Part shown: positions 1-64,000 of the stretch, piece after piece | Numbering within the stretch: the stretch's first letter is position 1 | Layout of the letters: every line of letters starts with the position of its first letter | IMG/VR virus record: IMGVR_UViG_3300034418_011550 | Span: 32,001 to 96,000 of that record | Source of the DNA: a virus | Strand: one strand, 5' to 3' | DNA length: 64,000 nucleotides | The notes under the pieces: model-generated | Told to the model about the DNA's origin: nothing | The model's database searches: none | What the model saw: the letters and a program-made list of their open reading frames with translations, nothing else | Translations under genes and position numbers: made by a program

Positions 1-2
1 CA

Positions 3-3000
3 GGAACCAGTGGTAGTTCAGGTTCATCAGGAACTAGCGGCTCATCAGGTTCATCAGGAACATCAGGTAGTTCAGGTTCATCCGGAACAAGTGGTTCTTC
101 AGGTTCATCAGGTACTAGTGGTTCATCTGGTTCATCTGGTTCAAGCGGAACTTCTGGTTCATCAGGTTCATCAGGTACTTCTGGTTCATCAGGAAGCAGT
201 GGTACTTCAGGTATAAGCGGTGTTAATGGAACAAGTGGTTCAAGCGGTTCTTCAGGTTCATCAGGATCTTCAGGTACAAGCGGTTCATCAGGTTCAAGTG
301 GCACAAGCGGTTCAAGTGGTAGTTCAGGTACAAGCGGTTCATCAGGTTCATCAGGGTCCTCAGGTACAAGTGGTTCATCCGGCTCATCAGGAACATCAGG
401 TTCTTCAGGAACATCTGGTAGTTCAGGTTCTTCAGGAACTAGTGGTTCATCTGGCTCATCTGGCTCATCAGGTACTAGTGGCTCATCAGGCTCATCTGGT
501 ACTTCAGGTTCTTCAGGCACTAGTGGTTCAAGTGGTTCATCAGGTACATCAGGTAGTTCTGGCAGCTCAGGAACTTCTGGCTCATCAGGCTCATCTGGAA
601 CTTCTGGCTCATCAGGTAGCAGTGGTACTTCAGGTATAAGCGGTGTAAACGGAACTTCTGGTTCATCAGGTTCATCAGGAACTTCAGGTTCATCAGGGTC
701 CTCAGGTACAAGTGGTTCATCTGGTTCTTCAGGCACCTCTGGTTCTTCTGGCTCATCTGGAACTTCTGGTTCATCAGGATCTAGTGGTACTAGCGGTTCA
801 AGTGGTTCTTCAGGAACTAGTGGTTCATCTGGTTCATCTGGTTCAAGTGGTACATCAGGTTCTTCAGGTTCTTCAGGTACAAGTGGATCAAGTGGAACCT
901 CAGGCAGCTCAGGTTCATCAGGAACTTCAGGATCATCAGGCAGTTCAGGTTCAAGTGGAACAAGCGGAAGTTCAGGATCTTCAGGTACTTCAGGTTCATC
1001 TGGCTCATCTGGATCAAGTGGAACTTCAGGTTCATCAGGATCTTCAGGTACAAGTGGCTCATCAGGAACTAGTGGAAGTTCAGGTTCATCAGGTACTTCT
1101 GGTTCTAGTGGTTCTAGCGGCTCAAGCGGAACAAGTGGTTCAAGCGGTAGTTCAGGTACCTCAGGCTCATCTGGTTCTTCAGGTACATCAGGTATAAGTG
1201 GTGTTAATGGAACTAGCGGTTCATCTGGATCAAGTGGAACATCAGGTTCAAGTGGTTCATCAGGAACAAGTGGTTCAAGTGGTTCTTCTGGGACAAGTGG
1301 TTCAAGCGGAACATCAGGTAGCTCAGGTTCTTCAGGTACAAGTGGATCAAGTGGAACCTCAGGCAGCTCAGGTTCATCAGGAACTTCAGGATCATCAGGC
1401 AGTTCAGGTTCAAGTGGAACAAGCGGAAGTTCAGGTACTTCAGGAAGTTCTGGTTCTTCAGGTACAAGCGGTTCATCTGGTACTTCAGGTTCAAGTGGAA
1501 CTAGTGGTTCATCTGGTTCATCAGGATCATCTGGTTCTTCAGGAACTTCTGGCTCTTCAGGAACTAGTGGTTCATCAGGAACATCAGGTTCAAGTGGTTC
1601 ATCAGGTACATCAGGCAGCTCAGGTAGCTCAGGTACATCAGGCATATCAGGTGTAAATGGAACAAGCGGTTCATCAGGAACTTCAGGTTCTAGTGGTTCA
1701 TCAGGAACAAGCGGTTCATCAGGAACTTCAGGTTCATCTGGAACAAGTGGTAGTTCAGGTTCAAGTGGAACATCAGGCAGCTCAGGTTCAAGCGGAACTA
1801 GTGGTTCAAGCGGTTCATCAGGCACTTCAGGTTCATCTGGATCTAGTGGAACAAGTGGTTCAAGTGGTACTTCAGGTTCATCAGGCACTTCAGGTTCATC
1901 TGGTTCATCAGGTACTAGTGGTTCAAGCGGTTCATCAGGAACAAGCGGTTCAAGCGGTACTTCAGGTAGTTCAGGTACTTCAGGATCATCTGGCTCAAGT
2001 GGTACTTCAGGTTCATCTGGTTCAAGCGGAACTAGTGGTTCATCAGGTTCATCAGGTACTTCAGGATCTTCAGGATCTTCAGGTACTTCAGGTATAAGTG
2101 GTGTTAATGGTACTTCTGGTTCCTCAGGAACTAGCGGTTCATCAGGCACTTCAGGTTCAAGTGGTTCATCAGGAACTAGTGGATCAAGTGGTTCTAGCGG
2201 GACAAGTGGTTCAAGCGGTTCATCTGGAACATCAGGTTCTTCTGGTTCCTCAGGAACTAGTGGCTCAAGCGGTACTAGTGGAAGCTCAGGCTCATCAGGA
2301 ACATCTGGTAGTTCTGGTAGTTCAGGTACTAGTGGTAGTTCTGGTACTTCAGGTTCAAGCGGAACTAGTGGTTCATCAGGTTCATCAGGAACTTCTGGCT
2401 CATCTGGTTCATCAGGAATATCAGGAAGTTCAGGAACATCTGGCTCAAGCGGCTCATCAGGAACTAGTGGTTCTTCAGGTTCAAGTGGAACTAGTGGTTC
2501 TAGTGGAACTTCAGGTTCTTCAGGAACAAGTGGTTCTAGTGGCACTTCAGGTTCAAGTGGCTCATCAGGAACTTCTGGATCAAGCGGTTCATCAGGTACA
2601 TCAGGCTCAAGTGGCTCAAGTGGTTCAAGTGGTACTTCAGGAAGCTCAGGTTCAAGCGGAACAAGCGGCTCATCAGGAACTAGTGGTTCATCTGGCTCAA
2701 GTGGAACATCAGGTTCATCAGGAACAAGCGGCTCATCAGGAACAAGTGGAAGCTCTGGAACATCAGGTTCTAGTGGCTCATCAGGTACAAGTGGCTCATC
2801 AGGTAGCTCAGGTACCTCAGGTATATCAGGTGTAAATGGTACTTCAGGTTCTTCAGGAACTAGCGGAAGTTCAGGAACATCTGGCTCATCAGGCTCATCT
2901 GGTACTTCAGGTTCAAGTGGTTCATCAGGAACTAGTGGAAGCTCAGGTACTTCAGGTTCTTCAGGTACATCAGGCTCTTCTGGAACATCAGGTTCTAGTG

Positions 3001-4898
3001 GAAGTAGTGGTACTAGTGGTTCTTCAGGTTCATCAGGTACTTCAGGTTCTTCAGGTACATCAGGCTCTTCTGGAACATCAGGTTCTAGTGGAAGTAGTGG
3101 TACTAGTGGTTCTTCAGGTTCATCAGGTACTTCAGGATCATCAGGTACATCAGGCTCATCTGGAACTTCAGGTAGTAGTGGTTCATCTGGTACTTCAGGT
3201 TCAAGCGGTTCTTCAGGAACTAGTGGAAGTTCAGGTACTTCAGGTTCATCAGGAACTTCTGGTTCATCAGGTTCATCAGGAACTTCTGGTTCATCAGGTT
3301 CATCAGGAACTAGTGGATCAAGTGGTTCATCTGGTACCTCTGGTTCAAGTGGAACAAGTGGTTCATCAGGTTCATCAGGTACAAGCGGCTCATCAGGTAG
3401 CAGTGGTACTTCAGGTATAAGTGGAGTTAACGGAACTTCAGGTTCTAGTGGTACTTCAGGCTCATCAGGAACATCAGGTTCATCTGGATCAAGTGGCACT
3501 TCAGGTTCATCAGGTTCATCTGGAACCTCAGGTTCTAGTGGTACTTCTGGCTCATCAGGAACCTCAGGTTCAAGTGGAAGTTCAGGAACATCTGGTTCAT
3601 CTGGATCAAGTGGCACTTCAGGTAGCTCAGGTTCAAGTGGTTCTTCAGGTTCATCTGGAACTAGTGGCTCAAGTGGAACTAGTGGTTCATCAGGAACAAG
3701 TGGATCTTCAGGTTCAAGTGGGACAAGTGGCTCATCCGGTTCTTCAGGTACTTCTGGAAGTTCAGGAACATCTGGTTCAAGTGGTTCATCAGGTACTTCA
3801 GGTTCATCAGGTAGCTCAGGTTCATCTGGAACTTCAGGCTCATCAGGTACTTCAGGTTCTTCAGGAACTAGTGGTTCATCTGGTTCAAGTGGTACCTCAG
3901 GTAGCTCAGGTTCATCAGGAACCTCAGGTTCATCTGGAACAAGTGGTTCAAGTGGAACTTCAGGCTCATCAGGCTCATCAGGTACAAGCGGCTCAAGTGG
4001 TAGCTCAGGTACTTCAGGTATATCAGGTGTAAATGGAACAAGCGGTTCATCAGGAACTAGTGGAAGTTCAGGTACATCTGGTTCATCAGGTTCTTCAGGT
4101 ACAAGTGGTTCATCAGGTTCATCAGGAACTAGTGGCTCATCTGGTACTTCAGGTTCATCAGGAACTAGCGGTAGTTCAGGAACATCAGGTTCTTCAGGTT
4201 CAAGTGGTACTTCAGGTAGCTCAGGCTCAAGCGGAACTAGTGGTTCCTCTGGTTCAAGTGGTACCTCAGGTTCTTCTGGATCTAGTGGAACTAGTGGTTC
4301 AAGTGGTTCATCAGGAACAAGCGGTTCTTCAGGTTCTAGCGGCACATCAGGTTCAAGTGGTTCCTCTGGAACAAGCGGTTCATCAGGTTCAAGCGGAACC
4401 TCCGGCTCATCTGGAACTTCAGGTTCATCAGGTACTTCTGGTTCAAGTGGTACTTCAGGCTCATCAGGCTCATCGGGTACTTCAGGTAGTTCAGGATCAA
4501 GTGGAACCAGTGGCTCTTCAGGAACTAGTGGTAGCTCAGGCTCTTCAGGAACTTCAGGTAGCTCAGGTTCATCTGGAACTTCAGGCTCATCTGGAACTTC
4601 AGGATCAAGTGGAACTTCAGGTTCATCTGGTTCATCAGGTACAAGTGGTTCAAGTGGTTCATCAGGAACGTCAGGTTCATCTGGTTCTTCTGGAACTTCT
4701 GGATCAAGCGGAACATCAGGCTCATCCGGTACAAGCGGCTCAAGTGGTAGCTCAGGTACTTCAGGTATAAGTGGAGTTAATGGAACATCAGGTTCTTCAG
4801 GAACTAGTGGTTCAAGTGGTACTTCAGGAAGCTCAGGTTCAAGCGGAACAAGCGGCTCATCAGGAACTAGTGGTTCATCTGGCTCAAGTGGAACAAGT
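3..4898 (+). repeat. Coding tandem repeat (GSS/GTS)n, 9-nt period, with nine GISGVNGTS landmarks
   Basis: Landmarks at 210, 633, 1191, 1641, 2091, 2820, 3414, 4017 and 4764. All spacings are multiples of 9 nt. Confidence 0.95.
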
Positions 4899-5738
4899 GG
4901 TACAACTACTATAACTAATAACATAGATGATCGTGTATTAACAGCTACAGGTACAGCTACTATTAATGGTGAATCTAATCTAACATTTGATGGTAGTACA
5001 TTAGGAGTAATAGGCACAGTCGGAATCGGTACAGATAGTCCACTGTATCAACTCCATGTATCAAGTAGTACTGCTGCTTTAGGAGTATATGAAAGAGCAG
5101 GAGGAGCTGCCTTATATTTAGAAGGTCAGTTAACTCGAGGTGTATTAGGTACTGTAAGTACACATCCATTACTAATTGCATACAATAGTGTTGAAGTAGC
5201 AAGATTTACAGGAACATCATTTGATGTAACTGGATCTTTAAATGTAGGAACTGGAACTGATATAAACTTAATTGGAGGAGGAAATTTAGAAACCAACGGA
5301 GGAAATGTAAATACAACTGGAGGAAGTATTAACATCGGAGGAGGAGCTGTAAACGGTACAACCCCAGGATCTTCAGTCAATGTTGATGTTATTAATGCCA
5401 ATATTAAAAACTTTGATATTACTCATCCATCTAAAGGCGAACCTCATAGATTAAGATACTCAGTACTTGAAGGTCCAGAAATTGGTGTATATGTTAGAGG
5501 TAGATTAACTAATAACAATATAATTGAATTACCATATTATTGGGTTGACTTAGTACATGAAGATTCTATAACAGTAACTTTAACACCAATTGGTAAACAT
5601 CAAAACCTATATGTAATATCTGCAAACCCAGAAAAAGTGGTAGTAGGAATTGAAGAAGGAACAATTGATTGTTACTATGTAATATATGGAGAAAGAAAAG
5701 ATGTAGACAAATTAACAATTGAATACATTAAAGAATAA
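3..5738 (+). CDS. Giant Gly-Ser/Thr-Ser repeat fibre protein, 5'-truncated, >=1911 aa; ~544 G-X-Y triplets, then a beta-rich region and a C-terminal KNFDITHPSK...LEGPEIGVYVRG domain
   Basis: Frame +3 reads GTSGSSGSSGTS... from nt 3 and ends ...TIEYIKE at TAA 5736-5738. It is absent from the ORF track because its start lies outside the window. The tail after nt 4900 is fibre-like (VGIGTDSPLYQLHV). Confidence 0.9.
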   Translation, partial: GTSGSSGSSGTSGSSGSSGTSGSSGSSGTSGSSGSSGTSGSSGSSGSSGTSGSSGSSGTSGSSGSSGTSGISGVNGTSGSSGSSGSSGSSGTSGSSGSSGTSGSSGSSGTSGSSGSSGSSGTSGSSGSSGTSGSSGTSGSSGSSGTSGSSGSSGSSGTSGSSGSSGTSGSSGTSGSSGSSGTSGSSGSSGTSGSSGSSGTSGSSGSSGTSGISGVNGTSGSSGSSGTSGSSGSSGTSGSSGSSGTSGSSGSSGTSGSSGSSGTSGSSGSSGTSGSSGSSGSSGTSGSSGSSGTSGSSGTSGSSGSSGTSGSSGSSGSSGTSGSSGSSGTSGSSGSSGSSGTSGSSGSSGTSGSSGTSGSSGSSGTSGSSGSSGSSGTSGSSGSSGTSGSSGSSGTSGISGVNGTSGSSGSSGTSGSSGSSGTSGSSGSSGTSGSSGTSGSSGSSGTSGSSGTSGSSGSSGTSGSSGSSGSSGTSGSSGTSGSSGSSGTSGSSGTSGSSGTSGSSGSSGSSGSSGTSGSSGTSGSSGTSGSSGSSGTSGSSGSSGTSGISGVNGTSGSSGTSGSSGSSGTSGSSGTSGSSGTSGSSGSSGTSGSSGSSGTSGSSGSSGTSGSSGSSGTSGSSGTSGSSGTSGSSGSSGTSGSSGSSGTSGSSGTSGSSGTSGSSGSSGTSGSSGSSGTSGSSGSSGTSGSSGSSGTSGISGVNGTSGSSGTSGSSGTSGSSGSSGTSGSSGSSGTSGSSGSSGTSGSSGSSGTSGSSGTSGSSGSSGTSGSSGSSGTSGSSGTSGSSGTSGSSGSSGTSGSSGSSGISGSSGTSGSSGSSGTSGSSGSSGTSGSSGTSGSSGTSGSSGTSGSSGSSGTSGSSGSSGTSGSSGSSGSSGTSGSSGSSGTSGSSGTSGSSGSSGTSGSSGTSGSSGTSGSSGTSGSSGSSGTSGSSGSSGTSGISGVNGTSGSSGTSGSSGTSGSSGSSGTSGSSGSSGTSGSSGTSGSSGTSGSSGTSGSSGSSGTSGSSGSSGTSGSSGTSGSSGTSGSSGSSGTSGSSGSSGTSGSSGTSGSSGTSGSSGSSGTSGSSGSSGTSGSSGTSGSSGTSGSSGSSGTSGSSGSSGTSGSSGSSGTSGSSGTSGSSGSSGTSGSSGSSGTSGISGVNGTSGSSGTSGSSGTSGSSGSSGTSGSSGSSGTSGSSGTSGSSGTSGSSGSSGTSGSSGSSGTSGSSGSSGSSGSSGTSGSSGTSGSSGTSGSSGSSGTSGSSGSSGTSGSSGTSGSSGSSGTSGSSGSSGSSGTSGSSGTSGSSGTSGSSGSSGTSGSSGSSGTSGSSGTSGSSGTSGSSGSSGTSGSSGSSGTSGISGVNGTSGSSGTSGSSGTSGSSGSSGTSGSSGSSGTSGSSGTSGSSGTSGSSGTSGSSGSSGTSGSSGSSGTSGSSGSSGTSGSSGSSGTSGSSGSSGTSGSSGSSGTSGSSGSSGTSGSSGSSGTSGSSGTSGSSGTSGSSGTSGSSGSSGTSGSSGSSGTSGSSGTSGSSGSSGTSGSSGSSGTSGSSGTSGSSGTSGSSGSSGTSGSSGSSGTSGSSGSSGTSGSSGTSGSSGTSGSSGSSGTSGISGVNGTSGSSGTSGSSGTSGSSGSSGTSGSSGTSGSSGSSGTSGTTTITNNIDDRVLTATGTATINGESNLTFDGSTLGVIGTVGIGTDSPLYQLHVSSSTAALGVYERAGGAALYLEGQLTRGVLGTVSTHPLLIAYNSVEVARFTGTSFDVTGSLNVGTGTDINLIGGGNLETNGGNVNTTGGSINIGGGAVNGTTPGSSVNVDVINANIKNFDITHPSKGEPHRLRYSVLEGPEIGVYVRGRLTNNNIIELPYYWVDLVHEDSITVTLTPIGKHQNLYVISANPEKVVVGIEEGTIDCYYVIYGERKDVDKLTIEYIKE

Positions 5739-5745
5739 TATTTAT
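5737..5745 (+). promoter_or_regulatory. Candidate late promoter core ATATTTAT (class 2); representative copy
   Basis: Just upstream of starts at 5737, 18668, 19502, 19785, 21610, 22181, 23251, 25888, 32559, 41240, 48720, 54365, 56175 and 62787; mostly structural genes. Confidence 0.6.
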
Positions 5746-5750
5746 TATAA

Positions 5751-8390
5751 ATGGCTAAAAACGTCCAAATAATACCAGCATCAGGAACTGTAGATTTTCA
5801 AGATGGAACTCAATCAGTTATCCTGACAATGAAAAAATCAGGAGCTGTAGCTACAGGTATTGATATTTCTGTAAATGGTAGTGCTCCTGTGAGTATTCAA
5901 GGTACTCAAGGCACTACAGGTACTCAAGGTACTACTGGTCCTCAAGGTACAACAGGTACACAAGGAACAACAGGTACTCAAGGTATTCAAGGACGTCAAG
6001 GTGTAACAGGTCCACAAGGTACTACAGGTACCCAAGGTACTACAGGTACTCAAGGAGCAACCGGAACTCAAGGCACTACTGGTACTCAAGGCACTACTGG
6101 TACTCAAGGTACTACAGGCGCGCAAGGTATACAAGGTATAACAGGTAACACAGGTCCTACTGGTCCAACAGGCCCACAAGGTACAACAGGTGCTACAGGT
6201 TCACAAGGTACTACAGGCGCGCAAGGTATACAAGGTATAACAGGTAACACAGGTCCTACTGGTCCAACAGGCCCACAAGGTACAACAGGTACACAAGGTA
6301 CTTTAGGTCCTGTAGGTCCACAAGGAGCAATAGGTGCTCAAGGTATTCAAGGTGTTATAGGTCCTGTAGGAGCAACAGGTCCACAAGGAACAACCGGGGG
6401 AACAGGTCCAACAGGTCCTCAAGGCACTACTGGTACTCAAGGAACTATAGGTGCTCAAGGTATCCAAGGACGTCAAGGTATAACAGGTAACACTGGAGGA
6501 ACAGGTCCAACAGGTCCTCAAGGTACAACCGGGGGAACAGGTCCAACAGGTCCTCAAGGCACTACTGGTACTCAAGGAACTATAGGTGCTCAAGGTATAC
6601 AAGGTAGACAAGGTATAACAGGTAATACAGGCCCAATAGGACCAGATGGTCCTACAGGTCCTACAGGTTCACAAGGTACTACAGGCGCACAAGGTATACA
6701 AGGTATAACAGGTAACACAGGCGGAACAGGCCCAACTGGTCCAACAGGTCCAACTGGTCCAACTGGTCCACAAGGTACAACAGGTGCTCAAGGTATACAA
6801 GGTAGACAAGGTATAACAGGTAACACAGGCGGAACAGGTCCAACAGGTCCTCAAGGTACTTTAGGTCCTATAGGTCCTCAAGGAGCTATTGGTGCTCAAG
6901 GTATTCAAGGTATTATAGGTCCTGTAGGAGCTACTGGACCACAAGGAACAACAGGTGGAACAGGTCCAACAGGTCCTCAAGGCACTACTGGTACTCAAGG
7001 AACTACAGGTGCTCAAGGTATACAAGGACGTCAAGGTATAACAGGTAACACTGGAGGAACAGGTCCAACAGGTCCTCAAGGTACGACCGGGGGAACAGGT
7101 CCAACAGGTCCAACAGGTCCTCAAGGTACAACAGGTACCCAAGGAGCTATTGGTGCTCAAGGTATACAAGGTCGTCAAGGAATAACAGGTAATATAGGCC
7201 CAATAGGACCAGACGGTCCTACAGGCCCTACAGGCCCAACAGGCCCACAAGGAACAACTGGTGGAACAGGTGCTCAAGGTATACAAGGTAGACAAGGTAT
7301 AACAGGTAACACTGGAGGAACAGGCCCAACAGGTCCTCAAGGAACAACTGGAGGTACTGGAGGAACAGGTCCAACAGGTGCTCAAGGTATACAAGGTATA
7401 ACAGGTAACACTGGAGGAACAGGTCCAACAGGTCCTCAAGGAACAACTGGAGGTACTGGAGGAACAGGTCCAACAGGCCCACAAGGAACAACTGGAGGTA
7501 CTGGAGGAACAGGCCCAACAGGTGCTCAAGGTATACAAGGTATAACAGGTAACACTGGAGGAACAGGACCAACTGGTCCACAAGGAACAACAGGTGGAAC
7601 AGGAGGTACAGGACCAACTGGTCCACAAGGTACTATCGGAGCACAAGGTATTCAAGGACGTCAAGGTATAACAGGAGACCAAGGAAACCCAGGTGTCCCT
7701 GGAACTCAAGGTACTACTGGAGCAACAGGTACTCAAGGAACTACCGGTGCTCAAGGTATCCAAGGACGTCAAGGTATAACTGGTGGAACAGGAGGAACAG
7801 GTCCACAAGGCACAGCGGGTAGTAATGGAAGCACAGGTCCAACAGGTCCACAAGGTACAACAGGCGGAACAGGAGGAACAGGTCCAACAGGCCCACAAGG
7901 AACAACTGGTGGAACAGGAGGAACAGGTCCACAAGGTGCAGCAGGTAGTAATGGAAGCACAGGTCCAACAGGCCCACAAGGTACAACTGGTGGGTTTACT
8001 ACAAACTCAAACGCTCAAATTAACTCATTAGGTGTTAATACAACTGCTCCAGGTATTGCTGGAGAAATTAGAGCAACAGGTAACATTATAGCATTCTACT
8101 CAGATGCTAGATTAAAAACTAATGTTGAAAAAATTGAATCAGCTTTAGAATTAATTTCTAAACTTAGAGGTGTAAGATACAATTGGACTGAAGAAGCTGA
8201 AGCAATGGCCCCTTCAAGAGCTGGTAAAACAGAAATTGGAGTTATTGCTCAAGAAGTTGAAAAAGTACTTCCTGAAATAGTAGTTGATTGGGATGAATAT
8301 AAGACAGTAGTTTATGATAGATTAACAGCATTGTTGATTGAAGCTGTTAAAGAATTAATAGATGAAGTAAACCAATTAAAAAATAAATAA
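5751..8390 (+). CDS. Collagen-like tail fibre with C-terminal Peptidase S74 intramolecular chaperone
   Basis: About 232 G-X-Y triplets ([18 protein letters not shown]) at 5901-7989. The C-terminus [10 protein letters not shown]...[13 protein letters not shown]...LLIEAVKEL is the S74 signature. Confidence 0.92.
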
Positions 8391-9083
8391 ATGGCAATAC
8401 CTAGTACTAATGTTTATTTAGAAAATATTTATTGGGAAGCTCAATTTGGAGGAGGAAGTGGTAATCCTGGTAGTGGAATTAGTTTTGGAGACTTAGCAGG
8501 ATATTCTTATTTTGATGGTTCTAATGGTAGTGGTACTATATCCTACAACGCCTGGGGCCAAAATTCAGCAGGAGGTGTAAATAGAATATATGGCTTACCT
8601 ATAGCTGCTAACCCCGGACCTTATGAATTTAATGATTATAAAAGTTTAGTTTATTTTTATGATCAAAGTAGTTATCAAGTTACTTTAACTGTAATAAATA
8701 ACCTAGCTCCACCTCCACCTCCACCTCCTCCTATTAATAACGATGTACAAGACTGCAATTTATCCTTTTATGACAATTCAGGAACTTATCTTTATTTAGC
8801 AGGTAACTCAGGAGGAGTACCAACATTTAGTAGTTTTGGCCCTACAGACATATCACAAAATAATACCCCTATTATAGCCCAAGGTTATTGGTATATAGAT
8901 TTAAGTATGGATCCTGGTTTTGGAGGAGGTTCTTGTGACATAAGCATAAATGGAACAGGATATGTTACAGGAGCAGGAATAGGTGGAGGTAGTAACCTTT
9001 TTGATTGGAATACATATGGAGCGGCGGCTATAGCTAATGCTGGATCTTTTATTGGATTAGATGTGGTAGTAACTGTTTATTAA
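8391..9083 (+). CDS. Probable fibre-associated virion protein, Gly-rich with a poly-Pro tract
   Basis: Abuts the fibre gene; G/S/N/Y-rich; contains APPPPPPPP. Confidence 0.5.
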   Translation: MAIPSTNVYLENIYWEAQFGGGSGNPGSGISFGDLAGYSYFDGSNGSGTISYNAWGQNSAGGVNRIYGLPIAANPGPYEFNDYKSLVYFYDQSSYQVTLTVINNLAPPPPPPPPINNDVQDCNLSFYDNSGTYLYLAGNSGGVPTFSSFGPTDISQNNTPIIAQGYWYIDLSMDPGFGGGSCDISINGTGYVTGAGIGGGSNLFDWNTYGAAAIANAGSFIGLDVVVTVY

Positions 9084-9085
9084 TT

Positions 9086-9283
9086 ATGCCTACTTATACT
9101 TTTATATCAACAAGACAATTTTTAGGTTATATACCTTCATCTACTTTAGAAGAAACCATTTTTAATAAATGTAAAGAAGTAAAATCTTTATATAGAATTA
9201 GCGGAGTTAACCCTAGATATTATTTTTACCTTACAACTTTTTTACAAGAATATTTTCAAGATAAAGTAGGAAATCCGGAATAA
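9086..9283 (+). CDS. Hypothetical protein (65 aa)
   Basis: ATG ORF packed in the operon; no motif recognised. Confidence 0.5.
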   Translation: MPTYTFISTRQFLGYIPSSTLEETIFNKCKEVKSLYRISGVNPRYYFYLTTFLQEYFQDKVGNPE

Positions 9284-9285
9284 AA

Positions 9286-9316
9286 TTTGGTTTTTTAAAA
9301 TAAATTTGTTATATTA
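9286..9316 (+). promoter_or_regulatory. Bacteroidota-type sigma70 promoter (class 1, YTTGG-N19-TAnnTT); representative copy
   Basis: A TTGG/TTGT box with exactly 19 nt to a TAnnTT box occurs at 9287, 22152, 33177, 34947, 36927, 42611, 43557, 49486, 51168, 51725, 55394 and 56884. Confidence 0.8.
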
Positions 9317-9325
9317 TAATTAATT

Positions 9326-9907
9326 ATGTACTCTAGACCTATATTTGATCCTAATTTAGAAATTGATCAAACAAACTACTACTGGTTCGAAAATGGATTC
9401 TCTTCAGATGAAGCAGATGAAATCTTAAAACTTACAAAAGACTATGAATTTGAACAAGCTACTATTATATCTGGCAATACATCAGATATAAGAAATAGTA
9501 ATATCAAATGGATAGCACCAAGTGAAAATTCTTCTTGGATTTATGACCGTTTAATGGGTTGTATTAAAGAAGCTAATAGTGTTTGGAAATTTAATCTTTA
9601 TTCTGTTTTAGATGATATTCAATATACAGAATATAGAGGCGGTGGTGGACATTATAACTGGCATATAGATATCGGCCCAGGTTCAATTTCCCATCGTAAA
9701 GTATCAGTTATTGTACAACTTTCTGATCCTTCAGAATATACTGGAGGTGTTTTAGAAATTAGTTCAGGCAGTAACACCCAAAAAGTTTCAAATAAAAAAG
9801 GAGCAGTTATTGTTTTCCCTTCATTTTTACAACACAGAATAACCCCTGTAGCCTCAGGTTTAAGAAAAAGCTTAGTATTATGGGCTGGTGGAGAACACTA
9901 TAAGTAA
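9326..9907 (+). CDS. 2OG-Fe(II) dioxygenase, prolyl-4-hydroxylase/PKHD-like
   Basis: WHID (HxD), RKVSVIVQLS, EYTGG, FPSFLQHRITPV (distal His), LRKSLVLW (2OG-binding Arg). Confidence 0.88.
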   Translation: MYSRPIFDPNLEIDQTNYYWFENGFSSDEADEILKLTKDYEFEQATIISGNTSDIRNSNIKWIAPSENSSWIYDRLMGCIKEANSVWKFNLYSVLDDIQYTEYRGGGGHYNWHIDIGPGSISHRKVSVIVQLSDPSEYTGGVLEISSGSNTQKVSNKKGAVIVFPSFLQHRITPVASGLRKSLVLWAGGEHYK

Positions 9908-9908
9908 T

Positions 9909-10898
9909 ATGATTGACAATTTAGTTAAATTAGTTTTAAATAAAGGAGGTTCTATATCTCATTTAAAGATTCCTTCAATTGATAGTAGAAATACAGGTTT
10001 ATGTAATCCCTCTATTTTTGTTGATAATGATGGAACTATTTTACTTAATTTAAGAAATGTAGGTTATCTTTTTTACCATTGTGAAAATGAACAAAAGTTT
10101 CAAGGACGTTGGGGCCCATTAGCTTATCTTCATCCTGAAAATGATCCACATTTAAGAACAACTAACTTTTTATGTATTTTAGATCCTAAAACTTTAGAAA
10201 TAAAATCATACAAAGAAGTAAACACTTCAGAGTTAGACATTGAACCAGTTTGGGAATTTATTGGGTTAGAAGATGCTCGAGTAGTTCGTTGGGATGGTGT
10301 TTTATATATTACAGGTGTTAGAAGAGATACTAAACCAAATGGAGAAGGTAGAATGGAACTTTCTGAAATAGATGATTATAGAACATCAAATGAAATCTCA
10401 AGAGTAAGAATAGAACCACCTAATGATCCTAATTCATATTGTGAAAAAAATTGGATGCCTATTAATGATATGGATTATTGTTATGTCAAATGGGCTAACC
10501 CAGTAGAAATTGTAAAAGTTGATCCTATTAAAGGAACTAGTAAAACTATATTTTTAGGTAAATTTAAAGAAATAAGTAAAAACCATGATTTAAGAGGTGG
10601 TTCATCTGTTGTGAAATGGAAAGATTATCGTTTATGTGTTGTTCATGAAGTAGATTTTTGGCAAAATGAAAATAATAATAAAGATGGTATTTATAACCAT
10701 AGAATAATTGTTTATGATAAAGATTGGAATATTGTAAAATATTCTGATGTATTTAAGTTTATGACTGGAAGAATTGAATTTGTTTGTGGAGCAGCGGTTG
10801 TGGAAAATGATTTAATTATCACTTATGGATTCCATGACAGCGCAGCTTTCGCTTTAAAAATCCCAGAAAATGTTGTAGAGGAACTAATCAATGGATAA
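9909..10898 (+). CDS. Five-bladed beta-propeller glycoside hydrolase/phosphorylase-like protein (GH130/GH43 clan-like)
   Basis: CNPSIF, GLEDARVV, EKNWMP, LRGGS and IEFVCG motifs. ATG 9909 preferred over 9888. Confidence 0.6.
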   Translation: MIDNLVKLVLNKGGSISHLKIPSIDSRNTGLCNPSIFVDNDGTILLNLRNVGYLFYHCENEQKFQGRWGPLAYLHPENDPHLRTTNFLCILDPKTLEIKSYKEVNTSELDIEPVWEFIGLEDARVVRWDGVLYITGVRRDTKPNGEGRMELSEIDDYRTSNEISRVRIEPPNDPNSYCEKNWMPINDMDYCYVKWANPVEIVKVDPIKGTSKTIFLGKFKEISKNHDLRGGSSVVKWKDYRLCVVHEVDFWQNENNNKDGIYNHRIIVYDKDWNIVKYSDVFKFMTGRIEFVCGAAVVENDLIITYGFHDSAAFALKIPENVVEELING

Positions 10899-12120
10899 TA
10901 TTTTAAAGAATTTTATAGATAATCCATATCATCCAGAAACAAATTTTGTATTTGGTGAACAATATTATCAAGAAGGACATAAAGCAGCCGCTTTGTCTTT
11001 ATTTTTAAGAGCAGCAGAATATGGTTTTGATAAAGATTTAACATATGAAGCTTTAATTAAAGTAGCTTTATGTTTAAAAGAAATAGAAGGACGTCCTCAT
11101 TCAACTAGAGGAGCTATCTTAAATGCTATTACTTTTGATCGTGAACGTCCTGAAGCTTATTATCATTTAAGTTATGATTATCAAGTTAAAGGAGAATGGC
11201 AAGAATCATATTTAGCAGCTGTTCAAGGTTTAGATAAAATAAAAAATATCAAACCTACTTTAACTAGTATTGATTTTCCTGGTGAATATGCTTTAATATT
11301 CCAAAAAGCAGTAGCAGGATGGTGGATTGGATATTGTGATGAGTCAAGAAAATTATTTAATCACTTATTACAGGAATATTCTATGCGTCCTGAATTTGTA
11401 GAAGCTTGCTATAATAATTTATCTACAATTCATGGGATTCAATATCCAACGTTAACTTATACTAAAGAAGAACACTCAAAATTAAGATACAAATTTAAAA
11501 ATTCTGAAAAAATTGAGAAAAATTATTCCCAAACTTACCAGGATTTGTTTGTATTAAGTATGTTAGATGGAAAAGAAAAAGGCACTTATGTTGAAATAGG
11601 AGCAGCTGATCCTTTCCATAATAGTAATACAGCTTTATTAGAAAAAGAATTTAACTGGACAGGGGTATCATTAGAAATCAATGAAGAAGAAGTAAATAAA
11701 TTTAACTCTCAACGTTCTAACGCGTGCCTTTTACAAGATGCTACAGTTGTCAACTATGAAGAGTTATTTGTTAATAACAACTTTAGTGAGGTTATAGATT
11801 ACCTTCAAGTTGATTGTGAACCGGCTGAAATAACATTTAAAGTGTTACTTTCAATTCCTTTTGATAAATATAAATTTAGAGTAATCACCTTTGAACATGA
11901 TTATTATTTAAATCATTCTTTAGATTATAGAAATCTTTCTAGAAAATTCTTAGAAGCTCATGGTTATAAAAGAGTAGTAGGAGATATAGCTCCTGACTCA
12001 AATAGTACATTTGAAGACTGGTGGATACATCCTGAATTAGTAGATTCTGAAATTTTTACAGCAATGGTAGATTATTCTGAAAAAATTAAAAGAGCAGATC
12101 ATTATATATTAAATGGCTAA
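10891..12120 (+). CDS. TPR-like N-terminus fused to FkbM-type (Methyltransf_21) methyltransferase
   Basis: Helical YEAL/EAYYHL repeats; GTYVEIGAADP, IDYLQVDCE and VITFEHD motifs. Confidence 0.7.
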   Translation: MDNILKNFIDNPYHPETNFVFGEQYYQEGHKAAALSLFLRAAEYGFDKDLTYEALIKVALCLKEIEGRPHSTRGAILNAITFDRERPEAYYHLSYDYQVKGEWQESYLAAVQGLDKIKNIKPTLTSIDFPGEYALIFQKAVAGWWIGYCDESRKLFNHLLQEYSMRPEFVEACYNNLSTIHGIQYPTLTYTKEEHSKLRYKFKNSEKIEKNYSQTYQDLFVLSMLDGKEKGTYVEIGAADPFHNSNTALLEKEFNWTGVSLEINEEEVNKFNSQRSNACLLQDATVVNYEELFVNNNFSEVIDYLQVDCEPAEITFKVLLSIPFDKYKFRVITFEHDYYLNHSLDYRNLSRKFLEAHGYKRVVGDIAPDSNSTFEDWWIHPELVDSEIFTAMVDYSEKIKRADHYILNG

Positions 12121-12958
12121 TCAAGATTGGAAAATAACACCCTATGCTACTATGGAGATTACAACTAATCTACCTAAAAAAGGCTGTGTTGTTGATTGCA
12201 TTTTTTGTCCTCAAAGAACTTTAGTTAAAAATTATAATGGAACCCGTCATTTATCTTTAGATGACTTTAAAAGAGCAATAGATAAAATCCCAACAGAAGT
12301 TAGAATTACTTTTGCTGGTTTTACTGAACCTTGGACTAATAGGCATTGTACTGATATGTTACTTTACGCTTATGAAAAAGGACATAGAATAGCAGCATTT
12401 ACTACAGCTGTAGGAATGACAGTAGATGATGTAGAAAGACTTAAAGATGTTTCCTATGATAATGGTCCTAACGCTGGTTTTGTTTTACATTTACCTGACC
12501 AAGAAAGATTAGCAAAACATCCTATAACTCCTCGTTATATAGAAGTTATTGAAGCTTTCGGGCTCTATCAAGATTCTTTTAACACATTTCATTTAATGTC
12601 AATGGGTACTGTCCATGAATCTATTAATCATATTTTTAGTCATGCTAGCAATCCTGAAATGTGGTCTAGAGCAGGAAACTTAATAGGTGAAGCCATTCTA
12701 AAACCAGAACTGCTAAATGTTAAAGAATTATTCAGATCAGTATATCATGGTGAGTCACCTAAAACATGCGGCTGTATAGAAAATTTATACCATAACGTGA
12801 TGCTTCCAAACGGAGATGTATCTTTATGTTGTATGGATTATTCTTTAAGTTATATTATAGGAAATATGTTTGAACAAGAATATGAAGATGTTATTCCAAA
12901 ATTAAATTCTTGTTATGATATGTGTCGTTATTGTGAAAATGGAATTAACCCTAATTAA
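12113..12958 (+). CDS. Radical SAM enzyme with SPASM/twitch domain
   Basis: CVVDCIFC (CxxxCxxC); C-terminal CGC...PNGDVSLCCMD...CYDMCRYC. Confidence 0.85.
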   Translation: MANQDWKITPYATMEITTNLPKKGCVVDCIFCPQRTLVKNYNGTRHLSLDDFKRAIDKIPTEVRITFAGFTEPWTNRHCTDMLLYAYEKGHRIAAFTTAVGMTVDDVERLKDVSYDNGPNAGFVLHLPDQERLAKHPITPRYIEVIEAFGLYQDSFNTFHLMSMGTVHESINHIFSHASNPEMWSRAGNLIGEAILKPELLNVKELFRSVYHGESPKTCGCIENLYHNVMLPNGDVSLCCMDYSLSYIIGNMFEQEYEDVIPKLNSCYDMCRYCENGINPN

Positions 12959-12961
12959 AAT

Positions 12962-13963
12962 ATGAAATCAATAATTATAGTTTCTGCTTATTGCCCTGAT
13001 GATGAAAGAAAAACAATGCTTGAAAATTGTATTAATTCTCTTCAACCTATTAGAAAAGATTTTGATATTTTAATTTCAAGCCATTCTTATATTCCTGAAT
13101 ATATTAGTAAAAAAGTAGATTTTACTTTTTATGATGCTAACAATGATTTAATATATGATTGGGATTTAATGAATCTTCCATGGTTTTCACCTTATGAAGG
13201 TTTACATATAGTTTCTTCATTAATATCTAATTTTAGTACTTATTCTGCTTGTAATAGAATAATAATGGGTGGTTTAGGTATAGCTAAAAATTTTGGATAT
13301 GAAAAAGCCCATTATATAGATTATGATGCTATTATTAATGATTATTCTGAGTTTTATGAAAATAATGAATTACTAAATAAGTATGTAACAATCCAATATA
13401 AAAAAGAATACAGAAATTTTGATTGGAATGTTGAAGGTGGTGTAGGTGTTTTCCAATCAATAAATTTAAATAAAATAAATAAAATTTTTACAACATATGA
13501 TGAAAAAGAGTTATTAAAAATTCTAAAAGAAGCCCCTAATAAAACAAATGAAATTATATATCAGGATTTATATAAATTAGATGGAGAGGAAATATTGTAT
13601 AAAAACTGGGATGATTTACTAAATCAAGGAAACATATTTAATCAATCTATATCTACACAAAAAGATGATTTAAATGATTGGACTGTTCCTTTTTATGATA
13701 CTAAAACAGGTAAATTAAATGTTATTGTTTGGAACTCTAAAAAAGATTATCCTATTAATACTAGTTTTATTATAAATCAAGAAAAAATAATCACAATAAA
13801 CAATATAAACAAATACCAATGGAGTATAAGAGAAGTAGATGATATCAATAATGTTAATGAAATATTAATTATTGTTGATAACAAAATTAAAAACCACATC
13901 CTAATAAACACCCCAGAATTAAAAGAGAAATTTAAACGTAATAATCAAACACAATATAATTAA
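12962..13963 (+). CDS. Putative GT-A-like glycosyltransferase (paralogue 1)
   Basis: N-terminal Rossmann-like strand and a YIDYD DxD motif; similar to the next ORF. Confidence 0.45.
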   Translation: MKSIIIVSAYCPDDERKTMLENCINSLQPIRKDFDILISSHSYIPEYISKKVDFTFYDANNDLIYDWDLMNLPWFSPYEGLHIVSSLISNFSTYSACNRIIMGGLGIAKNFGYEKAHYIDYDAIINDYSEFYENNELLNKYVTIQYKKEYRNFDWNVEGGVGVFQSINLNKINKIFTTYDEKELLKILKEAPNKTNEIIYQDLYKLDGEEILYKNWDDLLNQGNIFNQSISTQKDDLNDWTVPFYDTKTGKLNVIVWNSKKDYPINTSFIINQEKIITINNINKYQWSIREVDDINNVNEILIIVDNKIKNHILINTPELKEKFKRNNQTQYN

Positions 13964-14887
13964 ATGAAAAAAATAGCTTTAATAACTAGTTTTTGCAATA
14001 ATAAGGAAAAAATTAATGTGTTAAAAAATAAATTAGAGACATTAAAAAATCTTAATATAGATACAATCCTTTATACAGCTATCCACCTCCCAGAAAAAAT
14101 TTATAAAAAAGCAGACTATACTATAATTTCAAAAGAAAACCTAGTATTTGATTGGCCTATAAAAGCTTACTATCAATGGACTGATATTATTATTGGAAAC
14201 CTAAACATTAAAATGAGTCGCACATACCCAGATTATGGTTATGCTGTTTTAAATCAAATTAAAAAAATGGCTAATTTAGCTTTATCTATGGATTATGATC
14301 ACTTTTTTATAATAGATTATGATACTCATATCACTGATGAAGTAAAAAATATTCTTTTAGACAGTAAACCAAATAGTTTTTTTCCATCAAAAAGAGAAAC
14401 ATCTGTTTGGCCTATAGGACTTCATTTAATATCTTTAAATAAAACTTATTTAAATAGGTTTAAAAATCTAATAACCCCAGAATCTTATCTAACTGAAAAA
14501 AATGGAGATGCTTTTTCATGGACTCATAAAGCTATAAAATTTATTCCTGCTGTTATTGAAAATGTTGAACCTATAGAAGATTTAGTTTATAATTTTAATG
14601 AGTTTGATTTTTTTAATTATTCTACAACAAATGAGTATAAATTATTTATTCATAAAACAGACTTTGATAATATAAAACTTCTTTTTTATGAATTTGAAGG
14701 AGTTAAAAATATAAAAATTATAAGTGATAATTTTGAAAAAGAATTTAATTTAAAAACTTGGGAACATATTGAATTACCATTTAATACTTGTTCTTTATTA
14801 AAAATTTTATGTAATGATGAAGAAATTGATTATACAAAAAACATAATTTCTATTGGACAAAATATTTTAACAATTAATAATATATGA
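13964..14887 (+). CDS. Putative GT-A-like glycosyltransferase (paralogue 2)
   Basis: IIDYD DxD motif; the N-terminus aligns with 12962..13963 (PEYISKKVDF vs PEKIYKKADY; DLIYDW vs LVFDW). Confidence 0.45.
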   Translation: MKKIALITSFCNNKEKINVLKNKLETLKNLNIDTILYTAIHLPEKIYKKADYTIISKENLVFDWPIKAYYQWTDIIIGNLNIKMSRTYPDYGYAVLNQIKKMANLALSMDYDHFFIIDYDTHITDEVKNILLDSKPNSFFPSKRETSVWPIGLHLISLNKTYLNRFKNLITPESYLTEKNGDAFSWTHKAIKFIPAVIENVEPIEDLVYNFNEFDFFNYSTTNEYKLFIHKTDFDNIKLLFYEFEGVKNIKIISDNFEKEFNLKTWEHIELPFNTCSLLKILCNDEEIDYTKNIISIGQNILTINNI

Positions 14888-15723
14888 TAAATGTAACTTA
14901 TAATAGAGAAAATAATTCAACTTTAGTAGAATTAAATAATTTAACTTTAATTAAAGAACACCTTCCATTAACTATCCAATTTAAAAATATTATTTCAAAA
15001 GAAATCCATTATGAAGTTAAATTAACAGACAATTGTTGGGCAGAATGGAAAGGTGGAGAATTTATTACTGATGTTTTGATTTATTCTTCTAATGGGACTT
15101 TATTACATGAACATAAATGGGATGTCACTGTTAATGGAGATATTCATGAAAAAATGTTATGGTACTATTTAAAAGGTAGACAATTACAAGGATTAAAATC
15201 TAACGGTTTAGTTATTGGTGCTCATGATGGAAGAAACGGACATTGGATATACCCCGTTAAAGAAAATTTAACAGAAGCTACTTTAATTGACGGTAGTGAT
15301 AACCAGTTTAAAAAACTAGAAGAAAATTATTTTAATTATTTAAATACAAAATTTAAAAATATTATAGTTACAACAGATGGATCTGATGTAGAATGGTATC
15401 AAGGCGGAGAAGGCTATACAGATACAGTAATACCATCAGTAATCAATGAATGGTTAGACTCTTCAGAAATAACTAAAACGTATAGAAAAAGTATATCAAT
15501 TAATGATTTAATAAAAGATCAAAATTATGATTGGTTACATTTAGATGTAGAAGGTTTAGATGGAGATTTAATTTTAGCTTTGGAATCTAGACCTAATTTA
15601 ATAATTTATGAAGATGAAAATTTAGATATAATTACTAAAGCTAAGCTTGATATTTGGTTTTTAGCAAATTCTTATAAAACAATTAAACACACTTGTAATA
15701 CACTAGCTATTAAAAATGACTAA
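14884..15723 (+). CDS. Beta-domain fused to FkbM-type methyltransferase
   Basis: LVIGAHDG, LIDGS and LHLDVEGLD motifs. Confidence 0.65.
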   Translation: MINVTYNRENNSTLVELNNLTLIKEHLPLTIQFKNIISKEIHYEVKLTDNCWAEWKGGEFITDVLIYSSNGTLLHEHKWDVTVNGDIHEKMLWYYLKGRQLQGLKSNGLVIGAHDGRNGHWIYPVKENLTEATLIDGSDNQFKKLEENYFNYLNTKFKNIIVTTDGSDVEWYQGGEGYTDTVIPSVINEWLDSSEITKTYRKSISINDLIKDQNYDWLHLDVEGLDGDLILALESRPNLIIYEDENLDIITKAKLDIWFLANSYKTIKHTCNTLAIKND

Positions 15724-17995
15724 ACCAAAAGTATATGTTCATGGTTCTTATATAGGAACTACAGGTTATAACCAACATACAAGAGACTTTTTTAGAGAGT
15801 TATCTAAACATTTACAATTAAAAGTTAGGAATTTCACAATTGGTAAAACATGGGAAAGTTTTAATAATACCCCTCATAATAATGAACCTTATATTAATGA
15901 AATAGATAAATCTATTTTATATGAACAGATATTATGGAATGATAAGGGTGGGAGAGATAACTATAAAATATATTCTGACAAATCTAAAGAATTTCTACAT
16001 GATTTAAATATTGTTTTATGTGAAACTAATCATCATTTATTTTATGATGGATACAATGGTCCAAAAATAGCTTATAATGTTTGGGAAACAACCCAACAAC
16101 CAGAAGAATTTTTTAATAAATTAAAAGAATTCGATGAATTATGGGTTCCTTCAAAATGGCAGCGTGATGTAACTATTAAACAAGGCTACCCAAAGGATAA
16201 AATTAAAGTTGTTCCTGAAGGAGTTGATATTCATACTTTTTACCCTGAAGAAACAACTCATGAGTTAACTTCAGATGGTAGATTTAAATTCTTTTTAGCA
16301 GGTAGATGGGATTATAGAAAATCAACTAAAGAAATTATTGAAACATTTTTAAATACATTTAATGAAAATGATCCTGTTGACTTAATTGTTTCTATAGATA
16401 ATCCTTTTTCAGGAGATGGTTTAGAAACAACAGAAAATAGATTAAAATATTATGGTTTAACAGATCCAAGAATTAAAGTAGTTCATTTTCCATCTAGAGA
16501 AGATTATATTAAAATACTAAAATCATGTAATGTGTTTTTATCTTGTGCTCGTTCTGAGGGTTGGAATTTACCTTTAATTGAGGCAATGGCCTGTGGTATA
16601 CCCTCTATTTATTCAAACTGTTCAGGTCAACTTGAATTTGCTGAAAATAAAGGAATACCAATAAATATATTAGGTGAAAAATCAGCAAATGATTCATCAT
16701 ATAATCATTTTAATGATTACACAGGTAATTATTATGAACCTGATTTTAACCATTTACAACTAATGATGATGTATTCTTATAAAAAGTATGATGAATGTAA
16801 GAAAAATGCTTTAAAAGAATCAGAAGAAATTAAACATAATTTTAGTTGGGAAAAAGTAGGACAAATTGGTTATAAAACTATAATAGAATTTTATGAAAGG
16901 AATAAACATAAAAATGCTCAATTAAAAAATGAAATAAAAATTAGTTATTTTGATGGTCCTAAAATAGAAATTGTAGGAGATAAACTAGAACAATATCATA
17001 TTGAATTTTTAGATGAAAATAATAATATTATTCATGAGGACACTATCACTAATAATATGTGGACAAAATGTTCTAGAACCTATTATACTAAATGGAAAAT
17101 TAAAGTTAATGGAAATATAATTGAAGAACTTAACTTAAATAATAAACGAGTATTAATAGGATTAGAGTCAAAATCTATTGGTGATACAATTGCTTGGACA
17201 CCCTATGCTGTTGATTTTGCTAAAAAACATAATTGTAAAGTAATTTTAAGCACATTTCATAACCATTGGTTTAAAGGATTAGAGACATATAAAGACATTG
17301 AATTTATAGAACCAGGACAATCAATAAACTGTGATGTTATATATCGAATAGGATGGTTTAGAGGAGAATCAGGTAAATGGGACAAATTTGAAATGTATCC
17401 TAATTATCCTCAAACTCAACCACTCCAAAAAACAGCATCAGATATTTTAGGTTTAGAATTTAAAGAATTAAATTATGGGATAAATTTTGCCCCAAAATCA
17501 AAATCAATAAAAACAAATTATATTGTTATTGCCCCTGAATCAACTGCTGGTTGTAAAGAGTGGCCTTATGACAGTTGGGTATCATTATCTAAAATGTTGC
17601 GTGAATTAGGATACACAGTAGTAACACTTACAAATAAACCCTATAATATAAAAGGTAATTTAAATATTCACGGTAAAACATTAAATGAATCTATGGATAT
17701 TCTTTATAATGCTAAATTTTTAATAGGATTAAGTTCAGGACTATCTTGGATAAATTGGGCTTTAGGAAAACAAACAGTGATGATTAGTGGTTTTTCTCAA
17801 AAAGATCATGAATTTATATCTAATAATATAAGAATACAAAATGAACATGCTTGTAATTCATGTTGGAATAATACTAACTTTATTTTTGACCCTGGAAATT
17901 GGGATTGGTGCCCAATATGGGAAGGAACAGATAAACAACATATTTGTGAAAAATCAATCTCACCATTAACTGTATTTAATTTATTACCTTTATGA
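15716..17995 (+). CDS. GT4 glycosyltransferase fused to an Aah/TibC-like (BAHT) iron-finger protein O-heptosyltransferase
   Basis: GT4 motifs AYNVWET, GRWDYRKS and RSEGWNLPLIEAMACG. The C-terminal half has SIGDTIAWTPY, GLSSGLSWINWALGK, MISGFS and C-x2-C-x15-C-x11-C (17852-17947). Confidence 0.8.
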   Translation: MTKPKVYVHGSYIGTTGYNQHTRDFFRELSKHLQLKVRNFTIGKTWESFNNTPHNNEPYINEIDKSILYEQILWNDKGGRDNYKIYSDKSKEFLHDLNIVLCETNHHLFYDGYNGPKIAYNVWETTQQPEEFFNKLKEFDELWVPSKWQRDVTIKQGYPKDKIKVVPEGVDIHTFYPEETTHELTSDGRFKFFLAGRWDYRKSTKEIIETFLNTFNENDPVDLIVSIDNPFSGDGLETTENRLKYYGLTDPRIKVVHFPSREDYIKILKSCNVFLSCARSEGWNLPLIEAMACGIPSIYSNCSGQLEFAENKGIPINILGEKSANDSSYNHFNDYTGNYYEPDFNHLQLMMMYSYKKYDECKKNALKESEEIKHNFSWEKVGQIGYKTIIEFYERNKHKNAQLKNEIKISYFDGPKIEIVGDKLEQYHIEFLDENNNIIHEDTITNNMWTKCSRTYYTKWKIKVNGNIIEELNLNNKRVLIGLESKSIGDTIAWTPYAVDFAKKHNCKVILSTFHNHWFKGLETYKDIEFIEPGQSINCDVIYRIGWFRGESGKWDKFEMYPNYPQTQPLQKTASDILGLEFKELNYGINFAPKSKSIKTNYIVIAPESTAGCKEWPYDSWVSLSKMLRELGYTVVTLTNKPYNIKGNLNIHGKTLNESMDILYNAKFLIGLSSGLSWINWALGKQTVMISGFSQKDHEFISNNIRIQNEHACNSCWNNTNFIFDPGNWDWCPIWEGTDKQHICEKSISPLTVFNLLPL

Positions 17996-18651
17996 TAAAC
18001 TTAGAAAATTTTAATTGGGGCCCAACATCAGAATGGTATAAAGATCAACTTACTAGAGAAATGTTTGAAGAAAACATTTATGAAAAATATTTTCCTGTTG
18101 AAGAAGGAGATATAGTAGTTGACTTTGGAGCCTCTATAGGAGACTTTATCTGGTCTATTAAGGATAAAAAACCAAAACATTGTTGGGTTGTTGAACCTTT
18201 AAATTCATATTTTGATATTTTACAAGAAAATTTATTAGGTTATTCTGTTTCTTTTATTAAAGCTTTTCTTAGTCAAGAAGAAACAACAGAAGTACAATGG
18301 GATGGGTTAGCTAGTGAATGTAGAAGTTTAACTTTTAAAAAATTTATAAAAGAAAATAATATTAAATATATTGATTTTTTAAAAACAGATTGTGAAGGAG
18401 GTGAGTATAGCATCTTCACAGAAGAAAATATAGAGTATGTTTTAAACAACATTAGAAAAATATCAGGAGAATGGCATTTAAGCACTCCTGAATTAAAAGA
18501 AAAATTTAGAAATTTTAGGGATAACTACTTAATTAAATTTAATAATTTTGAAGTTTATTCTGTAGACGGTGTTAATATCAAATGGGATTTATGGAATGAA
18601 CATTTTATAGAGTATTATAATGAAGTTATAATTCATATAGATAATCGTTAA
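17992..18651 (+). CDS. FkbM-family methyltransferase
   Basis: GDIVVDFGASIG, VVEP and IDFLKTDCEGGEY motifs. Confidence 0.85.
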   Translation: MINLENFNWGPTSEWYKDQLTREMFEENIYEKYFPVEEGDIVVDFGASIGDFIWSIKDKKPKHCWVVEPLNSYFDILQENLLGYSVSFIKAFLSQEETTEVQWDGLASECRSLTFKKFIKENNIKYIDFLKTDCEGGEYSIFTEENIEYVLNNIRKISGEWHLSTPELKEKFRNFRDNYLIKFNNFEVYSVDGVNIKWDLWNEHFIEYYNEVIIHIDNR

Positions 18652-18681
18652 TTTCCTTAAAAATAATAATATTTATCATAA

Positions 18682-19503
18682 ATGGCTTTAGAAACATTAT
18701 CAAAAACAGGTATAGTTAACGGACAAACAGTCCAAGACTATCATGTTACTCAATCTATAGATGCTTTAACTGGAACTGTAGGATATGCTTTAACAGTTTC
18801 TGGTTCCTTTACTCTTGTTGGAACAACAGGTAGTGGTTACTTTGCTAGTTCTTTAACTACTGACCAAGTTAGACCTTCAAATGTAGTTAGTAATAAAGGA
18901 TATTCAATTCCTTATTTAGCGGCCACATCTTCTACAGCCACTTTATATTATACTAAAGGTCAAGAATCAGGAGGTGAAACTTATTTAGAATACAATCCTG
19001 TAACTAATTATTTATTTACTACTTCTTCTTATGCTACTTCAGCTTCACAAGCTATATCTGCTTCTTATGCTCCATTAGGTACACCAACTTCATATAATCC
19101 AAATTATGTAAAAATTGATGATGTAGCTTATACTTCATCTACACCATATGTAATTAATGATTCTGTTCCTTCATTAATTTATATTTCCCAATCAGGTATT
19201 AATGCTCAAAGTAATAATAATGAGTTAGGATTAAGTTTTTCTCCATTAACTGGTAAAGATGGTAAAATAATTACTTTTAATATTTTCTTTGAAAAAAGCG
19301 ATTTAGAAACAAATTTTGTCTATGTTACTTCTTCAGGGGTTAGCATTTTTGGTTTAAATAATAATAGTATAGGAGCAGGTAATGATGACACATTACAAAA
19401 TTTAACAGGTATTAATAATATGGCTAGTTTTGATTTCCAATGGTTAGACGGTGGAGGAGCTACAGGTATGGCTCAAGGTTGGTATTTTATTAGAAGATCT
19501 TAA
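18682..19503 (+). CDS. Probable virion structural protein
   Basis: S/T/G-rich beta composition; preceded by the AATATTTAT motif; lies upstream of the tail genes. Confidence 0.5.
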   Translation: MALETLSKTGIVNGQTVQDYHVTQSIDALTGTVGYALTVSGSFTLVGTTGSGYFASSLTTDQVRPSNVVSNKGYSIPYLAATSSTATLYYTKGQESGGETYLEYNPVTNYLFTTSSYATSASQAISASYAPLGTPTSYNPNYVKIDDVAYTSSTPYVINDSVPSLIYISQSGINAQSNNNELGLSFSPLTGKDGKIITFNIFFEKSDLETNFVYVTSSGVSIFGLNNNSIGAGNDDTLQNLTGINNMASFDFQWLDGGGATGMAQGWYFIRRS

Positions 19504-19515
19504 TATTTATAACAT

Positions 19516-19767
19516 ATGGAAAAAATAGTTTTAACACAAGAAGAGTTAACAGAACTCACCCAGTTACAACAACAAAGACAAGATATTACTACTGATTTTG
19601 GAGTTGTAGAACTTAGAATTCAAGAGTTAGAGTTGCAAAAAGAACAAGTAATTGAAGCTTTGAGTAAATTAAAAACTCAAGAAATTCAATTTGGTCAAAA
19701 AATACAAGAAAAATACGGCGAAGGATCAATTAATATTAATACCGGAGAGTTTACAAAAGCAAATTAA
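19516..19767 (+). CDS. Small coiled-coil protein
   Basis: Heptad-like L/E/Q pattern. Confidence 0.6.
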   Translation: MEKIVLTQEELTELTQLQQQRQDITTDFGVVELRIQELELQKEQVIEALSKLKTQEIQFGQKIQEKYGEGSININTGEFTKAN

Positions 19768-19816
19768 TTTTTGACTCCTTTGCCAATATTTATTATCAAA
19801 TAAACATTAATAAAAA

Positions 19817-21595
19817 ATGGCATCAACATTAATATCCCCTGGCGTACTCGCTATTGAAAACGATCAGTCGTTTCTCACCCAACAGCCAGTAACTGTAGGA
19901 GCTGCAATTATCGGCCCAACTGTGAAAGGTCCTGTTGAAATTCCTACTGTAGTAACTTCATACTCACAGTATCAAAACTTATTCGGTACAACATTTACTA
20001 GCGCAAGTAGTGTTTACACTTACTTCACTTCAATTGCAGCTTATAACTATTTTGCAAATGGTGGTGAAAGTTTGTTAGTAGCTAGAGTAGTATCAGCTTC
20101 TGATTCTTGGGCTTCAGCAACAACAGATACTGGTTCTGTAACAGGAACTAATGGTGTTCAAGATGCTGTAGGTGCTCCAGTCTCAATTATGAACTCTGCT
20201 TCATTCTCACAATCATTTGCCTTAGAAACTATTTCTATGGGTGCGATTATGAATAGTGTTGGTACAACTGGATCAAATGGAGTTTTAGATTCTGGTTCAA
20301 CTGATAACTTAAGGTGGGTAATTTCAAATCCAGACACAGCTAACGGTACTTTCTCATTAATCATTAGACAAGCTAGTGACGATAATAATAACCAAAGTGT
20401 TTTAGAAACTTGGACTAACTTATCATTAGACCCTAAAGCTGATAATTATATTTCTAAAATTATTGGTGACCAGTCAGCTTCATTTAATGGAGAAGTTGCA
20501 AACCCACAAATAACAATTGGTGGTGAATATCCAAACGCTTCAAGATATGTAAGAGTTAAATCAGTTGATCAGAAAACACCAGATTACTTTAATAACTCAG
20601 GTACTGCAAAACCAGAATTTACTGGATCTATTCCAGCAGCAGGTAGTGGTTCATTTATTGCGGGTGTAGGTGTTAATGTACCTAATGGAGCTAATAAATA
20701 TTATAACGAAATCACAGGTAACAACACTCAAGGTTTATCAGGTAGTGATTATACTAATATGATTGCTTTATTATCAAACCAAGATGATTACCAATTTAAC
20801 TTATTAGTAACTCCTGGTTTGTTCAATAACATCGGTACACATAACGGACAGATCACTAACATTATTAACAACACCCAAAACAGAGGAGATAATATTTTTG
20901 TAGTTGACTTAGCTTACTACGGTACAGCTCAAGCTACAGTAATTACTCAAGCCGCTGCTAGAAACACTTCATATGCTGCTGCTTACTGGCCTTGGTTACA
21001 AACCATTGATCCAGATACAGGAGCTAGAGTATGGGTTCCAGCTTCAACAATGATTCCAGGTGTTTATGCTTATAATGATAGTGTAAGTGAGCCTTGGTTT
21101 GCACCAGCTGGTATTAACAGAGGTGGTTTAACGACTGTAATTAGAGCAGAACAAAAATTATCTCAAACTAATAGAGATTCTTTATATGTAGGAAAAGTAA
21201 ATCCAATCGCTACATTCCCAGGAACTGGAGTTGTAGTATACGGTCAGAAAACATTACAAACTAGAGCTTCTGCTTTAGATAGAGTAAATGTTAGAAGATT
21301 GTTAATTGCATTGAAATCATATATTTCTCAAGTAGCTAATAACTTAGTATTTGAACAAAATACAGCAGCTACTAGAAACAGTTTCTTAGCTCAAGTTAAC
21401 CCATATTTAACCTCAGTACAGCAGAAACAAGGTTTATATGCTTTCAGAGTAATTATGGATGACACAAACAACACCGCTGATGTAATTGACAGAAACCAGT
21501 TAGTAGGTCAGATTTATATCCAACCAACTAAGACTGCTGAATTCATTTACTTGAACTTCAACATCTTACCAACTGGAGTAGAATTCCCAGCATAA
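19817..21595 (+). CDS. Contractile tail sheath protein (T4 gp18-like)
   Basis: LISPGV, AYNYFANGG, WFAPAGINRGGL, NPIATFPG, YGQKTLQ and RVNVRRLLI motifs. Confidence 0.95.
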   Translation: MASTLISPGVLAIENDQSFLTQQPVTVGAAIIGPTVKGPVEIPTVVTSYSQYQNLFGTTFTSASSVYTYFTSIAAYNYFANGGESLLVARVVSASDSWASATTDTGSVTGTNGVQDAVGAPVSIMNSASFSQSFALETISMGAIMNSVGTTGSNGVLDSGSTDNLRWVISNPDTANGTFSLIIRQASDDNNNQSVLETWTNLSLDPKADNYISKIIGDQSASFNGEVANPQITIGGEYPNASRYVRVKSVDQKTPDYFNNSGTAKPEFTGSIPAAGSGSFIAGVGVNVPNGANKYYNEITGNNTQGLSGSDYTNMIALLSNQDDYQFNLLVTPGLFNNIGTHNGQITNIINNTQNRGDNIFVVDLAYYGTAQATVITQAAARNTSYAAAYWPWLQTIDPDTGARVWVPASTMIPGVYAYNDSVSEPWFAPAGINRGGLTTVIRAEQKLSQTNRDSLYVGKVNPIATFPGTGVVVYGQKTLQTRASALDRVNVRRLLIALKSYISQVANNLVFEQNTAATRNSFLAQVNPYLTSVQQKQGLYAFRVIMDDTNNTADVIDRNQLVGQIYIQPTKTAEFIYLNFNILPTGVEFPA

Positions 21596-21632
21596 TTTTT
21601 TAAAAGTAGAATATTTATAACAAAATAATAAA

Positions 21633-22121
21633 ATGGCAGTATTAAATCCAAACGAAATATTTTTCACAGCGTTCGAACCTAAAACCCCTAATAGATTTAT
21701 AATGTATCTAGAGGGTATACCATCGTATTTAATCAAGGGTGTTAACGCTGTTACATTAAGCCAACCTGAAATTATGCTTAACCATATAAACGTTTATAGA
21801 AAGGTTAAAGGTAGAGCTACTTGGGGCGATATTCAGATGACATTATTCGACCCTATTACCCCATCAGGTGCTCAGGCAGTAATGGAATGGGTACGTTTAC
21901 ACCACGAATCAGTAACAGGTAGAGATGGTTACAGTGATTTCTATAAGAAAGACTTAACTATTGATATTTTAGGTCCTGTAGGTGATGTAGTATCAGAATG
22001 GGTAATTAAAGGAGCCTTTATTAAAGAAGCTAACTTCGGTGATTACAACTACGATACTGCTGATGCTGCTGTTAACATTACCTTAACAGTTGGTATGGAT
22101 TACTGCGTATTGAACTTCTAA
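21633..22121 (+). CDS. Tail tube protein (T4 gp19-like)
   Basis: Follows the sheath; EPKTPNRF, TWGDIQMTLFDP and WVIKGAF motifs. Confidence 0.9.
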   Translation: MAVLNPNEIFFTAFEPKTPNRFIMYLEGIPSYLIKGVNAVTLSQPEIMLNHINVYRKVKGRATWGDIQMTLFDPITPSGAQAVMEWVRLHHESVTGRDGYSDFYKKDLTIDILGPVGDVVSEWVIKGAFIKEANFGDYNYDTADAAVNITLTVGMDYCVLNF

Positions 22122-22142
22122 AAAAAGAATATACTTTTTATT

Positions 22143-22175
22143 AAAGAGAGCTTGGCTATGTCAAGCTCTTTTTTT
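22143..22175 (+). terminator. Rho-independent terminator after the tail tube gene
   Basis: AGAGCTTG-gctatgt-CAAGCTCT followed by a T run. Confidence 0.8.
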
Positions 22176-22218
22176 ATCTTAATATTTATCATAGATAATA
22201 GTTATTAAAAAATAGATT

Positions 22219-22959
22219 ATGAGCGAATTTAATTTCCCAACTGAGGTTGTAGACTTACCTTCAAAAGGTCTTGTTTATCCAGAATCACATCCCCTTTCAT
22301 CAGGTCAAGTTGAAATGAAATACATGACAGCTAAAGAAGAGGATATTTTAACCAACCAAGCATACATTTCTAAAGGAGTAGTTTTTGATAAATTGCTACA
22401 ATCTTTGATTGTTGATAAAACAATTAAGGTAGATGATTTGATTGTAGGTGATAAAAATGCTCTTTTGATTGCTGCTCGTATTTTAGGTTATGGTTCTGAG
22501 TATAAATTTAGTTACTTAGGAGAAGAACATACTGTTGATTTGAGTGTTCTAGAAAATAAGGAAATTGATGAATCTTTATTTACAAAAGGCCAAAACAAAT
22601 TCACTTATCTACTTCCAGCCTCTAAAATTACTTTAACTTTTAAATTAATGACTGGTAAAGATGATAGAGCAGTTGATGCTGAATTAGAAGGATATAAGAA
22701 AATAAGTAAAGATGGGTTACCTGAATTAACAACTAGATTTAAACAAATGATTTTAGCTGTTGATGGAAATGAAGATAAAAAAATTATTCGTGATTTTGTA
22801 GACAATGCTTTCTTAGCTAGAGATTCTAGAGAATTTAGAAAATACATTACAACATTCCAACCAGACATTAATACAAAAGTGACAATAACAGGTCTAGACG
22901 GTCTTGAGGAGGAGATCGATGTGCCTATTGGACTTAGCTTTTTTTGGCCTGAGTCTTGA
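22219..22959 (+). CDS. T4 gp26-like baseplate hub assembly / tail assembly chaperone-position protein
   Basis: LPSKG...MKYMTAKEEDIL resembles gp26-type N-termini; lies between tube and tape measure. Confidence 0.65.
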   Translation: MSEFNFPTEVVDLPSKGLVYPESHPLSSGQVEMKYMTAKEEDILTNQAYISKGVVFDKLLQSLIVDKTIKVDDLIVGDKNALLIAARILGYGSEYKFSYLGEEHTVDLSVLENKEIDESLFTKGQNKFTYLLPASKITLTFKLMTGKDDRAVDAELEGYKKISKDGLPELTTRFKQMILAVDGNEDKKIIRDFVDNAFLARDSREFRKYITTFQPDINTKVTITGLDGLEEEIDVPIGLSFFWPES

Positions 22960-23242
22960 TAATGCTCCTGTTGTAAGAGCAGATTTGTTTTTACAAATAC
23001 ATGATATTTGTTTTTGGGGTCAAGGAGGTTATAACTTTGAAACTGTTTATAATTTGCCTATTTGGTTAAGAAAGTTTATTTTAAACCAACTTAAAAAGCA
23101 TTACGATAAAGAAAACAACAGTGATGATGCTAACATGCAAACCACTTTGCAGAATTTAAAACAATTCCAAAACCAAAAACAAGAAATACAACAACGACCT
23201 AACCAAAAATTACTTTATAAATCAGGGACATCTAAAAAATGA
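22904..23242 (+). CDS. Overlapping ORF, candidate frameshift extension of the preceding gene (gpGT/gpE+E'-like)
   Basis: Overlaps the upstream ORF in the +1 frame across a 7-T run (22939-22945); weak independent start. Confidence 0.55.
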   Translation: MRRRSMCLLDLAFFGLSLDNAPVVRADLFLQIHDICFWGQGGYNFETVYNLPIWLRKFILNQLKKHYDKENNSDDANMQTTLQNLKQFQNQKQEIQQRPNQKLLYKSGTSKK

Positions 23243-23248
23243 TGTCCC
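23225..23248. terminator. GC-rich hairpin before the tape-measure gene
   Basis: GGGACATC-taaaaaat-GATGTCCC perfect 8-bp inverted repeat; no long U tract. Confidence 0.45.
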
Positions 23249-23264
23249 TTAATATTTATAATAT

Positions 23265-25880
23265 ATGGCTGATAACCTACAAGCTCTTTATAAACAAATA
23301 CAACAACTCCAAAAAGAAGTACAATCTTTAGGAGGTGAAGGGTTTAAAGACATTAACGCTGCTATTAAAGCAATGGGTGGTGGTCTTGATGGATCTAGAA
23401 AGGTATTACAATCTTTGCAAAAAGACGCTGATGATTTAAAAAATATTTTTGGTGGTATATCTACAACATTAAAAAATGTAGTAAATGATTTAAAAGGAGT
23501 TAGAAACCTAAATAAAGAATCTCTTAGTTCCTTTGGTAAAATAGAAGGCTTAACCAGAAAAATATCAGAACATAAAAAAGGTGAAAATGTTTTAACAATT
23601 AAGCAATTAAAAGATACTTCTAGAAAAATAGCTTTAGAAGTTGAAAATCTTGGAATTCTTCAAAAAGAATTAGAAGCTAAAAAAAGAAGTGGTAAAGCTA
23701 GTGATGATGAAATATCGGCTCTTAATGAAATAAATGAATCTTTAAAGAAAAAAACAGGTTATTTATCTGATATTAATGAACAAACAGCAAAAGAAGTACA
23801 AGCTGAAAAAGACCTCCAAAAAACTATTGGTATTACTGGAAAAATATTTGATGGTATAGCTGGTTCTTTAAAAAAGATAGGTATTGAAAGTGAGCATTTT
23901 GATGATATTAAGAAAAACATAAGAGAAGCAGCTAAAGAAGGAGGTAAATGGAAAGCTTTAAGCGCTGGTATGAGTGGTATATTCAAAGGAATAGGAGACT
24001 CATTATCAGATCCAGTTACTAAATTAGCTTTAGTCGGTAAAGCAGTTAAGAGCATATTTGGTTTTATTAAAAATGCTTTTCTTGATTTTGATAAAAAAGC
24101 GGTTGACATATCTAGAAACTTTGGTGCTACACCAAAAGCGGGTAGAGAATTAGCCCATGAGTTTAGACAAATATCAGCTAGTTCAAATAATCTGTTATCA
24201 ACAACCGGTAATTTATCCGAAGCATTTTCAGGACTAAACGCTGTAGCAGGTACATTTGCTAATTTTGGTCAAGCATCTGTTGAAACGTATAATAACTTAA
24301 CTAAAGGATTACATTTAAGTGAAGGAGCTGCTCAAGGAATATATAAGTTTTCTGTCTTACAAGGTAAAGAATTTGATAAATTTACAAACGAATTATCAGG
24401 TCAATTAGCTTTAAGAAGAGAACAATCAGGAGTAGCTTTAAGTGATAAAGCAATATATGAGTCTATAACTCAATTATCAGCTCAACAAAGATTAAACATT
24501 AAAGGAGGTACCCAAGGATTAATTGACTCAGTTATTGAGGCTAAAAAATTAGGTGCAGAGTTTAGTGATTTAAATTCAGCCGCTAACAGTTTATTACAAT
24601 TTGAAAATTCAATTGGTGCTGAGTTAGAAGCTGAATTATTAACTGGTAGAAATTTAAATCTTGAAAGAGCAAGAACAGCTGCTTTAAATGGTGACCAAGT
24701 TACCTTAGCTAAAGAATTAAAAGCACAATTAGGTAGTGCTGAAGAATTTACTAAAATGAATGTTATCCAACAGGAATCATTAGCAAAAGCTTTTGGTATG
24801 TCTGCTGACCAAGTAGCAGGTATGTTGGAAAAACAAGAAATGTTAAATGCTGCTAATAAAGCTGGTTTTAAAGATGTAGAAAGCATAGCCAAAGCGTATG
24901 GTGAAGCAGCAGATAAAGAAGCATTTTTAGCTCAAATAGGAGATGAAAGATTAAAAGCTCAAGCTTCAAACTTAACATTCCAAGAAAAAATCAATGCTTT
25001 AACTGAAAAATTCAAAGATCTTTTTATCCAAAAACTTGAACCAATGTTCACAAAGTTTTTAGGTAAGTTTGATGAATTTATTAAAGGTGGAGGTATTGAG
25101 AAAATAGTAGAAACTGCAAAAAACATTGGTAGTGTTTTTCTTTCTATAGGTAAAGTATTAACTGGACCAATAGGAAAAGTCTTAGGTTTATTAGCTGGAC
25201 TTGGAGCCCTTAAAATGTTAGTAGGAGGACTTCCTGTTAGAATTGTAGGACAAGGTCCAATGGGAGGTGCTGGTGGTGGAGGAGGATTAATGGGTTCTTT
25301 ATTTAATCAAGGAACTGTAACTTCAAAATCAGGACAAACATATGCTGCTAACTCTCCTCAAGGAAGAATGATTAGAAACATGTCTGGTCAAAAACCTGTA
25401 GGTAGAGGTCTTACAGGAATGGGAGCAGGAATGTTAGGTATGGGGGCAATGATGGCTGGTCAAGCTATTGGTGGACAAGCAGGAGGAGTATTATCTTCAG
25501 CAGGCTCAATGGCTGCTATGGGAGCTATAGCTGGTCCTATAGGAGCAGCAATTGGTGGTGTTGTTGGTTTAGCTATGGGTTTAAATGATATAAGTAAAGA
25601 AAAACAAAGACTAAAAAAAGAACAAGAATTTACCGAATCATTACAACCAAAAACAGCAGCCCAAAGAAGAGCAGCTAGAATATATGGTAATATGGCTGAA
25701 ACAGACGCTGAAATGGCCCGTTATTCAGCTATTTCAGGAGCTGGTGGAAATGGAGGTGTAGAAGAAACAAATTCATTACTAAAAACAATATCAGGACAAC
25801 TTTCAGAACAACGTGAGATTGTAATGTCAGGAAATAAAGTAGGTACAGCTGTAGCTACAGGAAATTACCAACAAGGTTAA
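23265..25880 (+). CDS. Tape measure protein
   Basis: 871 aa, helical A/K/E/L-rich; EAELLTGRNLNLERARTAAL; Gly-rich hydrophobic C-terminal segments; position in the tail operon. Confidence 0.85.
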   Translation: MADNLQALYKQIQQLQKEVQSLGGEGFKDINAAIKAMGGGLDGSRKVLQSLQKDADDLKNIFGGISTTLKNVVNDLKGVRNLNKESLSSFGKIEGLTRKISEHKKGENVLTIKQLKDTSRKIALEVENLGILQKELEAKKRSGKASDDEISALNEINESLKKKTGYLSDINEQTAKEVQAEKDLQKTIGITGKIFDGIAGSLKKIGIESEHFDDIKKNIREAAKEGGKWKALSAGMSGIFKGIGDSLSDPVTKLALVGKAVKSIFGFIKNAFLDFDKKAVDISRNFGATPKAGRELAHEFRQISASSNNLLSTTGNLSEAFSGLNAVAGTFANFGQASVETYNNLTKGLHLSEGAAQGIYKFSVLQGKEFDKFTNELSGQLALRREQSGVALSDKAIYESITQLSAQQRLNIKGGTQGLIDSVIEAKKLGAEFSDLNSAANSLLQFENSIGAELEAELLTGRNLNLERARTAALNGDQVTLAKELKAQLGSAEEFTKMNVIQQESLAKAFGMSADQVAGMLEKQEMLNAANKAGFKDVESIAKAYGEAADKEAFLAQIGDERLKAQASNLTFQEKINALTEKFKDLFIQKLEPMFTKFLGKFDEFIKGGGIEKIVETAKNIGSVFLSIGKVLTGPIGKVLGLLAGLGALKMLVGGLPVRIVGQGPMGGAGGGGGLMGSLFNQGTVTSKSGQTYAANSPQGRMIRNMSGQKPVGRGLTGMGAGMLGMGAMMAGQAIGGQAGGVLSSAGSMAAMGAIAGPIGAAIGGVVGLAMGLNDISKEKQRLKKEQEFTESLQPKTAAQRRAARIYGNMAETDAEMARYSAISGAGGNGGVEETNSLLKTISGQLSEQREIVMSGNKVGTAVATGNYQQG

Positions 25881-25913
25881 TTTTTTTAATATTTATAATA
25901 AAACAATAAAATT

Positions 25914-26195
25914 ATGGGAATTCTAGATTTATTAAAAACAAAAGGATCAGCATACTCAAGCTATAATGGTACAACTCCATTACCAAACCCAGGTGCTACT
26001 AAATCTTCTAAATTACACGCTGATGGAGACCAACCTAGTTACTCAGTTAGTGGAGCTAACAAAAATGAAGTAAATTCTGCATATCAAGAATATTTAGATG
26101 GTACTAACAATCAATTACCTCAACCTTCTATCTTAGATAGAAACAACGGTAGTGTACCTGATAATAAAAAATATCTAAATACTTTACCAGGATAA
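25914..26195 (+). CDS. Small tail/baseplate-associated protein
   Basis: Operon position; preceded by AATATTTAT. Confidence 0.55.
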   Translation: MGILDLLKTKGSAYSSYNGTTPLPNPGATKSSKLHADGDQPSYSVSGANKNEVNSAYQEYLDGTNNQLPQPSILDRNNGSVPDNKKYLNTLPG

Positions 26196-26198
26196 TAA

Positions 26199-28085
26199 AT
26201 GCCTTTAGTAGATTTACTAACAGATCTAGGTAACTTTAAATACTACTCAGGTGGTCGTGGGTATGTGTCAACGCCTAATTCTTTTGGGCAAAAAAGCATA
26301 CCTTATGGATATGACCGTCCTGGTGGAGGAAATAGTGGTCAACCTTTTGTAACTGTTAGTAAACAAAATAGTTTTGACTTATCTGTAGACCAATTAGGTA
26401 GCACTGGTTTAAATAATGATTTATTTATTAGAGGAGGAGTATCTGTTGCTAAACATGTTAAAGAAGATGAAATAAGAATTGGAAAATTTTTAGCTTCATC
26501 ACAAGGTTTACTTTGGATTGCTCAACAAAACTTATTAGAAAAAACATTTAAACCAAAATTACCAAATGATATTTATCCAAGAGAAATTTATAGTCCTTTA
26601 AATACTCTAGCTCAATTAGCAGGTAATCCTATTGGTACCCATATAAATAAATCTGGTTTAAATCCATTTTACTTTGATATACCTCATGGTCAAGGTGAAA
26701 ACTCATATCTAGTTAAAACAGATAAACAATATAATACAGAAAATACTAACCGTTTAACTTTACTATACAAATCTAAAATATCTCAACTTCCAGACTCACC
26801 AGACTTAAAAGTATCTAAAGGTTTTAGTATCAAGTTTAATGATAATGATTTTATTATAAATGATGCTTTATCTAGTTATAGAAGAGTAACTGATACAACT
26901 CTTACTATACAAAAACTAGATAATACTTTTGAATCTAATTATTCATCTTGGACCAGTGAAAAACTAAGCAATTCCGGACCTTTTAAATCAGATCCAATTT
27001 CTACTCCTTACCTTAATGATTTTAGAAGTAGAACTTATGATGGTGGTGCTGAAGCAGGAGGTGGATATAAATTTAAAAGCTTTTTAGCTAAAGGAAATTA
27101 TTCTGAAAACAACAGACAAGATACTTTTGGAATGTCTGACCCAGGAACTCGTTTTAAAGACGTTTCTGATATAACTGCTTTATCTTCAAACCAGTCTACT
27201 GATAAAATCAATACTGTTTCTTTATATAGTTCAAACAAAGTAGATACAGATTATTCAGAATCAGATTTAATACCTTTTTATTTTCAAGTAGTTAATAATG
27301 ATGACCCTTCAAATTATACTTTTGTTCATTTTAGAGCTTATATAGACAATTTTGGAGATAGTTTTACAGGAAATTGGCAATCATTTAAATATTCTGGTAG
27401 AGGTGAGAATTTTCATATTTATGATAGCTTTAATAGGTCAATTAGTTTAGGATTTACTATAGCTATTGAATCAAGACTCGAACAACAACCTCAATATAAA
27501 AAAATAAGTTATTTAGCCTCATTAACTGCTCCTGATTATTCTAACTCAACCGGATTTATGAGAGGTAATTTTGTTAAATTAACTGTAGGAGATTATTTGA
27601 CACAAACTCCTGGATTTATTAATAGTATAAATTACTCAGTAGCAAATAATGTCCCTTGGGATATAGCTAGAGACAATAATGGTAATCTTTTAGATAATGG
27701 AACTCAAATATTACCGATGGTGATTAATGTTAGTATGACCTTTACTCCTGTTCATAATTTTGTTCCTAAAACAAATGGAAATTTTGTAGGTAATGAAGAT
27801 AAATTTAACAAAGCAGCCTATATTGTTAATAGAGAAGCCGCTGAAAGGTTTGGATCTAAAGTTGATAATATAAGTGGAACAACATTAAAATCTGCTCCAA
27901 TACCAAAACCAACAAACCCTGGACAAATAAATATACCAAATAAACTCCAAAAACCATTTGTTTTAGAACCTACTAGCCAAAGAAGAATTTCAGGACCATT
28001 AAATGCTTCAACTCCTACAGATGTTCGACTTAAAAATCAATCTTTATTTAGTAGAGCTATTCCTGATGGTTTACCTAATGCTTAA
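26199..28085 (+). CDS. Baseplate tail-tube initiator-like protein (gp48/gp54-like C-terminal domain)
   Basis: FRAYIDNFGDSFTGNWQSFKYSGRGENF...FNRSISLGF...VKLTVGD pattern. Confidence 0.6.
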   Translation: MPLVDLLTDLGNFKYYSGGRGYVSTPNSFGQKSIPYGYDRPGGGNSGQPFVTVSKQNSFDLSVDQLGSTGLNNDLFIRGGVSVAKHVKEDEIRIGKFLASSQGLLWIAQQNLLEKTFKPKLPNDIYPREIYSPLNTLAQLAGNPIGTHINKSGLNPFYFDIPHGQGENSYLVKTDKQYNTENTNRLTLLYKSKISQLPDSPDLKVSKGFSIKFNDNDFIINDALSSYRRVTDTTLTIQKLDNTFESNYSSWTSEKLSNSGPFKSDPISTPYLNDFRSRTYDGGAEAGGGYKFKSFLAKGNYSENNRQDTFGMSDPGTRFKDVSDITALSSNQSTDKINTVSLYSSNKVDTDYSESDLIPFYFQVVNNDDPSNYTFVHFRAYIDNFGDSFTGNWQSFKYSGRGENFHIYDSFNRSISLGFTIAIESRLEQQPQYKKISYLASLTAPDYSNSTGFMRGNFVKLTVGDYLTQTPGFINSINYSVANNVPWDIARDNNGNLLDNGTQILPMVINVSMTFTPVHNFVPKTNGNFVGNEDKFNKAAYIVNREAAERFGSKVDNISGTTLKSAPIPKPTNPGQINIPNKLQKPFVLEPTSQRRISGPLNASTPTDVRLKNQSLFSRAIPDGLPNA

Positions 28086-28090
28086 AAGTT

Positions 28091-28402
28091 ATGAATAGAT
28101 ATAGAAATACAATAGGACAAAACACAACAAATACTGAAGGAACAATTGTTTCTTTTGTTGGAGTTAAATATCCTGACATTCCTTATACTTCTGGAGATAT
28201 TTATGTTTATACAACAGCAGGAGACCGTTTAGATAATTTAGCTAAACAGTTTTATGGCTCATCAGAATATTATTGGGTAATATCTGTAGCTAATCCTGAC
28301 TTAGGTATGGGTTCTCTTTATGTACCTGAAGGTACTCAAATTAGAATTCCAGGAAATTTAAGTAATATTATTTTAAATTTTCAGTTATTAAATAATCAGT
28401 GA
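28091..28402 (+). CDS. LysM-like baseplate wedge protein (gp53/P2 gpX-like)
   Basis: GDRLDNLAKQFYGSSEYYWVISVANP...GTQIRIP. Confidence 0.75.
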   Translation: MNRYRNTIGQNTTNTEGTIVSFVGVKYPDIPYTSGDIYVYTTAGDRLDNLAKQFYGSSEYYWVISVANPDLGMGSLYVPEGTQIRIPGNLSNIILNFQLLNNQ

Positions 28403-28403
28403 T

Positions 28404-31400
28404 ATGGCAAATATTATAGGTGAAGTTTTTGATAGATTTGTAACACAACAAGTAGAAGCTAGACAAACTCTTTTAGGTTATTCACAAGAGGGTAATACTA
28501 TTAATGATAGTGTTAACCAATGGTTACATAACAATTCAGCTTGGACTAGAATGATATCTGGTATTGATATTAGAGGACCAAGAGCGGCTGAAAGATTAGT
28601 TTCATTAAATTTAGGAGCAGATTATGCAAGTGAAAACTTAGCTAAAAATTTTATTTTATATAATGGAGTATCTTCAGTAACAGGTTCAGGAGATAGTTTA
28701 TCTTTTAATCCTTCTACAAACAATCAAGATTATTTTGCTGCTAATAGTGATTTTTCTATAACTAATTCTTATGGTTTTGCTGGATTAGATCAAGGACTAA
28801 GACCAATGCCTGGTATTGAATCTGTAAGAGTAAGTTATGTAAATAAAGGAGCTTTAGCTAATGCAGAAATCGATATAATTGCTTTTAATAAAGAACAACT
28901 AAATATAATTGATACTTTATTTTTACATCCTGGTTATAGTTTCTTATTAGAATGGGGATGGACAAGATATATTGATAATGATACAGCGACTGTTATTCAT
29001 AATGATCCAACTAGTTTAATAACTGATCCTTTTAAATCAATATTATCTAAAAAAAGCACTCAATATACTATATACAATGAAATAAAAAAAGAAAAACAAA
29101 AACAATCAGGCAATTATGATGCCTTATACTTAATTGTTAAAAATTTTAAGTTTACATTTCAACCTAATGGTACTTATAAAATAACAGTATATGCTGTAAC
29201 TCAAGGAGATTTACTTGAAAATTTAAAAATAAACACAGTATCTCCAGGAGAAGGGGCTTTAGGGGCTAAACAACAGCTTTTAGACCAAGATCAAAGAAAT
29301 AAAACAGTTGAAGACCTTAAAGCTGAGTTAGCTCTTAATGAAAGTAAAATAGCAGAAAAAGCTAAAGAACTACAAGCTCTTGAAACAGCGTTTGAGGAAT
29401 ATAAACGAAAAAATGTACTACTTATAAATACACCTAAATATAAAGAAGTAGTTGCTGCTTCTGTACCTACTATTGAAGAATTAAGAAAAGAAGTTAATGA
29501 TTTAAAAGGTAGACCAACTGAAATAAGAAATGAAATTATAACTCTTACTGGAGAAGATATAGAAGCTACAAATGTTGTAGATAGATTAGCTAATAAATCA
29601 AGGATACATTTAGAATTAAAACGTGTTAGAGATTATCTGCAAGGAAATACCGGGGGTGCTTCTCAAGATATTTTATCTATGAAAGTAGAAAAAATAGAAA
29701 AAACAAAAACAGTAAATGAAGAAGGTTTAATAATTGAAACTACAGATACTGCTAATGATTTTCTATATTTTATGAAGTTAGGTAATCTGCTAGATTTTAT
29801 TCAAAATAATCTTTTATTATATAGTACTAGCAAAAGTAACCCTTATTTTAGAATAGATACAAATAATAACAATTATTGTTTCCATTTTAGTAAACATATT
29901 TCAGCTGACCCTGAAATTTGTATGATTCCTGTAAGAGATGGAAAAATTGCTGTTCCTGAATCTTATAAAAAAGTTAGAGAAAGACCAGAAAAAATAGCTG
30001 AACTACAAAGAAAACTACAACAACAACAAAAGAATGTTGAACTTGCTCAGGATGTTCTTGAAATAAATCAATCAATTGAAAATATAGGAACAATAGATTT
30101 TTCTCCTACTACTCCTGGTGAAAGAGTATTTAATCCTTTTGAAGTCACTAAACCAAATACAGAAACTACTGAACCCGCTGGTTTTCTTGATGTTATTAAA
30201 GAACCAACAGCCGCTGAACAAGCCCTCACAGCCGCTCAACAATATTTAAAAAGTATTTCTACTGACTTAACATCTGAAAATAAAGCAGCCTCTGGGTCAA
30301 CAGATGCTTCTGGTCATCCTTTTTATGGAGGTTTACCTTCTACATTTCAATCAAATGCTGGTGGGGGAACAACAAGTAGAGATGAAGTAATACAAGAAGA
30401 AAATCTTGGAAGAGTATTTGAAAATATACCAGTAGTATTCTCAGGCTCAGCTGGTTTTACAGGACCAGAAACAATAACTATCAAAGGAGCACCAAAAGAA
30501 GTTGAGGCTTATACTATTAATTTTCCAAATTCCATTAGATATATAACTAGAAGTAGATACTTTCAGTTTGGAAAAAAAGATAATGAACCTACTAATTTAA
30601 CAGAACAAGGTTCTTGGACTATTAAAGATGGAAAATTTAAAAGAATACCAGATAAAGATAAAAGTACAACTCCTAATTTAACTAAAACTAGAAATGCTGA
30701 TGATATCGAATCGGGGTTAACATCACAAGATCTAAATACAGACTTTATTGTAAATAATTTTATTGGAAGGTTAATGGATATTCATGTTAATCTAGAATAT
30801 ATAGCAACAGTAGCTAATAATAATATAGATAAACAAGGTAATTTATCTTTAATTTCCTTTTTAAATCAATTACTAACAGGTATAAACGCTGCTTTAGGTT
30901 ATTGTCATGACTTTCAAGTAATTTATGATAGGGAAACTAATTATGTAAAAATATATGATTATAAAATTTTAAATTATGGGGGGTTAAAAGAAAAATCAAA
31001 TGCTCCTGCATTTTTTAATCTTTTTGGTTTTAAACCTATAGGTAGGTTTAATTATGGTTCTTTTATATATGATGTGAACTTCACTTCCCAATTAACTAAT
31101 GACTTTGTTAATATGATAACTATCGCTGCCCAATCTGATACTAATGTATTAGGTATGGATTATACAGGATTATCTAAATATAATGAAGGACTAGTTGATA
31201 GAATTATATCCCAAAAGAAATCAGCAGCAGAAATAGGATCAACATCTGGGGGTACAACAGTTAAAGACCTTAATAATCTTTATAATACCGCTAAAACTTT
31301 TGCTCAAGATATTTGGGGACAATTAAGTATAAACAGAGGTGAGGTAGATGCTTTTATGTCTGCTAATAGAGACTTAGCCAACTACGAAATTAATAACTCT

Positions 31401-32552
31401 GTAAAAAACGGATTAATACCTAACCCTATAGTTATTCCTTATAACTTATCACTAACAATGATGGGCCTTTCAGGAATGAAAATATTTGAAACTTTTGAGG
31501 TTGATGATAAAATATTACCTCCAATGTATGATAATAGATCTTATAACTTTATTGCTAAAGCTATATCTCATACTATAACAAACAATAAATGGACTACAAC
31601 TTTAGAAAGTCAAATAGTAAATAAATCTAAAAATAATGAGGTTATTCCTGTTTCTGAAAATGTTGAAAAATATATAAGAGTAGTTACTAATAATGGTGGT
31701 GGCGGTGGTGTAACCTTCCAAGGACTAGGAAGTTGCGACCCAGAAATTCTTAAAAAGGTAACACCTTTTAGTAATCTTTCTAGCGAAAAAAGAAAAAATG
31801 CTATTTATTTATATAAACTTCTTAAATCTTCTAAATTTAATTTTACAGAAAGTCAAGCCAGAGCAATTGTATCTGTTAGTTCTAAAGAATCAAACTTTAA
31901 ACCGGTAGATGAAATAAGTTATGTTAATGGTAATACTAAAATAAAAAGAATTATTGAAGTATGGCCAAAAGTACAAAACCCTCCTTTAAGAAATAAAGTA
32001 TTAAAACTTTTAGCAGATGGTGCTAGTGACTATAGCTCAGGATGTTATGCTGATGGTTCTTGTCCTAAACATATACAAGCTGATAAAGATTTTTGGGAGT
32101 TATTTTATGGTGGTTTATATGGAAATCCAAAAGGACAAGCGTGGAGATATATTGGTAGGGGATATAATGGTGTAACATTTTTAGGAAGTGAAAAAAGCGG
32201 TGATGGATATGCTGGTTATAATAGATTATATAGAGAACTTGGAAGCCCAGCAGGCCAAGTTGACCTAGTAAAAAATCCAGAGGATTTAAATAAAAAAGAT
32301 TCAGATGGAATATACAAAATAGCGGCTTGGGTAGCTGGTTTATATTTCCAAAAAGCTATAAATAGACATAAAAGTACTTTTGAAGGAGTTAAAAATGATC
32401 CCGAAGCCACTATAAAATATATGATTAAAGCAAATGCAGGTTGGGGAAGTGCTGAAACAGGTAAGATCTTTGTAGAAGGATTATGTAAAGCAGTTAAATT
32501 TTATTCAACTCTCCCATCATCAATCCCAGTCAATGAAGTACCAAATGTATAA
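28404..32552 (+). CDS. Baseplate hub protein with C-terminal GH19/lysozyme-like domain
   Basis: RPMPGIESVRV...FLHPGYSFLLEWGW hub motif; after a GGGGG linker come ARAIVSVSSKESNF and YIGRGYNGVT. Confidence 0.65.
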   Translation: MANIIGEVFDRFVTQQVEARQTLLGYSQEGNTINDSVNQWLHNNSAWTRMISGIDIRGPRAAERLVSLNLGADYASENLAKNFILYNGVSSVTGSGDSLSFNPSTNNQDYFAANSDFSITNSYGFAGLDQGLRPMPGIESVRVSYVNKGALANAEIDIIAFNKEQLNIIDTLFLHPGYSFLLEWGWTRYIDNDTATVIHNDPTSLITDPFKSILSKKSTQYTIYNEIKKEKQKQSGNYDALYLIVKNFKFTFQPNGTYKITVYAVTQGDLLENLKINTVSPGEGALGAKQQLLDQDQRNKTVEDLKAELALNESKIAEKAKELQALETAFEEYKRKNVLLINTPKYKEVVAASVPTIEELRKEVNDLKGRPTEIRNEIITLTGEDIEATNVVDRLANKSRIHLELKRVRDYLQGNTGGASQDILSMKVEKIEKTKTVNEEGLIIETTDTANDFLYFMKLGNLLDFIQNNLLLYSTSKSNPYFRIDTNNNNYCFHFSKHISADPEICMIPVRDGKIAVPESYKKVRERPEKIAELQRKLQQQQKNVELAQDVLEINQSIENIGTIDFSPTTPGERVFNPFEVTKPNTETTEPAGFLDVIKEPTAAEQALTAAQQYLKSISTDLTSENKAASGSTDASGHPFYGGLPSTFQSNAGGGTTSRDEVIQEENLGRVFENIPVVFSGSAGFTGPETITIKGAPKEVEAYTINFPNSIRYITRSRYFQFGKKDNEPTNLTEQGSWTIKDGKFKRIPDKDKSTTPNLTKTRNADDIESGLTSQDLNTDFIVNNFIGRLMDIHVNLEYIATVANNNIDKQGNLSLISFLNQLLTGINAALGYCHDFQVIYDRETNYVKIYDYKILNYGGLKEKSNAPAFFNLFGFKPIGRFNYGSFIYDVNFTSQLTNDFVNMITIAAQSDTNVLGMDYTGLSKYNEGLVDRIISQKKSAAEIGSTSGGTTVKDLNNLYNTAKTFAQDIWGQLSINRGEVDAFMSANRDLANYEINNSVKNGLIPNPIVIPYNLSLTMMGLSGMKIFETFEVDDKILPPMYDNRSYNFIAKAISHTITNNKWTTTLESQIVNKSKNNEVIPVSENVEKYIRVVTNNGGGGGVTFQGLGSCDPEILKKVTPFSNLSSEKRKNAIYLYKLLKSSKFNFTESQARAIVSVSSKESNFKPVDEISYVNGNTKIKRIIEVWPKVQNPPLRNKVLKLLADGASDYSSGCYADGSCPKHIQADKDFWELFYGGLYGNPKGQAWRYIGRGYNGVTFLGSEKSGDGYAGYNRLYRELGSPAGQVDLVKNPEDLNKKDSDGIYKIAAWVAGLYFQKAINRHKSTFEGVKNDPEATIKYMIKANAGWGSAETGKIFVEGLCKAVKFYSTLPSSIPVNEVPNV

Positions 32553-32572
32553 TAAAAATATATTTATAATAA

Positions 32573-33175
32573 ATGTACTATCCTAAAAACAAAATAAAAA
32601 CAGGTCTTTATACTAATGGAGGAGAATACATTTACGCTGATAATAAATCTTCTTTTACAGGATATTATTATGCTTTATACAATGGAAAGTTTTATGAAGG
32701 TAAATCTCCAACTAAAGGAAATCGAGAAATAATAGAAATTTCTCTTCTTGATAGTGATCAATCAATTAAAACAGATATTCGTTTAATAGATGATTTTGGC
32801 CCAAGTGGAAAAACAGAATCATATGCTACTATTATTTCAACTGGTCAAAAACAAAATGTACCAACCCCTGTTTTTAGGTCTCCACAACAAACAGATTATG
32901 GTATAGGACAATTTGTAAGATATTTTTGTAGAAAAGTTAATGAACCTGTTTTTATAGAAATTAATAATTCAACATATACAGCTTTATATAATAAAAACCA
33001 AAATTGGGTTCAACTATATATTCCTTTTCAAATATATTGGTTAATAGCAGGTGACTATGAAAAAGTAGTACAAACTAATAGAATCAATGTAACAAGAAAA
33101 GAACAATCCCTCCAACTTTATGGTTTAACTAAATATATAGAAGCACATGGGGGTTATGATAAATTCTATTTTTAA
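32573..33175 (+). CDS. Conserved hypothetical virion protein
   Basis: End of the tail operon; preceded by TATATTTAT. Confidence 0.55.
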   Translation: MYYPKNKIKTGLYTNGGEYIYADNKSSFTGYYYALYNGKFYEGKSPTKGNREIIEISLLDSDQSIKTDIRLIDDFGPSGKTESYATIISTGQKQNVPTPVFRSPQQTDYGIGQFVRYFCRKVNEPVFIEINNSTYTALYNKNQNWVQLYIPFQIYWLIAGDYEKVVQTNRINVTRKEQSLQLYGLTKYIEAHGGYDKFYF

Positions 33176-33222
33176 TTTGTCTTTGTAAAATCTTGATACT
33201 ATATTAATAGCAAATCAAGGTT

Positions 33223-34506
33223 ATGTTTTGGTTAATAGAGACAGAGGAACAATTAGATTATTTAAAACAACATCCTATACAAGATGCATTTGTTGAAGTA
33301 ATCCCATATCATGATAATGTTCATCCTGCTTTAAATGACATTTCATTAATTTATATTAGACCGTTTAATGACACTAAAGGTTATATATTATGTATTGACC
33401 ATAGTGAGACTTTTTCGCTTAATAAAACGGTTATAGACAGTGTACTACAAAGTATAGAACGTATATGGGTCCGAGATAAAAAACAAACACTATATTACTT
33501 ACCAATCAAAAGCTTGTTTGACCTATCCATACTTAACCCTACGTATATACAAGAAGAGCAAGCAGTACATACACACATTTACTCCCAAAATACGGATTAT
33601 CTAAAACCAAACAAACTTATCCCAGTAGCTAAACTCTATGAGAAATACGAACATATTTATATACAAGTTCGTAGTACTATTCCTCAAGAGTTACCCCCAT
33701 ACTTTGACTTTTATAACAACAAAGTAGCATTGGCTTTCTTCGGAATTGAAAAGAATGGTATAAACATAAACAAAAATGAATTTGATAAATACTATGAACC
33801 CACTAAAGAATTTTATTCAGTCAAAGACAATAGGGTATTTACCAGTTACAACTTATCTACAACAACTCGTAGACCAAGTAACTCTTTTAATGGCATTAAT
33901 TTTGCCGCTTTAAATAAAGAAAATGGCTCAAGGAGAAGCTACATATCGAAGTATGGGTTTGTGGAGTTCGATATTAGCGCATACCATCCTCATCTTGCTG
34001 CTCGTTTGGTTGCCATGGATTTCAATGGGCAAGACGTCCATCAAACGTTCGCAAACCTATACGGAGTCTCGTATAAAGAAGCAAAAGAGCTTACGTTCAA
34101 ACAACTCTATGGTGGCGTATTTAAAGAGTACGCGCATTTGGAATTTTTTCAAAAAGTAAATAAGTTTATTGAAGAGAAGTGGCAAGAGTTTGAAGAGCAA
34201 GGCAAGGTAGAAGTTCCAATATCTGGATACTTTTTTTATAAAGACAAGTTGGAAAATATGAATCCACAAAAATTGTTTAACTATATGTTACAAAATGTGG
34301 AAAGTGCTGTCAACACGTATATACTGATAGACATTCATAAATTATTGAGAGGGCGTAAAACTAAAATAGTTTTATATACTTATGACAGCTTTTTATTTGA
34401 GCTTGGAGAAGATGAAAAAGATATAGAAATTGAAATAAATAAAATATTTAAAAAATATAAGTTACAAACAAAAACTAGTTATGGAGACACATACGATTTT
34501 GCATAA
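33223..34506 (+). CDS. Compact family A DNA polymerase-like protein (Klenow-like, no 5'-3' exonuclease)
   Basis: RRPSNSFNGINF, motif A EFDISAYHP, motif B AKELTFKQLYGG, motif C LYTYDSFLFE. Confidence 0.75.
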   Translation: MFWLIETEEQLDYLKQHPIQDAFVEVIPYHDNVHPALNDISLIYIRPFNDTKGYILCIDHSETFSLNKTVIDSVLQSIERIWVRDKKQTLYYLPIKSLFDLSILNPTYIQEEQAVHTHIYSQNTDYLKPNKLIPVAKLYEKYEHIYIQVRSTIPQELPPYFDFYNNKVALAFFGIEKNGININKNEFDKYYEPTKEFYSVKDNRVFTSYNLSTTTRRPSNSFNGINFAALNKENGSRRSYISKYGFVEFDISAYHPHLAARLVAMDFNGQDVHQTFANLYGVSYKEAKELTFKQLYGGVFKEYAHLEFFQKVNKFIEEKWQEFEEQGKVEVPISGYFFYKDKLENMNPQKLFNYMLQNVESAVNTYILIDIHKLLRGRKTKIVLYTYDSFLFELGEDEKDIEIEINKIFKKYKLQTKTSYGDTYDFA

Positions 34507-34516
34507 ACCCGAATAT

Positions 34517-34945
34517 ATGTATACCGGATACGATTTTGATCCAATTAATATACGTGACGTGAATAATAAGTTATTTTGTACTTTTACTAGCTTGGAAAAT
34601 TTAGATTCTCTAGTAAACGAAATTACAAGCGCATACTCCATAATGTACAAGAAAATGTTTGTTTTGTATGTAAAAAGTACAGACGAATATGTTGTTACAT
34701 ATAATGTTGAGCAAGGCAATGTTAGTGACATTCCTGAAAATACTATTTTAGTACATAGAAAAAAAGACACTAATACACTATATACTATTAATGCTTTAAA
34801 TGAGCTTATAAAAAAACTAAATGGGGGAGTAGTTGACCCTAAGTATATGGTGAGTTGGCAACACTATAGAAATTGTATTTTATTGACTAACCATAATGAG
34901 TTAAAACAATTAAATACAAAGATTTATAAGATTGTTGAGCTTTAA
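34517..34945 (+). CDS. Conserved hypothetical protein (start uncertain: 34481, 34517 or GTG 34559)
   Basis: Long AT-rich ORF; LVHRKKDTNTLYTINALN. Confidence 0.65.
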   Translation: MYTGYDFDPINIRDVNNKLFCTFTSLENLDSLVNEITSAYSIMYKKMFVLYVKSTDEYVVTYNVEQGNVSDIPENTILVHRKKDTNTLYTINALNELIKKLNGGVVDPKYMVSWQHYRNCILLTNHNELKQLNTKIYKIVEL

Positions 34946-34998
34946 TTTGGCTCATTAGTCCCGTTTTATTAAATTAAGTTATAAACAATGTATAAGTT

Positions 34999-35829
34999 AT
35001 GGATTTGAATGAAATCAAAAATCGATTAAACGCCATGCAGAGTAAATCTGCTTCAAAAGGCGGAGGTGACAAAAAGAACATTTTTTGGAAACCAAGTGTA
35101 GGTAAGCAGGTAGTACGAATTGTACCATCTAAGTTTAACAAAAATAACCCATTTTCAGAGGTTTATTTCCATTATGACATTACTAACCGAGTAATGATCT
35201 CTCCAATCAACTGGGGTGAAAAAGATCCTATTGTTGAGTTTGTGAAGCAACTTCGTGGAACAAATGATAAGGAAAATTGGCGTTTGGCTAAAAAGTTAGA
35301 TGCTAAAATGCGTATTTTCGCTCCTGTTATTGTTCGTGGTGAAGAAGCTGAAGGAGTTAAATTATGGCAATTTGGTAAAGAGCTGTATATGGATTTCTTG
35401 AATTTGGCAGATAATGAGGATGTTGGTGACTTTACTGATATTACTACAGGTCGAGACATTAGTTTGACTACTGTAGGTCCTGAAGTTACTGGAACTAGCT
35501 ACAACAAAACAACCATTATGCCAAAGGTTAAAGAAACTCCTTTGAGTAGTGACGCTAGTGAGGTTCAAAGCTGGTTAGATAATCAACCAAATCCAGTTGA
35601 TGTGTTTAAAAAATATTCTTATGATGAGATGAAAGAAGCACTTCAGAAATGGTTGACTCCTGACGAACCAGAAGAAGGAGATATTATTGATGATGAAGAT
35701 GAACCAGAAACTGAACCAGTAGCTCCTACTAAAAACTACGCTCTTAAGACTCCAACTGCTCCTAAAGTGAGCAAGGCTGAAAAATTTGATTCTTTGTTTG
35801 ACGAAGAAGAAAGTGATTTGCCATTTTAA
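34999..35829 (+). CDS. Single-stranded DNA-binding protein (T4 gp32-like)
   Basis: FWKPSVGKQVVRIVP, YFHY, DPIVEF, GVKLWQFGK motifs; acidic tail ending DLPF. Confidence 0.8.
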   Translation: MDLNEIKNRLNAMQSKSASKGGGDKKNIFWKPSVGKQVVRIVPSKFNKNNPFSEVYFHYDITNRVMISPINWGEKDPIVEFVKQLRGTNDKENWRLAKKLDAKMRIFAPVIVRGEEAEGVKLWQFGKELYMDFLNLADNEDVGDFTDITTGRDISLTTVGPEVTGTSYNKTTIMPKVKETPLSSDASEVQSWLDNQPNPVDVFKKYSYDEMKEALQKWLTPDEPEEGDIIDDEDEPETEPVAPTKNYALKTPTAPKVSKAEKFDSLFDEEESDLPF

Positions 35830-35840
35830 TTTAAACATTT

Positions 35841-36923
35841 ATGCCTAGACCTAAGAAAAGTGAATCACTAACGGCAGCAGTCTCTGCGGAGATTAAAGCC
35901 AATTTTAACCTTGATAAGTTCAAGGAGAAAAAAATGCTTAACAGTAATGTTAAGTTTAAAGAACAAAAATGGATTCCTCTTAGCCAGGCGTTTCAAGATG
36001 TTACATCAGTTCCTGGTATTCCTCAGGGACATATTGTACTTCTTCGAGGTCACAGTGATACAGGTAAAACTACTGCCTTGATTGAAGCAGCTGTAGCTGC
36101 TCAAAAGATGGGTGTTTTGCCTGTATTCATTGTTACTGAGATGAAATGGAATTGGGAACATGCTATGCAAATGGGTCTCCAAGTAGACATGGAGGTAGAT
36201 GAAGAAACAGGTGAAGTATTAAATTACGGCGGTTTCTTCCTTTATGTTGACCGAGAAAGTTTGCATACTATTGAAGATGTAGCAGCATTTATTTTAGATA
36301 TGTTAGATGAACAGAAAAAAGGAAGTTTGCCTTATGATTTGTTGTTCCTTTGGGACTCAATAGGCTCTGTACCTTGTGAAATGTCTGTTAAATCTAATAA
36401 AAATAACAATGAATGGAACGCTGGTGCAATGAGTACCCAATTTGGAAACAATGTAAACCAAAAAATCACACTTTCCAGGAAAGAATCATCTCCTTACACA
36501 AACACTTTATTGTGTGTAAATAAGGTTTGGACAGCTAAAGCTGAAGTACCTATGGGTCAACCAAAACTTATGAACAAAGGAGGTTTTGCAATGTGGTTTG
36601 ATGCTACATTTGTAATTACTTTTGGTAACATTGCTAATGCTGGTACAAGTAAAATCAAAGCTATTAAAGACGGAAAGCAAGTTGAATTTGCTAAACGTAC
36701 TAATATTCAGATTGATAAAAACCACATTAATGGTGTTACAACCAGAGGTAAGATTATTATGACTCCTCATGGCTTTATTAATGACAATGATAAAGAAGTT
36801 AAAGCCTATAAGGATGCCCACGCCAATGAGTGGATGAAAGTTCTAGGAAGCATGGACTTCGACATTTTTGAAGAAGATGAAACTTTTGAAACTATGAATG
36901 TATTTGAGAATGAGCCAGATTAA
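35841..36923 (+). CDS. RecA/UvsX-like recombinase
   Basis: Walker A GHSDTGKT, Walker B FLWDS, GGFAMWFDA. Confidence 0.85.
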   Translation: MPRPKKSESLTAAVSAEIKANFNLDKFKEKKMLNSNVKFKEQKWIPLSQAFQDVTSVPGIPQGHIVLLRGHSDTGKTTALIEAAVAAQKMGVLPVFIVTEMKWNWEHAMQMGLQVDMEVDEETGEVLNYGGFFLYVDRESLHTIEDVAAFILDMLDEQKKGSLPYDLLFLWDSIGSVPCEMSVKSNKNNNEWNAGAMSTQFGNNVNQKITLSRKESSPYTNTLLCVNKVWTAKAEVPMGQPKLMNKGGFAMWFDATFVITFGNIANAGTSKIKAIKDGKQVEFAKRTNIQIDKNHINGVTTRGKIIMTPHGFINDNDKEVKAYKDAHANEWMKVLGSMDFDIFEEDETFETMNVFENEPD

Positions 36924-36962
36924 TATTTGGCTATTAACAAAATCTTTGTTATATTCATAGTA

Positions 36963-37997
36963 ATGAACAGAAAAGAACTATTACAACTTCTTGAAACCAT
37001 GGAACAAGAGACACCTGTCTCAAATAAACATGATAGAGTTCTATTGATAGATGGCTTAAATTTATTCTTTAGAAACTTTACAACTATTAAGTATGTTAAT
37101 GAGGCAGGTGCTCACGTTGGTGGTTTAGGAGGTTTTATTCGCTCACTTAATTTCCTTATTAAACAAATTCAACCCACATCATTATATGTTGTATTCGATG
37201 GGGTAGGTTCTTCCACTAACAGGAAGAATCTACTTCCGGAATACAAATCAGGTCGTAATTTGACTCGAGTTACTAATTGGGATATTTTTGAGTCATTAGA
37301 AGATGAACATGACTCTAAAGTTGACCAGTTAGTTAGATTAATTCATTATCTAAAATGTCTACCTGTTAAAACTGTTAGTATTGATAAAGCAGAAGCAGAT
37401 GATATTATTGCTTACTTGAGTAAAAAGTTACCTGAAAAACATAACTCCCAAGTGTTTATTGTTTCTAATGATAGAGACTTTATGCAACTGGTAAATGATA
37501 AAGTTATTCTTTATCGCCCAGCTGAAAAAGAATTCTTTGATAAAAAAGCTGTTAAGGAAAATTTTGGAGTACTAGTTGAGAATTTTATCTTATACAAGAC
37601 ATTAATGGGTGATAATTCAGATAAAATTGAAGGTGTAAAAGGATTAGGTGAGAAAGGATTAAGAAAAAAGTTTCCTGAATTAGCTGAGCGTCCTATGTCT
37701 TTTAGTGATTTAATTAATTTATGTGCTTCAAAATATAAAGAGAATGTTACTTACTCTAAAATTGTTTTTGAGGCTGATAGATTAGAAAAAAACTATAAGA
37801 TTATGGATTTAAGTAATCCTATTATAGGAGAAAATGATAAAGAATATTTGGATGAATTTATTGATGAACTAGCCCCTGAATTGAATTTAAAAGCATTTAT
37901 GCGTTTATATAATGAAGATGGTTTAGGGAAAACAATTTTGAACACTGAATATGTGATAAATGAATCTTTTAAAGTATTAAACAGTTATAGAAAATAA
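36963..37997 (+). CDS. 5'-3' exonuclease (Pol I N-terminal / T4 RNase H-like)
   Basis: LLIDGLNLFFR, VVFDG, YKSGR, EADDIIA, VSNDRDFMQL and GDNSDKIEGVKGLG motifs. The track's TTG start at 36927 is the promoter TTGG box. Confidence 0.9.
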   Translation: MNRKELLQLLETMEQETPVSNKHDRVLLIDGLNLFFRNFTTIKYVNEAGAHVGGLGGFIRSLNFLIKQIQPTSLYVVFDGVGSSTNRKNLLPEYKSGRNLTRVTNWDIFESLEDEHDSKVDQLVRLIHYLKCLPVKTVSIDKAEADDIIAYLSKKLPEKHNSQVFIVSNDRDFMQLVNDKVILYRPAEKEFFDKKAVKENFGVLVENFILYKTLMGDNSDKIEGVKGLGEKGLRKKFPELAERPMSFSDLINLCASKYKENVTYSKIVFEADRLEKNYKIMDLSNPIIGENDKEYLDEFIDELAPELNLKAFMRLYNEDGLGKTILNTEYVINESFKVLNSYRK

Positions 37998-38002
37998 GTT
38001 AT

Positions 38003-39370
38003 ATGACATTAAATAATTTGTCCCAATATGGTATTGGGTTCCAGATCAAAGTATTATCTTCCTTGCTAACTCACAAGGAATTTTTACTCAACATTCAAGA
38101 CGTTTTGAGTGAAGAATATTTTGATAATCAAGCACATAAATGGATTATTAAACATATCCTAGATTACTTCCAAAAATATCATGCTTGTCCTAGTATGGAT
38201 GTTTTGAAAGTAGAGTTAAAAAAGATTGATAATGAAGTACTTCAGGTCTCAATTAAAGAACAACTTCGTGAAGCTTATAAAGCATCCGATGAAGATTTAA
38301 AGTATGTTGAAGAAGAATTTTCTAACTTTTGTAAAAACCAACAGCTTAAAAAAGCGTTGTTAACAAGTGTAGACTTTCTTAATGCCGGAGATTATGACTC
38401 TATAAGAATGATGATTGATAACGCCTTAAAAGCGGGTCAAGACAAAAATTTAGGCCATGAGTATAATAAAGATACTGAGTCTAGATATAGAGAAGATCAA
38501 AGATTAGCTGTACCTACACCTTGGGAACCATTTAATGATTTACTAATGGGAGGTCTAGGAGGAGGCGATTTTGGTCTTATATTTGGTAATCCAGGTGGTG
38601 GTAAATCTTGGTCACTAGTTGCTTTAGGTGGCTATGCTGTTAAGTTAGGTTATAATGTTATCCACTATACTCTTGAGTTAGGTGCTGATTATGTAGGACG
38701 TCGTTATGACGCTTTCTTTACTAATATTCCTGTAAATAAAATTTTACAACATAAAACAAAAGTTGAAGAATTAGTACCTCAATTAGAAGGACAGTTAATT
38801 ATCAAAGAATATCCAACAGGTAAGGCATCTATTTCAACTATTGAAACACATATTAAAAAGTGTATTGATTTAGATTTTAAACCAGATTTAATTATTATTG
38901 ACTATGTTGATCTTCTTCGTTCAAAAAGAAAGAATCGTGAGCGTAAGGATGAGATTGATGATATTTATATTAGCACTAAGGGACTTGCTAGAGAGTTAAA
39001 TATTCCTATTTGGAGTGTATCTCAAGTTAATCGTGCTGGTGCAAAGGATGATATTATTGAAGGTGATAAAGCAGCCGGTTCTTATGACAAAATCATGATT
39101 ACTGATGTTGCAATATCCTTATCAAGGAAACGTCAAGATAAAGTAAATGGGACAGGAAGATTTCACATTATGAAAAACAGATACGGTATGGACGGCCTAA
39201 CGTTCTCTGTGAAAGCAGATACTTCAACTGGTCATTTTGAAGTGTCGACCCATGTTATAGACGATGATGAGGAACCAACAAATCAATCCAACAGCACTAA
39301 TTTTGGTGGAATTGACTCAGTAGACAAAGCCCTTATTAGAAACAAATTTTTCGAATTACAAACAGACTAA
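38003..39370 (+). CDS. dnaB: DnaB-like replicative helicase (gp41-like)
   Basis: GNPGGGKS, YTLEL, IIIDYVDLL, SQVNR and KNRYG motifs. Confidence 0.9.
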   Translation: MTLNNLSQYGIGFQIKVLSSLLTHKEFLLNIQDVLSEEYFDNQAHKWIIKHILDYFQKYHACPSMDVLKVELKKIDNEVLQVSIKEQLREAYKASDEDLKYVEEEFSNFCKNQQLKKALLTSVDFLNAGDYDSIRMMIDNALKAGQDKNLGHEYNKDTESRYREDQRLAVPTPWEPFNDLLMGGLGGGDFGLIFGNPGGGKSWSLVALGGYAVKLGYNVIHYTLELGADYVGRRYDAFFTNIPVNKILQHKTKVEELVPQLEGQLIIKEYPTGKASISTIETHIKKCIDLDFKPDLIIIDYVDLLRSKRKNRERKDEIDDIYISTKGLARELNIPIWSVSQVNRAGAKDDIIEGDKAAGSYDKIMITDVAISLSRKRQDKVNGTGRFHIMKNRYGMDGLTFSVKADTSTGHFEVSTHVIDDDEEPTNQSNSTNFGGIDSVDKALIRNKFFELQTD

Positions 39371-39384
39371 ATTATTATTAAAAA

Positions 39385-41241
39385 ATGTTAACAACAGAAT
39401 CACAAATTTTGTCGGAAATTACTACCCATCTTAAGTATGCCAAATACGTGCCTGAAAAAAACAGACGCGAAACTTGGGATGAGTTGGTTACCCGAAACAA
39501 GGAAATGCACATTGAAAAATTCCCTCATTTGGCTGAGGAAATTGAGTCCGCCTACAAGTACGTTTATGATAAAAAGGTACTACCATCAATGCGTTCAATG
39601 CAATTTGCTGGTAAGCCTATTGACATAAACAATGCTCGTATTTTTAACTGTTCCTATTTGCCTATTGATGATTATAGAGCATTTTCGGAAATTATGTTCT
39701 TATTACTTTCAGGATGCGGAGTAGGTTATTCAGTACAAACCCACCATGTAGAAAATTTACCTGAAATTAGAAAACCACTTAAGTGGAAACGTTATCTAGT
39801 AGGTGATTCTATTGAGGGATGGGCTGATGCTGTTCGTATGTTAACTAAAGCTTATTTTGGTTATACTTCTACTGGTCCTATTTTTGACTTTAGAGATATT
39901 CGTCCAAAAGGAGCTTCACTTATTACTGTTGGAGGTAAAGCACCTGGTCCTGAACCATTGAAAATTGCTTTAGTACAAGTACAAGCTATTTTAGACCGTA
40001 AACAAGATGGTGAAAGATTAACAACTTTAGAAGCACATGACATTATTTGTCACTTAGCGGATGCTGTTTTGTCTGGGGGGATTCGTAGAGCTGCTCTTAT
40101 TGCTTTATTTAATTTACATGACAATGATATGTTAACTTGTAAATTTGGAAGTTGGTGGGAAAATAATCCACAACGAGGTAGAGCAAATAACTCAGCAGTA
40201 TTGCTTCGTAGCAAAATCGATAAAGAAACATTCTTGGATTTATGGAAGAAAATTGAAGCATCAAATAGCGGAGAACCAGGTTTCTTATTTACAAATGATA
40301 AAGATGCTGGGACTAACCCATGTGCCGAAATTAATTTGAAACCAAACCAATTCTGTAATTTGTGTGAGATCAATGCTTCAGATATTGAAACACAAGAAGA
40401 ATATAATGCGAGAGCTAAAGCAGCAGCATTTATTGGTACATTACAAGCTAGTTATACTGACTTCCATTATTTAAGAGATGTTTGGAGAAAAACAACTGAA
40501 AAAGAAGCATTATTAGGTATCGGAATGACAGGTATCGCTTCAGGAGCTATCTTTAAATTAAATATGAAAGAAGCAGCTAAAGTAGCTTGTGATGAAAATG
40601 AAAGAGTAGCTGAAATTTTAGGTATTAGAAAAGCAGCTCGTGTTACCACAGTTAAACCATCAGGTACTACTTCATTAGTATTAGGTACAAGTTCAGGTAT
40701 TCATGCTTGGCATGATGATTATTATATGCGTCGTATTCGTTTAGGTAAAAATGAAGCGTTGTATCAATATTTAGCTGTTTATCATCCTGAAATGTTGGAA
40801 GATGATTTCTTCAAACCAGAAATTCAAGCAGTAGTATCTGTACCACAACAATCTCCTGAAGGTGCTATTACACGTAAAGAATCAGCTATGGATTTGTTAG
40901 AGCGTATTAAAACAATTAATAAAAATTGGATTAAGCCAGGTCATAGAAAAGGTTCAAACATGCATAATGTATCTGCTACAGTAACTATTAAACAAGATGA
41001 GTGGGATACAGTAGGTGAGTGGTTGTATGAAAATAAAGAATACTTTACTGCTTTATCTTTCTTACCTGAAGATTTAGGTACTTATAAACAAGCTCCTTTT
41101 GAAACCATTACAAAAGAAGAGTTTGAAAAAGCTGTAGAATCATTACATGCTGTAGATTTATCTAAAGTTATTGAAGTAACGGATAATACAGCATTAATGG
41201 ATCAAGCAGCTTGCGCTGGTGGAGCTTGTGAAATAGTATAA
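39385..41241 (+). CDS. nrdJ: Class II (B12-dependent, monomeric RTPR-type) ribonucleotide reductase
   Basis: VLPSMRSMQF, TNPCAEI, FCNL, TTVKPSGTTS and C-terminal ACAGGACEIV; no nrdB in the window. Confidence 0.88.
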   Translation: MLTTESQILSEITTHLKYAKYVPEKNRRETWDELVTRNKEMHIEKFPHLAEEIESAYKYVYDKKVLPSMRSMQFAGKPIDINNARIFNCSYLPIDDYRAFSEIMFLLLSGCGVGYSVQTHHVENLPEIRKPLKWKRYLVGDSIEGWADAVRMLTKAYFGYTSTGPIFDFRDIRPKGASLITVGGKAPGPEPLKIALVQVQAILDRKQDGERLTTLEAHDIICHLADAVLSGGIRRAALIALFNLHDNDMLTCKFGSWWENNPQRGRANNSAVLLRSKIDKETFLDLWKKIEASNSGEPGFLFTNDKDAGTNPCAEINLKPNQFCNLCEINASDIETQEEYNARAKAAAFIGTLQASYTDFHYLRDVWRKTTEKEALLGIGMTGIASGAIFKLNMKEAAKVACDENERVAEILGIRKAARVTTVKPSGTTSLVLGTSSGIHAWHDDYYMRRIRLGKNEALYQYLAVYHPEMLEDDFFKPEIQAVVSVPQQSPEGAITRKESAMDLLERIKTINKNWIKPGHRKGSNMHNVSATVTIKQDEWDTVGEWLYENKEYFTALSFLPEDLGTYKQAPFETITKEEFEKAVESLHAVDLSKVIEVTDNTALMDQAACAGGACEIV

Positions 41242-41253
41242 TATTTATTAGAT

Positions 41254-42582
41254 ATGTGGAATAGTATAAGAGAAAGAATTTTCCCATTTATTATAGCACT
41301 TTCCGCATTATCTGTAAGTGCATCAGCGGCTTTTTATAGTGTTACTGGTCTTAGTTTATTATTTGCTGGGGCCAGTTTCGCTGTAATTATAATGGCTTCT
41401 TCTTTAGAGATAGCTAAATTAGTAACAGCATCTTTATTATATCAATATTGGGAAAAACTAAATAAAGTATTAAGAACATACCTCACAATAGCAGCGTTTA
41501 TTCTTATTTTAATTACATCAGCAGGTATTTATGGTTTCTTATCTGCTGCTTATCAAGCTACTGCTAATAAAGCAGGTATAGTAGAGAACCAAATCAAATT
41601 ATTAGAAACTAAAAAGACCTCATTTGAAAAAATCAAAGGACAATATGAGGTAGAAAAACAATCAATAACACAAAATATAACTTCATTAAGAAATGCTCTT
41701 GGAAACAATAATCAGTCTTATGTGGATAATAATGGCAATGTCATTAGTTATTCTTCCTCAGCAAACAGAAAATCTTTTGAGAAACAGCTGGAAGTGGCTA
41801 TCCAAAAAGATGAACAACTTACAACAAAAGTACAAACGTACAACGACTCGATAATCAATTTAGAGACCCGAATTGTTAAAACCCAAAATAATTCAGAAGT
41901 AGCAGCTGAATTAGGTCCTTTAAAATATTTAGCTAATTTAACAGGAGTTACTATGGATAGAATCATTAACTGGTTCTTATTAGTAATTATTTTTGTATTT
42001 GATCCTTTAGCTATTGCTTTAGTAGTAGCAGCAAACTTTGCCTTTGCTCAATTAAAGAAAAAAGATACACCTAAACCTTTAGAAAATGATGAAGAATTAG
42101 AAGAAGCTAGTTTAGTAGATCTTCAAATTCTAGAACAAGAAGAACAAGAAAAACCAATTCCTGTATTTATGGACCCTAAATCAGGTAAACTTTATTATGA
42201 AGAACCTGAAGAAGAAGGGGACGAGGATCATGCTCAAGATATGGTTTTAAATGCTATGGTTGAAGATATGACAGATGAAGAAATTCAAGAAGTTATAGAT
42301 ACTGATGGTGATGGAAAAATAAGTGAGGAAGAATTAATAAACTATATCAATAATATAGATTCAGATAATAGCGGAGACATAGATTTAGAAGAAGCTAAAA
42401 AAGCAGGTATAGATCCTGAACTTATTGATCAAATAAATAGACTTAAGTCTTTATTAGGAAGTACCTTATTATCTGATCCTGGTACTTTAGGTTTAAGAAC
42501 AGAAATAGCATTTTTAAAACAGCAAATCTTAAGCCAATTAAATAAAAAAAAGGATGATGATGATACTATAACTGTATTTTAA
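41254..42582 (+). CDS. Membrane protein with coiled coil and two EF-hand-like loops
   Basis: Three to four hydrophobic segments; DTDGDGKISEEE and DSDNSGDIDLEE. Confidence 0.65.
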   Translation: MWNSIRERIFPFIIALSALSVSASAAFYSVTGLSLLFAGASFAVIIMASSLEIAKLVTASLLYQYWEKLNKVLRTYLTIAAFILILITSAGIYGFLSAAYQATANKAGIVENQIKLLETKKTSFEKIKGQYEVEKQSITQNITSLRNALGNNNQSYVDNNGNVISYSSSANRKSFEKQLEVAIQKDEQLTTKVQTYNDSIINLETRIVKTQNNSEVAAELGPLKYLANLTGVTMDRIINWFLLVIIFVFDPLAIALVVAANFAFAQLKKKDTPKPLENDEELEEASLVDLQILEQEEQEKPIPVFMDPKSGKLYYEEPEEEGDEDHAQDMVLNAMVEDMTDEEIQEVIDTDGDGKISEEELINYINNIDSDNSGDIDLEEAKKAGIDPELIDQINRLKSLLGSTLLSDPGTLGLRTEIAFLKQQILSQLNKKKDDDDTITVF

Positions 42583-42628
42583 AATCTTTTTGGAAAGGGT
42601 TACAAGGGGTTTGGCTCATCCGAACATA

Positions 42629-42680
42629 TATGTTATATTTATATCATAATAAAGAAACAAGAAATAAAGGTTATGCAAAA
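42629..42680 (+). repeat. 52-bp direct repeat, copy 1 (promoter -7 box, leader and ATGCAAAA)
   Basis: TATGTTATATTTATATCATAATAAAGAAACAAGAAATAAAGGTTATGCAAAA; identical at 43575-43626. Confidence 0.95.
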
Positions 42681-43485
42681 CATCAAAGTAGTAAAAAGAG
42701 GTCGTCCAAGTAACAAAAACGTTCAAAACGCAACTTTCGTTCCCTCACTTATTGATTTTAGTAAAGTTACCAAATTAGACAATTTGGACATTGATCCCAA
42801 AATGATGTCCACTATGAAAACAGGTTTGGCTGTTGATAAATTGATTTCACATGAAGGTGGTATTCCGGCCGCAACTAACATTATGATGATTGGTGACCCA
42901 GGTGTTGGTAAAACCACTGTGTTGTTGGATGTTTTGAGTGCCGCTCAAAATAAAGGTAACAAATGTTTATTCATCTCAGGTGAGATGGGTAAAAAGCAAA
43001 TGTTTAAATACACACAACGTTTTCCACAGTTTGGAAATATCGAAACATTGTTTATGCAAGATTTTTTAGAGTATAACACTAAAGATGTAATTGAACAAGT
43101 TTTGGACCGTGGTTATGATTTAGTTTTGGTTGACAGTGCTGCTGAAATTATTGATGGTGTACGTGATGATAATAATTGGGATCGTAAAATGGCTGAAAGC
43201 TGGTTGGTTGATGTTTGTGTAAAGAACAACAAAGGTGAGAACAAAACCAAAAGTTTCACTTCGTTTATGTTGATTCAACAAGTTACCAAAGCAGGTGTAT
43301 TCGCAGGTTCAAACAAATTGAAGCATTTAGTTGATGCAATGGGAGAGATGCGCCGCGAATCAGAGCGTGATGGTGGTGGAACATTTATCAATTTTAACAA
43401 GAACCGTAACGGTTTGGTTGACGTTAAAATGTACTTTGAATTGTCAAACAGTGTTATCCGTTACGGAACCACTGTTAAGGCTTAA
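42673..43485 (+). CDS. RadA/Sms-KaiC-like RecA-fold ATPase with N-terminal AT-hook-like motif
   Basis: GDPGVGKTT, FISGEM, LVLVDS, QQVTKAG...GSNKLKHLVD, KNRNG; KRGRPS at the N-terminus. Confidence 0.75.
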   Translation: MQNIKVVKRGRPSNKNVQNATFVPSLIDFSKVTKLDNLDIDPKMMSTMKTGLAVDKLISHEGGIPAATNIMMIGDPGVGKTTVLLDVLSAAQNKGNKCLFISGEMGKKQMFKYTQRFPQFGNIETLFMQDFLEYNTKDVIEQVLDRGYDLVLVDSAAEIIDGVRDDNNWDRKMAESWLVDVCVKNNKGENKTKSFTSFMLIQQVTKAGVFAGSNKLKHLVDAMGEMRRESERDGGGTFINFNKNRNGLVDVKMYFELSNSVIRYGTTVKA

Positions 43486-43525
43486 TAAGGTTGTCCAACC
43501 TTAAAATGGACTAGAGCTACGAAGG

Positions 43526-43559
43526 CAAACAAGGGTGAAGAAATTCACCTTCTTGTTTG
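43526..43559 (+). terminator. Long GAAA-capped hairpin whose 3' end overlaps the next promoter's TTGG box
   Basis: CAAACAAG-GGTGAA gaaa TTCACC-tt-CTTGTTTG. Confidence 0.6.
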
Positions 43560-43574
43560 GCTTATTCAAATACC

Positions 43575-43626
43575 TATGTTATATTTATATCATAATAAAG
43601 AAACAAGAAATAAAGGTTATGCAAAA
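43575..43626 (+). repeat. 52-bp direct repeat, copy 2
   Basis: Identical to 42629-42680; offset 946 bp. Confidence 0.95.
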
Positions 43627-43894
43627 ACAATTTGAAACAGCAACAGAAGTATTTGAATTTACTGTTAATTTAGGTGGATTTAGAGGTAAAAAAGTATTTG
43701 AATTTTTCCCATCAGAGAATAAAAAATACGGTCCAGGTTCAGTTCGTGAATTAAGTTTGTTTGGCCAAAGCATGAATGTCAGTTCAGCTACAAAGCAAGG
43801 ATTGATGTTGTATTCATTTGATATTTTAGGTAAAAAAATAACCAACAAGATCAAATTTGAAGATATTGAATTAGGGAATACATTAGATAAATAA
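43619..43894 (+). CDS. Hypothetical early protein (true start ATG 43619)
   Basis: Same leader and ATG as the upstream gene; the track's 43535 start reads through the promoter. Confidence 0.75.
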   Translation: MQKQFETATEVFEFTVNLGGFRGKKVFEFFPSENKKYGPGSVRELSLFGQSMNVSSATKQGLMLYSFDILGKKITNKIKFEDIELGNTLDK

Positions 43895-43901
43895 GAAATT
43901 G

Positions 43902-44390
43902 ATGCATTCAAGAGAAACAGTTACTAAAAAACTCAAAAAACTTAAACCTCTTAAATACAGTCAGTTTCGATGGTGGAGGACATATCAAGTTCCTCCATCT
44001 CTCCCTAAATCAGTTCATATTGAGAAAAGAATTCAGAATGGAGATTTTGAACCATCTCCTTATTTTTGGATGGCTCAAGAAGCACTTTGGGAAAAACATG
44101 ATCTAGACCAATTAAATCTTGAACCATTTCAAAGAGCAAAACGTGGTGGTTTACTTTTAGCTAAGTATGAAAGACTAATGCATGATTTTGAAGTTGATGA
44201 TACTGAGAGATTAGATAGTTTTATTGATGCTATTTATGATTATTTTGAAATTAAAAAATCAGATGCAGAAGAGGAGATAAAAAAGTTTGGCAAGTCTGTA
44301 TCTGCTTATTATAATTATGCTTGTAAAAAATATACAGTGCGTAGAGTAGCACCTAAAAAACGTGGACGCCCTAAAAAAATAGTTATATGA
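43902..44390 (+). CDS. Hypothetical protein with C-terminal AT-hook-like KKRGRPKK
   Basis: ORF in the operon; motif read directly. Confidence 0.65.
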   Translation: MHSRETVTKKLKKLKPLKYSQFRWWRTYQVPPSLPKSVHIEKRIQNGDFEPSPYFWMAQEALWEKHDLDQLNLEPFQRAKRGGLLLAKYERLMHDFEVDDTERLDSFIDAIYDYFEIKKSDAEEEIKKFGKSVSAYYNYACKKYTVRRVAPKKRGRPKKIVI

Positions 44391-45175
44391 AAATATCACA
44401 TGAAGTACCTTTATTCCTATTAGAAGATAGTCAAAAATTTAATGACTATGATTATGCTCTAGTTCATTTACTAGATTCAGACCAAGACTATGCTAATTAT
44501 TTTATTAAAGCTAAACAAGAAGGTCGCTATATTATTTTAGATAATTCACTTCATGAACTAGGAACAGCATACAATGACTCAGGTTTATTACATTGGATTG
44601 ATAAAATTCGTCCTAATGAATTTATTGTTCCTGATGTTTGGGAAGATTGCACTCAGTCTATAGTTAATGCTAGAAAATGGACTCAAATTGAATTACCTGA
44701 TGAAGTTACTAAAGTAGCGGTTGTACAAGCTAAAAGTGTTAGAGAAGCAATTACCTGCTATCAGACGTATAGAGATTTAGGATATAAAAAGATTGCTTTC
44801 TCATATGGTGCTAATTATTATTTAGATCATTCGTCACATCCAAATAAAAATCTAGCTAAAGCATTAGGTCGAATTGAGATTGTAAGTCGTTTGTATAATT
44901 CTAATATTATTAATCATACAGATAGAGTACATTTGTTAGGTTGTCAAGTACCACAAGAGTTTAGTTGGTATTTAGATATGCCTTTTATTGAAACTATTGA
45001 TACATCAAATCCTATTATGGCTACTATTGATGATATGCCTTATAGTCCTATTGGTTTAACAGAAAAACCAAAAGCAAATATGAATGATCATTTTTATATG
45101 GCTGCTGAAGATATGGATTTTGATTTATTGATGTGGAATCTTGATAAATTTAGAGAATTATTAAAAAAATATTAA
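44387..45175 (+). CDS. DpdA/TGT-like TIM-barrel guanine transglycosylase
   Basis: ILDNSLHE, IVPDVW, VAVVQA, VHLLG and TIDTS resemble TGT/DpdA motifs; lies near queC/D/E and folE. Confidence 0.65.
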   Translation: MKISHEVPLFLLEDSQKFNDYDYALVHLLDSDQDYANYFIKAKQEGRYIILDNSLHELGTAYNDSGLLHWIDKIRPNEFIVPDVWEDCTQSIVNARKWTQIELPDEVTKVAVVQAKSVREAITCYQTYRDLGYKKIAFSYGANYYLDHSSHPNKNLAKALGRIEIVSRLYNSNIINHTDRVHLLGCQVPQEFSWYLDMPFIETIDTSNPIMATIDDMPYSPIGLTEKPKANMNDHFYMAAEDMDFDLLMWNLDKFRELLKKY

Positions 45176-45660
45176 TGCAAGTATTTTTACCATACCCAGA
45201 CTTTAAAAAGTCATTAGAATCTTTAGACGATAAACGTCTAGGTAAGCAACGTGTTGAAACATATCAACTTATTGCTGGTTTAGAAGGTCGACCAACATTG
45301 ACTGGAAAACCTTATTCTAAAGGTCGAGTAAACCATCCTATAAGTAAGATGTTTAGAGATAATATACCAGCGTTAAAGCACTATTTAAATGTGTCTATAG
45401 ACGTTTGGGTTGAAAGAGGCAAAAATAATACTATGAAAAAAGAAGAAATCAATGAGGAAATTACTATGCCTTTTTGGTTTGGAGATGAAGAATTTCATAA
45501 GTCACATAGAGCAAATTTGTTAAGAAAAGACGCTAATTATTATGGAGCCCATGGTTGGAATGATGATCCTGAATTACCTTACAGATGGTATGATATGGAT
45601 AAAAAACAATGGTATGACCAAACAGTAGGAACAAAAGAAAGAATATATTTAAATAAATAA
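45175..45660 (+). CDS. Pyrimidine-dimer DNA glycosylase (T4 endonuclease V / MSMEG_6728-like)
   Basis: MQVFLPY...LDDKRLGKQRVE...NHP...SHRANLLRKD. Confidence 0.8.
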   Translation: MQVFLPYPDFKKSLESLDDKRLGKQRVETYQLIAGLEGRPTLTGKPYSKGRVNHPISKMFRDNIPALKHYLNVSIDVWVERGKNNTMKKEEINEEITMPFWFGDEEFHKSHRANLLRKDANYYGAHGWNDDPELPYRWYDMDKKQWYDQTVGTKERIYLNK

Positions 45661-45663
45661 CCC

Positions 45664-45879
45664 ATGGAAAAAGAAATGTTATCACTTTATGATTACCTAG
45701 GACGAGCAGCTGGTCCTGACTTAGGTGAAGAAGTAGCTAAAGCAGCTACAGCTGAAAAAATTAAAATAAGCGCTAAGTATGTATCAAACCCTAAATACTC
45801 AGGAGAAATTTTAATGTATCCTAAAGAGTGGCTAGATAAATACTTTAAAGTTTCACAAGTAGATGAATTGCCCTTTTAA
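45664..45879 (+). CDS. Hypothetical protein
   Basis: Tightly packed ATG ORF. Confidence 0.7.
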   Translation: MEKEMLSLYDYLGRAAGPDLGEEVAKAATAEKIKISAKYVSNPKYSGEILMYPKEWLDKYFKVSQVDELPF

Positions 45880-45880
45880 T

Positions 45881-46021
45881 ATGAGCAATGTAGATACAAA
45901 CCCAGCATGGGAAAAGATGTTTAAAGAAGTTCTAGATGAAATTCTTAAAAATTGTGCTTTCCTTACCTTGGAAGATTACCAAGAGTTAGTTAAATTATCA
46001 AATAAAAAAGAAAATGAATAA
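45881..46021 (+). CDS. Small hypothetical protein (46 aa, not in track)
   Basis: MSNVDTNPAWEKMFKEVLDE...; fills the gap and overlaps the queC start. Confidence 0.55.
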   Translation: MSNVDTNPAWEKMFKEVLDEILKNCAFLTLEDYQELVKLSNKKENE

Positions 46022-46865
46022 ACAAGCAGTATTGTCACTAAGTGGAGGTATGGACAGCTCCACATTGTTGCTTCATCTACTTGCCGAGGGCTATGAAGTG
46101 ACAGCACTGTCTTTTGACTACGGTCAAAAACACTCTGTTGAATTAGAGCGAGCTAAGTCTTTAGTTGATTACTTAAATCAAGAACTTAGACCACAAGGTT
46201 ACTCTAAAATTAATTATCAAGTAATTAAATTAGATGGATTATCTCAATTACTAAACTCAGCACTTGTAACTGGTGGAGATGAAGTTCCTGAAGGTCACTA
46301 TGCTGAAGAAAATATGAAAGCAACAGTTGTACCTAATCGAAACAAAATCTTTTCATCTATTATCCAATCAGTTGCTTTATCAATTGCTACTCAAAAAGAT
46401 ACAACTTGTGCAATAGCAATGGGGATACATAGTGGTGACCATGCAATTTATCCTGATTGTAGACAAGAATTTAGGGATATTGATTTTGAAGCATTTAAAT
46501 CAGGTAACTGGGAATCAGAAAGAGTAGAAATGTATACTCCTTATTTAGATGGTGATAAGTTTACTATTTTAGAAGATGGTGAGAAATGTTGCAACCAGTT
46601 AAATATTGATTTTAATGCTGTTTATAAACGCACTAATACGTCATATAAACCAATTCAACATATTGTTTATGACCAGTACGATAATCCATCTCCTGAGTGG
46701 TTTAGTGATTATAAGTCAGCATCATCTGTAGAACGAGTAGAAGCTTTTATTAAATTAGGTAAACCTGATCCTGTAAGTTATGCAGATGAATTTGGACCAG
46801 TAACTTGGGATTTTGTAAAAGAGTATGTATCTTCAGTATTAGATGATTACGCGAAGACAGTATAA
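46014..46865 (+). CDS. queC: 7-cyano-7-deazaguanine synthase
   Basis: SLSGGMDSS, FDYGQKH, VPNRN and HAIYPDCR motifs. Confidence 0.92.
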   Translation: MNKQAVLSLSGGMDSSTLLLHLLAEGYEVTALSFDYGQKHSVELERAKSLVDYLNQELRPQGYSKINYQVIKLDGLSQLLNSALVTGGDEVPEGHYAEENMKATVVPNRNKIFSSIIQSVALSIATQKDTTCAIAMGIHSGDHAIYPDCRQEFRDIDFEAFKSGNWESERVEMYTPYLDGDKFTILEDGEKCCNQLNIDFNAVYKRTNTSYKPIQHIVYDQYDNPSPEWFSDYKSASSVERVEAFIKLGKPDPVSYADEFGPVTWDFVKEYVSSVLDDYAKTV

Positions 46866-47055
46866 AAAATCAAAACCATACCCATCAATGTATGTGGTGA
46901 TTAATAAAGAAGGTGAAGTTTACACTGGTTTAATAAGAGGTAATATTAATTGGTCTTATAACTGGTCTGAAGCAAAACCTCTATTTAAAGAATCAACAAC
47001 TTGGCTCCTGAAACATAACCCAGGAGCCGAGTTAATTAATGAAAAAGAATTATGA
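46843..47055 (+). CDS. Hypothetical protein
   Basis: Overlapping ORF in the operon. Confidence 0.6.
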   Translation: MITRRQYKKSKPYPSMYVVINKEGEVYTGLIRGNINWSYNWSEAKPLFKESTTWLLKHNPGAELINEKEL

Positions 47056-47207
47056 AACACCCAGATCCAAAAAAACATCAAATTATTAGTTTTGTAAAAT
47101 CAGCTATTAGAATAGTTGGTTATGGACTTATTCCATTTAGTTTGGTAACAGCAACTATTGTACTTATATTAAGTGAATTAATCGGAATTATAGAAGAATT
47201 AGTATGA
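47052..47207 (+). CDS. Small hydrophobic membrane protein (51 aa, not in track)
   Basis: MKHPDPKKHQIISFVKSAIRIVGYGLIPFSLVTATIVLILSELIGIIEELV; ATGA overlaps at both ends. Confidence 0.7.
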   Translation: MKHPDPKKHQIISFVKSAIRIVGYGLIPFSLVTATIVLILSELIGIIEELV

Positions 47208-47449
47208 AGAAATTATTTTATTTTACAGCTCCATGGTGTGGACCATGCAAAATGTTAAGTCCTACTATGGAAAGAGTAGCCCAAGATACACCAGTAGAAA
47301 AAATCAATATTGATTATGAAATTGATAGGGCTAAAGCAGCTAATGTTATGAGTGTTCCTACAGTAATATTAGTAGAAAATGGACAAGAAGTTCGTCGATT
47401 TGTAGGAAACAGAAGTTATCAAGACATAATGAATTTTATCAATGGGTAG
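47204..47449 (+). CDS. trxA: Thioredoxin
   Basis: WCGPC active site; VMSVPT. Confidence 0.92.
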   Translation: MKKLFYFTAPWCGPCKMLSPTMERVAQDTPVEKINIDYEIDRAKAANVMSVPTVILVENGQEVRRFVGNRSYQDIMNFING

Positions 47450-47906
47450 TTTTAGATCAACAAAAGTATTTGATGGTTACTCTACAGTGTTTCGTCAATG
47501 GAAAGCTGAGGGAACACATTGTAGATTCTTACATGGTTATGGAGTAAGTTTAAAAGTATGGTTTGAAGGTGAACTTGATGAACGTAATTGGGTTTGGGAC
47601 TTTGGAGGTATGAAACGTGCTAAAGGTACTATTGATGGTATGAATCCTAAAGCATGGTTAGATTATATGCTTGATCACACTACAATTGTAGCAGAGGATG
47701 ATCCCTATCTCCCAGTATTTAAACAAATGGAAGCAGACAGTGTAATTCAATTACGAGTTATTCCAGCTACAGGAGCAGAACGTTTTGCTGAATATTTTTA
47801 TAATAAGCTAAACGATTTTATACAAGCAGAAACTAATGGTCGTGTTAAAGTAGTTCAAGTTGAATTCCGTGAACATGAAAAAAATACAGCATTTTATAAA
47901 GGTTAA
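47442..47906 (+). CDS. queD: 6-carboxy-5,6,7,8-tetrahydropterin synthase
   Basis: HCRFLHGY, WVWDFG, LDHT, AERFA and EHEKN motifs. Confidence 0.88.
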   Translation: MGSFRSTKVFDGYSTVFRQWKAEGTHCRFLHGYGVSLKVWFEGELDERNWVWDFGGMKRAKGTIDGMNPKAWLDYMLDHTTIVAEDDPYLPVFKQMEADSVIQLRVIPATGAERFAEYFYNKLNDFIQAETNGRVKVVQVEFREHEKNTAFYKG

Positions 47907-47908
47907 TT

Positions 47909-48721
47909 ATGGATAGTAAAGTAACAGAAAAACAATGGAACATTCAGGAACCAGGTCGTATCACAGATTATGATAAAAGGATTCCTGTATTAGAAATTTA
48001 CCCTTGTGTTCAATCAGAAGGTTCAAGACAAGGTAGACCTACAATAGCTGTTCGAGTAACAGGTTGTACTCATAGATGTTGGTTTGGTGCTGGTGGTTGG
48101 TGTGACTCTTGGTACACAAGTATTCATCCTGAGAAAGGTGTTTATACATTTAATGATATTGTTAAAGCATATGATGAAAATCCTCATATTAGAGAGATGA
48201 TGTTAACAGGAGGTTCACCAACAATGCAACCTGCCTTAGTAAATGAATTAACTCATTTTGCTTATCAAAGAGGTATTTTTATTACAATTGAAACTGAAGG
48301 ATCTCATTTTATTAAAACTGATTACCCAATTGGTTTGATTAGTTTATCACCTAAGTTTAGTAATTCAATTCCTAAAATCGATGTTAATACTCCTATGGGT
48401 AAATTAGTTGACCAAAAAATGATTGACCAACATAATAAATTCCGTTTGAATTATGATGCTATGAGAATGATGTTAGATCAACATGGTGATTATCATTTCA
48501 AACCAGTATGGGATGGTACTGAAGAAAATTTAGCTGAAATTGAAGCATTTAGAGTTAAAATGGATATTCCAAAATGGAAAACTTGGTTAATGCCTGCTGG
48601 TGATACTAGAGAGACATTAATTGAAATGTATCCTATCTCAATTGAAAAATGTATGGAAGTAGGTTATAACTGGACTGGTAGGGATCATATTATCAGTTAC
48701 GATACTAAACGAGCTGTTTAA
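47909..48721 (+). CDS. queE: 7-carboxy-7-deazaguanine synthase (radical SAM)
   Basis: VQSEG, GCTHRC...WCDS, LTGGSP, IETEG and LSPK motifs. Confidence 0.88.
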   Translation: MDSKVTEKQWNIQEPGRITDYDKRIPVLEIYPCVQSEGSRQGRPTIAVRVTGCTHRCWFGAGGWCDSWYTSIHPEKGVYTFNDIVKAYDENPHIREMMLTGGSPTMQPALVNELTHFAYQRGIFITIETEGSHFIKTDYPIGLISLSPKFSNSIPKIDVNTPMGKLVDQKMIDQHNKFRLNYDAMRMMLDQHGDYHFKPVWDGTEENLAEIEAFRVKMDIPKWKTWLMPAGDTRETLIEMYPISIEKCMEVGYNWTGRDHIISYDTKRAV

Positions 48722-48734
48722 TATTTATAATAAT

Positions 48735-48992
48735 ATGATGAGTTTAAAATTTAAGTATTTTTACAGTACAGGATGTGATGCTTGTAAACAGTTAAAACCT
48801 TTTATCTCTCAGTTTAAAGAAGAATTAAACATAGAGATGATAAATGGAGATGAAAATGATCTTTTAATGGAAAGTTATAAGATTGATTGGTATCCAACCT
48901 TAGTTATGGAACATGAAGGTAATACTTGGAAATTTGAAAGTCCAAAAGCAATAGAAGATTTTTTAACAAAAGCATCAAATGGTTCTCTTTAA
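48735..48992 (+). CDS. Thioredoxin-like protein
   Basis: CDAC CxxC and YPTLV motifs. Confidence 0.75.
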   Translation: MMSLKFKYFYSTGCDACKQLKPFISQFKEELNIEMINGDENDLLMESYKIDWYPTLVMEHEGNTWKFESPKAIEDFLTKASNGSL

Positions 48993-49479
48993 CGAAACAG
49001 AAATTAAAAACAAAGTAGGTGAAATTGCCTACATGATTAAAAAAAGATATCACGAACAACCTCCTGTACTTATTTGTGTTTTAAACGGCGCTTTTATGTT
49101 TTTCACAGATTTAGTGAAACATATGGATGACTGCTATATAGACTTTATACGTGCGAAATCCTACAATGATACTACACAGGGCGAAATCTATATCACAAAA
49201 CAAATCGAAATGGATATTACTGGAAAAGATGTTTACATTATTGACGACATTTATGATTCAGGTAATACTATGAACCGCCTAGTTAAACATGTTAGTTATG
49301 GTAATCCAAAATCAATCACTCCAGTAACATTGTTTAAAAGACACACTGCTGAAAATGATGATTTAATTTATGGGTTTAATTTAGAAAATGAATACTTTTT
49401 AGTAGGTTATGGTTTAGATGGAGTAGGTGATTTAAAACGCAATCAAAAATACATTACTGGATTAATGAGTGATGATTAA
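48979..49479 (+). CDS. hpt: Hypoxanthine/guanine phosphoribosyltransferase
   Basis: VLNGAFMFFTDL, KSY, PRPP loop YIIDDIYDSGNT, FLVGYGLD. Confidence 0.88.
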   Translation: MVLFNETEIKNKVGEIAYMIKKRYHEQPPVLICVLNGAFMFFTDLVKHMDDCYIDFIRAKSYNDTTQGEIYITKQIEMDITGKDVYIIDDIYDSGNTMNRLVKHVSYGNPKSITPVTLFKRHTAENDDLIYGFNLENEYFLVGYGLDGVGDLKRNQKYITGLMSDD

Positions 49480-49526
49480 TTTAATTTGGTTCTTTTAAAA
49501 TTAGTTATTATATTAAAGTATAAGTT

Positions 49527-50216
49527 ATGAATAATAAGACATTTAAACTAGATTTAGAAGTAGTAAAAACAGGTTATGCTAATGGTATAGCTCCTGGTTT
49601 TCCATTAACTGAAAAAGAAAAATGGTCAATGGTAGATGAAGCAGCTGAAGCATATGGTAAGTTTTTAGATGCTTTAGGATGTGATTGGAGAAATGATCCC
49701 AATAGCTCAGATACACCTCGTCGTGTAGCTAAAGCATATGTTTTTGATTTGTGGAAAGGTCGTTATGATGCTCCTACAGACATTACCTCATTTCCAAGTG
49801 ATGGCTATGATGGTATTGTAATTGAACGAAACATTCCTCTTACCTCAATGTGTTCACATCACCACCAAACAATTGGAGGAGTAGTTCATATTGGTTATGT
49901 AGTAGGTGAAAACGGTTCAGTAATTGGGTTGTCTAAATTGAATCGTATTGTAGAACATTTTGGCCGTCGTGGAGCTATTCAAGAACAACTTACTTCAGCT
50001 ATTCATCAAGCTGTAGATAAAATTTGTGAAAACAATAAAGGTGTTATTGTTACTATAGTTGCTACTCACAATTGTGTTTCATGTAGAGGTGTTAAACATC
50101 AAGGAGCTTCAATGGTAACTACTAAAGCATCAGGTGTGTTCTTAAATAATGAAAACCAAGCACGTAAGGAATTCTTTGACAGCTTGAAAATCAATAACGG
50201 AGGTCATCAAATCTAA
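49527..50216 (+). CDS. folE: GTP cyclohydrolase I
   Basis: DTPRRVAK, SMCSHH, GLSKLNR, QEQLT, HNCVSCRGV and ARKEFF motifs. Confidence 0.95.
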   Translation: MNNKTFKLDLEVVKTGYANGIAPGFPLTEKEKWSMVDEAAEAYGKFLDALGCDWRNDPNSSDTPRRVAKAYVFDLWKGRYDAPTDITSFPSDGYDGIVIERNIPLTSMCSHHHQTIGGVVHIGYVVGENGSVIGLSKLNRIVEHFGRRGAIQEQLTSAIHQAVDKICENNKGVIVTIVATHNCVSCRGVKHQGASMVTTKASGVFLNNENQARKEFFDSLKINNGGHQI

Positions 50217-50386
50217 TGAAACTAGGTGGTTTTGTTGAATTGTTAATTAAAATAATTACCTTTGGACAAGGCCATCGAATTGCTTTATTCATAGCTAAAA
50301 AAATGGGCTATGATGATTGTGGTTGTAAAGCAAGAAAAGACAAACTAGACTTGTTTTGGGATAAAGTTTTAAATAAATTAAAATAA
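50216..50386 (+). CDS. Small hypothetical protein with CGC motif (56 aa, not in track)
   Basis: MKLGGFVELLIKIITFGQG...DDCGCKARKDKL... Confidence 0.65.
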   Translation: MKLGGFVELLIKIITFGQGHRIALFIAKKMGYDDCGCKARKDKLDLFWDKVLNKLK

Positions 50387-50387
50387 T

Positions 50388-50885
50388 ATGTTATTAAATT
50401 CAAATCAAATTTCAAATTATATCATTGAGTCAGATTTTTCAAAACGAGCTCAAATTGGTATTGACTTATCAGCAGCAAAAATTGAACGTATTGATGTAGG
50501 TTCTTCTGTTTACACAGATAAAACTCATATTGATCCTACAGGTTATGTAGAAATGCCTACTTGGAGTATTGATGGTAAAGAATGTTGGCGCCTAGAAAAA
50601 GGTATTTACTCAGTTACTTTTAATGAAGGAATTAAAGTACCAGCTGATTGTGCTGCTAAAATTACTCACCGTTCTTCCTTATATCGTACAGGAACAATTA
50701 TTGAATCACCTTGGTGGGACCCAGGTTTTCATTGCGAACAAATGAATACAACAATGATAGTAAACAGCATTATTATCATTGAAAAAAATGCTCGAGTTGC
50801 TCAAATTGCTTTTTGGCGTGTTGAAGAAGTAGGTGAGCAGTATAATGGACAGTGGCAAGGTCTTAATACAGCTTATAAAAAATAA
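50388..50885 (+). CDS. Trimeric dUTPase / dCTP deaminase family protein
   Basis: GIDL, HRSSLYRTG, WDPGF and RVAQI motifs. Confidence 0.8.
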   Translation: MLLNSNQISNYIIESDFSKRAQIGIDLSAAKIERIDVGSSVYTDKTHIDPTGYVEMPTWSIDGKECWRLEKGIYSVTFNEGIKVPADCAAKITHRSSLYRTGTIIESPWWDPGFHCEQMNTTMIVNSIIIIEKNARVAQIAFWRVEEVGEQYNGQWQGLNTAYKK

Positions 50886-51061
50886 TGAAGTTTTGTATTA
50901 GTTGTAATACAGAAAAACCACTTCATGAATTTTATAGAAATGTTCTTAATAAAGATGGACGTACTGAAAAATGCAAATACTGTTTAGATGGTGAAGCTAT
51001 AGATAGGTATGTTTCTTTATTAGAAAAAGATCAAATTCGAAGAAAAAAAAGAAAAAAATAA
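50885..51061 (+). CDS. Small zinc-finger protein (58 aa, not in track)
   Basis: MKFCISCNTEKPLHEFYRN...DGRTEKCKYC with a basic tail; resembles the Zn ribbon of HNH/EndoVII proteins but has no nuclease domain. Confidence 0.7.
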   Translation: MKFCISCNTEKPLHEFYRNVLNKDGRTEKCKYCLDGEAIDRYVSLLEKDQIRRKKRKK

Positions 51062-51091
51062 GTCCCTATATTTTAGACTTAATCTATATAA

Positions 51092-51171
51092 GTTCCCCAT
51101 TTTGGGTACATAAATAATATTATGTTCCCCATTTTGGGGAATCTTTAAAAAATTGGTTCCCCAAAGTTTGG
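51092..51171. repeat. Three GTTCCCCA(TTTTGGG) repeats at exact 32-bp spacing
   Basis: Starts at 51092, 51124 and 51156; the middle copy is a TTCCCC-atttt-GGGGAA palindrome. Confidence 0.85.
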
Positions 51172-51232
51172 CCCTTGTATATATTTTTATTATATTTATT
51201 ACCATCAAATCAATCAATTAATTAAACAAAAG

Positions 51233-51697
51233 ATGAAAAAATTATTATTTAGCTTGTTAGCAATCGGAATGATTGGATCAAGTGTAGCTCAAATGGCAAT
51301 CCCAGGTGCAGTATTTGCAGACAATGCAGTACGTTTTAACGGACGTAAAGTAACTCTTAAAAACGTTCAAGTTGATATGACATCTCAAATGTCTGTAGCA
51401 ACAGGAGCAATAGCACCAGCTCCATTAAATGGTCCAGCAACAGCTTTAACTCCAGGAACAATTGGACCTGTAGGACCAGTAGCAGTTCAAGCACCTTGTC
51501 GTCCACCAAGAGGATTTTCTCAAGTGGATATCAAGTTCTTAGAGAAACCAGAATTTAAAGCTTGTTTCTTTATGGCTGATGTAATGTTAAATGTTTTAAA
51601 GCGTGATGCTGGTGGACAGAGTGTAGATGCTCAAATTACTTTTAGAGGTGATGCACGTACTGGATACAATGTATCTTTTTATAAATTAGGTAAGTAA
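51233..51697 (+). CDS. Secreted/periplasmic protein with Sec signal peptide
   Basis: MKKLLFSLLAIGMIGSSVA|Q; Pro/Gly-rich linker. Confidence 0.7.
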   Translation: MKKLLFSLLAIGMIGSSVAQMAIPGAVFADNAVRFNGRKVTLKNVQVDMTSQMSVATGAIAPAPLNGPATALTPGTIGPVGPVAVQAPCRPPRGFSQVDIKFLEKPEFKACFFMADVMLNVLKRDAGGQSVDAQITFRGDARTGYNVSFYKLGK

Positions 51698-51720
51698 TTA
51701 TTTTTAACTACAAATAAATT

Positions 51721-51745
51721 AGGCTTGGGCAACCAAGCCTTTTTT
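51721..51745 (+). terminator. Rho-independent terminator overlapping the polB promoter
   Basis: AGGCTTGG-gcaa-CCAAGCCT-TTTTT. Confidence 0.85.
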
Positions 51746-51760
51746 GTTATGTTAACGCTA

Positions 51761-54355
51761 ATGTATCAGGCTTTATACTACGATAAAGAAGAAAGACAAT
51801 ATTATCTGAGAGATGATAGAAGTAAAAACTTTAAAACACTTCAATATTGGCCTACTTTCTATCAACCGGACCCAGATGGTGAATATGAAACATTAGAAGG
51901 TACTAGAGTTTCACCTACTAGAAAGATGCATGATTGGAAAGATCCTAAATATTTTGAAAAGGATGTAGATAAAATCACTCGTTTTTTAGTAGACCATTAT
52001 TATGAATCAGATGAAACTCCTAAATATCATAACACAGTTTATTTAGATATTGAGTGTGAGGTAGCGGGAGCATTAACACCTGAAAATATCAGTGATCCAA
52101 AAGGTAAAATAACAGCTGTTGCTTTATATGATGCTAACTCTAAAAAGTACTATTGTTTACTTTTAGATGAAAGCCAAACACTTAAAAGCATAACTGAAAA
52201 AGATAAAGAAGTTATTCCATTTGGTAGTGAAAAAGAATTATTACATGGTTTTCTAGATAAATGGTATGAATTAGACCCAACTATTATTACAGGTTGGAAT
52301 AGTGGTTTCTTTGATATACCTTATCTTTATCATAGAATTTCTAAAGTACTAGGAGAATCAGTCGCCCAAACATTATCTCCTATTGGTAAAGTAAAAATTA
52401 CACCTCAATTTCCTGACCAACCTGTTAATTTAGGAGGTATTAATCACCTAGACTATATGCTTTTATTTAAAAAGTATATTATGAAACAGGAACCATCTTA
52501 TCGTTTAGGTGACATAGGTAAAAAATATGCTAAACTAGAAAAGATTGAGTATGAAGGTTCACTTGATAAATTATTTAAAGAAGACATTCAGAAGTTTATT
52601 GAATACAACTTACGAGATGTAGAGATTATTGTTGAACTAGAGAATAAACTTAAATTTATTGAGTTAACAGTCACCATTTGTCATTTATGTCATGTTGAAT
52701 ATGAAAACATTTATTTTTCAACTATGCTAAATGAAGGTGCTATTTTAACTTATTTGAAACGAAAAGGTATAGTTTCACCTAATAAACCTACTACTTATAA
52801 TCCTTTACTAAGAACAATAGAGGAAGAATATGCTGGTGGTTATTTAAAAGATCCTGTACCTGGTTTGTATGAATGGGTTATTGATTTGGACTTTACTTCA
52901 TTGTATCCCTCCATTATACGTTCTTTAAACATGGGTATTGAAACTTTGGTTGGACGTGTTGTTAATAGAGGAAAATTTGATAATCAATGGTCTTTGAGAG
53001 AACTCAAAGAAATGAATCAAGACCAAGTACTTAGAATTGAAAAAATTAAAAAAGACAGGTCAATATCCACCTCTGAAATTACTGTAGCTGATTTAATTTC
53101 TATTATTGAAGAAAATGATTTAATTATTTCAGCACCAGGAGTAATATTCAGAAAAGATAAATCAAGTGTTGTTTGTGAAATTTTAACTGACTGGTTTGCT
53201 AAAAGACAAGAGTATAAAAAACTCATGAAAAAAGCATATAAGGAAGATAATGACCCTGTTATGGGAGAATTTTATAATAAACGACAACATGCTTATAAAA
53301 TTAAGCTGAATGATGTTTATGGTGTATTTGCTATTAATGGTTGGAGATACACTGATGGTAATAAATTTATTAGTAAAGCAATTACTTTAACAGGTCAGCG
53401 TTTGACTCAAGAAAGTATTAAGTTTGTTAATAAATGGATGAATGAACAACTAGGTACAGAAGATAAAGACTATATTGTTACTTCAGATACTGACTCACTT
53501 TTTATTCAAGTAAAAGATCTAATTCTACAACGTAAACCAGAGTTAGAAGGTGCTGATAGAGAAACAATTGTAAAAGAAGTACTACAAGTAGCTACTGAGG
53601 TTCAAAGAGTAGCAAATGAAAACCTACATGTTCTAGTTCAAGAATTGTTTAATGTTAAATATCCTGACGAACCTCATTATTTTGAGTTGAAACAAGAAGT
53701 TGTACTTGATAGAGGTTATTTTGCAGGTAAGAGGAGATACGCCCAACATATTGTTAATAAAGAAGGTGTACCAACAGATGAGCTAGATGTTAAAGGATTA
53801 GATTTGATGAAATCAAACTTTCCACCTTTGTTTAGGAAGTTTGGAGAACATCTTATTAATGAAATTATGTTTGGTAAACCTAAAGTTGATATTGATAAAC
53901 AAATATTAGACTTTAGAACTGAATTAAGAACTATTGATTGGAGGAAAATTCTTAAACCTACTGGTTTAAAGAAAATGAGTGAATATTTAGCTGCTCCTCC
54001 TCGTTCTGGGGAAATATTTTCTAAGTTAGGTTTAAAATGTCCTATCAATACTAAAGCAGCTATTATATATAATGACATTTTAAGATTTAAAAAATTAGAT
54101 AAAAAATACCCAACGTTTCAAATTGGTGATAAAATGTATATTGCTTATTTGAAAGCTAACCCTTACCGAGTTGATGTTATCGGATTTAATGGTTTTAATG
54201 ATCCTCCTGAAATTATGGAATTAATTGAAAAATATATAGACAGAGATGGGTTATTTGATTCTGTATTAAAAAATAAACTAGAATCCTTATATTCAGATTT
54301 AGGATGGGGTGCAGTAGTACTTAATCAAAATATCAATAAATTCTTTAGTTTCTAG
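51761..54355 (+). CDS. Family B DNA polymerase (gp43-like replicase)
   Basis: Exonuclease motifs YLDIECE, GWNSGFFDIPY and YNLRDV; polymerase motifs DLDFTSLYPS, KIKLNDVYG, SDTDS and KRRYA. True start ATG 51761. Confidence 0.95.
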   Translation: MYQALYYDKEERQYYLRDDRSKNFKTLQYWPTFYQPDPDGEYETLEGTRVSPTRKMHDWKDPKYFEKDVDKITRFLVDHYYESDETPKYHNTVYLDIECEVAGALTPENISDPKGKITAVALYDANSKKYYCLLLDESQTLKSITEKDKEVIPFGSEKELLHGFLDKWYELDPTIITGWNSGFFDIPYLYHRISKVLGESVAQTLSPIGKVKITPQFPDQPVNLGGINHLDYMLLFKKYIMKQEPSYRLGDIGKKYAKLEKIEYEGSLDKLFKEDIQKFIEYNLRDVEIIVELENKLKFIELTVTICHLCHVEYENIYFSTMLNEGAILTYLKRKGIVSPNKPTTYNPLLRTIEEEYAGGYLKDPVPGLYEWVIDLDFTSLYPSIIRSLNMGIETLVGRVVNRGKFDNQWSLRELKEMNQDQVLRIEKIKKDRSISTSEITVADLISIIEENDLIISAPGVIFRKDKSSVVCEILTDWFAKRQEYKKLMKKAYKEDNDPVMGEFYNKRQHAYKIKLNDVYGVFAINGWRYTDGNKFISKAITLTGQRLTQESIKFVNKWMNEQLGTEDKDYIVTSDTDSLFIQVKDLILQRKPELEGADRETIVKEVLQVATEVQRVANENLHVLVQELFNVKYPDEPHYFELKQEVVLDRGYFAGKRRYAQHIVNKEGVPTDELDVKGLDLMKSNFPPLFRKFGEHLINEIMFGKPKVDIDKQILDFRTELRTIDWRKILKPTGLKKMSEYLAAPPRSGEIFSKLGLKCPINTKAAIIYNDILRFKKLDKKYPTFQIGDKMYIAYLKANPYRVDVIGFNGFNDPPEIMELIEKYIDRDGLFDSVLKNKLESLYSDLGWGAVVLNQNINKFFSF

Positions 54356-54380
54356 TTTTTTAACCATATTTATTCATGAT

Positions 54381-55364
54381 ATGGCCCTCGTAGATCAAGA
54401 AAGTTTATTTACACCTTTCAAACCTAAAAAATACCAATCTGGAGATCCTTCAAAAGGATTAATCCAGGGTTATCAATCAAGTACATTAACTGCTCCTCGT
54501 ACTCCAAGTTCCTATGCTAACCCAGAAGCTAGAGGTGTAAATGAAGCAGCAGATGGAGGACTCCCAGCACCTGCTACTCCTTCATACTCTCCACCTTCAA
54601 ATTTTGATCCAGATTATCAAGCTTTATTAAATTACGCTAACACTCAAGGTTATACACTCCCTACAGATGCTCAACAATTTGACCAAAATTATATGGTTCA
54701 GCAGTTAAAACAATTTGGTATCTGGAATAAATTAGATTTATTTTATGTATTTGCTACTGATGGAGATGAGGATTTTGCTACATTAAACTGGAAAGCTCCA
54801 TCAACCTTTAAATTAATTCCTACTAATAGCCCAACATTTACTTCCAATATTGGATTTACAGGCAATGGAACAGACCAATATCTAGATTCAGAATGGGCAG
54901 CAACTTCAGGATCAAATTTCACAGCTAATAATGCTTCCCATGGTGTTTTCACAAATTCTCATCGAGGTGGAAATGCTACAGGTAATATAGGATATCATGG
55001 GCAAGGAGGAAGTGGTACTTATAATTTTATATCATATCAATTAAGTAATTTTACAAATTATAGCCAACTAAACGGATTATCAGATTCAACTCAACAAAAT
55101 AATTTTACCTCTTTTAGAGCTGTAACCTTTAACTCATCATTATTCAAAGTATGGCAAGGTTTTAAAGCATTTGTAACCTCCAAATCAGGTGGAAATATAA
55201 GTGATGATCCTATGAGAATTATGCAACGATCAGTTTCTGGTACTGAATATTATGCTCCTAGTAGTGTAGAATTTAAAGCAGATTTTTGGGGTAGTTCTTT
55301 AAGTGACTATGAAATAACGAATATTATAACAACTGTAACTGGTTATATTGGTAAATTGTCTTAA
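54381..55364 (+). CDS. Probable virion/adsorption-associated protein inserted in the replication module
   Basis: P/S-rich N-terminus; GIWNKLDLFYVFA...NSPTF...GFTGNG; own ATATTTAT motif and terminator. Confidence 0.5.
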   Translation: MALVDQESLFTPFKPKKYQSGDPSKGLIQGYQSSTLTAPRTPSSYANPEARGVNEAADGGLPAPATPSYSPPSNFDPDYQALLNYANTQGYTLPTDAQQFDQNYMVQQLKQFGIWNKLDLFYVFATDGDEDFATLNWKAPSTFKLIPTNSPTFTSNIGFTGNGTDQYLDSEWAATSGSNFTANNASHGVFTNSHRGGNATGNIGYHGQGGSGTYNFISYQLSNFTNYSQLNGLSDSTQQNNFTSFRAVTFNSSLFKVWQGFKAFVTSKSGGNISDDPMRIMQRSVSGTEYYAPSSVEFKADFWGSSLSDYEITNIITTVTGYIGKLS

Positions 55365-55389
55365 AAATTAATTTTTATATTTTTAAATT

Positions 55390-55414
55390 AAGCTTGGGAA
55401 ACCAAGCTTTTTTT
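55390..55414 (+). terminator. Rho-independent terminator overlapping the clamp promoter
   Basis: AAGCTTGG-gaaa-CCAAGCTT-TTTTT. Confidence 0.85.
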
Positions 55415-55428
55415 ATTATGTTAATAAT

Positions 55429-56169
55429 GTGATAGAAAAATTAGACTTAGTATCAATCATCTCAAAATACTACCTAAATGGTATGATTGAAGCCGTTAAA
55501 TGGGAAATTAAAAATAACAAATTAACTATTAAGTTTACTGCTCCTGATAAAACAATGATTGGAGTTGTAACTTGTGATGATTTTAATTTAGAAGATTCAG
55601 ACATTGGTATTAGTAATACTACTCAATTAAATAAGTTACTTGCTATTACAAATGGTTATTTAACTTTAGAGTATCAAAAACAACATAAACTAATTACTAA
55701 ACTTATTATAGCAGACAATCAATTTACTCTAAATTATGCTTTAGCTGATACTATGATTATTCCTAAAGCAGGAGAATATGTTGGTGATGGTAAATACAAT
55801 ATTGAAGCTTTGTTAGATAACGAAAGTATAAGCGCTATAGTACGAGCAAAATCAGCACTCGCAGATACTGATACAGTTGTATTTAAGCCGTTTACTAACG
55901 ATGATGGTGATTTACAGTTAGAAATGGAATTTGGAGGTAATATTGAATACTCAAATAAAGTATCATTTTACATACCAGACATTACAACTAATAATTTACC
56001 TGTTGATTTTAAAGTCAATTATAATTCTAATTTAATTAAAGAAATTATGTATTGTAATAAAGATGTTCCAACAGGAACTATGGAAATCAATTTAGATGGA
56101 ATTATGAAACTTTCATTTGATAATGATAAAGTTAAAAGTGAGTATTATATTGTTGCAAAGGAAATCTAA
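55429..56169 (+). CDS. Sliding clamp (gp45/PCNA-like)
   Basis: About 246 aa, two-domain beta/alpha pattern; near polB and the clamp loader. Confidence 0.7.
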   Translation: MIEKLDLVSIISKYYLNGMIEAVKWEIKNNKLTIKFTAPDKTMIGVVTCDDFNLEDSDIGISNTTQLNKLLAITNGYLTLEYQKQHKLITKLIIADNQFTLNYALADTMIIPKAGEYVGDGKYNIEALLDNESISAIVRAKSALADTDTVVFKPFTNDDGDLQLEMEFGGNIEYSNKVSFYIPDITTNNLPVDFKVNYNSNLIKEIMYCNKDVPTGTMEINLDGIMKLSFDNDKVKSEYYIVAKEI

Positions 56170-56188
56170 TTATGTATATTTATAACAA

Positions 56189-56692
56189 AGTGAAACCTTA
56201 GGGAACACTAAAATCATCTTAGGAGATTAAAATTATGACACATTTAAAAATTTTTGAAAATTCAATTACACCGTTTGACATCCTATTTAAGGATTTCTTC
56301 AAATCAGAATTAAACTTCCAACCAGCCATTGAGGCTAAATTTCCCCATCCGGTAGACATTTATGAAAACAAGAATGGACTTCATTTTGAAGTTGCTTGTA
56401 CTGGTCTAACTAAAGAAGATATTGACCTAAGTTTAGAAGGTGATGTCTTAAAAATTGCTTACGACAAAAAAGAAGAAGATAAATGTTGTGATGTTAATGA
56501 TTGCAACTATATCAAAAAAGGTATTGCTCGTAGGTCCTTTAATTTAGGTTATAAAATCGTAAACAAGTTTGATTTGTCAAAAGCTGAGGCTGAGATGAAT
56601 AATGGCTTATTAAAAATTTCTATTCCATTTGCTGAAGAAGCAAAACCAAAAACATTAAAAATTAAGTAAAACCGTTCTCCTAAGGTTTCACT
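56189..56692. repeat. Long-range inverted repeat flanking hsp20
   Basis: AGTGAAACCTTAGGGAAC (56189-56206) pairs with GTTCTCCTAAGGTTTCACT (56674-56692): 14 bp perfect, a 1-nt bulge, then 4 bp. Confidence 0.9.
56235..56669 (+). CDS. Small heat-shock protein (Hsp20/IbpA family)
   Basis: PVDIYE, EVACTGLTKEDI, GIARRSF and MNNGLLKISIP motifs. Confidence 0.92.
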   Translation: MTHLKIFENSITPFDILFKDFFKSELNFQPAIEAKFPHPVDIYENKNGLHFEVACTGLTKEDIDLSLEGDVLKIAYDKKEEDKCCDVNDCNYIKKGIARRSFNLGYKIVNKFDLSKAEAEMNNGLLKISIPFAEEAKPKTLKIK

Positions 56693-56697
56693 AAGTT

Positions 56698-56895
56698 ATG
56701 AAAATGCATTTAATCAAAACTAATAATGATATTCTTTATCAGGTAATTCATCAAGAACCTGAAACAAAACAAATTGACACTGAAAAGATGAGAATTAAAC
56801 ATCATTGTACAGATGTATTTAGAAAAGATGGAATGTATTGGTTTGTTAGATTAATAGAAGAAGCTCAAATAATTGAGGAAAGTTTGGACAATTAA
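56698..56895 (+). CDS. Hypothetical protein
   Basis: ATG ORF in the operon. Confidence 0.6.
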   Translation: MKMHLIKTNNDILYQVIHQEPETKQIDTEKMRIKHHCTDVFRKDGMYWFVRLIEEAQIIEESLDN

Positions 56896-56918
56896 AAAAA
56901 TTATGTTAAATTATAGTT

Positions 56919-57212
56919 ATGGCTAAAGAAAAAGAATACACACGTACTATCACTGACCCTGAAATGGAACCTTATTTCCTTTCAGTTGATGACAACAATG
57001 TTACTGTTAATGTTAAAGTTACGCCTGATGCTCGTTACACTGACTCTACTACAGAGTATGTAAAAACTATAGGTCATTATAGTAGAGTAAGTACAGCTTT
57101 AAAAACAGTTATTAATGAAAAAGTAAATAGTCAATCATATGAGTCTTTAAGAGACTATATGGATGAGTATAATACTGTTACTGAAAAACTAAATAAAATA
57201 TTAAATTTTTAA
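56919..57212 (+). CDS. Hypothetical protein
   Basis: Follows a TTGG-N19-TA promoter. Confidence 0.7.
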   Translation: MAKEKEYTRTITDPEMEPYFLSVDDNNVTVNVKVTPDARYTDSTTEYVKTIGHYSRVSTALKTVINEKVNSQSYESLRDYMDEYNTVTEKLNKILNF

Positions 57213-57215
57213 AAT

Positions 57216-57503
57216 ATGTTAGAAGCAATTTATAATGCAGTTATTGTAAAACCTGTTGAGGAAGAAGAAACCTCATATGGTGGAATTATTGTCCCTGACC
57301 TAGGGAATGAAAAAAATAAATTAGCAGAAGTAGTAGCAGTTGGACCTGGTTACTATTCAGCTAATGGTACTTTAGTTGAAACTGTACTTAAAGTAGGAGA
57401 TACAGTAGTATTACCTACTATGGGTTTTAGTAAAATGGAGTATGAAGGTGAAGAGTATTGGTTGGGTCCTGAAAATCAAGTTTTAGCAAAAATAAATAAG
57501 TAA
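57216..57503 (+). CDS. groES: Co-chaperonin GroES
   Basis: GGIIVPD, EVVAVGPG and LKVGDTV motifs. Confidence 0.93.
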   Translation: MLEAIYNAVIVKPVEEEETSYGGIIVPDLGNEKNKLAEVVAVGPGYYSANGTLVETVLKVGDTVVLPTMGFSKMEYEGEEYWLGPENQVLAKINK

Positions 57504-57504
57504 T

Positions 57505-59118
57505 ATGAGTAAAATTATAGAATTTGGTCCCGATGCAAGGGAAAAAATGATTAATGGTATTGATAAACTAGCTAATGCTGTAACATCAACACTTGGTCCT
57601 AATGGACGAAATGTAGTTATTGCAAACGGAGGTATTCCACAATCAACTAAAGATGGTGTAACAGTAGCTAAATCAATTACCTTAGAAGATCCAATTGAAG
57701 AATTGGGTGTACAATTAGTTAAACAAGCAGCTATTAAGACTGCTGATAATGCTGGTGATGGTACTACAACTTCAACTTTGTTGGCTCGTGAAATGGCTAA
57801 ACAAGGTCTTAAGTATCTTAACCATGGAGAAAATGCTGTTGAAATTAAACGTAGTATTGATAAAGCAGTAAAAGAAGTAGTTGAACATCTACGTCATGAA
57901 ATTAAAGAAGATATTTCAGATGAGGAACAACTTAAACAAATTGCAACAATTTCAGCTAATAATGATTCTGAAGTAGGAGAATTAATTGCTACAGCAATGC
58001 AAAAAGTAGGTCGTGAGGGAGTTGTATTCATTGAAGAGTCTAAAAATGGTGAAACATATCTTGAAACAGTAGAAGGTATGCAGTTTGACAGAGGTTATAA
58101 ATCACCTTATTTTGTGACTGATAATAACTCAATGAGTACTACTTTAAATGATGCTTTGATTTTGATTGCCGATAAGCGTTTTACTCAAGTAAAAGAGTTG
58201 TTGCCTATTTTAGAAGCTGTATCTAACCAAAATAAACCTTTAGTATTGATTGCTGAAGATATTGATGGTGAAGCATTAGCTACTTTAATTGTAAACAAAG
58301 CAAGAGGTATTTTAAAAGTTGTAGCAGTTAAAGCCCCTGACTTTGGTGACCGTCGTAAATTGATTCTTGAAGACATTGCTACCATGACAGGTGGCCAAGT
58401 ATTCAGTACTGAAAAAGGTATGAAATTAGATAAATTTAGTTGGGATTGGTTTGGTCAAGCTCGAGTAGTTACTGTAGGTAAAGATGAAACTACTATTGTA
58501 GATGGTAAAGGTGATGCTGATAAAATTGCTGAACGTATTGAAGAACTTCAAACACAAATTGATAAATCTGTTTCTCCATATGAAAAAGAAAAATTACAAG
58601 AACGTTTAGCTAAGTTTATTGGTGGTGTTGCTGTTGTTCATGTAGGTGGATTTACAGAAGCTGAAATGAAAGAAAAGAAAGACCGAGTAGATGATGCTTT
58701 ACAAGCTACTAAAGCCGCTCTTGAAGAAGGTATTGTACCTGGTGGTGGAATGGCTTTGCTACACTCTCGAAATGGTATTAGTGATTTTAATACTATTGGT
58801 GGTCGAATTGTTTATAATGCCTGTGCTGAACCATTTAAGAAAATTTTAGCCAATGCTGGTTATGAACAAGAAGATATATATAATGCCTTATCAGGAGCAA
58901 CAGGAGGTGATTATTGGTATGGATTTAATTTGAATGATGAAGATTTCTGTGATATGAGAGAAATTGGAGTAATTGATCCAGCTAAAGTAACTCGTACAGC
59001 TCTTGAGAACGCAGCTTCAGTAGCTGGTACTATCTTATTGACAGAAGCAGTTGTTGTTGACAAACCTGAGGATAAAAAAGATGATGCTGGGTTTGGAGAC
59101 ATGATGGGAATGATGTAA
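57505..59118 (+). CDS. groEL: Chaperonin GroEL
   Basis: [44 protein letters not shown] and GIVPGGG motifs. Confidence 0.97.
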
Positions 59119-59124
59119 TAAAGT

Positions 59125-59325
59125 ATGCAAGACGCAGTATCACTCATAGGAAAAAAATTAACAATAGGAGAAGAACTTTTTGAAATAAAAGGAGTACATT
59201 TTGTACCACAAGCTACTCACCCTAAACATAATATCTACTTTAGTCTTAAAACAACAGATAAAGGTATTATAAATTATTCTTATGATGTGATACTGCCTTA
59301 CTTTAAAACACAAATTAAGTTATGA
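59125..59325 (+). CDS. Hypothetical protein
   Basis: ATG ORF in the operon. Confidence 0.6.
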   Translation: MQDAVSLIGKKLTIGEELFEIKGVHFVPQATHPKHNIYFSLKTTDKGIINYSYDVILPYFKTQIKL

Positions 59326-59585
59326 AAAAAGAAGTTATAGAAAACCTAATAGAGATTGCAGACCGAATGCCACCAGGTGATAGATGGAAAGTAAAGGGGG
59401 TTGAAGCAATTCAACCCACCTTAACTGACGCTTTAGAAGCGTTTTATCAAGTGGCGAATAATAAACCTATTGCTTTTCGTTTAGATTTGGCTCAAGGAAA
59501 ACTTTATGCTATCTTTACAGATGAAGTAGAAATTAAAGAACCTGAACCTAAAAAATATTCAATATATGGTGACTACCAGCTCTAA
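59322..59585 (+). CDS. Hypothetical protein
   Basis: ATGA overlap with the upstream ORF. Confidence 0.65.
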   Translation: MKKEVIENLIEIADRMPPGDRWKVKGVEAIQPTLTDALEAFYQVANNKPIAFRLDLAQGKLYAIFTDEVEIKEPEPKKYSIYGDYQL

Positions 59586-60507
59586 ACAACATACCCTATG
59601 GGTTGAAAAGTATCGTTCTCAAGATCTTTCTACATATGTAGGAAACGAACAAATTAAAGGTACTATTTCTAAGTATCTAGAACAAAATGATATTCAAAAT
59701 TTTATTTTCTACGGCACAGCCGGTACTGGTAAAACTACTCTTGCTAAACTTATTGTTAACAATCTTAATTGCGATTATCTCTATATTAATGCTTCCGATG
59801 AACGTGGTATTGATACTATTAGGGATAAGGTCCAGGGTTTCTCGTCTGTGGCGTCTTTTAAGCCGCTCAAAGTTGTCATCTTGGATGAGGCTGATTTCCT
59901 TACTATACAGGCTCAGGCGTCGTTAAGAAACATTATTGAGACATTTTCAAGAACAACTCGATTTATTTTAACTTGTAATTATATTGAGCGTATTATTGAT
60001 CCGCTCCAGTCTCGTTGTCAAGTTTTAAAAATTGTTCCTCCATCTAAATCAGAAGTAGCTTCACATGTTAGTGATATTCTTAAACAAGAAGAAGTTGAAA
60101 TTGGTTTAGATGATTTAAAACTAGTAGTTAATCAATTTTATCCTGACATTCGTAAAATGTTAAATACATTACAAATGAGTGTTAATAATGGTGAAATATC
60201 CATTGATAAAGACATATTAGTGTCTAGTAACTACAAAAATAAAGTCCTCATGGAATTATGTAAACCAAGTTCTAAGTCGTTTAATAACATTAGACAAATT
60301 ATAGCTGACTCTGGAGTTAATGATTATGAGGACTTATTTAGATTTTTATTTGATAATATAGATAAATATGCTTCTACTAATGCTGGTGAAGTAATTATTT
60401 ATATTGAAGAGTATCAATATCATTCTAATTTTAGAATTGATAAAGAGATAAATGTAATGGCTTTAATTTCTCGAATATTAGCTGTTATTGAAAAAAGAGT
60501 ATTATGA
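59566..60507 (+). CDS. Clamp loader AAA+ subunit (gp44/RFC-like)
   Basis: WVEKYR, GTAGTGKTT, INASDERGID, LDEAD and SRC motifs. Confidence 0.93.
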   Translation: MVTTSSKQHTLWVEKYRSQDLSTYVGNEQIKGTISKYLEQNDIQNFIFYGTAGTGKTTLAKLIVNNLNCDYLYINASDERGIDTIRDKVQGFSSVASFKPLKVVILDEADFLTIQAQASLRNIIETFSRTTRFILTCNYIERIIDPLQSRCQVLKIVPPSKSEVASHVSDILKQEEVEIGLDDLKLVVNQFYPDIRKMLNTLQMSVNNGEISIDKDILVSSNYKNKVLMELCKPSSKSFNNIRQIIADSGVNDYEDLFRFLFDNIDKYASTNAGEVIIYIEEYQYHSNFRIDKEINVMALISRILAVIEKRVL

Positions 60508-60719
60508 GACAATTCCTAAAGTTCCTATTAATTTGGATTAGTCAAAACTTAGCAATACCTTTCTGGATGGTAGGTCATGTTCATTTAATGACAACAATTT
60601 ATCAAGATATACATGAAATTATTATGAGTATGGGTATGAACATTATAGTATTAATAGGATTTATTTTAGATTATAAACAACAAAAACAAAATGAAAAATC
60701 AACAACAAATGAACATTAA
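60504..60719 (+). CDS. Small membrane protein
   Basis: Two hydrophobic segments. Confidence 0.6.
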   Translation: MRQFLKFLLIWISQNLAIPFWMVGHVHLMTTIYQDIHEIIMSMGMNIIVLIGFILDYKQQKQNEKSTTNEH

Positions 60720-60936
60720 CATTGATTTGTCTAAGACAACATCAGTAGAAACTTCAACTGGTAAAAAAGTATGGAGTCAAGGAATTATTATTCGTAAAGT
60801 ATCTAAATTTATAGTAGGAGCTGAAGAAGATGCTTTAGTACCTATCCCAGTATTTTATGATGCTGAAACAGGAGAAATTTTGACTGAAACTTTACCTAAA
60901 GAATTAAGGGAAGAATATTCAAATGACAATCTTTGA
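60691..60936 (+). CDS. Hypothetical protein
   Basis: Overlapping ORF; the start may be ATG 60709. Confidence 0.65.
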   Translation: MKNQQQMNINIDLSKTTSVETSTGKKVWSQGIIIRKVSKFIVGAEEDALVPIPVFYDAETGEILTETLPKELREEYSNDNL

Positions 60937-61342
60937 TTGGTTAAAACAAATCACAACAGATAAAAAACCTTGGTCATCTTTTACAGAAGGCCAGCGAGAA
61001 TCATTTAATTCTTACATGGTTCATAGATTTGTAAGTATGTATGAAGGATACACTGAGGTTGCAAATTACGGCCAAAGAATCCCTTATCCTGAAAAAGAAA
61101 AAACTTATAAATATTACTGTACTATGTTACCTAAAAAGAATGTGTTCCTAAAATATATTAAATCATCTAAGAAGAGACCTAATATTGATTTATTAAAATA
61201 CATAGCTGATTATTATGTTGTTTCACTTGGAGAAGCTGAAGATTATATTTATCTTCTAAAACGAGAAGGGATAGAACATGTTCTTGAAAAATCAGGAGTT
61301 AATGAAAAAGAAATTAAAAAGTTATTAAAAGAAATAAAATGA
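60923..61342 (+). CDS. Clamp loader small subunit (gp62-like)
   Basis: FDWLKQI...FNSYMVHRFVSM...KKNVFLKYIK. Confidence 0.7.
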   Translation: MTIFDWLKQITTDKKPWSSFTEGQRESFNSYMVHRFVSMYEGYTEVANYGQRIPYPEKEKTYKYYCTMLPKKNVFLKYIKSSKKRPNIDLLKYIADYYVVSLGEAEDYIYLLKREGIEHVLEKSGVNEKEIKKLLKEIK

Positions 61343-61542
61343 GAGGAAAAATTATTGACGCTGTAAAATCACATGCTCAAGGTCATGTTGACAAACATTT
61401 AGCCAATATTGAAGTCTATCTTTCTAACCCAGTTGGGGTAGGAGAACATCCAGACATTATTGAAGCTATTGAAATGGAATTAGAACAAGTAGCTAAATAT
61501 CAAGATCAATTAGATATTATTAATAAGTATTTTCCAAGATAA
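61339..61542 (+). CDS. Conserved small hypothetical protein
   Basis: NPVGVGEHPDIIE motif. Confidence 0.7.
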   Translation: MRGKIIDAVKSHAQGHVDKHLANIEVYLSNPVGVGEHPDIIEAIEMELEQVAKYQDQLDIINKYFPR

Positions 61543-61545
61543 GTT

Positions 61546-61830
61546 ATGACAAAAAATAGTGATATTTATGGAGTCACACATAGTGATTCATTAATTGAAG
61601 CTTTAGAGAAATCTAAACGACAATATGAAGAAGCAACTTTTACTCCTGACTCTATTGTCCAGTCTGTTATGAATAAATTTCATACTAGAGCTGAAATGGG
61701 TTATAAAAAATACAACAATACTTTAGATAGAAATGATTTCACAGTATTAGAATGGATTGAGAATGCTCAAGAAGAACTAATGGATGGAATTTTATATCTT
61801 GAGAAGTTGAAAAAAACACTAGGTGGGTAA
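61546..61830 (+). CDS. Small helical protein, possibly MazG-like nucleotide pyrophosphohydrolase
   Basis: GYKKY...AQEELMDGILY acidic helix. Confidence 0.4.
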   Translation: MTKNSDIYGVTHSDSLIEALEKSKRQYEEATFTPDSIVQSVMNKFHTRAEMGYKKYNNTLDRNDFTVLEWIENAQEELMDGILYLEKLKKTLGG

Positions 61831-62776
61831 AAAGAAAAAAATACCAGCTATTGTAAAGCAAATCAAACAGCATACTCTTAAAGAAATCAATTACGCTTTT
61901 GAAAAGTCGATTTCTTATAGTCAGTTGTCAATGTTTAATGCTTGTCCACATAAATGGAGTCTTCAATATAAAGACGGCTATTATGTTTCTGAATCGTCTA
62001 TCCATATGACTTTTGGAACTGCGTTACATGAAGCATTACAGCATTATATAACAACTATATATGAGGTTAGTGGGGCTGAAGCTGACCGTATCAACATAGA
62101 AGAGTATTTTGAAGACCGTTTTAGAGAAGTTTATTTAAAAGACTATAAGTCTAATAAAAATGTTCATTTCTCTAACTCATTTGAAATGAGGGAGTTTTTT
62201 GAAGATGGTTTAGCTATTATAAACTACATCAAGAAAAACAGAGGTGGTTATTTTGGTAAACGAGGCTGGTATTTAGTAGGATGTGAAATTCCCATATCAT
62301 TAAATCCTCATTCAGAATATAAAAATGTATTCTATAGAGGATATCTTGATGTAGTATTATATCATGAACCAACTAATAAATTTAAAATTTTAGATATTAA
62401 AACATCTACTAAAGGTTGGGATGATTATGCTAAAAAAGATGAGATCAAACAAATGCAATTAATTTTATATAAAAAGTTTTTTGCTCAACAGTTTGGTGTT
62501 TCTGAAGATAATATTGATATTGAATTTTTTATTGTCAAAAGAAAAGTATGGGAAGATTCACCTTACCCTATATCTAGAGTACAAGAATTTAAACCAGCAA
62601 GTGGTAAAGTAAAGATTAATAAAGCAACTAATACAATTAAAGGATTTATAGAGGAAGTATTTAACAATGATGGTTCTTATAAAAATAAACAATATGAACC
62701 AAATGCTAGTGATTGGAATTGTAGATTTTGTCCTTTTAAAGATCGCAAAGAATTATGTAATAAAGGCGTATCTTAG
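61823..62776 (+). CDS. PD-(D/E)xK Cas4/RecB-like nuclease with Fe-S ligands
   Basis: SYSQL...CPHKW, GTALHE, GYLDVV, LDIKTS, QLILY and CRFCPF...C motifs. Confidence 0.85.
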   Translation: MGKKKKIPAIVKQIKQHTLKEINYAFEKSISYSQLSMFNACPHKWSLQYKDGYYVSESSIHMTFGTALHEALQHYITTIYEVSGAEADRINIEEYFEDRFREVYLKDYKSNKNVHFSNSFEMREFFEDGLAIINYIKKNRGGYFGKRGWYLVGCEIPISLNPHSEYKNVFYRGYLDVVLYHEPTNKFKILDIKTSTKGWDDYAKKDEIKQMQLILYKKFFAQQFGVSEDNIDIEFFIVKRKVWEDSPYPISRVQEFKPASGKVKINKATNTIKGFIEEVFNNDGSYKNKQYEPNASDWNCRFCPFKDRKELCNKGVS

Positions 62777-62820
62777 TAGATCCCAATATATTTATATACG
62801 ATATTAAATTAATAAAAGCT

Positions 62821-63012
62821 ATGAGTAAAAAAGATATGACATTAACCTCTGTTAAAGTACAGAGTGAGTTATTTGACAATTTCAAGATTGCATGTGTTAA
62901 GTACAAATTTTCTTTACAAAAACTTGCAGACCGCACTATTCATTTGTATCTTACAGATGAAGATTTTAGAAAAAAAGTACACTCACATAACAACTTAGAA
63001 ATTAAAGATTAA
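62821..63012 (+). CDS. Small ribbon-helix-helix-like DNA-binding protein
   Basis: TSVKVQSELFDNFKIAC...SLQKLADRTIHLYL pattern. Confidence 0.5.
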   Translation: MSKKDMTLTSVKVQSELFDNFKIACVKYKFSLQKLADRTIHLYLTDEDFRKKVHSHNNLEIKD

Positions 63013-63014
63013 AA

Positions 63015-64000
63015 ATGGAATCACGTTTTGAATATCTTCCTCCTGAGAAGAGGAAAAAAATTGTTTTTATCTCTGATGATTTAAGAGTTCACTCAGGAAT
63101 TGCTACTGTAGCGAGAGAAATTGTAATTCATACAGCCCATCATTTTAATTGGGTAAGTGTAGGAGGAGCTGTTAAACATAATGAGGAAGGTAAAAGATTA
63201 GATTTATCTCAATCAACTAATGAAGTAAATGGCTTAAAAGATTCATCAGTTATAATGTATCCCGTTAGTGGATATGGTAATCCTGATTTTTTAAGACAAT
63301 TAATTGAATTTGAGAAACCAGATGCTATAATGATGATCACTGATCCTCGTTATTATATTTGGTTGTTCCAAATGGAAAATGAAATTAGAAGAAAAATTCC
63401 TATTGTTTATTTAAACATTTGGGATGATTATCCTGCTCCACTTTATAATAAACCATATTATGAAGCTTGTGATTTATTAATGGGTATTTCAAAACAAACA
63501 GTAAACATTAATAGACTTGTGTTAGGTGATAAAGCTGATAAAAAACTTCTTAAATATATTCCTCATGGATTAAATCATAATGTGTTTAAACCTTTAGATA
63601 AAAAAGATCCTAAACTATTAGAGTTTAAAAACAAATTATTTAAAGGTAAAGAATATGATTTCGCTTTATTGTTTAATTCTAGAAACATTAGGCGTAAACA
63701 AATTCCTGATACTATTTTGGCTTATAGATATTTCATTGATAACTTACCTAAAGAACAAGCTAAAAAATGTTGTTTGATTTTACATACTGAAAGATCATTA
63801 GAGCATGGTACTGATTTGGAAGCAGTGATTGAATTACTTTTAAATGAAGATCATTATAATGTAGAATTTACAGATGCTAAATTCAACCCAGAACAAATGA
63901 ATTACTTATATAATAGTACAGATGCTCAAATATTATTAACTTCAAATGAAGGATGGGGTTTGAGTATTACTGAAGCTATTTTAGCTGGTAATTTAATTAT
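63015..64000 (+). CDS. GT4 (GT-B) glycosyltransferase, 3'-truncated (not in track)
   Basis: MESRFEYLPPEKRKKIVFISDD...SGIATV...IPHG...NSRNIRRKQ...NEGWGLSITEAILAG; open to the window end. Confidence 0.88.
   Translation, partial: MESRFEYLPPEKRKKIVFISDDLRVHSGIATVAREIVIHTAHHFNWVSVGGAVKHNEEGKRLDLSQSTNEVNGLKDSSVIMYPVSGYGNPDFLRQLIEFEKPDAIMMITDPRYYIWLFQMENEIRRKIPIVYLNIWDDYPAPLYNKPYYEACDLLMGISKQTVNINRLVLGDKADKKLLKYIPHGLNHNVFKPLDKKDPKLLEFKNKLFKGKEYDFALLFNSRNIRRKQIPDTILAYRYFIDNLPKEQAKKCCLILHTERSLEHGTDLEAVIELLLNEDHYNVEFTDAKFNPEQMNYLYNSTDAQILLTSNEGWGLSITEAILAGNLI

Follow-up and report, generated by a model that had tools for sequence, protein, structure and literature searches.

The closest described systems are the TibC-TibA and Aah-AIDA-I pairs of E. 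coli, in which a glycosyltransferase of the BAHT family (bacterial autotransporter heptosyltransferases; TIGR04414; PDB 4RAP/4RB4; PMC4358343) acts in the cytoplasm to O-glycosylate many serines of a long, repetitive surface protein encoded alongside it. As far as the account of Freeman et al. 2023 (PMC10527164) extends, mycobacteriophage glycosyltransferases of other families decorate the phages' own structural proteins, their targets being the C-terminal tails of capsid and tail-tube subunits. O-glycans are carried on Thr of Gly-X-Thr repeats by BclA of the Bacillus exosporium and by the cuticle collagen of Riftia (Daubenspeck 2004 and Mann 1996, as cited in PMC11923368), and in model peptides such glycosylation makes the triple helix form (PMC11923368). 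The serine-rich repeat adhesins of Gram-positive bacteria (GtfA/GtfB, GlyE) follow the same logic, with a priming transferase and extending GT-A or GT-B enzymes encoded beside a Ser-rich repeat protein. Among their tail-fibre genes, pelagimyophages and cyanomyophages carry "host recognition clusters" (PMC7029224; PMC12801897; Synechococcus phage DSL-LC02) with propeller ('MGP' or 'beta-mannosyltransferase') and TPR/FkbM genes, and these clusters have been read as modifying host LPS or protecting DNA (PMC7029224; PMC12801897). Neither of these two reports mentions a TibC-type enzyme or a link between the enzymes and collagen-like fibres, and we found no paper on the pairing of a BAHT enzyme with a G-(S/T)-S repeat fibre.

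The window, by which we mean the whole stretch of 64,000 nucleotides analysed, belongs to a large aquatic myovirus (G+C about 30%); among isolates, Flavobacterium phage immuto and Microcystis phage Mel-JY01 are closest to it. Two fibre genes are followed by a tightly packed enzyme block (9326-18651) and then by the tail sheath gene; in the ORF list the genes of the block abut or overlap, operon-like, within a run of structural genes. ORF 18682-19503 is variable and, like other structural proteins, Ser/Thr-rich. An earlier sequence-only reading had listed two Gly-X-Y fibres and an adjoining block of enzymes, and all of these genes are present. The parts of the region are:

3-5738, plus strand: fibre 1, the 3' part of a giant gene, 5'-open at the window edge (composition of the translation)
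5751-8390, plus strand: fibre 2, collagen-like triplets with a C-terminal S74 intramolecular chaperone domain
8391-9083, plus strand: 230-aa Gly/Asn-rich protein with a poly-Pro stretch, kept directly 3' of the fibres in several relatives
9326-9907, plus strand: 2OG-Fe(II) oxygenase, PKHD/PiuC-like, prolyl-4-hydroxylase superfamily (PF13640 6.8e-15; phrog_61 5e-36)
9888-10898, plus strand: beta-propeller (AF2 model, pLDDT 83.5; Foldseek)
10891-12120, plus strand: TPR N-terminal half (TPR-like match) and FkbM-like C-terminal half (Pfam FkbM 0.0099, below cut-off)
12113-12958, plus strand: small radical SAM/SPASM enzyme (PF04055 2.1e-6; PF13186 1.9e-4)
12962-13963, plus strand: GT-A-fold glycosyltransferase (GT8-like) with a C-terminal beta-sandwich (AF2 pLDDT 92.4)
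13964-14887, plus strand: paralogue of the preceding glycosyltransferase (BLASTP)
14884-15723, plus strand: probable FkbM-like methyltransferase domain after a ~100-aa N-terminal extension (hhalign)
15716-16915, plus strand: GT4 domain (GT-B, retaining-type family; PF00534 1.4e-13, phrog_2170 9e-30)
16916-17995, plus strand: predicted BAHT (TibC/Aah-family) protein O-glycosyltransferase domain (TibC, TIGR04414, conserved residues)
17992-18651, plus strand: FkbM-family methyltransferase (PF05050 2.1e-8; TIGR01444 39.6 bits against a cut-off of 37.7)

The locus shares its enzyme family with the E. coli pairs and, we propose, their cytoplasmic modification of a repetitive neighbour, but that neighbour is a Gly-X-Y fibre instead of a beta-helical autotransporter, and the BAHT is phage-encoded and fused to a GT4. 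As is described for mycobacteriophages, phage glycosyltransferases would act on the phage's own structural proteins; the proposed target, however, is thousands of sites on collagen-like fibres of an aquatic myovirus, primed by a BAHT. Whereas BclA and the Riftia collagen have Pro-containing repeats and unrelated enzymes, fibre 1 is Pro-free, Ser-dominated and far longer. The likeness to the serine-rich repeat adhesins is one of organisation and not of system homology, since the priming family is different and accessory Sec genes are lacking.

Fibre 1 contains 545 Gly-X-Y triplets in one uninterrupted run (composition count, 3-5738; at least 544, almost purely G/S/T, had been claimed), of which 326 are GSS, 199 GTS, 10 GIS and 9 GVN; the tally gives 1,062 Ser/Thr, no Pro and no charged residue. 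The run is followed by a non-repeat C-terminal domain of ~275 aa (phrog_17490, 2e-46, a PHROG without assigned function), and the homologous giant fibres of relatives are open frames of ~2,570 to 5,170 aa. Fibre 2 has 233 collagen-like triplets of the Thr/Gln/Pro type, in agreement with the ~232 reported earlier, with Pro in the X position and Thr or Gln in Y; it matches many tail-fibre PHROGs and ends in a Peptidase_S74 domain (PF13884, 7.7e-20, Pfam). The 8391-9083 protein has no match in Pfam, PHROG or NCBIfam, and its homologues (30-71% identity) follow the fibres in five relatives.

The product of 15716-17995 is a 759-aa fusion of a GT4 domain with a C-terminal domain that, from its match to the TibC structure (PDB 4rap, E 5e-35) and to TIGR04414 (214 bits; NCBIfam cut-off 200), we judge to be a true member of the TibC/Aah family, as had been called earlier. 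In two relatives the GT4 is encoded separately, by one or more genes beside the BAHT. Like TibC, the window's enzyme has an N-terminal beta domain, the catalytic Asp, the phosphate-binding Thr/Lys, an equivalent of Trp305 and a four-Cys iron finger; among phage BAHT rows, 28-29 of 29 have the catalytic Asp, the beta-phosphate Thr/Lys, the Trp305 equivalent and the four finger Cys. D490 and C713/C716/C732/C744 are invariant in 46 of 46 phage homologues, distinct sequences reaching down to ~35% identity, which argues for purifying selection. This conservation bears on the idea that the island is an evolutionary mosaic without a common target, its BAHT inactive or decaying and its co-occurrence with the repeat that of a cassette inherited as a unit. 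The island does have the lowest G+C of the window (24-29%), its gene content differs greatly among relatives, and the BAHT-like gene of one of them (G024) has lost the iron finger. Given the retained catalytic Asp and iron-binding Cys, and the presence of the same pairing as a two-gene unit in bacterial chromosomes (see below), we consider a mosaic of this kind very unlikely.

The phage enzymes do depart from TibC. They lie in the other half of the family tree. Where TibC contacts adenine through Arg286, a residue shared by 41 of 41 classical BAHTs, the window's enzyme has Ser, and its beta-hairpin "thumb" region is ~10 residues shorter; because of the Ser and the shorter thumb, both donor and oligomeric state may differ from those of TibC. 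Heptose, suggested earlier as the sugar, now looks doubtful as the donor, given the replaced Arg and the failure of searches among relatives to find gmhA, hldE or any heptose pathway. Pfam detected no nucleotide-sugar genes in the rest of the window, as the sequence-only reading had stated.

Wherever a BAHT-positive contig extends far enough upstream, it has fibres rich in G-(S/T)-(S/T), and none of 16 BAHT-negative relatives has a Gly-X-Y run (at least 8 triplets); whole-record searches of seven BAHT-negative contigs, two of them 71-78% complete, found no fibre repeats. In the available DNA of the BAHT-positive contigs G002/L023 and L015/L019, whose flanks are short, there is no S/T fibre. 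On the sheath tree, BAHT and repeat change at least seven times, always together; four changes fall on well-supported branches (sign test on these alone, p = 0.125), and the joint gains and losses could partly reflect linkage, since fibre and BAHT share one cassette. The pairing recurs in other architectures (Mel-JY01; L350, with a convergent GT4-BAHT; G023), and minimal islands run in the order fibre(s), GT4, GT4, [FkbM], BAHT, sheath. Loci with a fibre 1-type C-terminal domain but no repeats have no BAHT; the enzyme follows the repeat, not the domain.

Co-occurrence of GSS fibres and BAHT genes, the test that the sequence-only reading had called for, is strongly positive in phages, and it is independently positive in bacteria. 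All bacterial loci that encode a (GSS/GTS/GTA)n protein within 3 kb of the BAHT fall in the same half of the BAHT tree as the full set of phage rows: 24 of the 37 bacterial loci in that half have such a neighbour and 3 more have shorter runs, against 0 of 42 classical rows. The bacterial (GSS/GTS)n neighbours are small, secreted proteins with signal peptides or lipoboxes, and in several bacterial orders enzyme and repeat protein are encoded as a two-gene unit on the chromosome, the Methylobacter luteus locus being plainly chromosomal. Classical-branch BAHTs in Kosakonia and Elusimicrobium lie directly before AIDA-type autotransporters. The (G-S/T-S/T/A)n repeat is the only feature that co-varies with the phage-side BAHT branch in both phages and bacteria, and this supports fibre 1 as the acceptor. 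One could still imagine that the BAHT modifies another protein, a Ser/Thr-rich one of the virion (ORF 18682-19503 among them) or one of the host, and that the Gly-Ser-Thr fibres are unmodified flexible spacers; GSS-type sequences commonly serve as disordered linkers. The absence of a BAHT where the fibre domain lacks repeats, the singular co-variation just described, and the fact that BAHT-less relatives still have sheath, tube and other structural genes make such an acceptor quite unlikely.

The sequence-only reading had also taken the block as one substrate-plus-writers system. The link between a BAHT-family transferase and a Ser/Thr-rich fibre is supported by co-occurrence; the unity of the block is not supported. 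The propeller, earlier called GH-like, has no Pfam match; Foldseek places it closest to GT108 and GH130 mannoside enzymes (6q4z 4.8e-8, 9erg, 7fip; TM 0.5-0.6). From the likeness of its modelled fold to mannoside phosphorylases/synthases of GH130 and to the GDP-Man mannosyltransferases of GT108, it is probably a beta-mannosyl-transferring enzyme. Its homologues number more than 3,300, and fusions with FkbM or GT25 are frequent among them. A TPR-FkbM gene stands beside it in 80 of 80 loci examined, of which 2 have a BAHT and almost none GSS fibres; hundreds of phages have the pair but no BAHT, Gln/Thr-type collagen fibres often lie nearby, and the pair is a separate, very widespread phage module. 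PF05050 is present in some TPR-FkbM homologues of the same length, and in one form a radical SAM/SPASM enzyme is fused on. The radical SAM/SPASM enzyme of the window (motif C25-x3-C29-x2-C32; SPASM slightly over and Radical_SAM slightly under the Pfam cut-off) belongs to a large family (Atlas clusters of up to 1,554 members, mostly viral). The 2OG oxygenase, once proposed to tailor the fibres, shows no tie to them; it matches PDB 3dkq and PiuC and is of a family common in marine phages.

Of the two proteins noted earlier for DxD motifs, 12962-13963 folds as a GT-A glycosyltransferase (Foldseek matches to LgtC, glycogenin and GlyE of the serine-rich repeat adhesin systems, ~1e-5), with H117, Y121 and D122 invariant in 26 homologues, and 13964-14887 is its paralogue (28% identity over the first 130 residues, E 5e-9, D-Y-D motif included). 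Three FkbM domains had been claimed: 17992-18651 is firm, and a gene of its type follows the BAHT in most close relatives; 14884-15723, which has no Pfam match, is probable (hhalign to the family of 17992-18651, 88%, E 2.9e-6, G-x-G and D-x-E-G motifs aligned); 10891-12120 is weak. Enzymes such as these might instead remodel host envelope glycans (LPS O-chain or capsule), for example in a superinfection block, and only share a hypervariable host-recognition region with the fibres. So are such clusters usually read in pelagimyophages and cyanomyophages (PMC7029224; PMC12801897); the GT-A enzymes, resembling LgtC/GT8, have an LPS-type look, GT25 'LPS' transferases occur as fusion partners of propeller relatives (Atlas lead WavE), and the propeller pair does without a BAHT in hundreds of phages. 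Remodelling of this kind could be what the enzymes of the block other than the BAHT do. For the locus it is unlikely, in that BAHTs are protein O-glycosyltransferases and not enzymes of lipid-linked glycans (PMC4358343), the presence of a BAHT follows that of the GSS/GTS repeat, in non-phage bacterial loci as well as in phages, and the genes are embedded among late structural genes, with the fibres on one side and the sheath on the other.

The fibres of this phage are probably sugar-coated, given how many phages and bacteria pair this enzyme with this repeat. What accepts the sugar, in which order the enzymes act and how the fibre is affected we infer from the families of the enzymes and from the genes around them. 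In the proposed scheme, which would run in the cytoplasm of the host late in infection, the BAHT domain would attach a first sugar to Ser/Thr hydroxyls of the (G-S/T-S)n repeats before the fibre is assembled or while assembly proceeds. That sugar would be lengthened by the fused GT4 and probably also by the two GT-A enzymes, and the glycan would be O-methylated by the neighbouring FkbM methyltransferase(s); the product would be a densely glycosylated fibre. Collagen helices are usually stabilised by Pro and by charge pairs, and as fibre 1 has neither, the glycan may be what stiffens or folds it; a collagen peptide that is a random coil when unmodified can be folded by glycosylation of its Thr (PMC11923368). 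The propeller and TPR-FkbM pair (with the radical SAM enzyme), as a separate mobile unit, may serve the Thr/Gln-type fibre 2 or add sugars. Against the proposal stands the acceptor of TibC, a folded beta-helix that the enzyme recognises via its iron finger (PMC4358343) and from which a Gly-X-Y repeat differs greatly. We place the whole reading, a BAHT-primed, GT-extended and FkbM-methylated glycan on the G-(S/T)-S repeats of fibre 1, at a probability of about 0.6.

DNA is a frequent target of phage glycosyltransferases by the accounts of Markine-Goriaynoff 2004 and Pyle 2024, and the enzymes of the block might accordingly glycosylate or methylate the bases of the phage genome. This is exceedingly improbable: BAHT, GT4, GT8-like, GH130/GT108-like and FkbM enzymes are not among the known DNA-modifying families, and the phage has a separate 7-deazaguanine gene set in its replication module.

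We suggest, with a probability of perhaps one in four, that the TibC/Aah family of bacterial autotransporter heptosyltransferases (BAHT) has a second branch dedicated to Gly-(Ser/Thr)-(Ser/Thr/Ala) repeats, carried by small secreted proteins and lipoproteins in bacteria and by fibres thousands of residues long in phages; that a dense O-glycan folds or stiffens a Gly-X-Y chain free of proline and of charge, amounting to a glycan-dependent 'collagen code'; and that the window holds two orthogonal writer-substrate pairs, a BAHT/GT4 fusion for a GSS/GTS fibre and a propeller with a TPR-FkbM protein for a Thr/Gln fibre. To our knowledge, BAHTs have so far been seen only as virulence-associated modifiers of autotransporters. 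A full-text literature search found no paper that ties TibC or BAHT to phages or to collagen-like proteins. What would be new here is the putative class of acceptor, together with the setting; the enzyme family is already known.

All sizeable ORFs of the window lie on the plus strand, and the two Gly-X-Y fibre genes that a sequence-only reading had placed directly ahead of a block of enzymes are present. Fibre 1 (3-5738), whose gene is cut by the window's 5' end, has 545 unbroken triplets and fibre 2 (5751-8390) has 233, where at least 544 and about 232 had been counted; in both, every third residue is glycine through long stretches without a break, a criterion for collagen-like proteins. The fibre 1 repeat (326 GSS, 199 GTS, 10 GIS and 9 GVN triplets; 1,062 Ser/Thr) contains no proline and no charged residue in 1,635 residues, and its non-repeat C-terminal domain of about 275 aa is phrog_17490, a family of unknown function for which a sequence-only search found no PDB relative. 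Fibre 2, with Pro at X and Thr or Gln at Y, has 68 prolines and 12 charged residues and ends in an S74 intramolecular chaperone of the tail-fibre type. Collagen helices are usually stabilised by Pro/Hyp or by Lys-Asp/Glu pairs (PMC11923368), and neither of these known stabilisers occurs in the part of the fibre 1 repeat within the window. For a (Gly-Pro-Thr)10 peptide, folding requires galactosylation of its threonines (PMC11923368).

A minus-strand ORF at 2-5017 was rejected as a gene and taken as a shadow of the fibre 1 repeat, since the plus frame runs into the conserved domain and the open frames of homologues extend for about 2,570 to 5,170 aa. In Microcystis phage Mel-JY01 (PP395634), minus-strand ORFs are annotated over a plus-strand collagen-like repeat of 149 G-T/S-S triplets (locus L001, 1-2298); they are probably shadows of that repeat, and the fibre gene may run across the ends of the record.

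The enzymes behind the fibres are encoded by ten genes (9326-18651) that abut or overlap by a few bases, and the tail sheath gene follows.

Enzyme block and first tail genes (coordinates, strand, assignment)
9326-9907, +, 2OG-Fe(II) oxygenase, PKHD/PiuC kind; marine phages very commonly carry this family
9888-10898, +, beta-propeller, closest in structure to Leishmania GT108 mannosyltransferases and GH130 beta-mannoside phosphorylases/synthases
10891-12120, +, TPR protein with a weak FkbM-like domain, below the Pfam cut-off; some homologues support FkbM
12113-12958, +, radical SAM/SPASM protein, small, from a large viral family
12962-13963, +, GT-A glycosyltransferase
13964-14887, +, GT-A glycosyltransferase, paralogue of the preceding
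14884-15723, +, probable FkbM-like protein (hhalign only, 88%)
15716-17995, +, GT4 fused to a BAHT domain
17992-18651, +, FkbM methyltransferase, firm (above the PF05050 and TIGR01444 cut-offs)
19817-21595, +, tail sheath, after the enzyme block
21633-22121, +, tail tube

Most of the earlier assignments stand. The proposed 2OG-Fe(II) hydroxylase is there, and the radical SAM/SPASM enzyme is confirmed by its CX3CX2C motif (C25/C29/C32) and by a SPASM score of 22.1 bits against a cut-off of 21.5, with Radical_SAM just short at 28.5 against 29.5; its viral family has both domains. The two proteins noted for DxD motifs are predicted to be paralogous GT-A glycosyltransferases. The fold of the 12962-13963 product matches LgtC, glycogenin and GlyE, at a TM score that is low (about 0.38) because the N-terminal domain alone aligns, and its D-Y-D site lies at residues 120-122, with D122 invariant. 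The claim of three FkbM domains has fared unevenly: the 17992-18651 protein is secure, the 279-aa product of 14884-15723, for which a sequence-only search returned no PDB relative, is placed by hhalign, and the domain in 10891-12120 scores below the cut-off. Nucleotide-sugar synthesis genes, said to be missing from the window, were not found in it by Pfam. The 2OG oxygenase was also considered as a collagen prolyl hydroxylase and set aside, there being no specific support and no homologue in the examined stretches of G001, a relative with a Pro-rich collagen.

Judged by its sequence, the BAHT domain (16916-17995) is genuine but atypical. It scores 214.1 bits against the TIGR04414 equivalog model of NCBIfam (cut-off 200; residues 405-755), and phmmer aligns residues 426-751 with TibC (4rap) at 5.1e-35. 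The catalytic-loop aspartate, which is the residue changed to Ala in a second deposited TibC sequence, 4rb4 (Asp110 by alignment count), lies in T-L-G-D-L in TibC and in S-I-G-D-T here; this residue, D490, is invariant in 46 phage sequences. In the repeat-linked half of the family tree 33 of 34 bacterial rows have it, and so do all 41 rows of the classical branch. TibC has an iron finger of Cys 339, 342, 358 and 370, each essential, and contacts its donor through Thr226 and Lys230 (beta-phosphate) and Trp305 (heptose O4) (PMC4358343). The four cysteines align with C713, C716, C732 and C744; 28 of 29 phage rows retain them, and the remaining row has a gap there. The donor contacts are conserved as T610 (Thr or Ser across rows), K614 and W678. 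The catalytic Asp, the Thr/Lys pair, the Trp305 equivalent and the four Cys are shared with known TibC/Aah enzymes and conserved among 46 distinct phage homologues.

Arg286 of TibC contacts adenine N1 and is said to set specificity for ADP-sugars (PMC4358343). Arginine stands at this position in 41 of 41 classical BAHTs, whereas in the repeat-linked branch it is found in 15 of 29 phage and 10 of 34 bacterial rows, and in the window's enzyme it is replaced by Ser659. A further criterion for the family is a beta-hairpin thumb with a ring-shaped dodecamer; the thumb region spans 19 residues in this enzyme, where classical members have 29. Known BAHTs move heptose from ADP-heptose to serines of an autotransporter passenger whose gene is close by; here no autotransporter is present, and the neighbour is a Gly-X-Y fibre. 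Searches for the heptose-pathway genes gmhA and hldE in a 92%-complete relative, Mel-JY01 and three further relatives came back empty, and the one match in a search of relatives for gmhA and rfaE domain II was a weak cytidylyltransferase-like fragment at the end of one contig. A 'cytidylyltransferase-like' protein of Mel-JY01 was rejected as a heptose-pathway gene, being only a marginal Pfam match. Given the Arg286-to-Ser change and the lack of gmhA/hldE in the relatives searched, we regard the domain as a probable BAHT-family protein O-glycosyltransferase without commitment to heptose as its sugar; of the original Aah/TibC-like assignment of the fusion, family membership is upheld and heptosylation is doubtful.

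The sequence-only reading had proposed to look for co-occurrence of (GSS)n fibres with BAHT/FkbM genes in related phages. Fibre and BAHT do co-occur. In all 35 IMG/VR loci retrieved with the fusion protein the BAHT lies just upstream of the sheath module, in many with G-S/T-S fibres further upstream. An enzyme-independent sample of 80 loci, fetched by sheath protein, included 18 BAHT-positive and 10 BAHT-negative loci with at least 9 kb upstream. Essentially all of the 18, on contigs read further along, show giant GSS/GTS fibres; no Gly-X-Y run of at least 8 triplets was found on either strand in the 10 negative loci, in six more with 6-8 kb upstream, or in Flavobacterium phage immuto. The whole records of seven BAHT-negative contigs, two of them 71-78% complete, contained no fibre repeats, and in the four of these that were searched whole for BAHT too, none was found. 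Mapped on the sheath tree, BAHT and repeat always change together, at least seven times in all and in four cases on well-supported branches (sign test over the four secure contrasts, p = 0.125).

Other gene arrangements show the pairing as well. Mel-JY01 has a 1,226-aa GT4-X-BAHT protein near its GTS fibre, one phage locus (L350) carries a convergent GT4-BAHT directly after a GSS fibre, and a further contig (G023) also has the pairing in a different layout. Loci with the fibre 1 C-terminal domain and no repeats have no BAHT; therefore the enzyme tracks the repeat. In small islands of distant relatives the order is fibre(s), GT4, GT4, in some cases FkbM, BAHT and sheath, which suggests a conserved core of fibre, BAHT and GT4, usually with FkbM as well.

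Linkage within a phage cassette could by itself keep two such genes together; it cannot account for the bacterial loci, and for this reason the bacterial pairing is the strongest argument for the repeat as the putative acceptor. One genome per prokaryote species was scanned with an alignment of phage BAHT domains, giving 80 loci, and the tree of these with 26 phage sequences falls into two halves. The first, classical half (42 rows: Burkholderia, Caballeronia, Enterobacteriaceae, Acetobacter, Oxalobacter, Elusimicrobia and one Chloroflexota MAG) has no row with a S/T-rich Gly-X-Y run within 3 kb (0/42), and where checked, in Kosakonia and Elusimicrobium, the BAHT directly precedes an AIDA-type autotransporter. 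The second contains every phage row, and 24 of its 37 bacterial rows have a S/T-rich run of at least 10 triplets within 3 kb, with shorter runs in three more. These repeat neighbours are real genes; their products measure 100-316 aa and combine signal peptides or lipoboxes with (GSS/GTS/GTA)n repeats, and the GTS neighbours match PF01391. In Methylobacter luteus IMV-B-3098 (L142, 8947-11137) the pair sits among ordinary chromosomal genes, its repeat member being a GTS/GTA protein of 283 aa. The same two-gene unit, a small secreted or lipoprotein repeat gene with a BAHT, is seen there and in about 27 other bacterial loci, from Methylococcales, Arenicellales, Polaromonas, Acidiferrobacterales and others; at some loci there are two or three repeat proteins, which end in poly-Asp tails.

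If the BAHT works as TibC and Aah do, it would act in the cytoplasm and place a first sugar on many Ser/Thr hydroxyls along the fibre chain. Extension of that sugar would fall to the fused GT4, perhaps with help from the GT-A enzymes, and the FkbM enzymes would methylate the glycan. Such a glycan might plausibly stiffen or fold fibre 1, and it could equally form a mucin-like brush. Marine phage papers interpret such clusters as modifying host LPS or DNA. Virion glycosylation itself, according to Freeman (2023), has been demonstrated in mycobacteriophages, with other enzymes and targets. If fibre glycosylation is the correct reading, abundant aquatic myoviruses sugar-coat their own longest appendages, with a changed view of adsorption, of particle stability and of the marine-phage "LPS genes" routinely assigned to host-surface remodelling. 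The BAHT family would gain an additional class of acceptor, and with it a large branch, so far unstudied, in free-living bacteria such as Methylococcales, Arenicellales and Polaromonas. These loci would also offer a natural way to ask if O-glycans by themselves can organise a Gly-Ser-Ser chain, and possibly a simple enzyme-tag pair for dense protein glycosylation.

The whole block had been read as one substrate-plus-writers locus, and this we do not retain: the propeller and TPR-FkbM genes (the propeller module) appear from their gene neighbourhoods to be a different unit from the BAHT core. All 80 IMG/VR loci fetched by the propeller have the TPR-FkbM partner, and only 2 of the 80 have a BAHT. 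The description of the propeller as GH-like is borne out by Foldseek, in which a predicted model shows fold likeness to GH130 and GT108 enzymes (6q4z, 9erg, 7fip, 5b0p, 5ay9; E 5e-8 to 1e-5, TM 0.5-0.6); single-sequence and profile searches found no relative in the PDB. Its homologues number more than 3,300, many fused to FkbM or GT25 domains, and one homologue of the TPR-FkbM protein is fused to a radical SAM/SPASM enzyme that matches the neighbouring gene in the window. Of the 47 propeller loci that are 12 kb or longer, 37 have Gly-X-Y runs in the vicinity; most of these runs are of the [15 protein letters not shown] and GPT types, a chemistry like that of fibre 2 and unlike that of fibre 1. 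In the phage isolate collection the propeller occurs in two isolates only, both Synechococcus phages without a BAHT. In one, DSL-LC02 (L217, 11267-23078), the propeller (annotated 'beta-mannosyltransferase') and two FkbM genes lie together as a block of three on the opposite strand; to one side are a collagen-like protein and two tail-fibre genes, also with GTT/GTQ repeats, and to the other a 1,787-aa tail fibre. That the module serves fibre 2 is a tentative idea, and we would lean against it; in the reverse test a propeller lay within 10 kb in only 7 of about 30 loci carrying S74 fibres of the fibre 2 type, and since most such fibres lack one at that distance, the tie is only a lead.

One relative, G024, was considered as a BAHT-less phage with Gln/Thr-type giant fibres and a propeller module, and was dropped when a whole-record search found a BAHT-like gene with the Asp loop but no iron finger. 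Such a BAHT-like gene, at L353 (1414-2448; IMG/VR contig 3300025889_000190), keeps the catalytic Asp loop and has lost the whole iron-finger region; the giant fibres of this phage are of the Gln/Thr type, not the GSS type, and the gene adjoins a fibre with 'HAEG' repeats.

The source of the window is a large aquatic myovirus. Downstream of the block the sheath and tube genes are followed by those for baseplate and tail proteins, and beyond these lies a replication module (gp32-like, RecA-like, DnaB, ribonucleotide reductase, family-B DNA polymerase, clamp loader), with GroEL and Hsp20 also encoded. Sheath identity is 53% with phage immuto and about 50% with Mel-JY01, and a related sheath occurs in at least 594 IMG/VR contigs; a Bacteroidota host is our guess from relatives only. 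G+C is about 30% in the window, only 24-29% in the enzyme block and 47-51% in the fibre genes, the last because of Gly/Ser/Thr codons. In a scan of 5500-20000, promoter and terminator sites were no commoner than in shuffles, and operon boundaries could not be read.

The window also carries a full 7-deazaguanine set of the preQ0 type (46014-50216), which probably modifies the phage's own DNA, and two chaperone genes whose products may assist folding of its very large structural proteins.

Deazaguanine and chaperone genes (coordinates, assignment)
46014-46865, QueC
47442-47906, PTPS/QueD-like gene
47909-48721, radical SAM QueE-like gene
48979-49479, phosphoribosyltransferase
49527-50216, GTP cyclohydrolase I
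56235-56669, Hsp20
57505-59118, full-length GroEL (phrog_5725, 3e-158)

The tail tube gene is followed by one at 22219-22959 that overlaps a 112-aa ORF read in a different frame (22904-23242), and a probable tape-measure gene is next. A 442-aa protein (41254-42582) adjoining ribonucleotide reductase has an EF-hand calcium-binding motif and no further recognisable domain.
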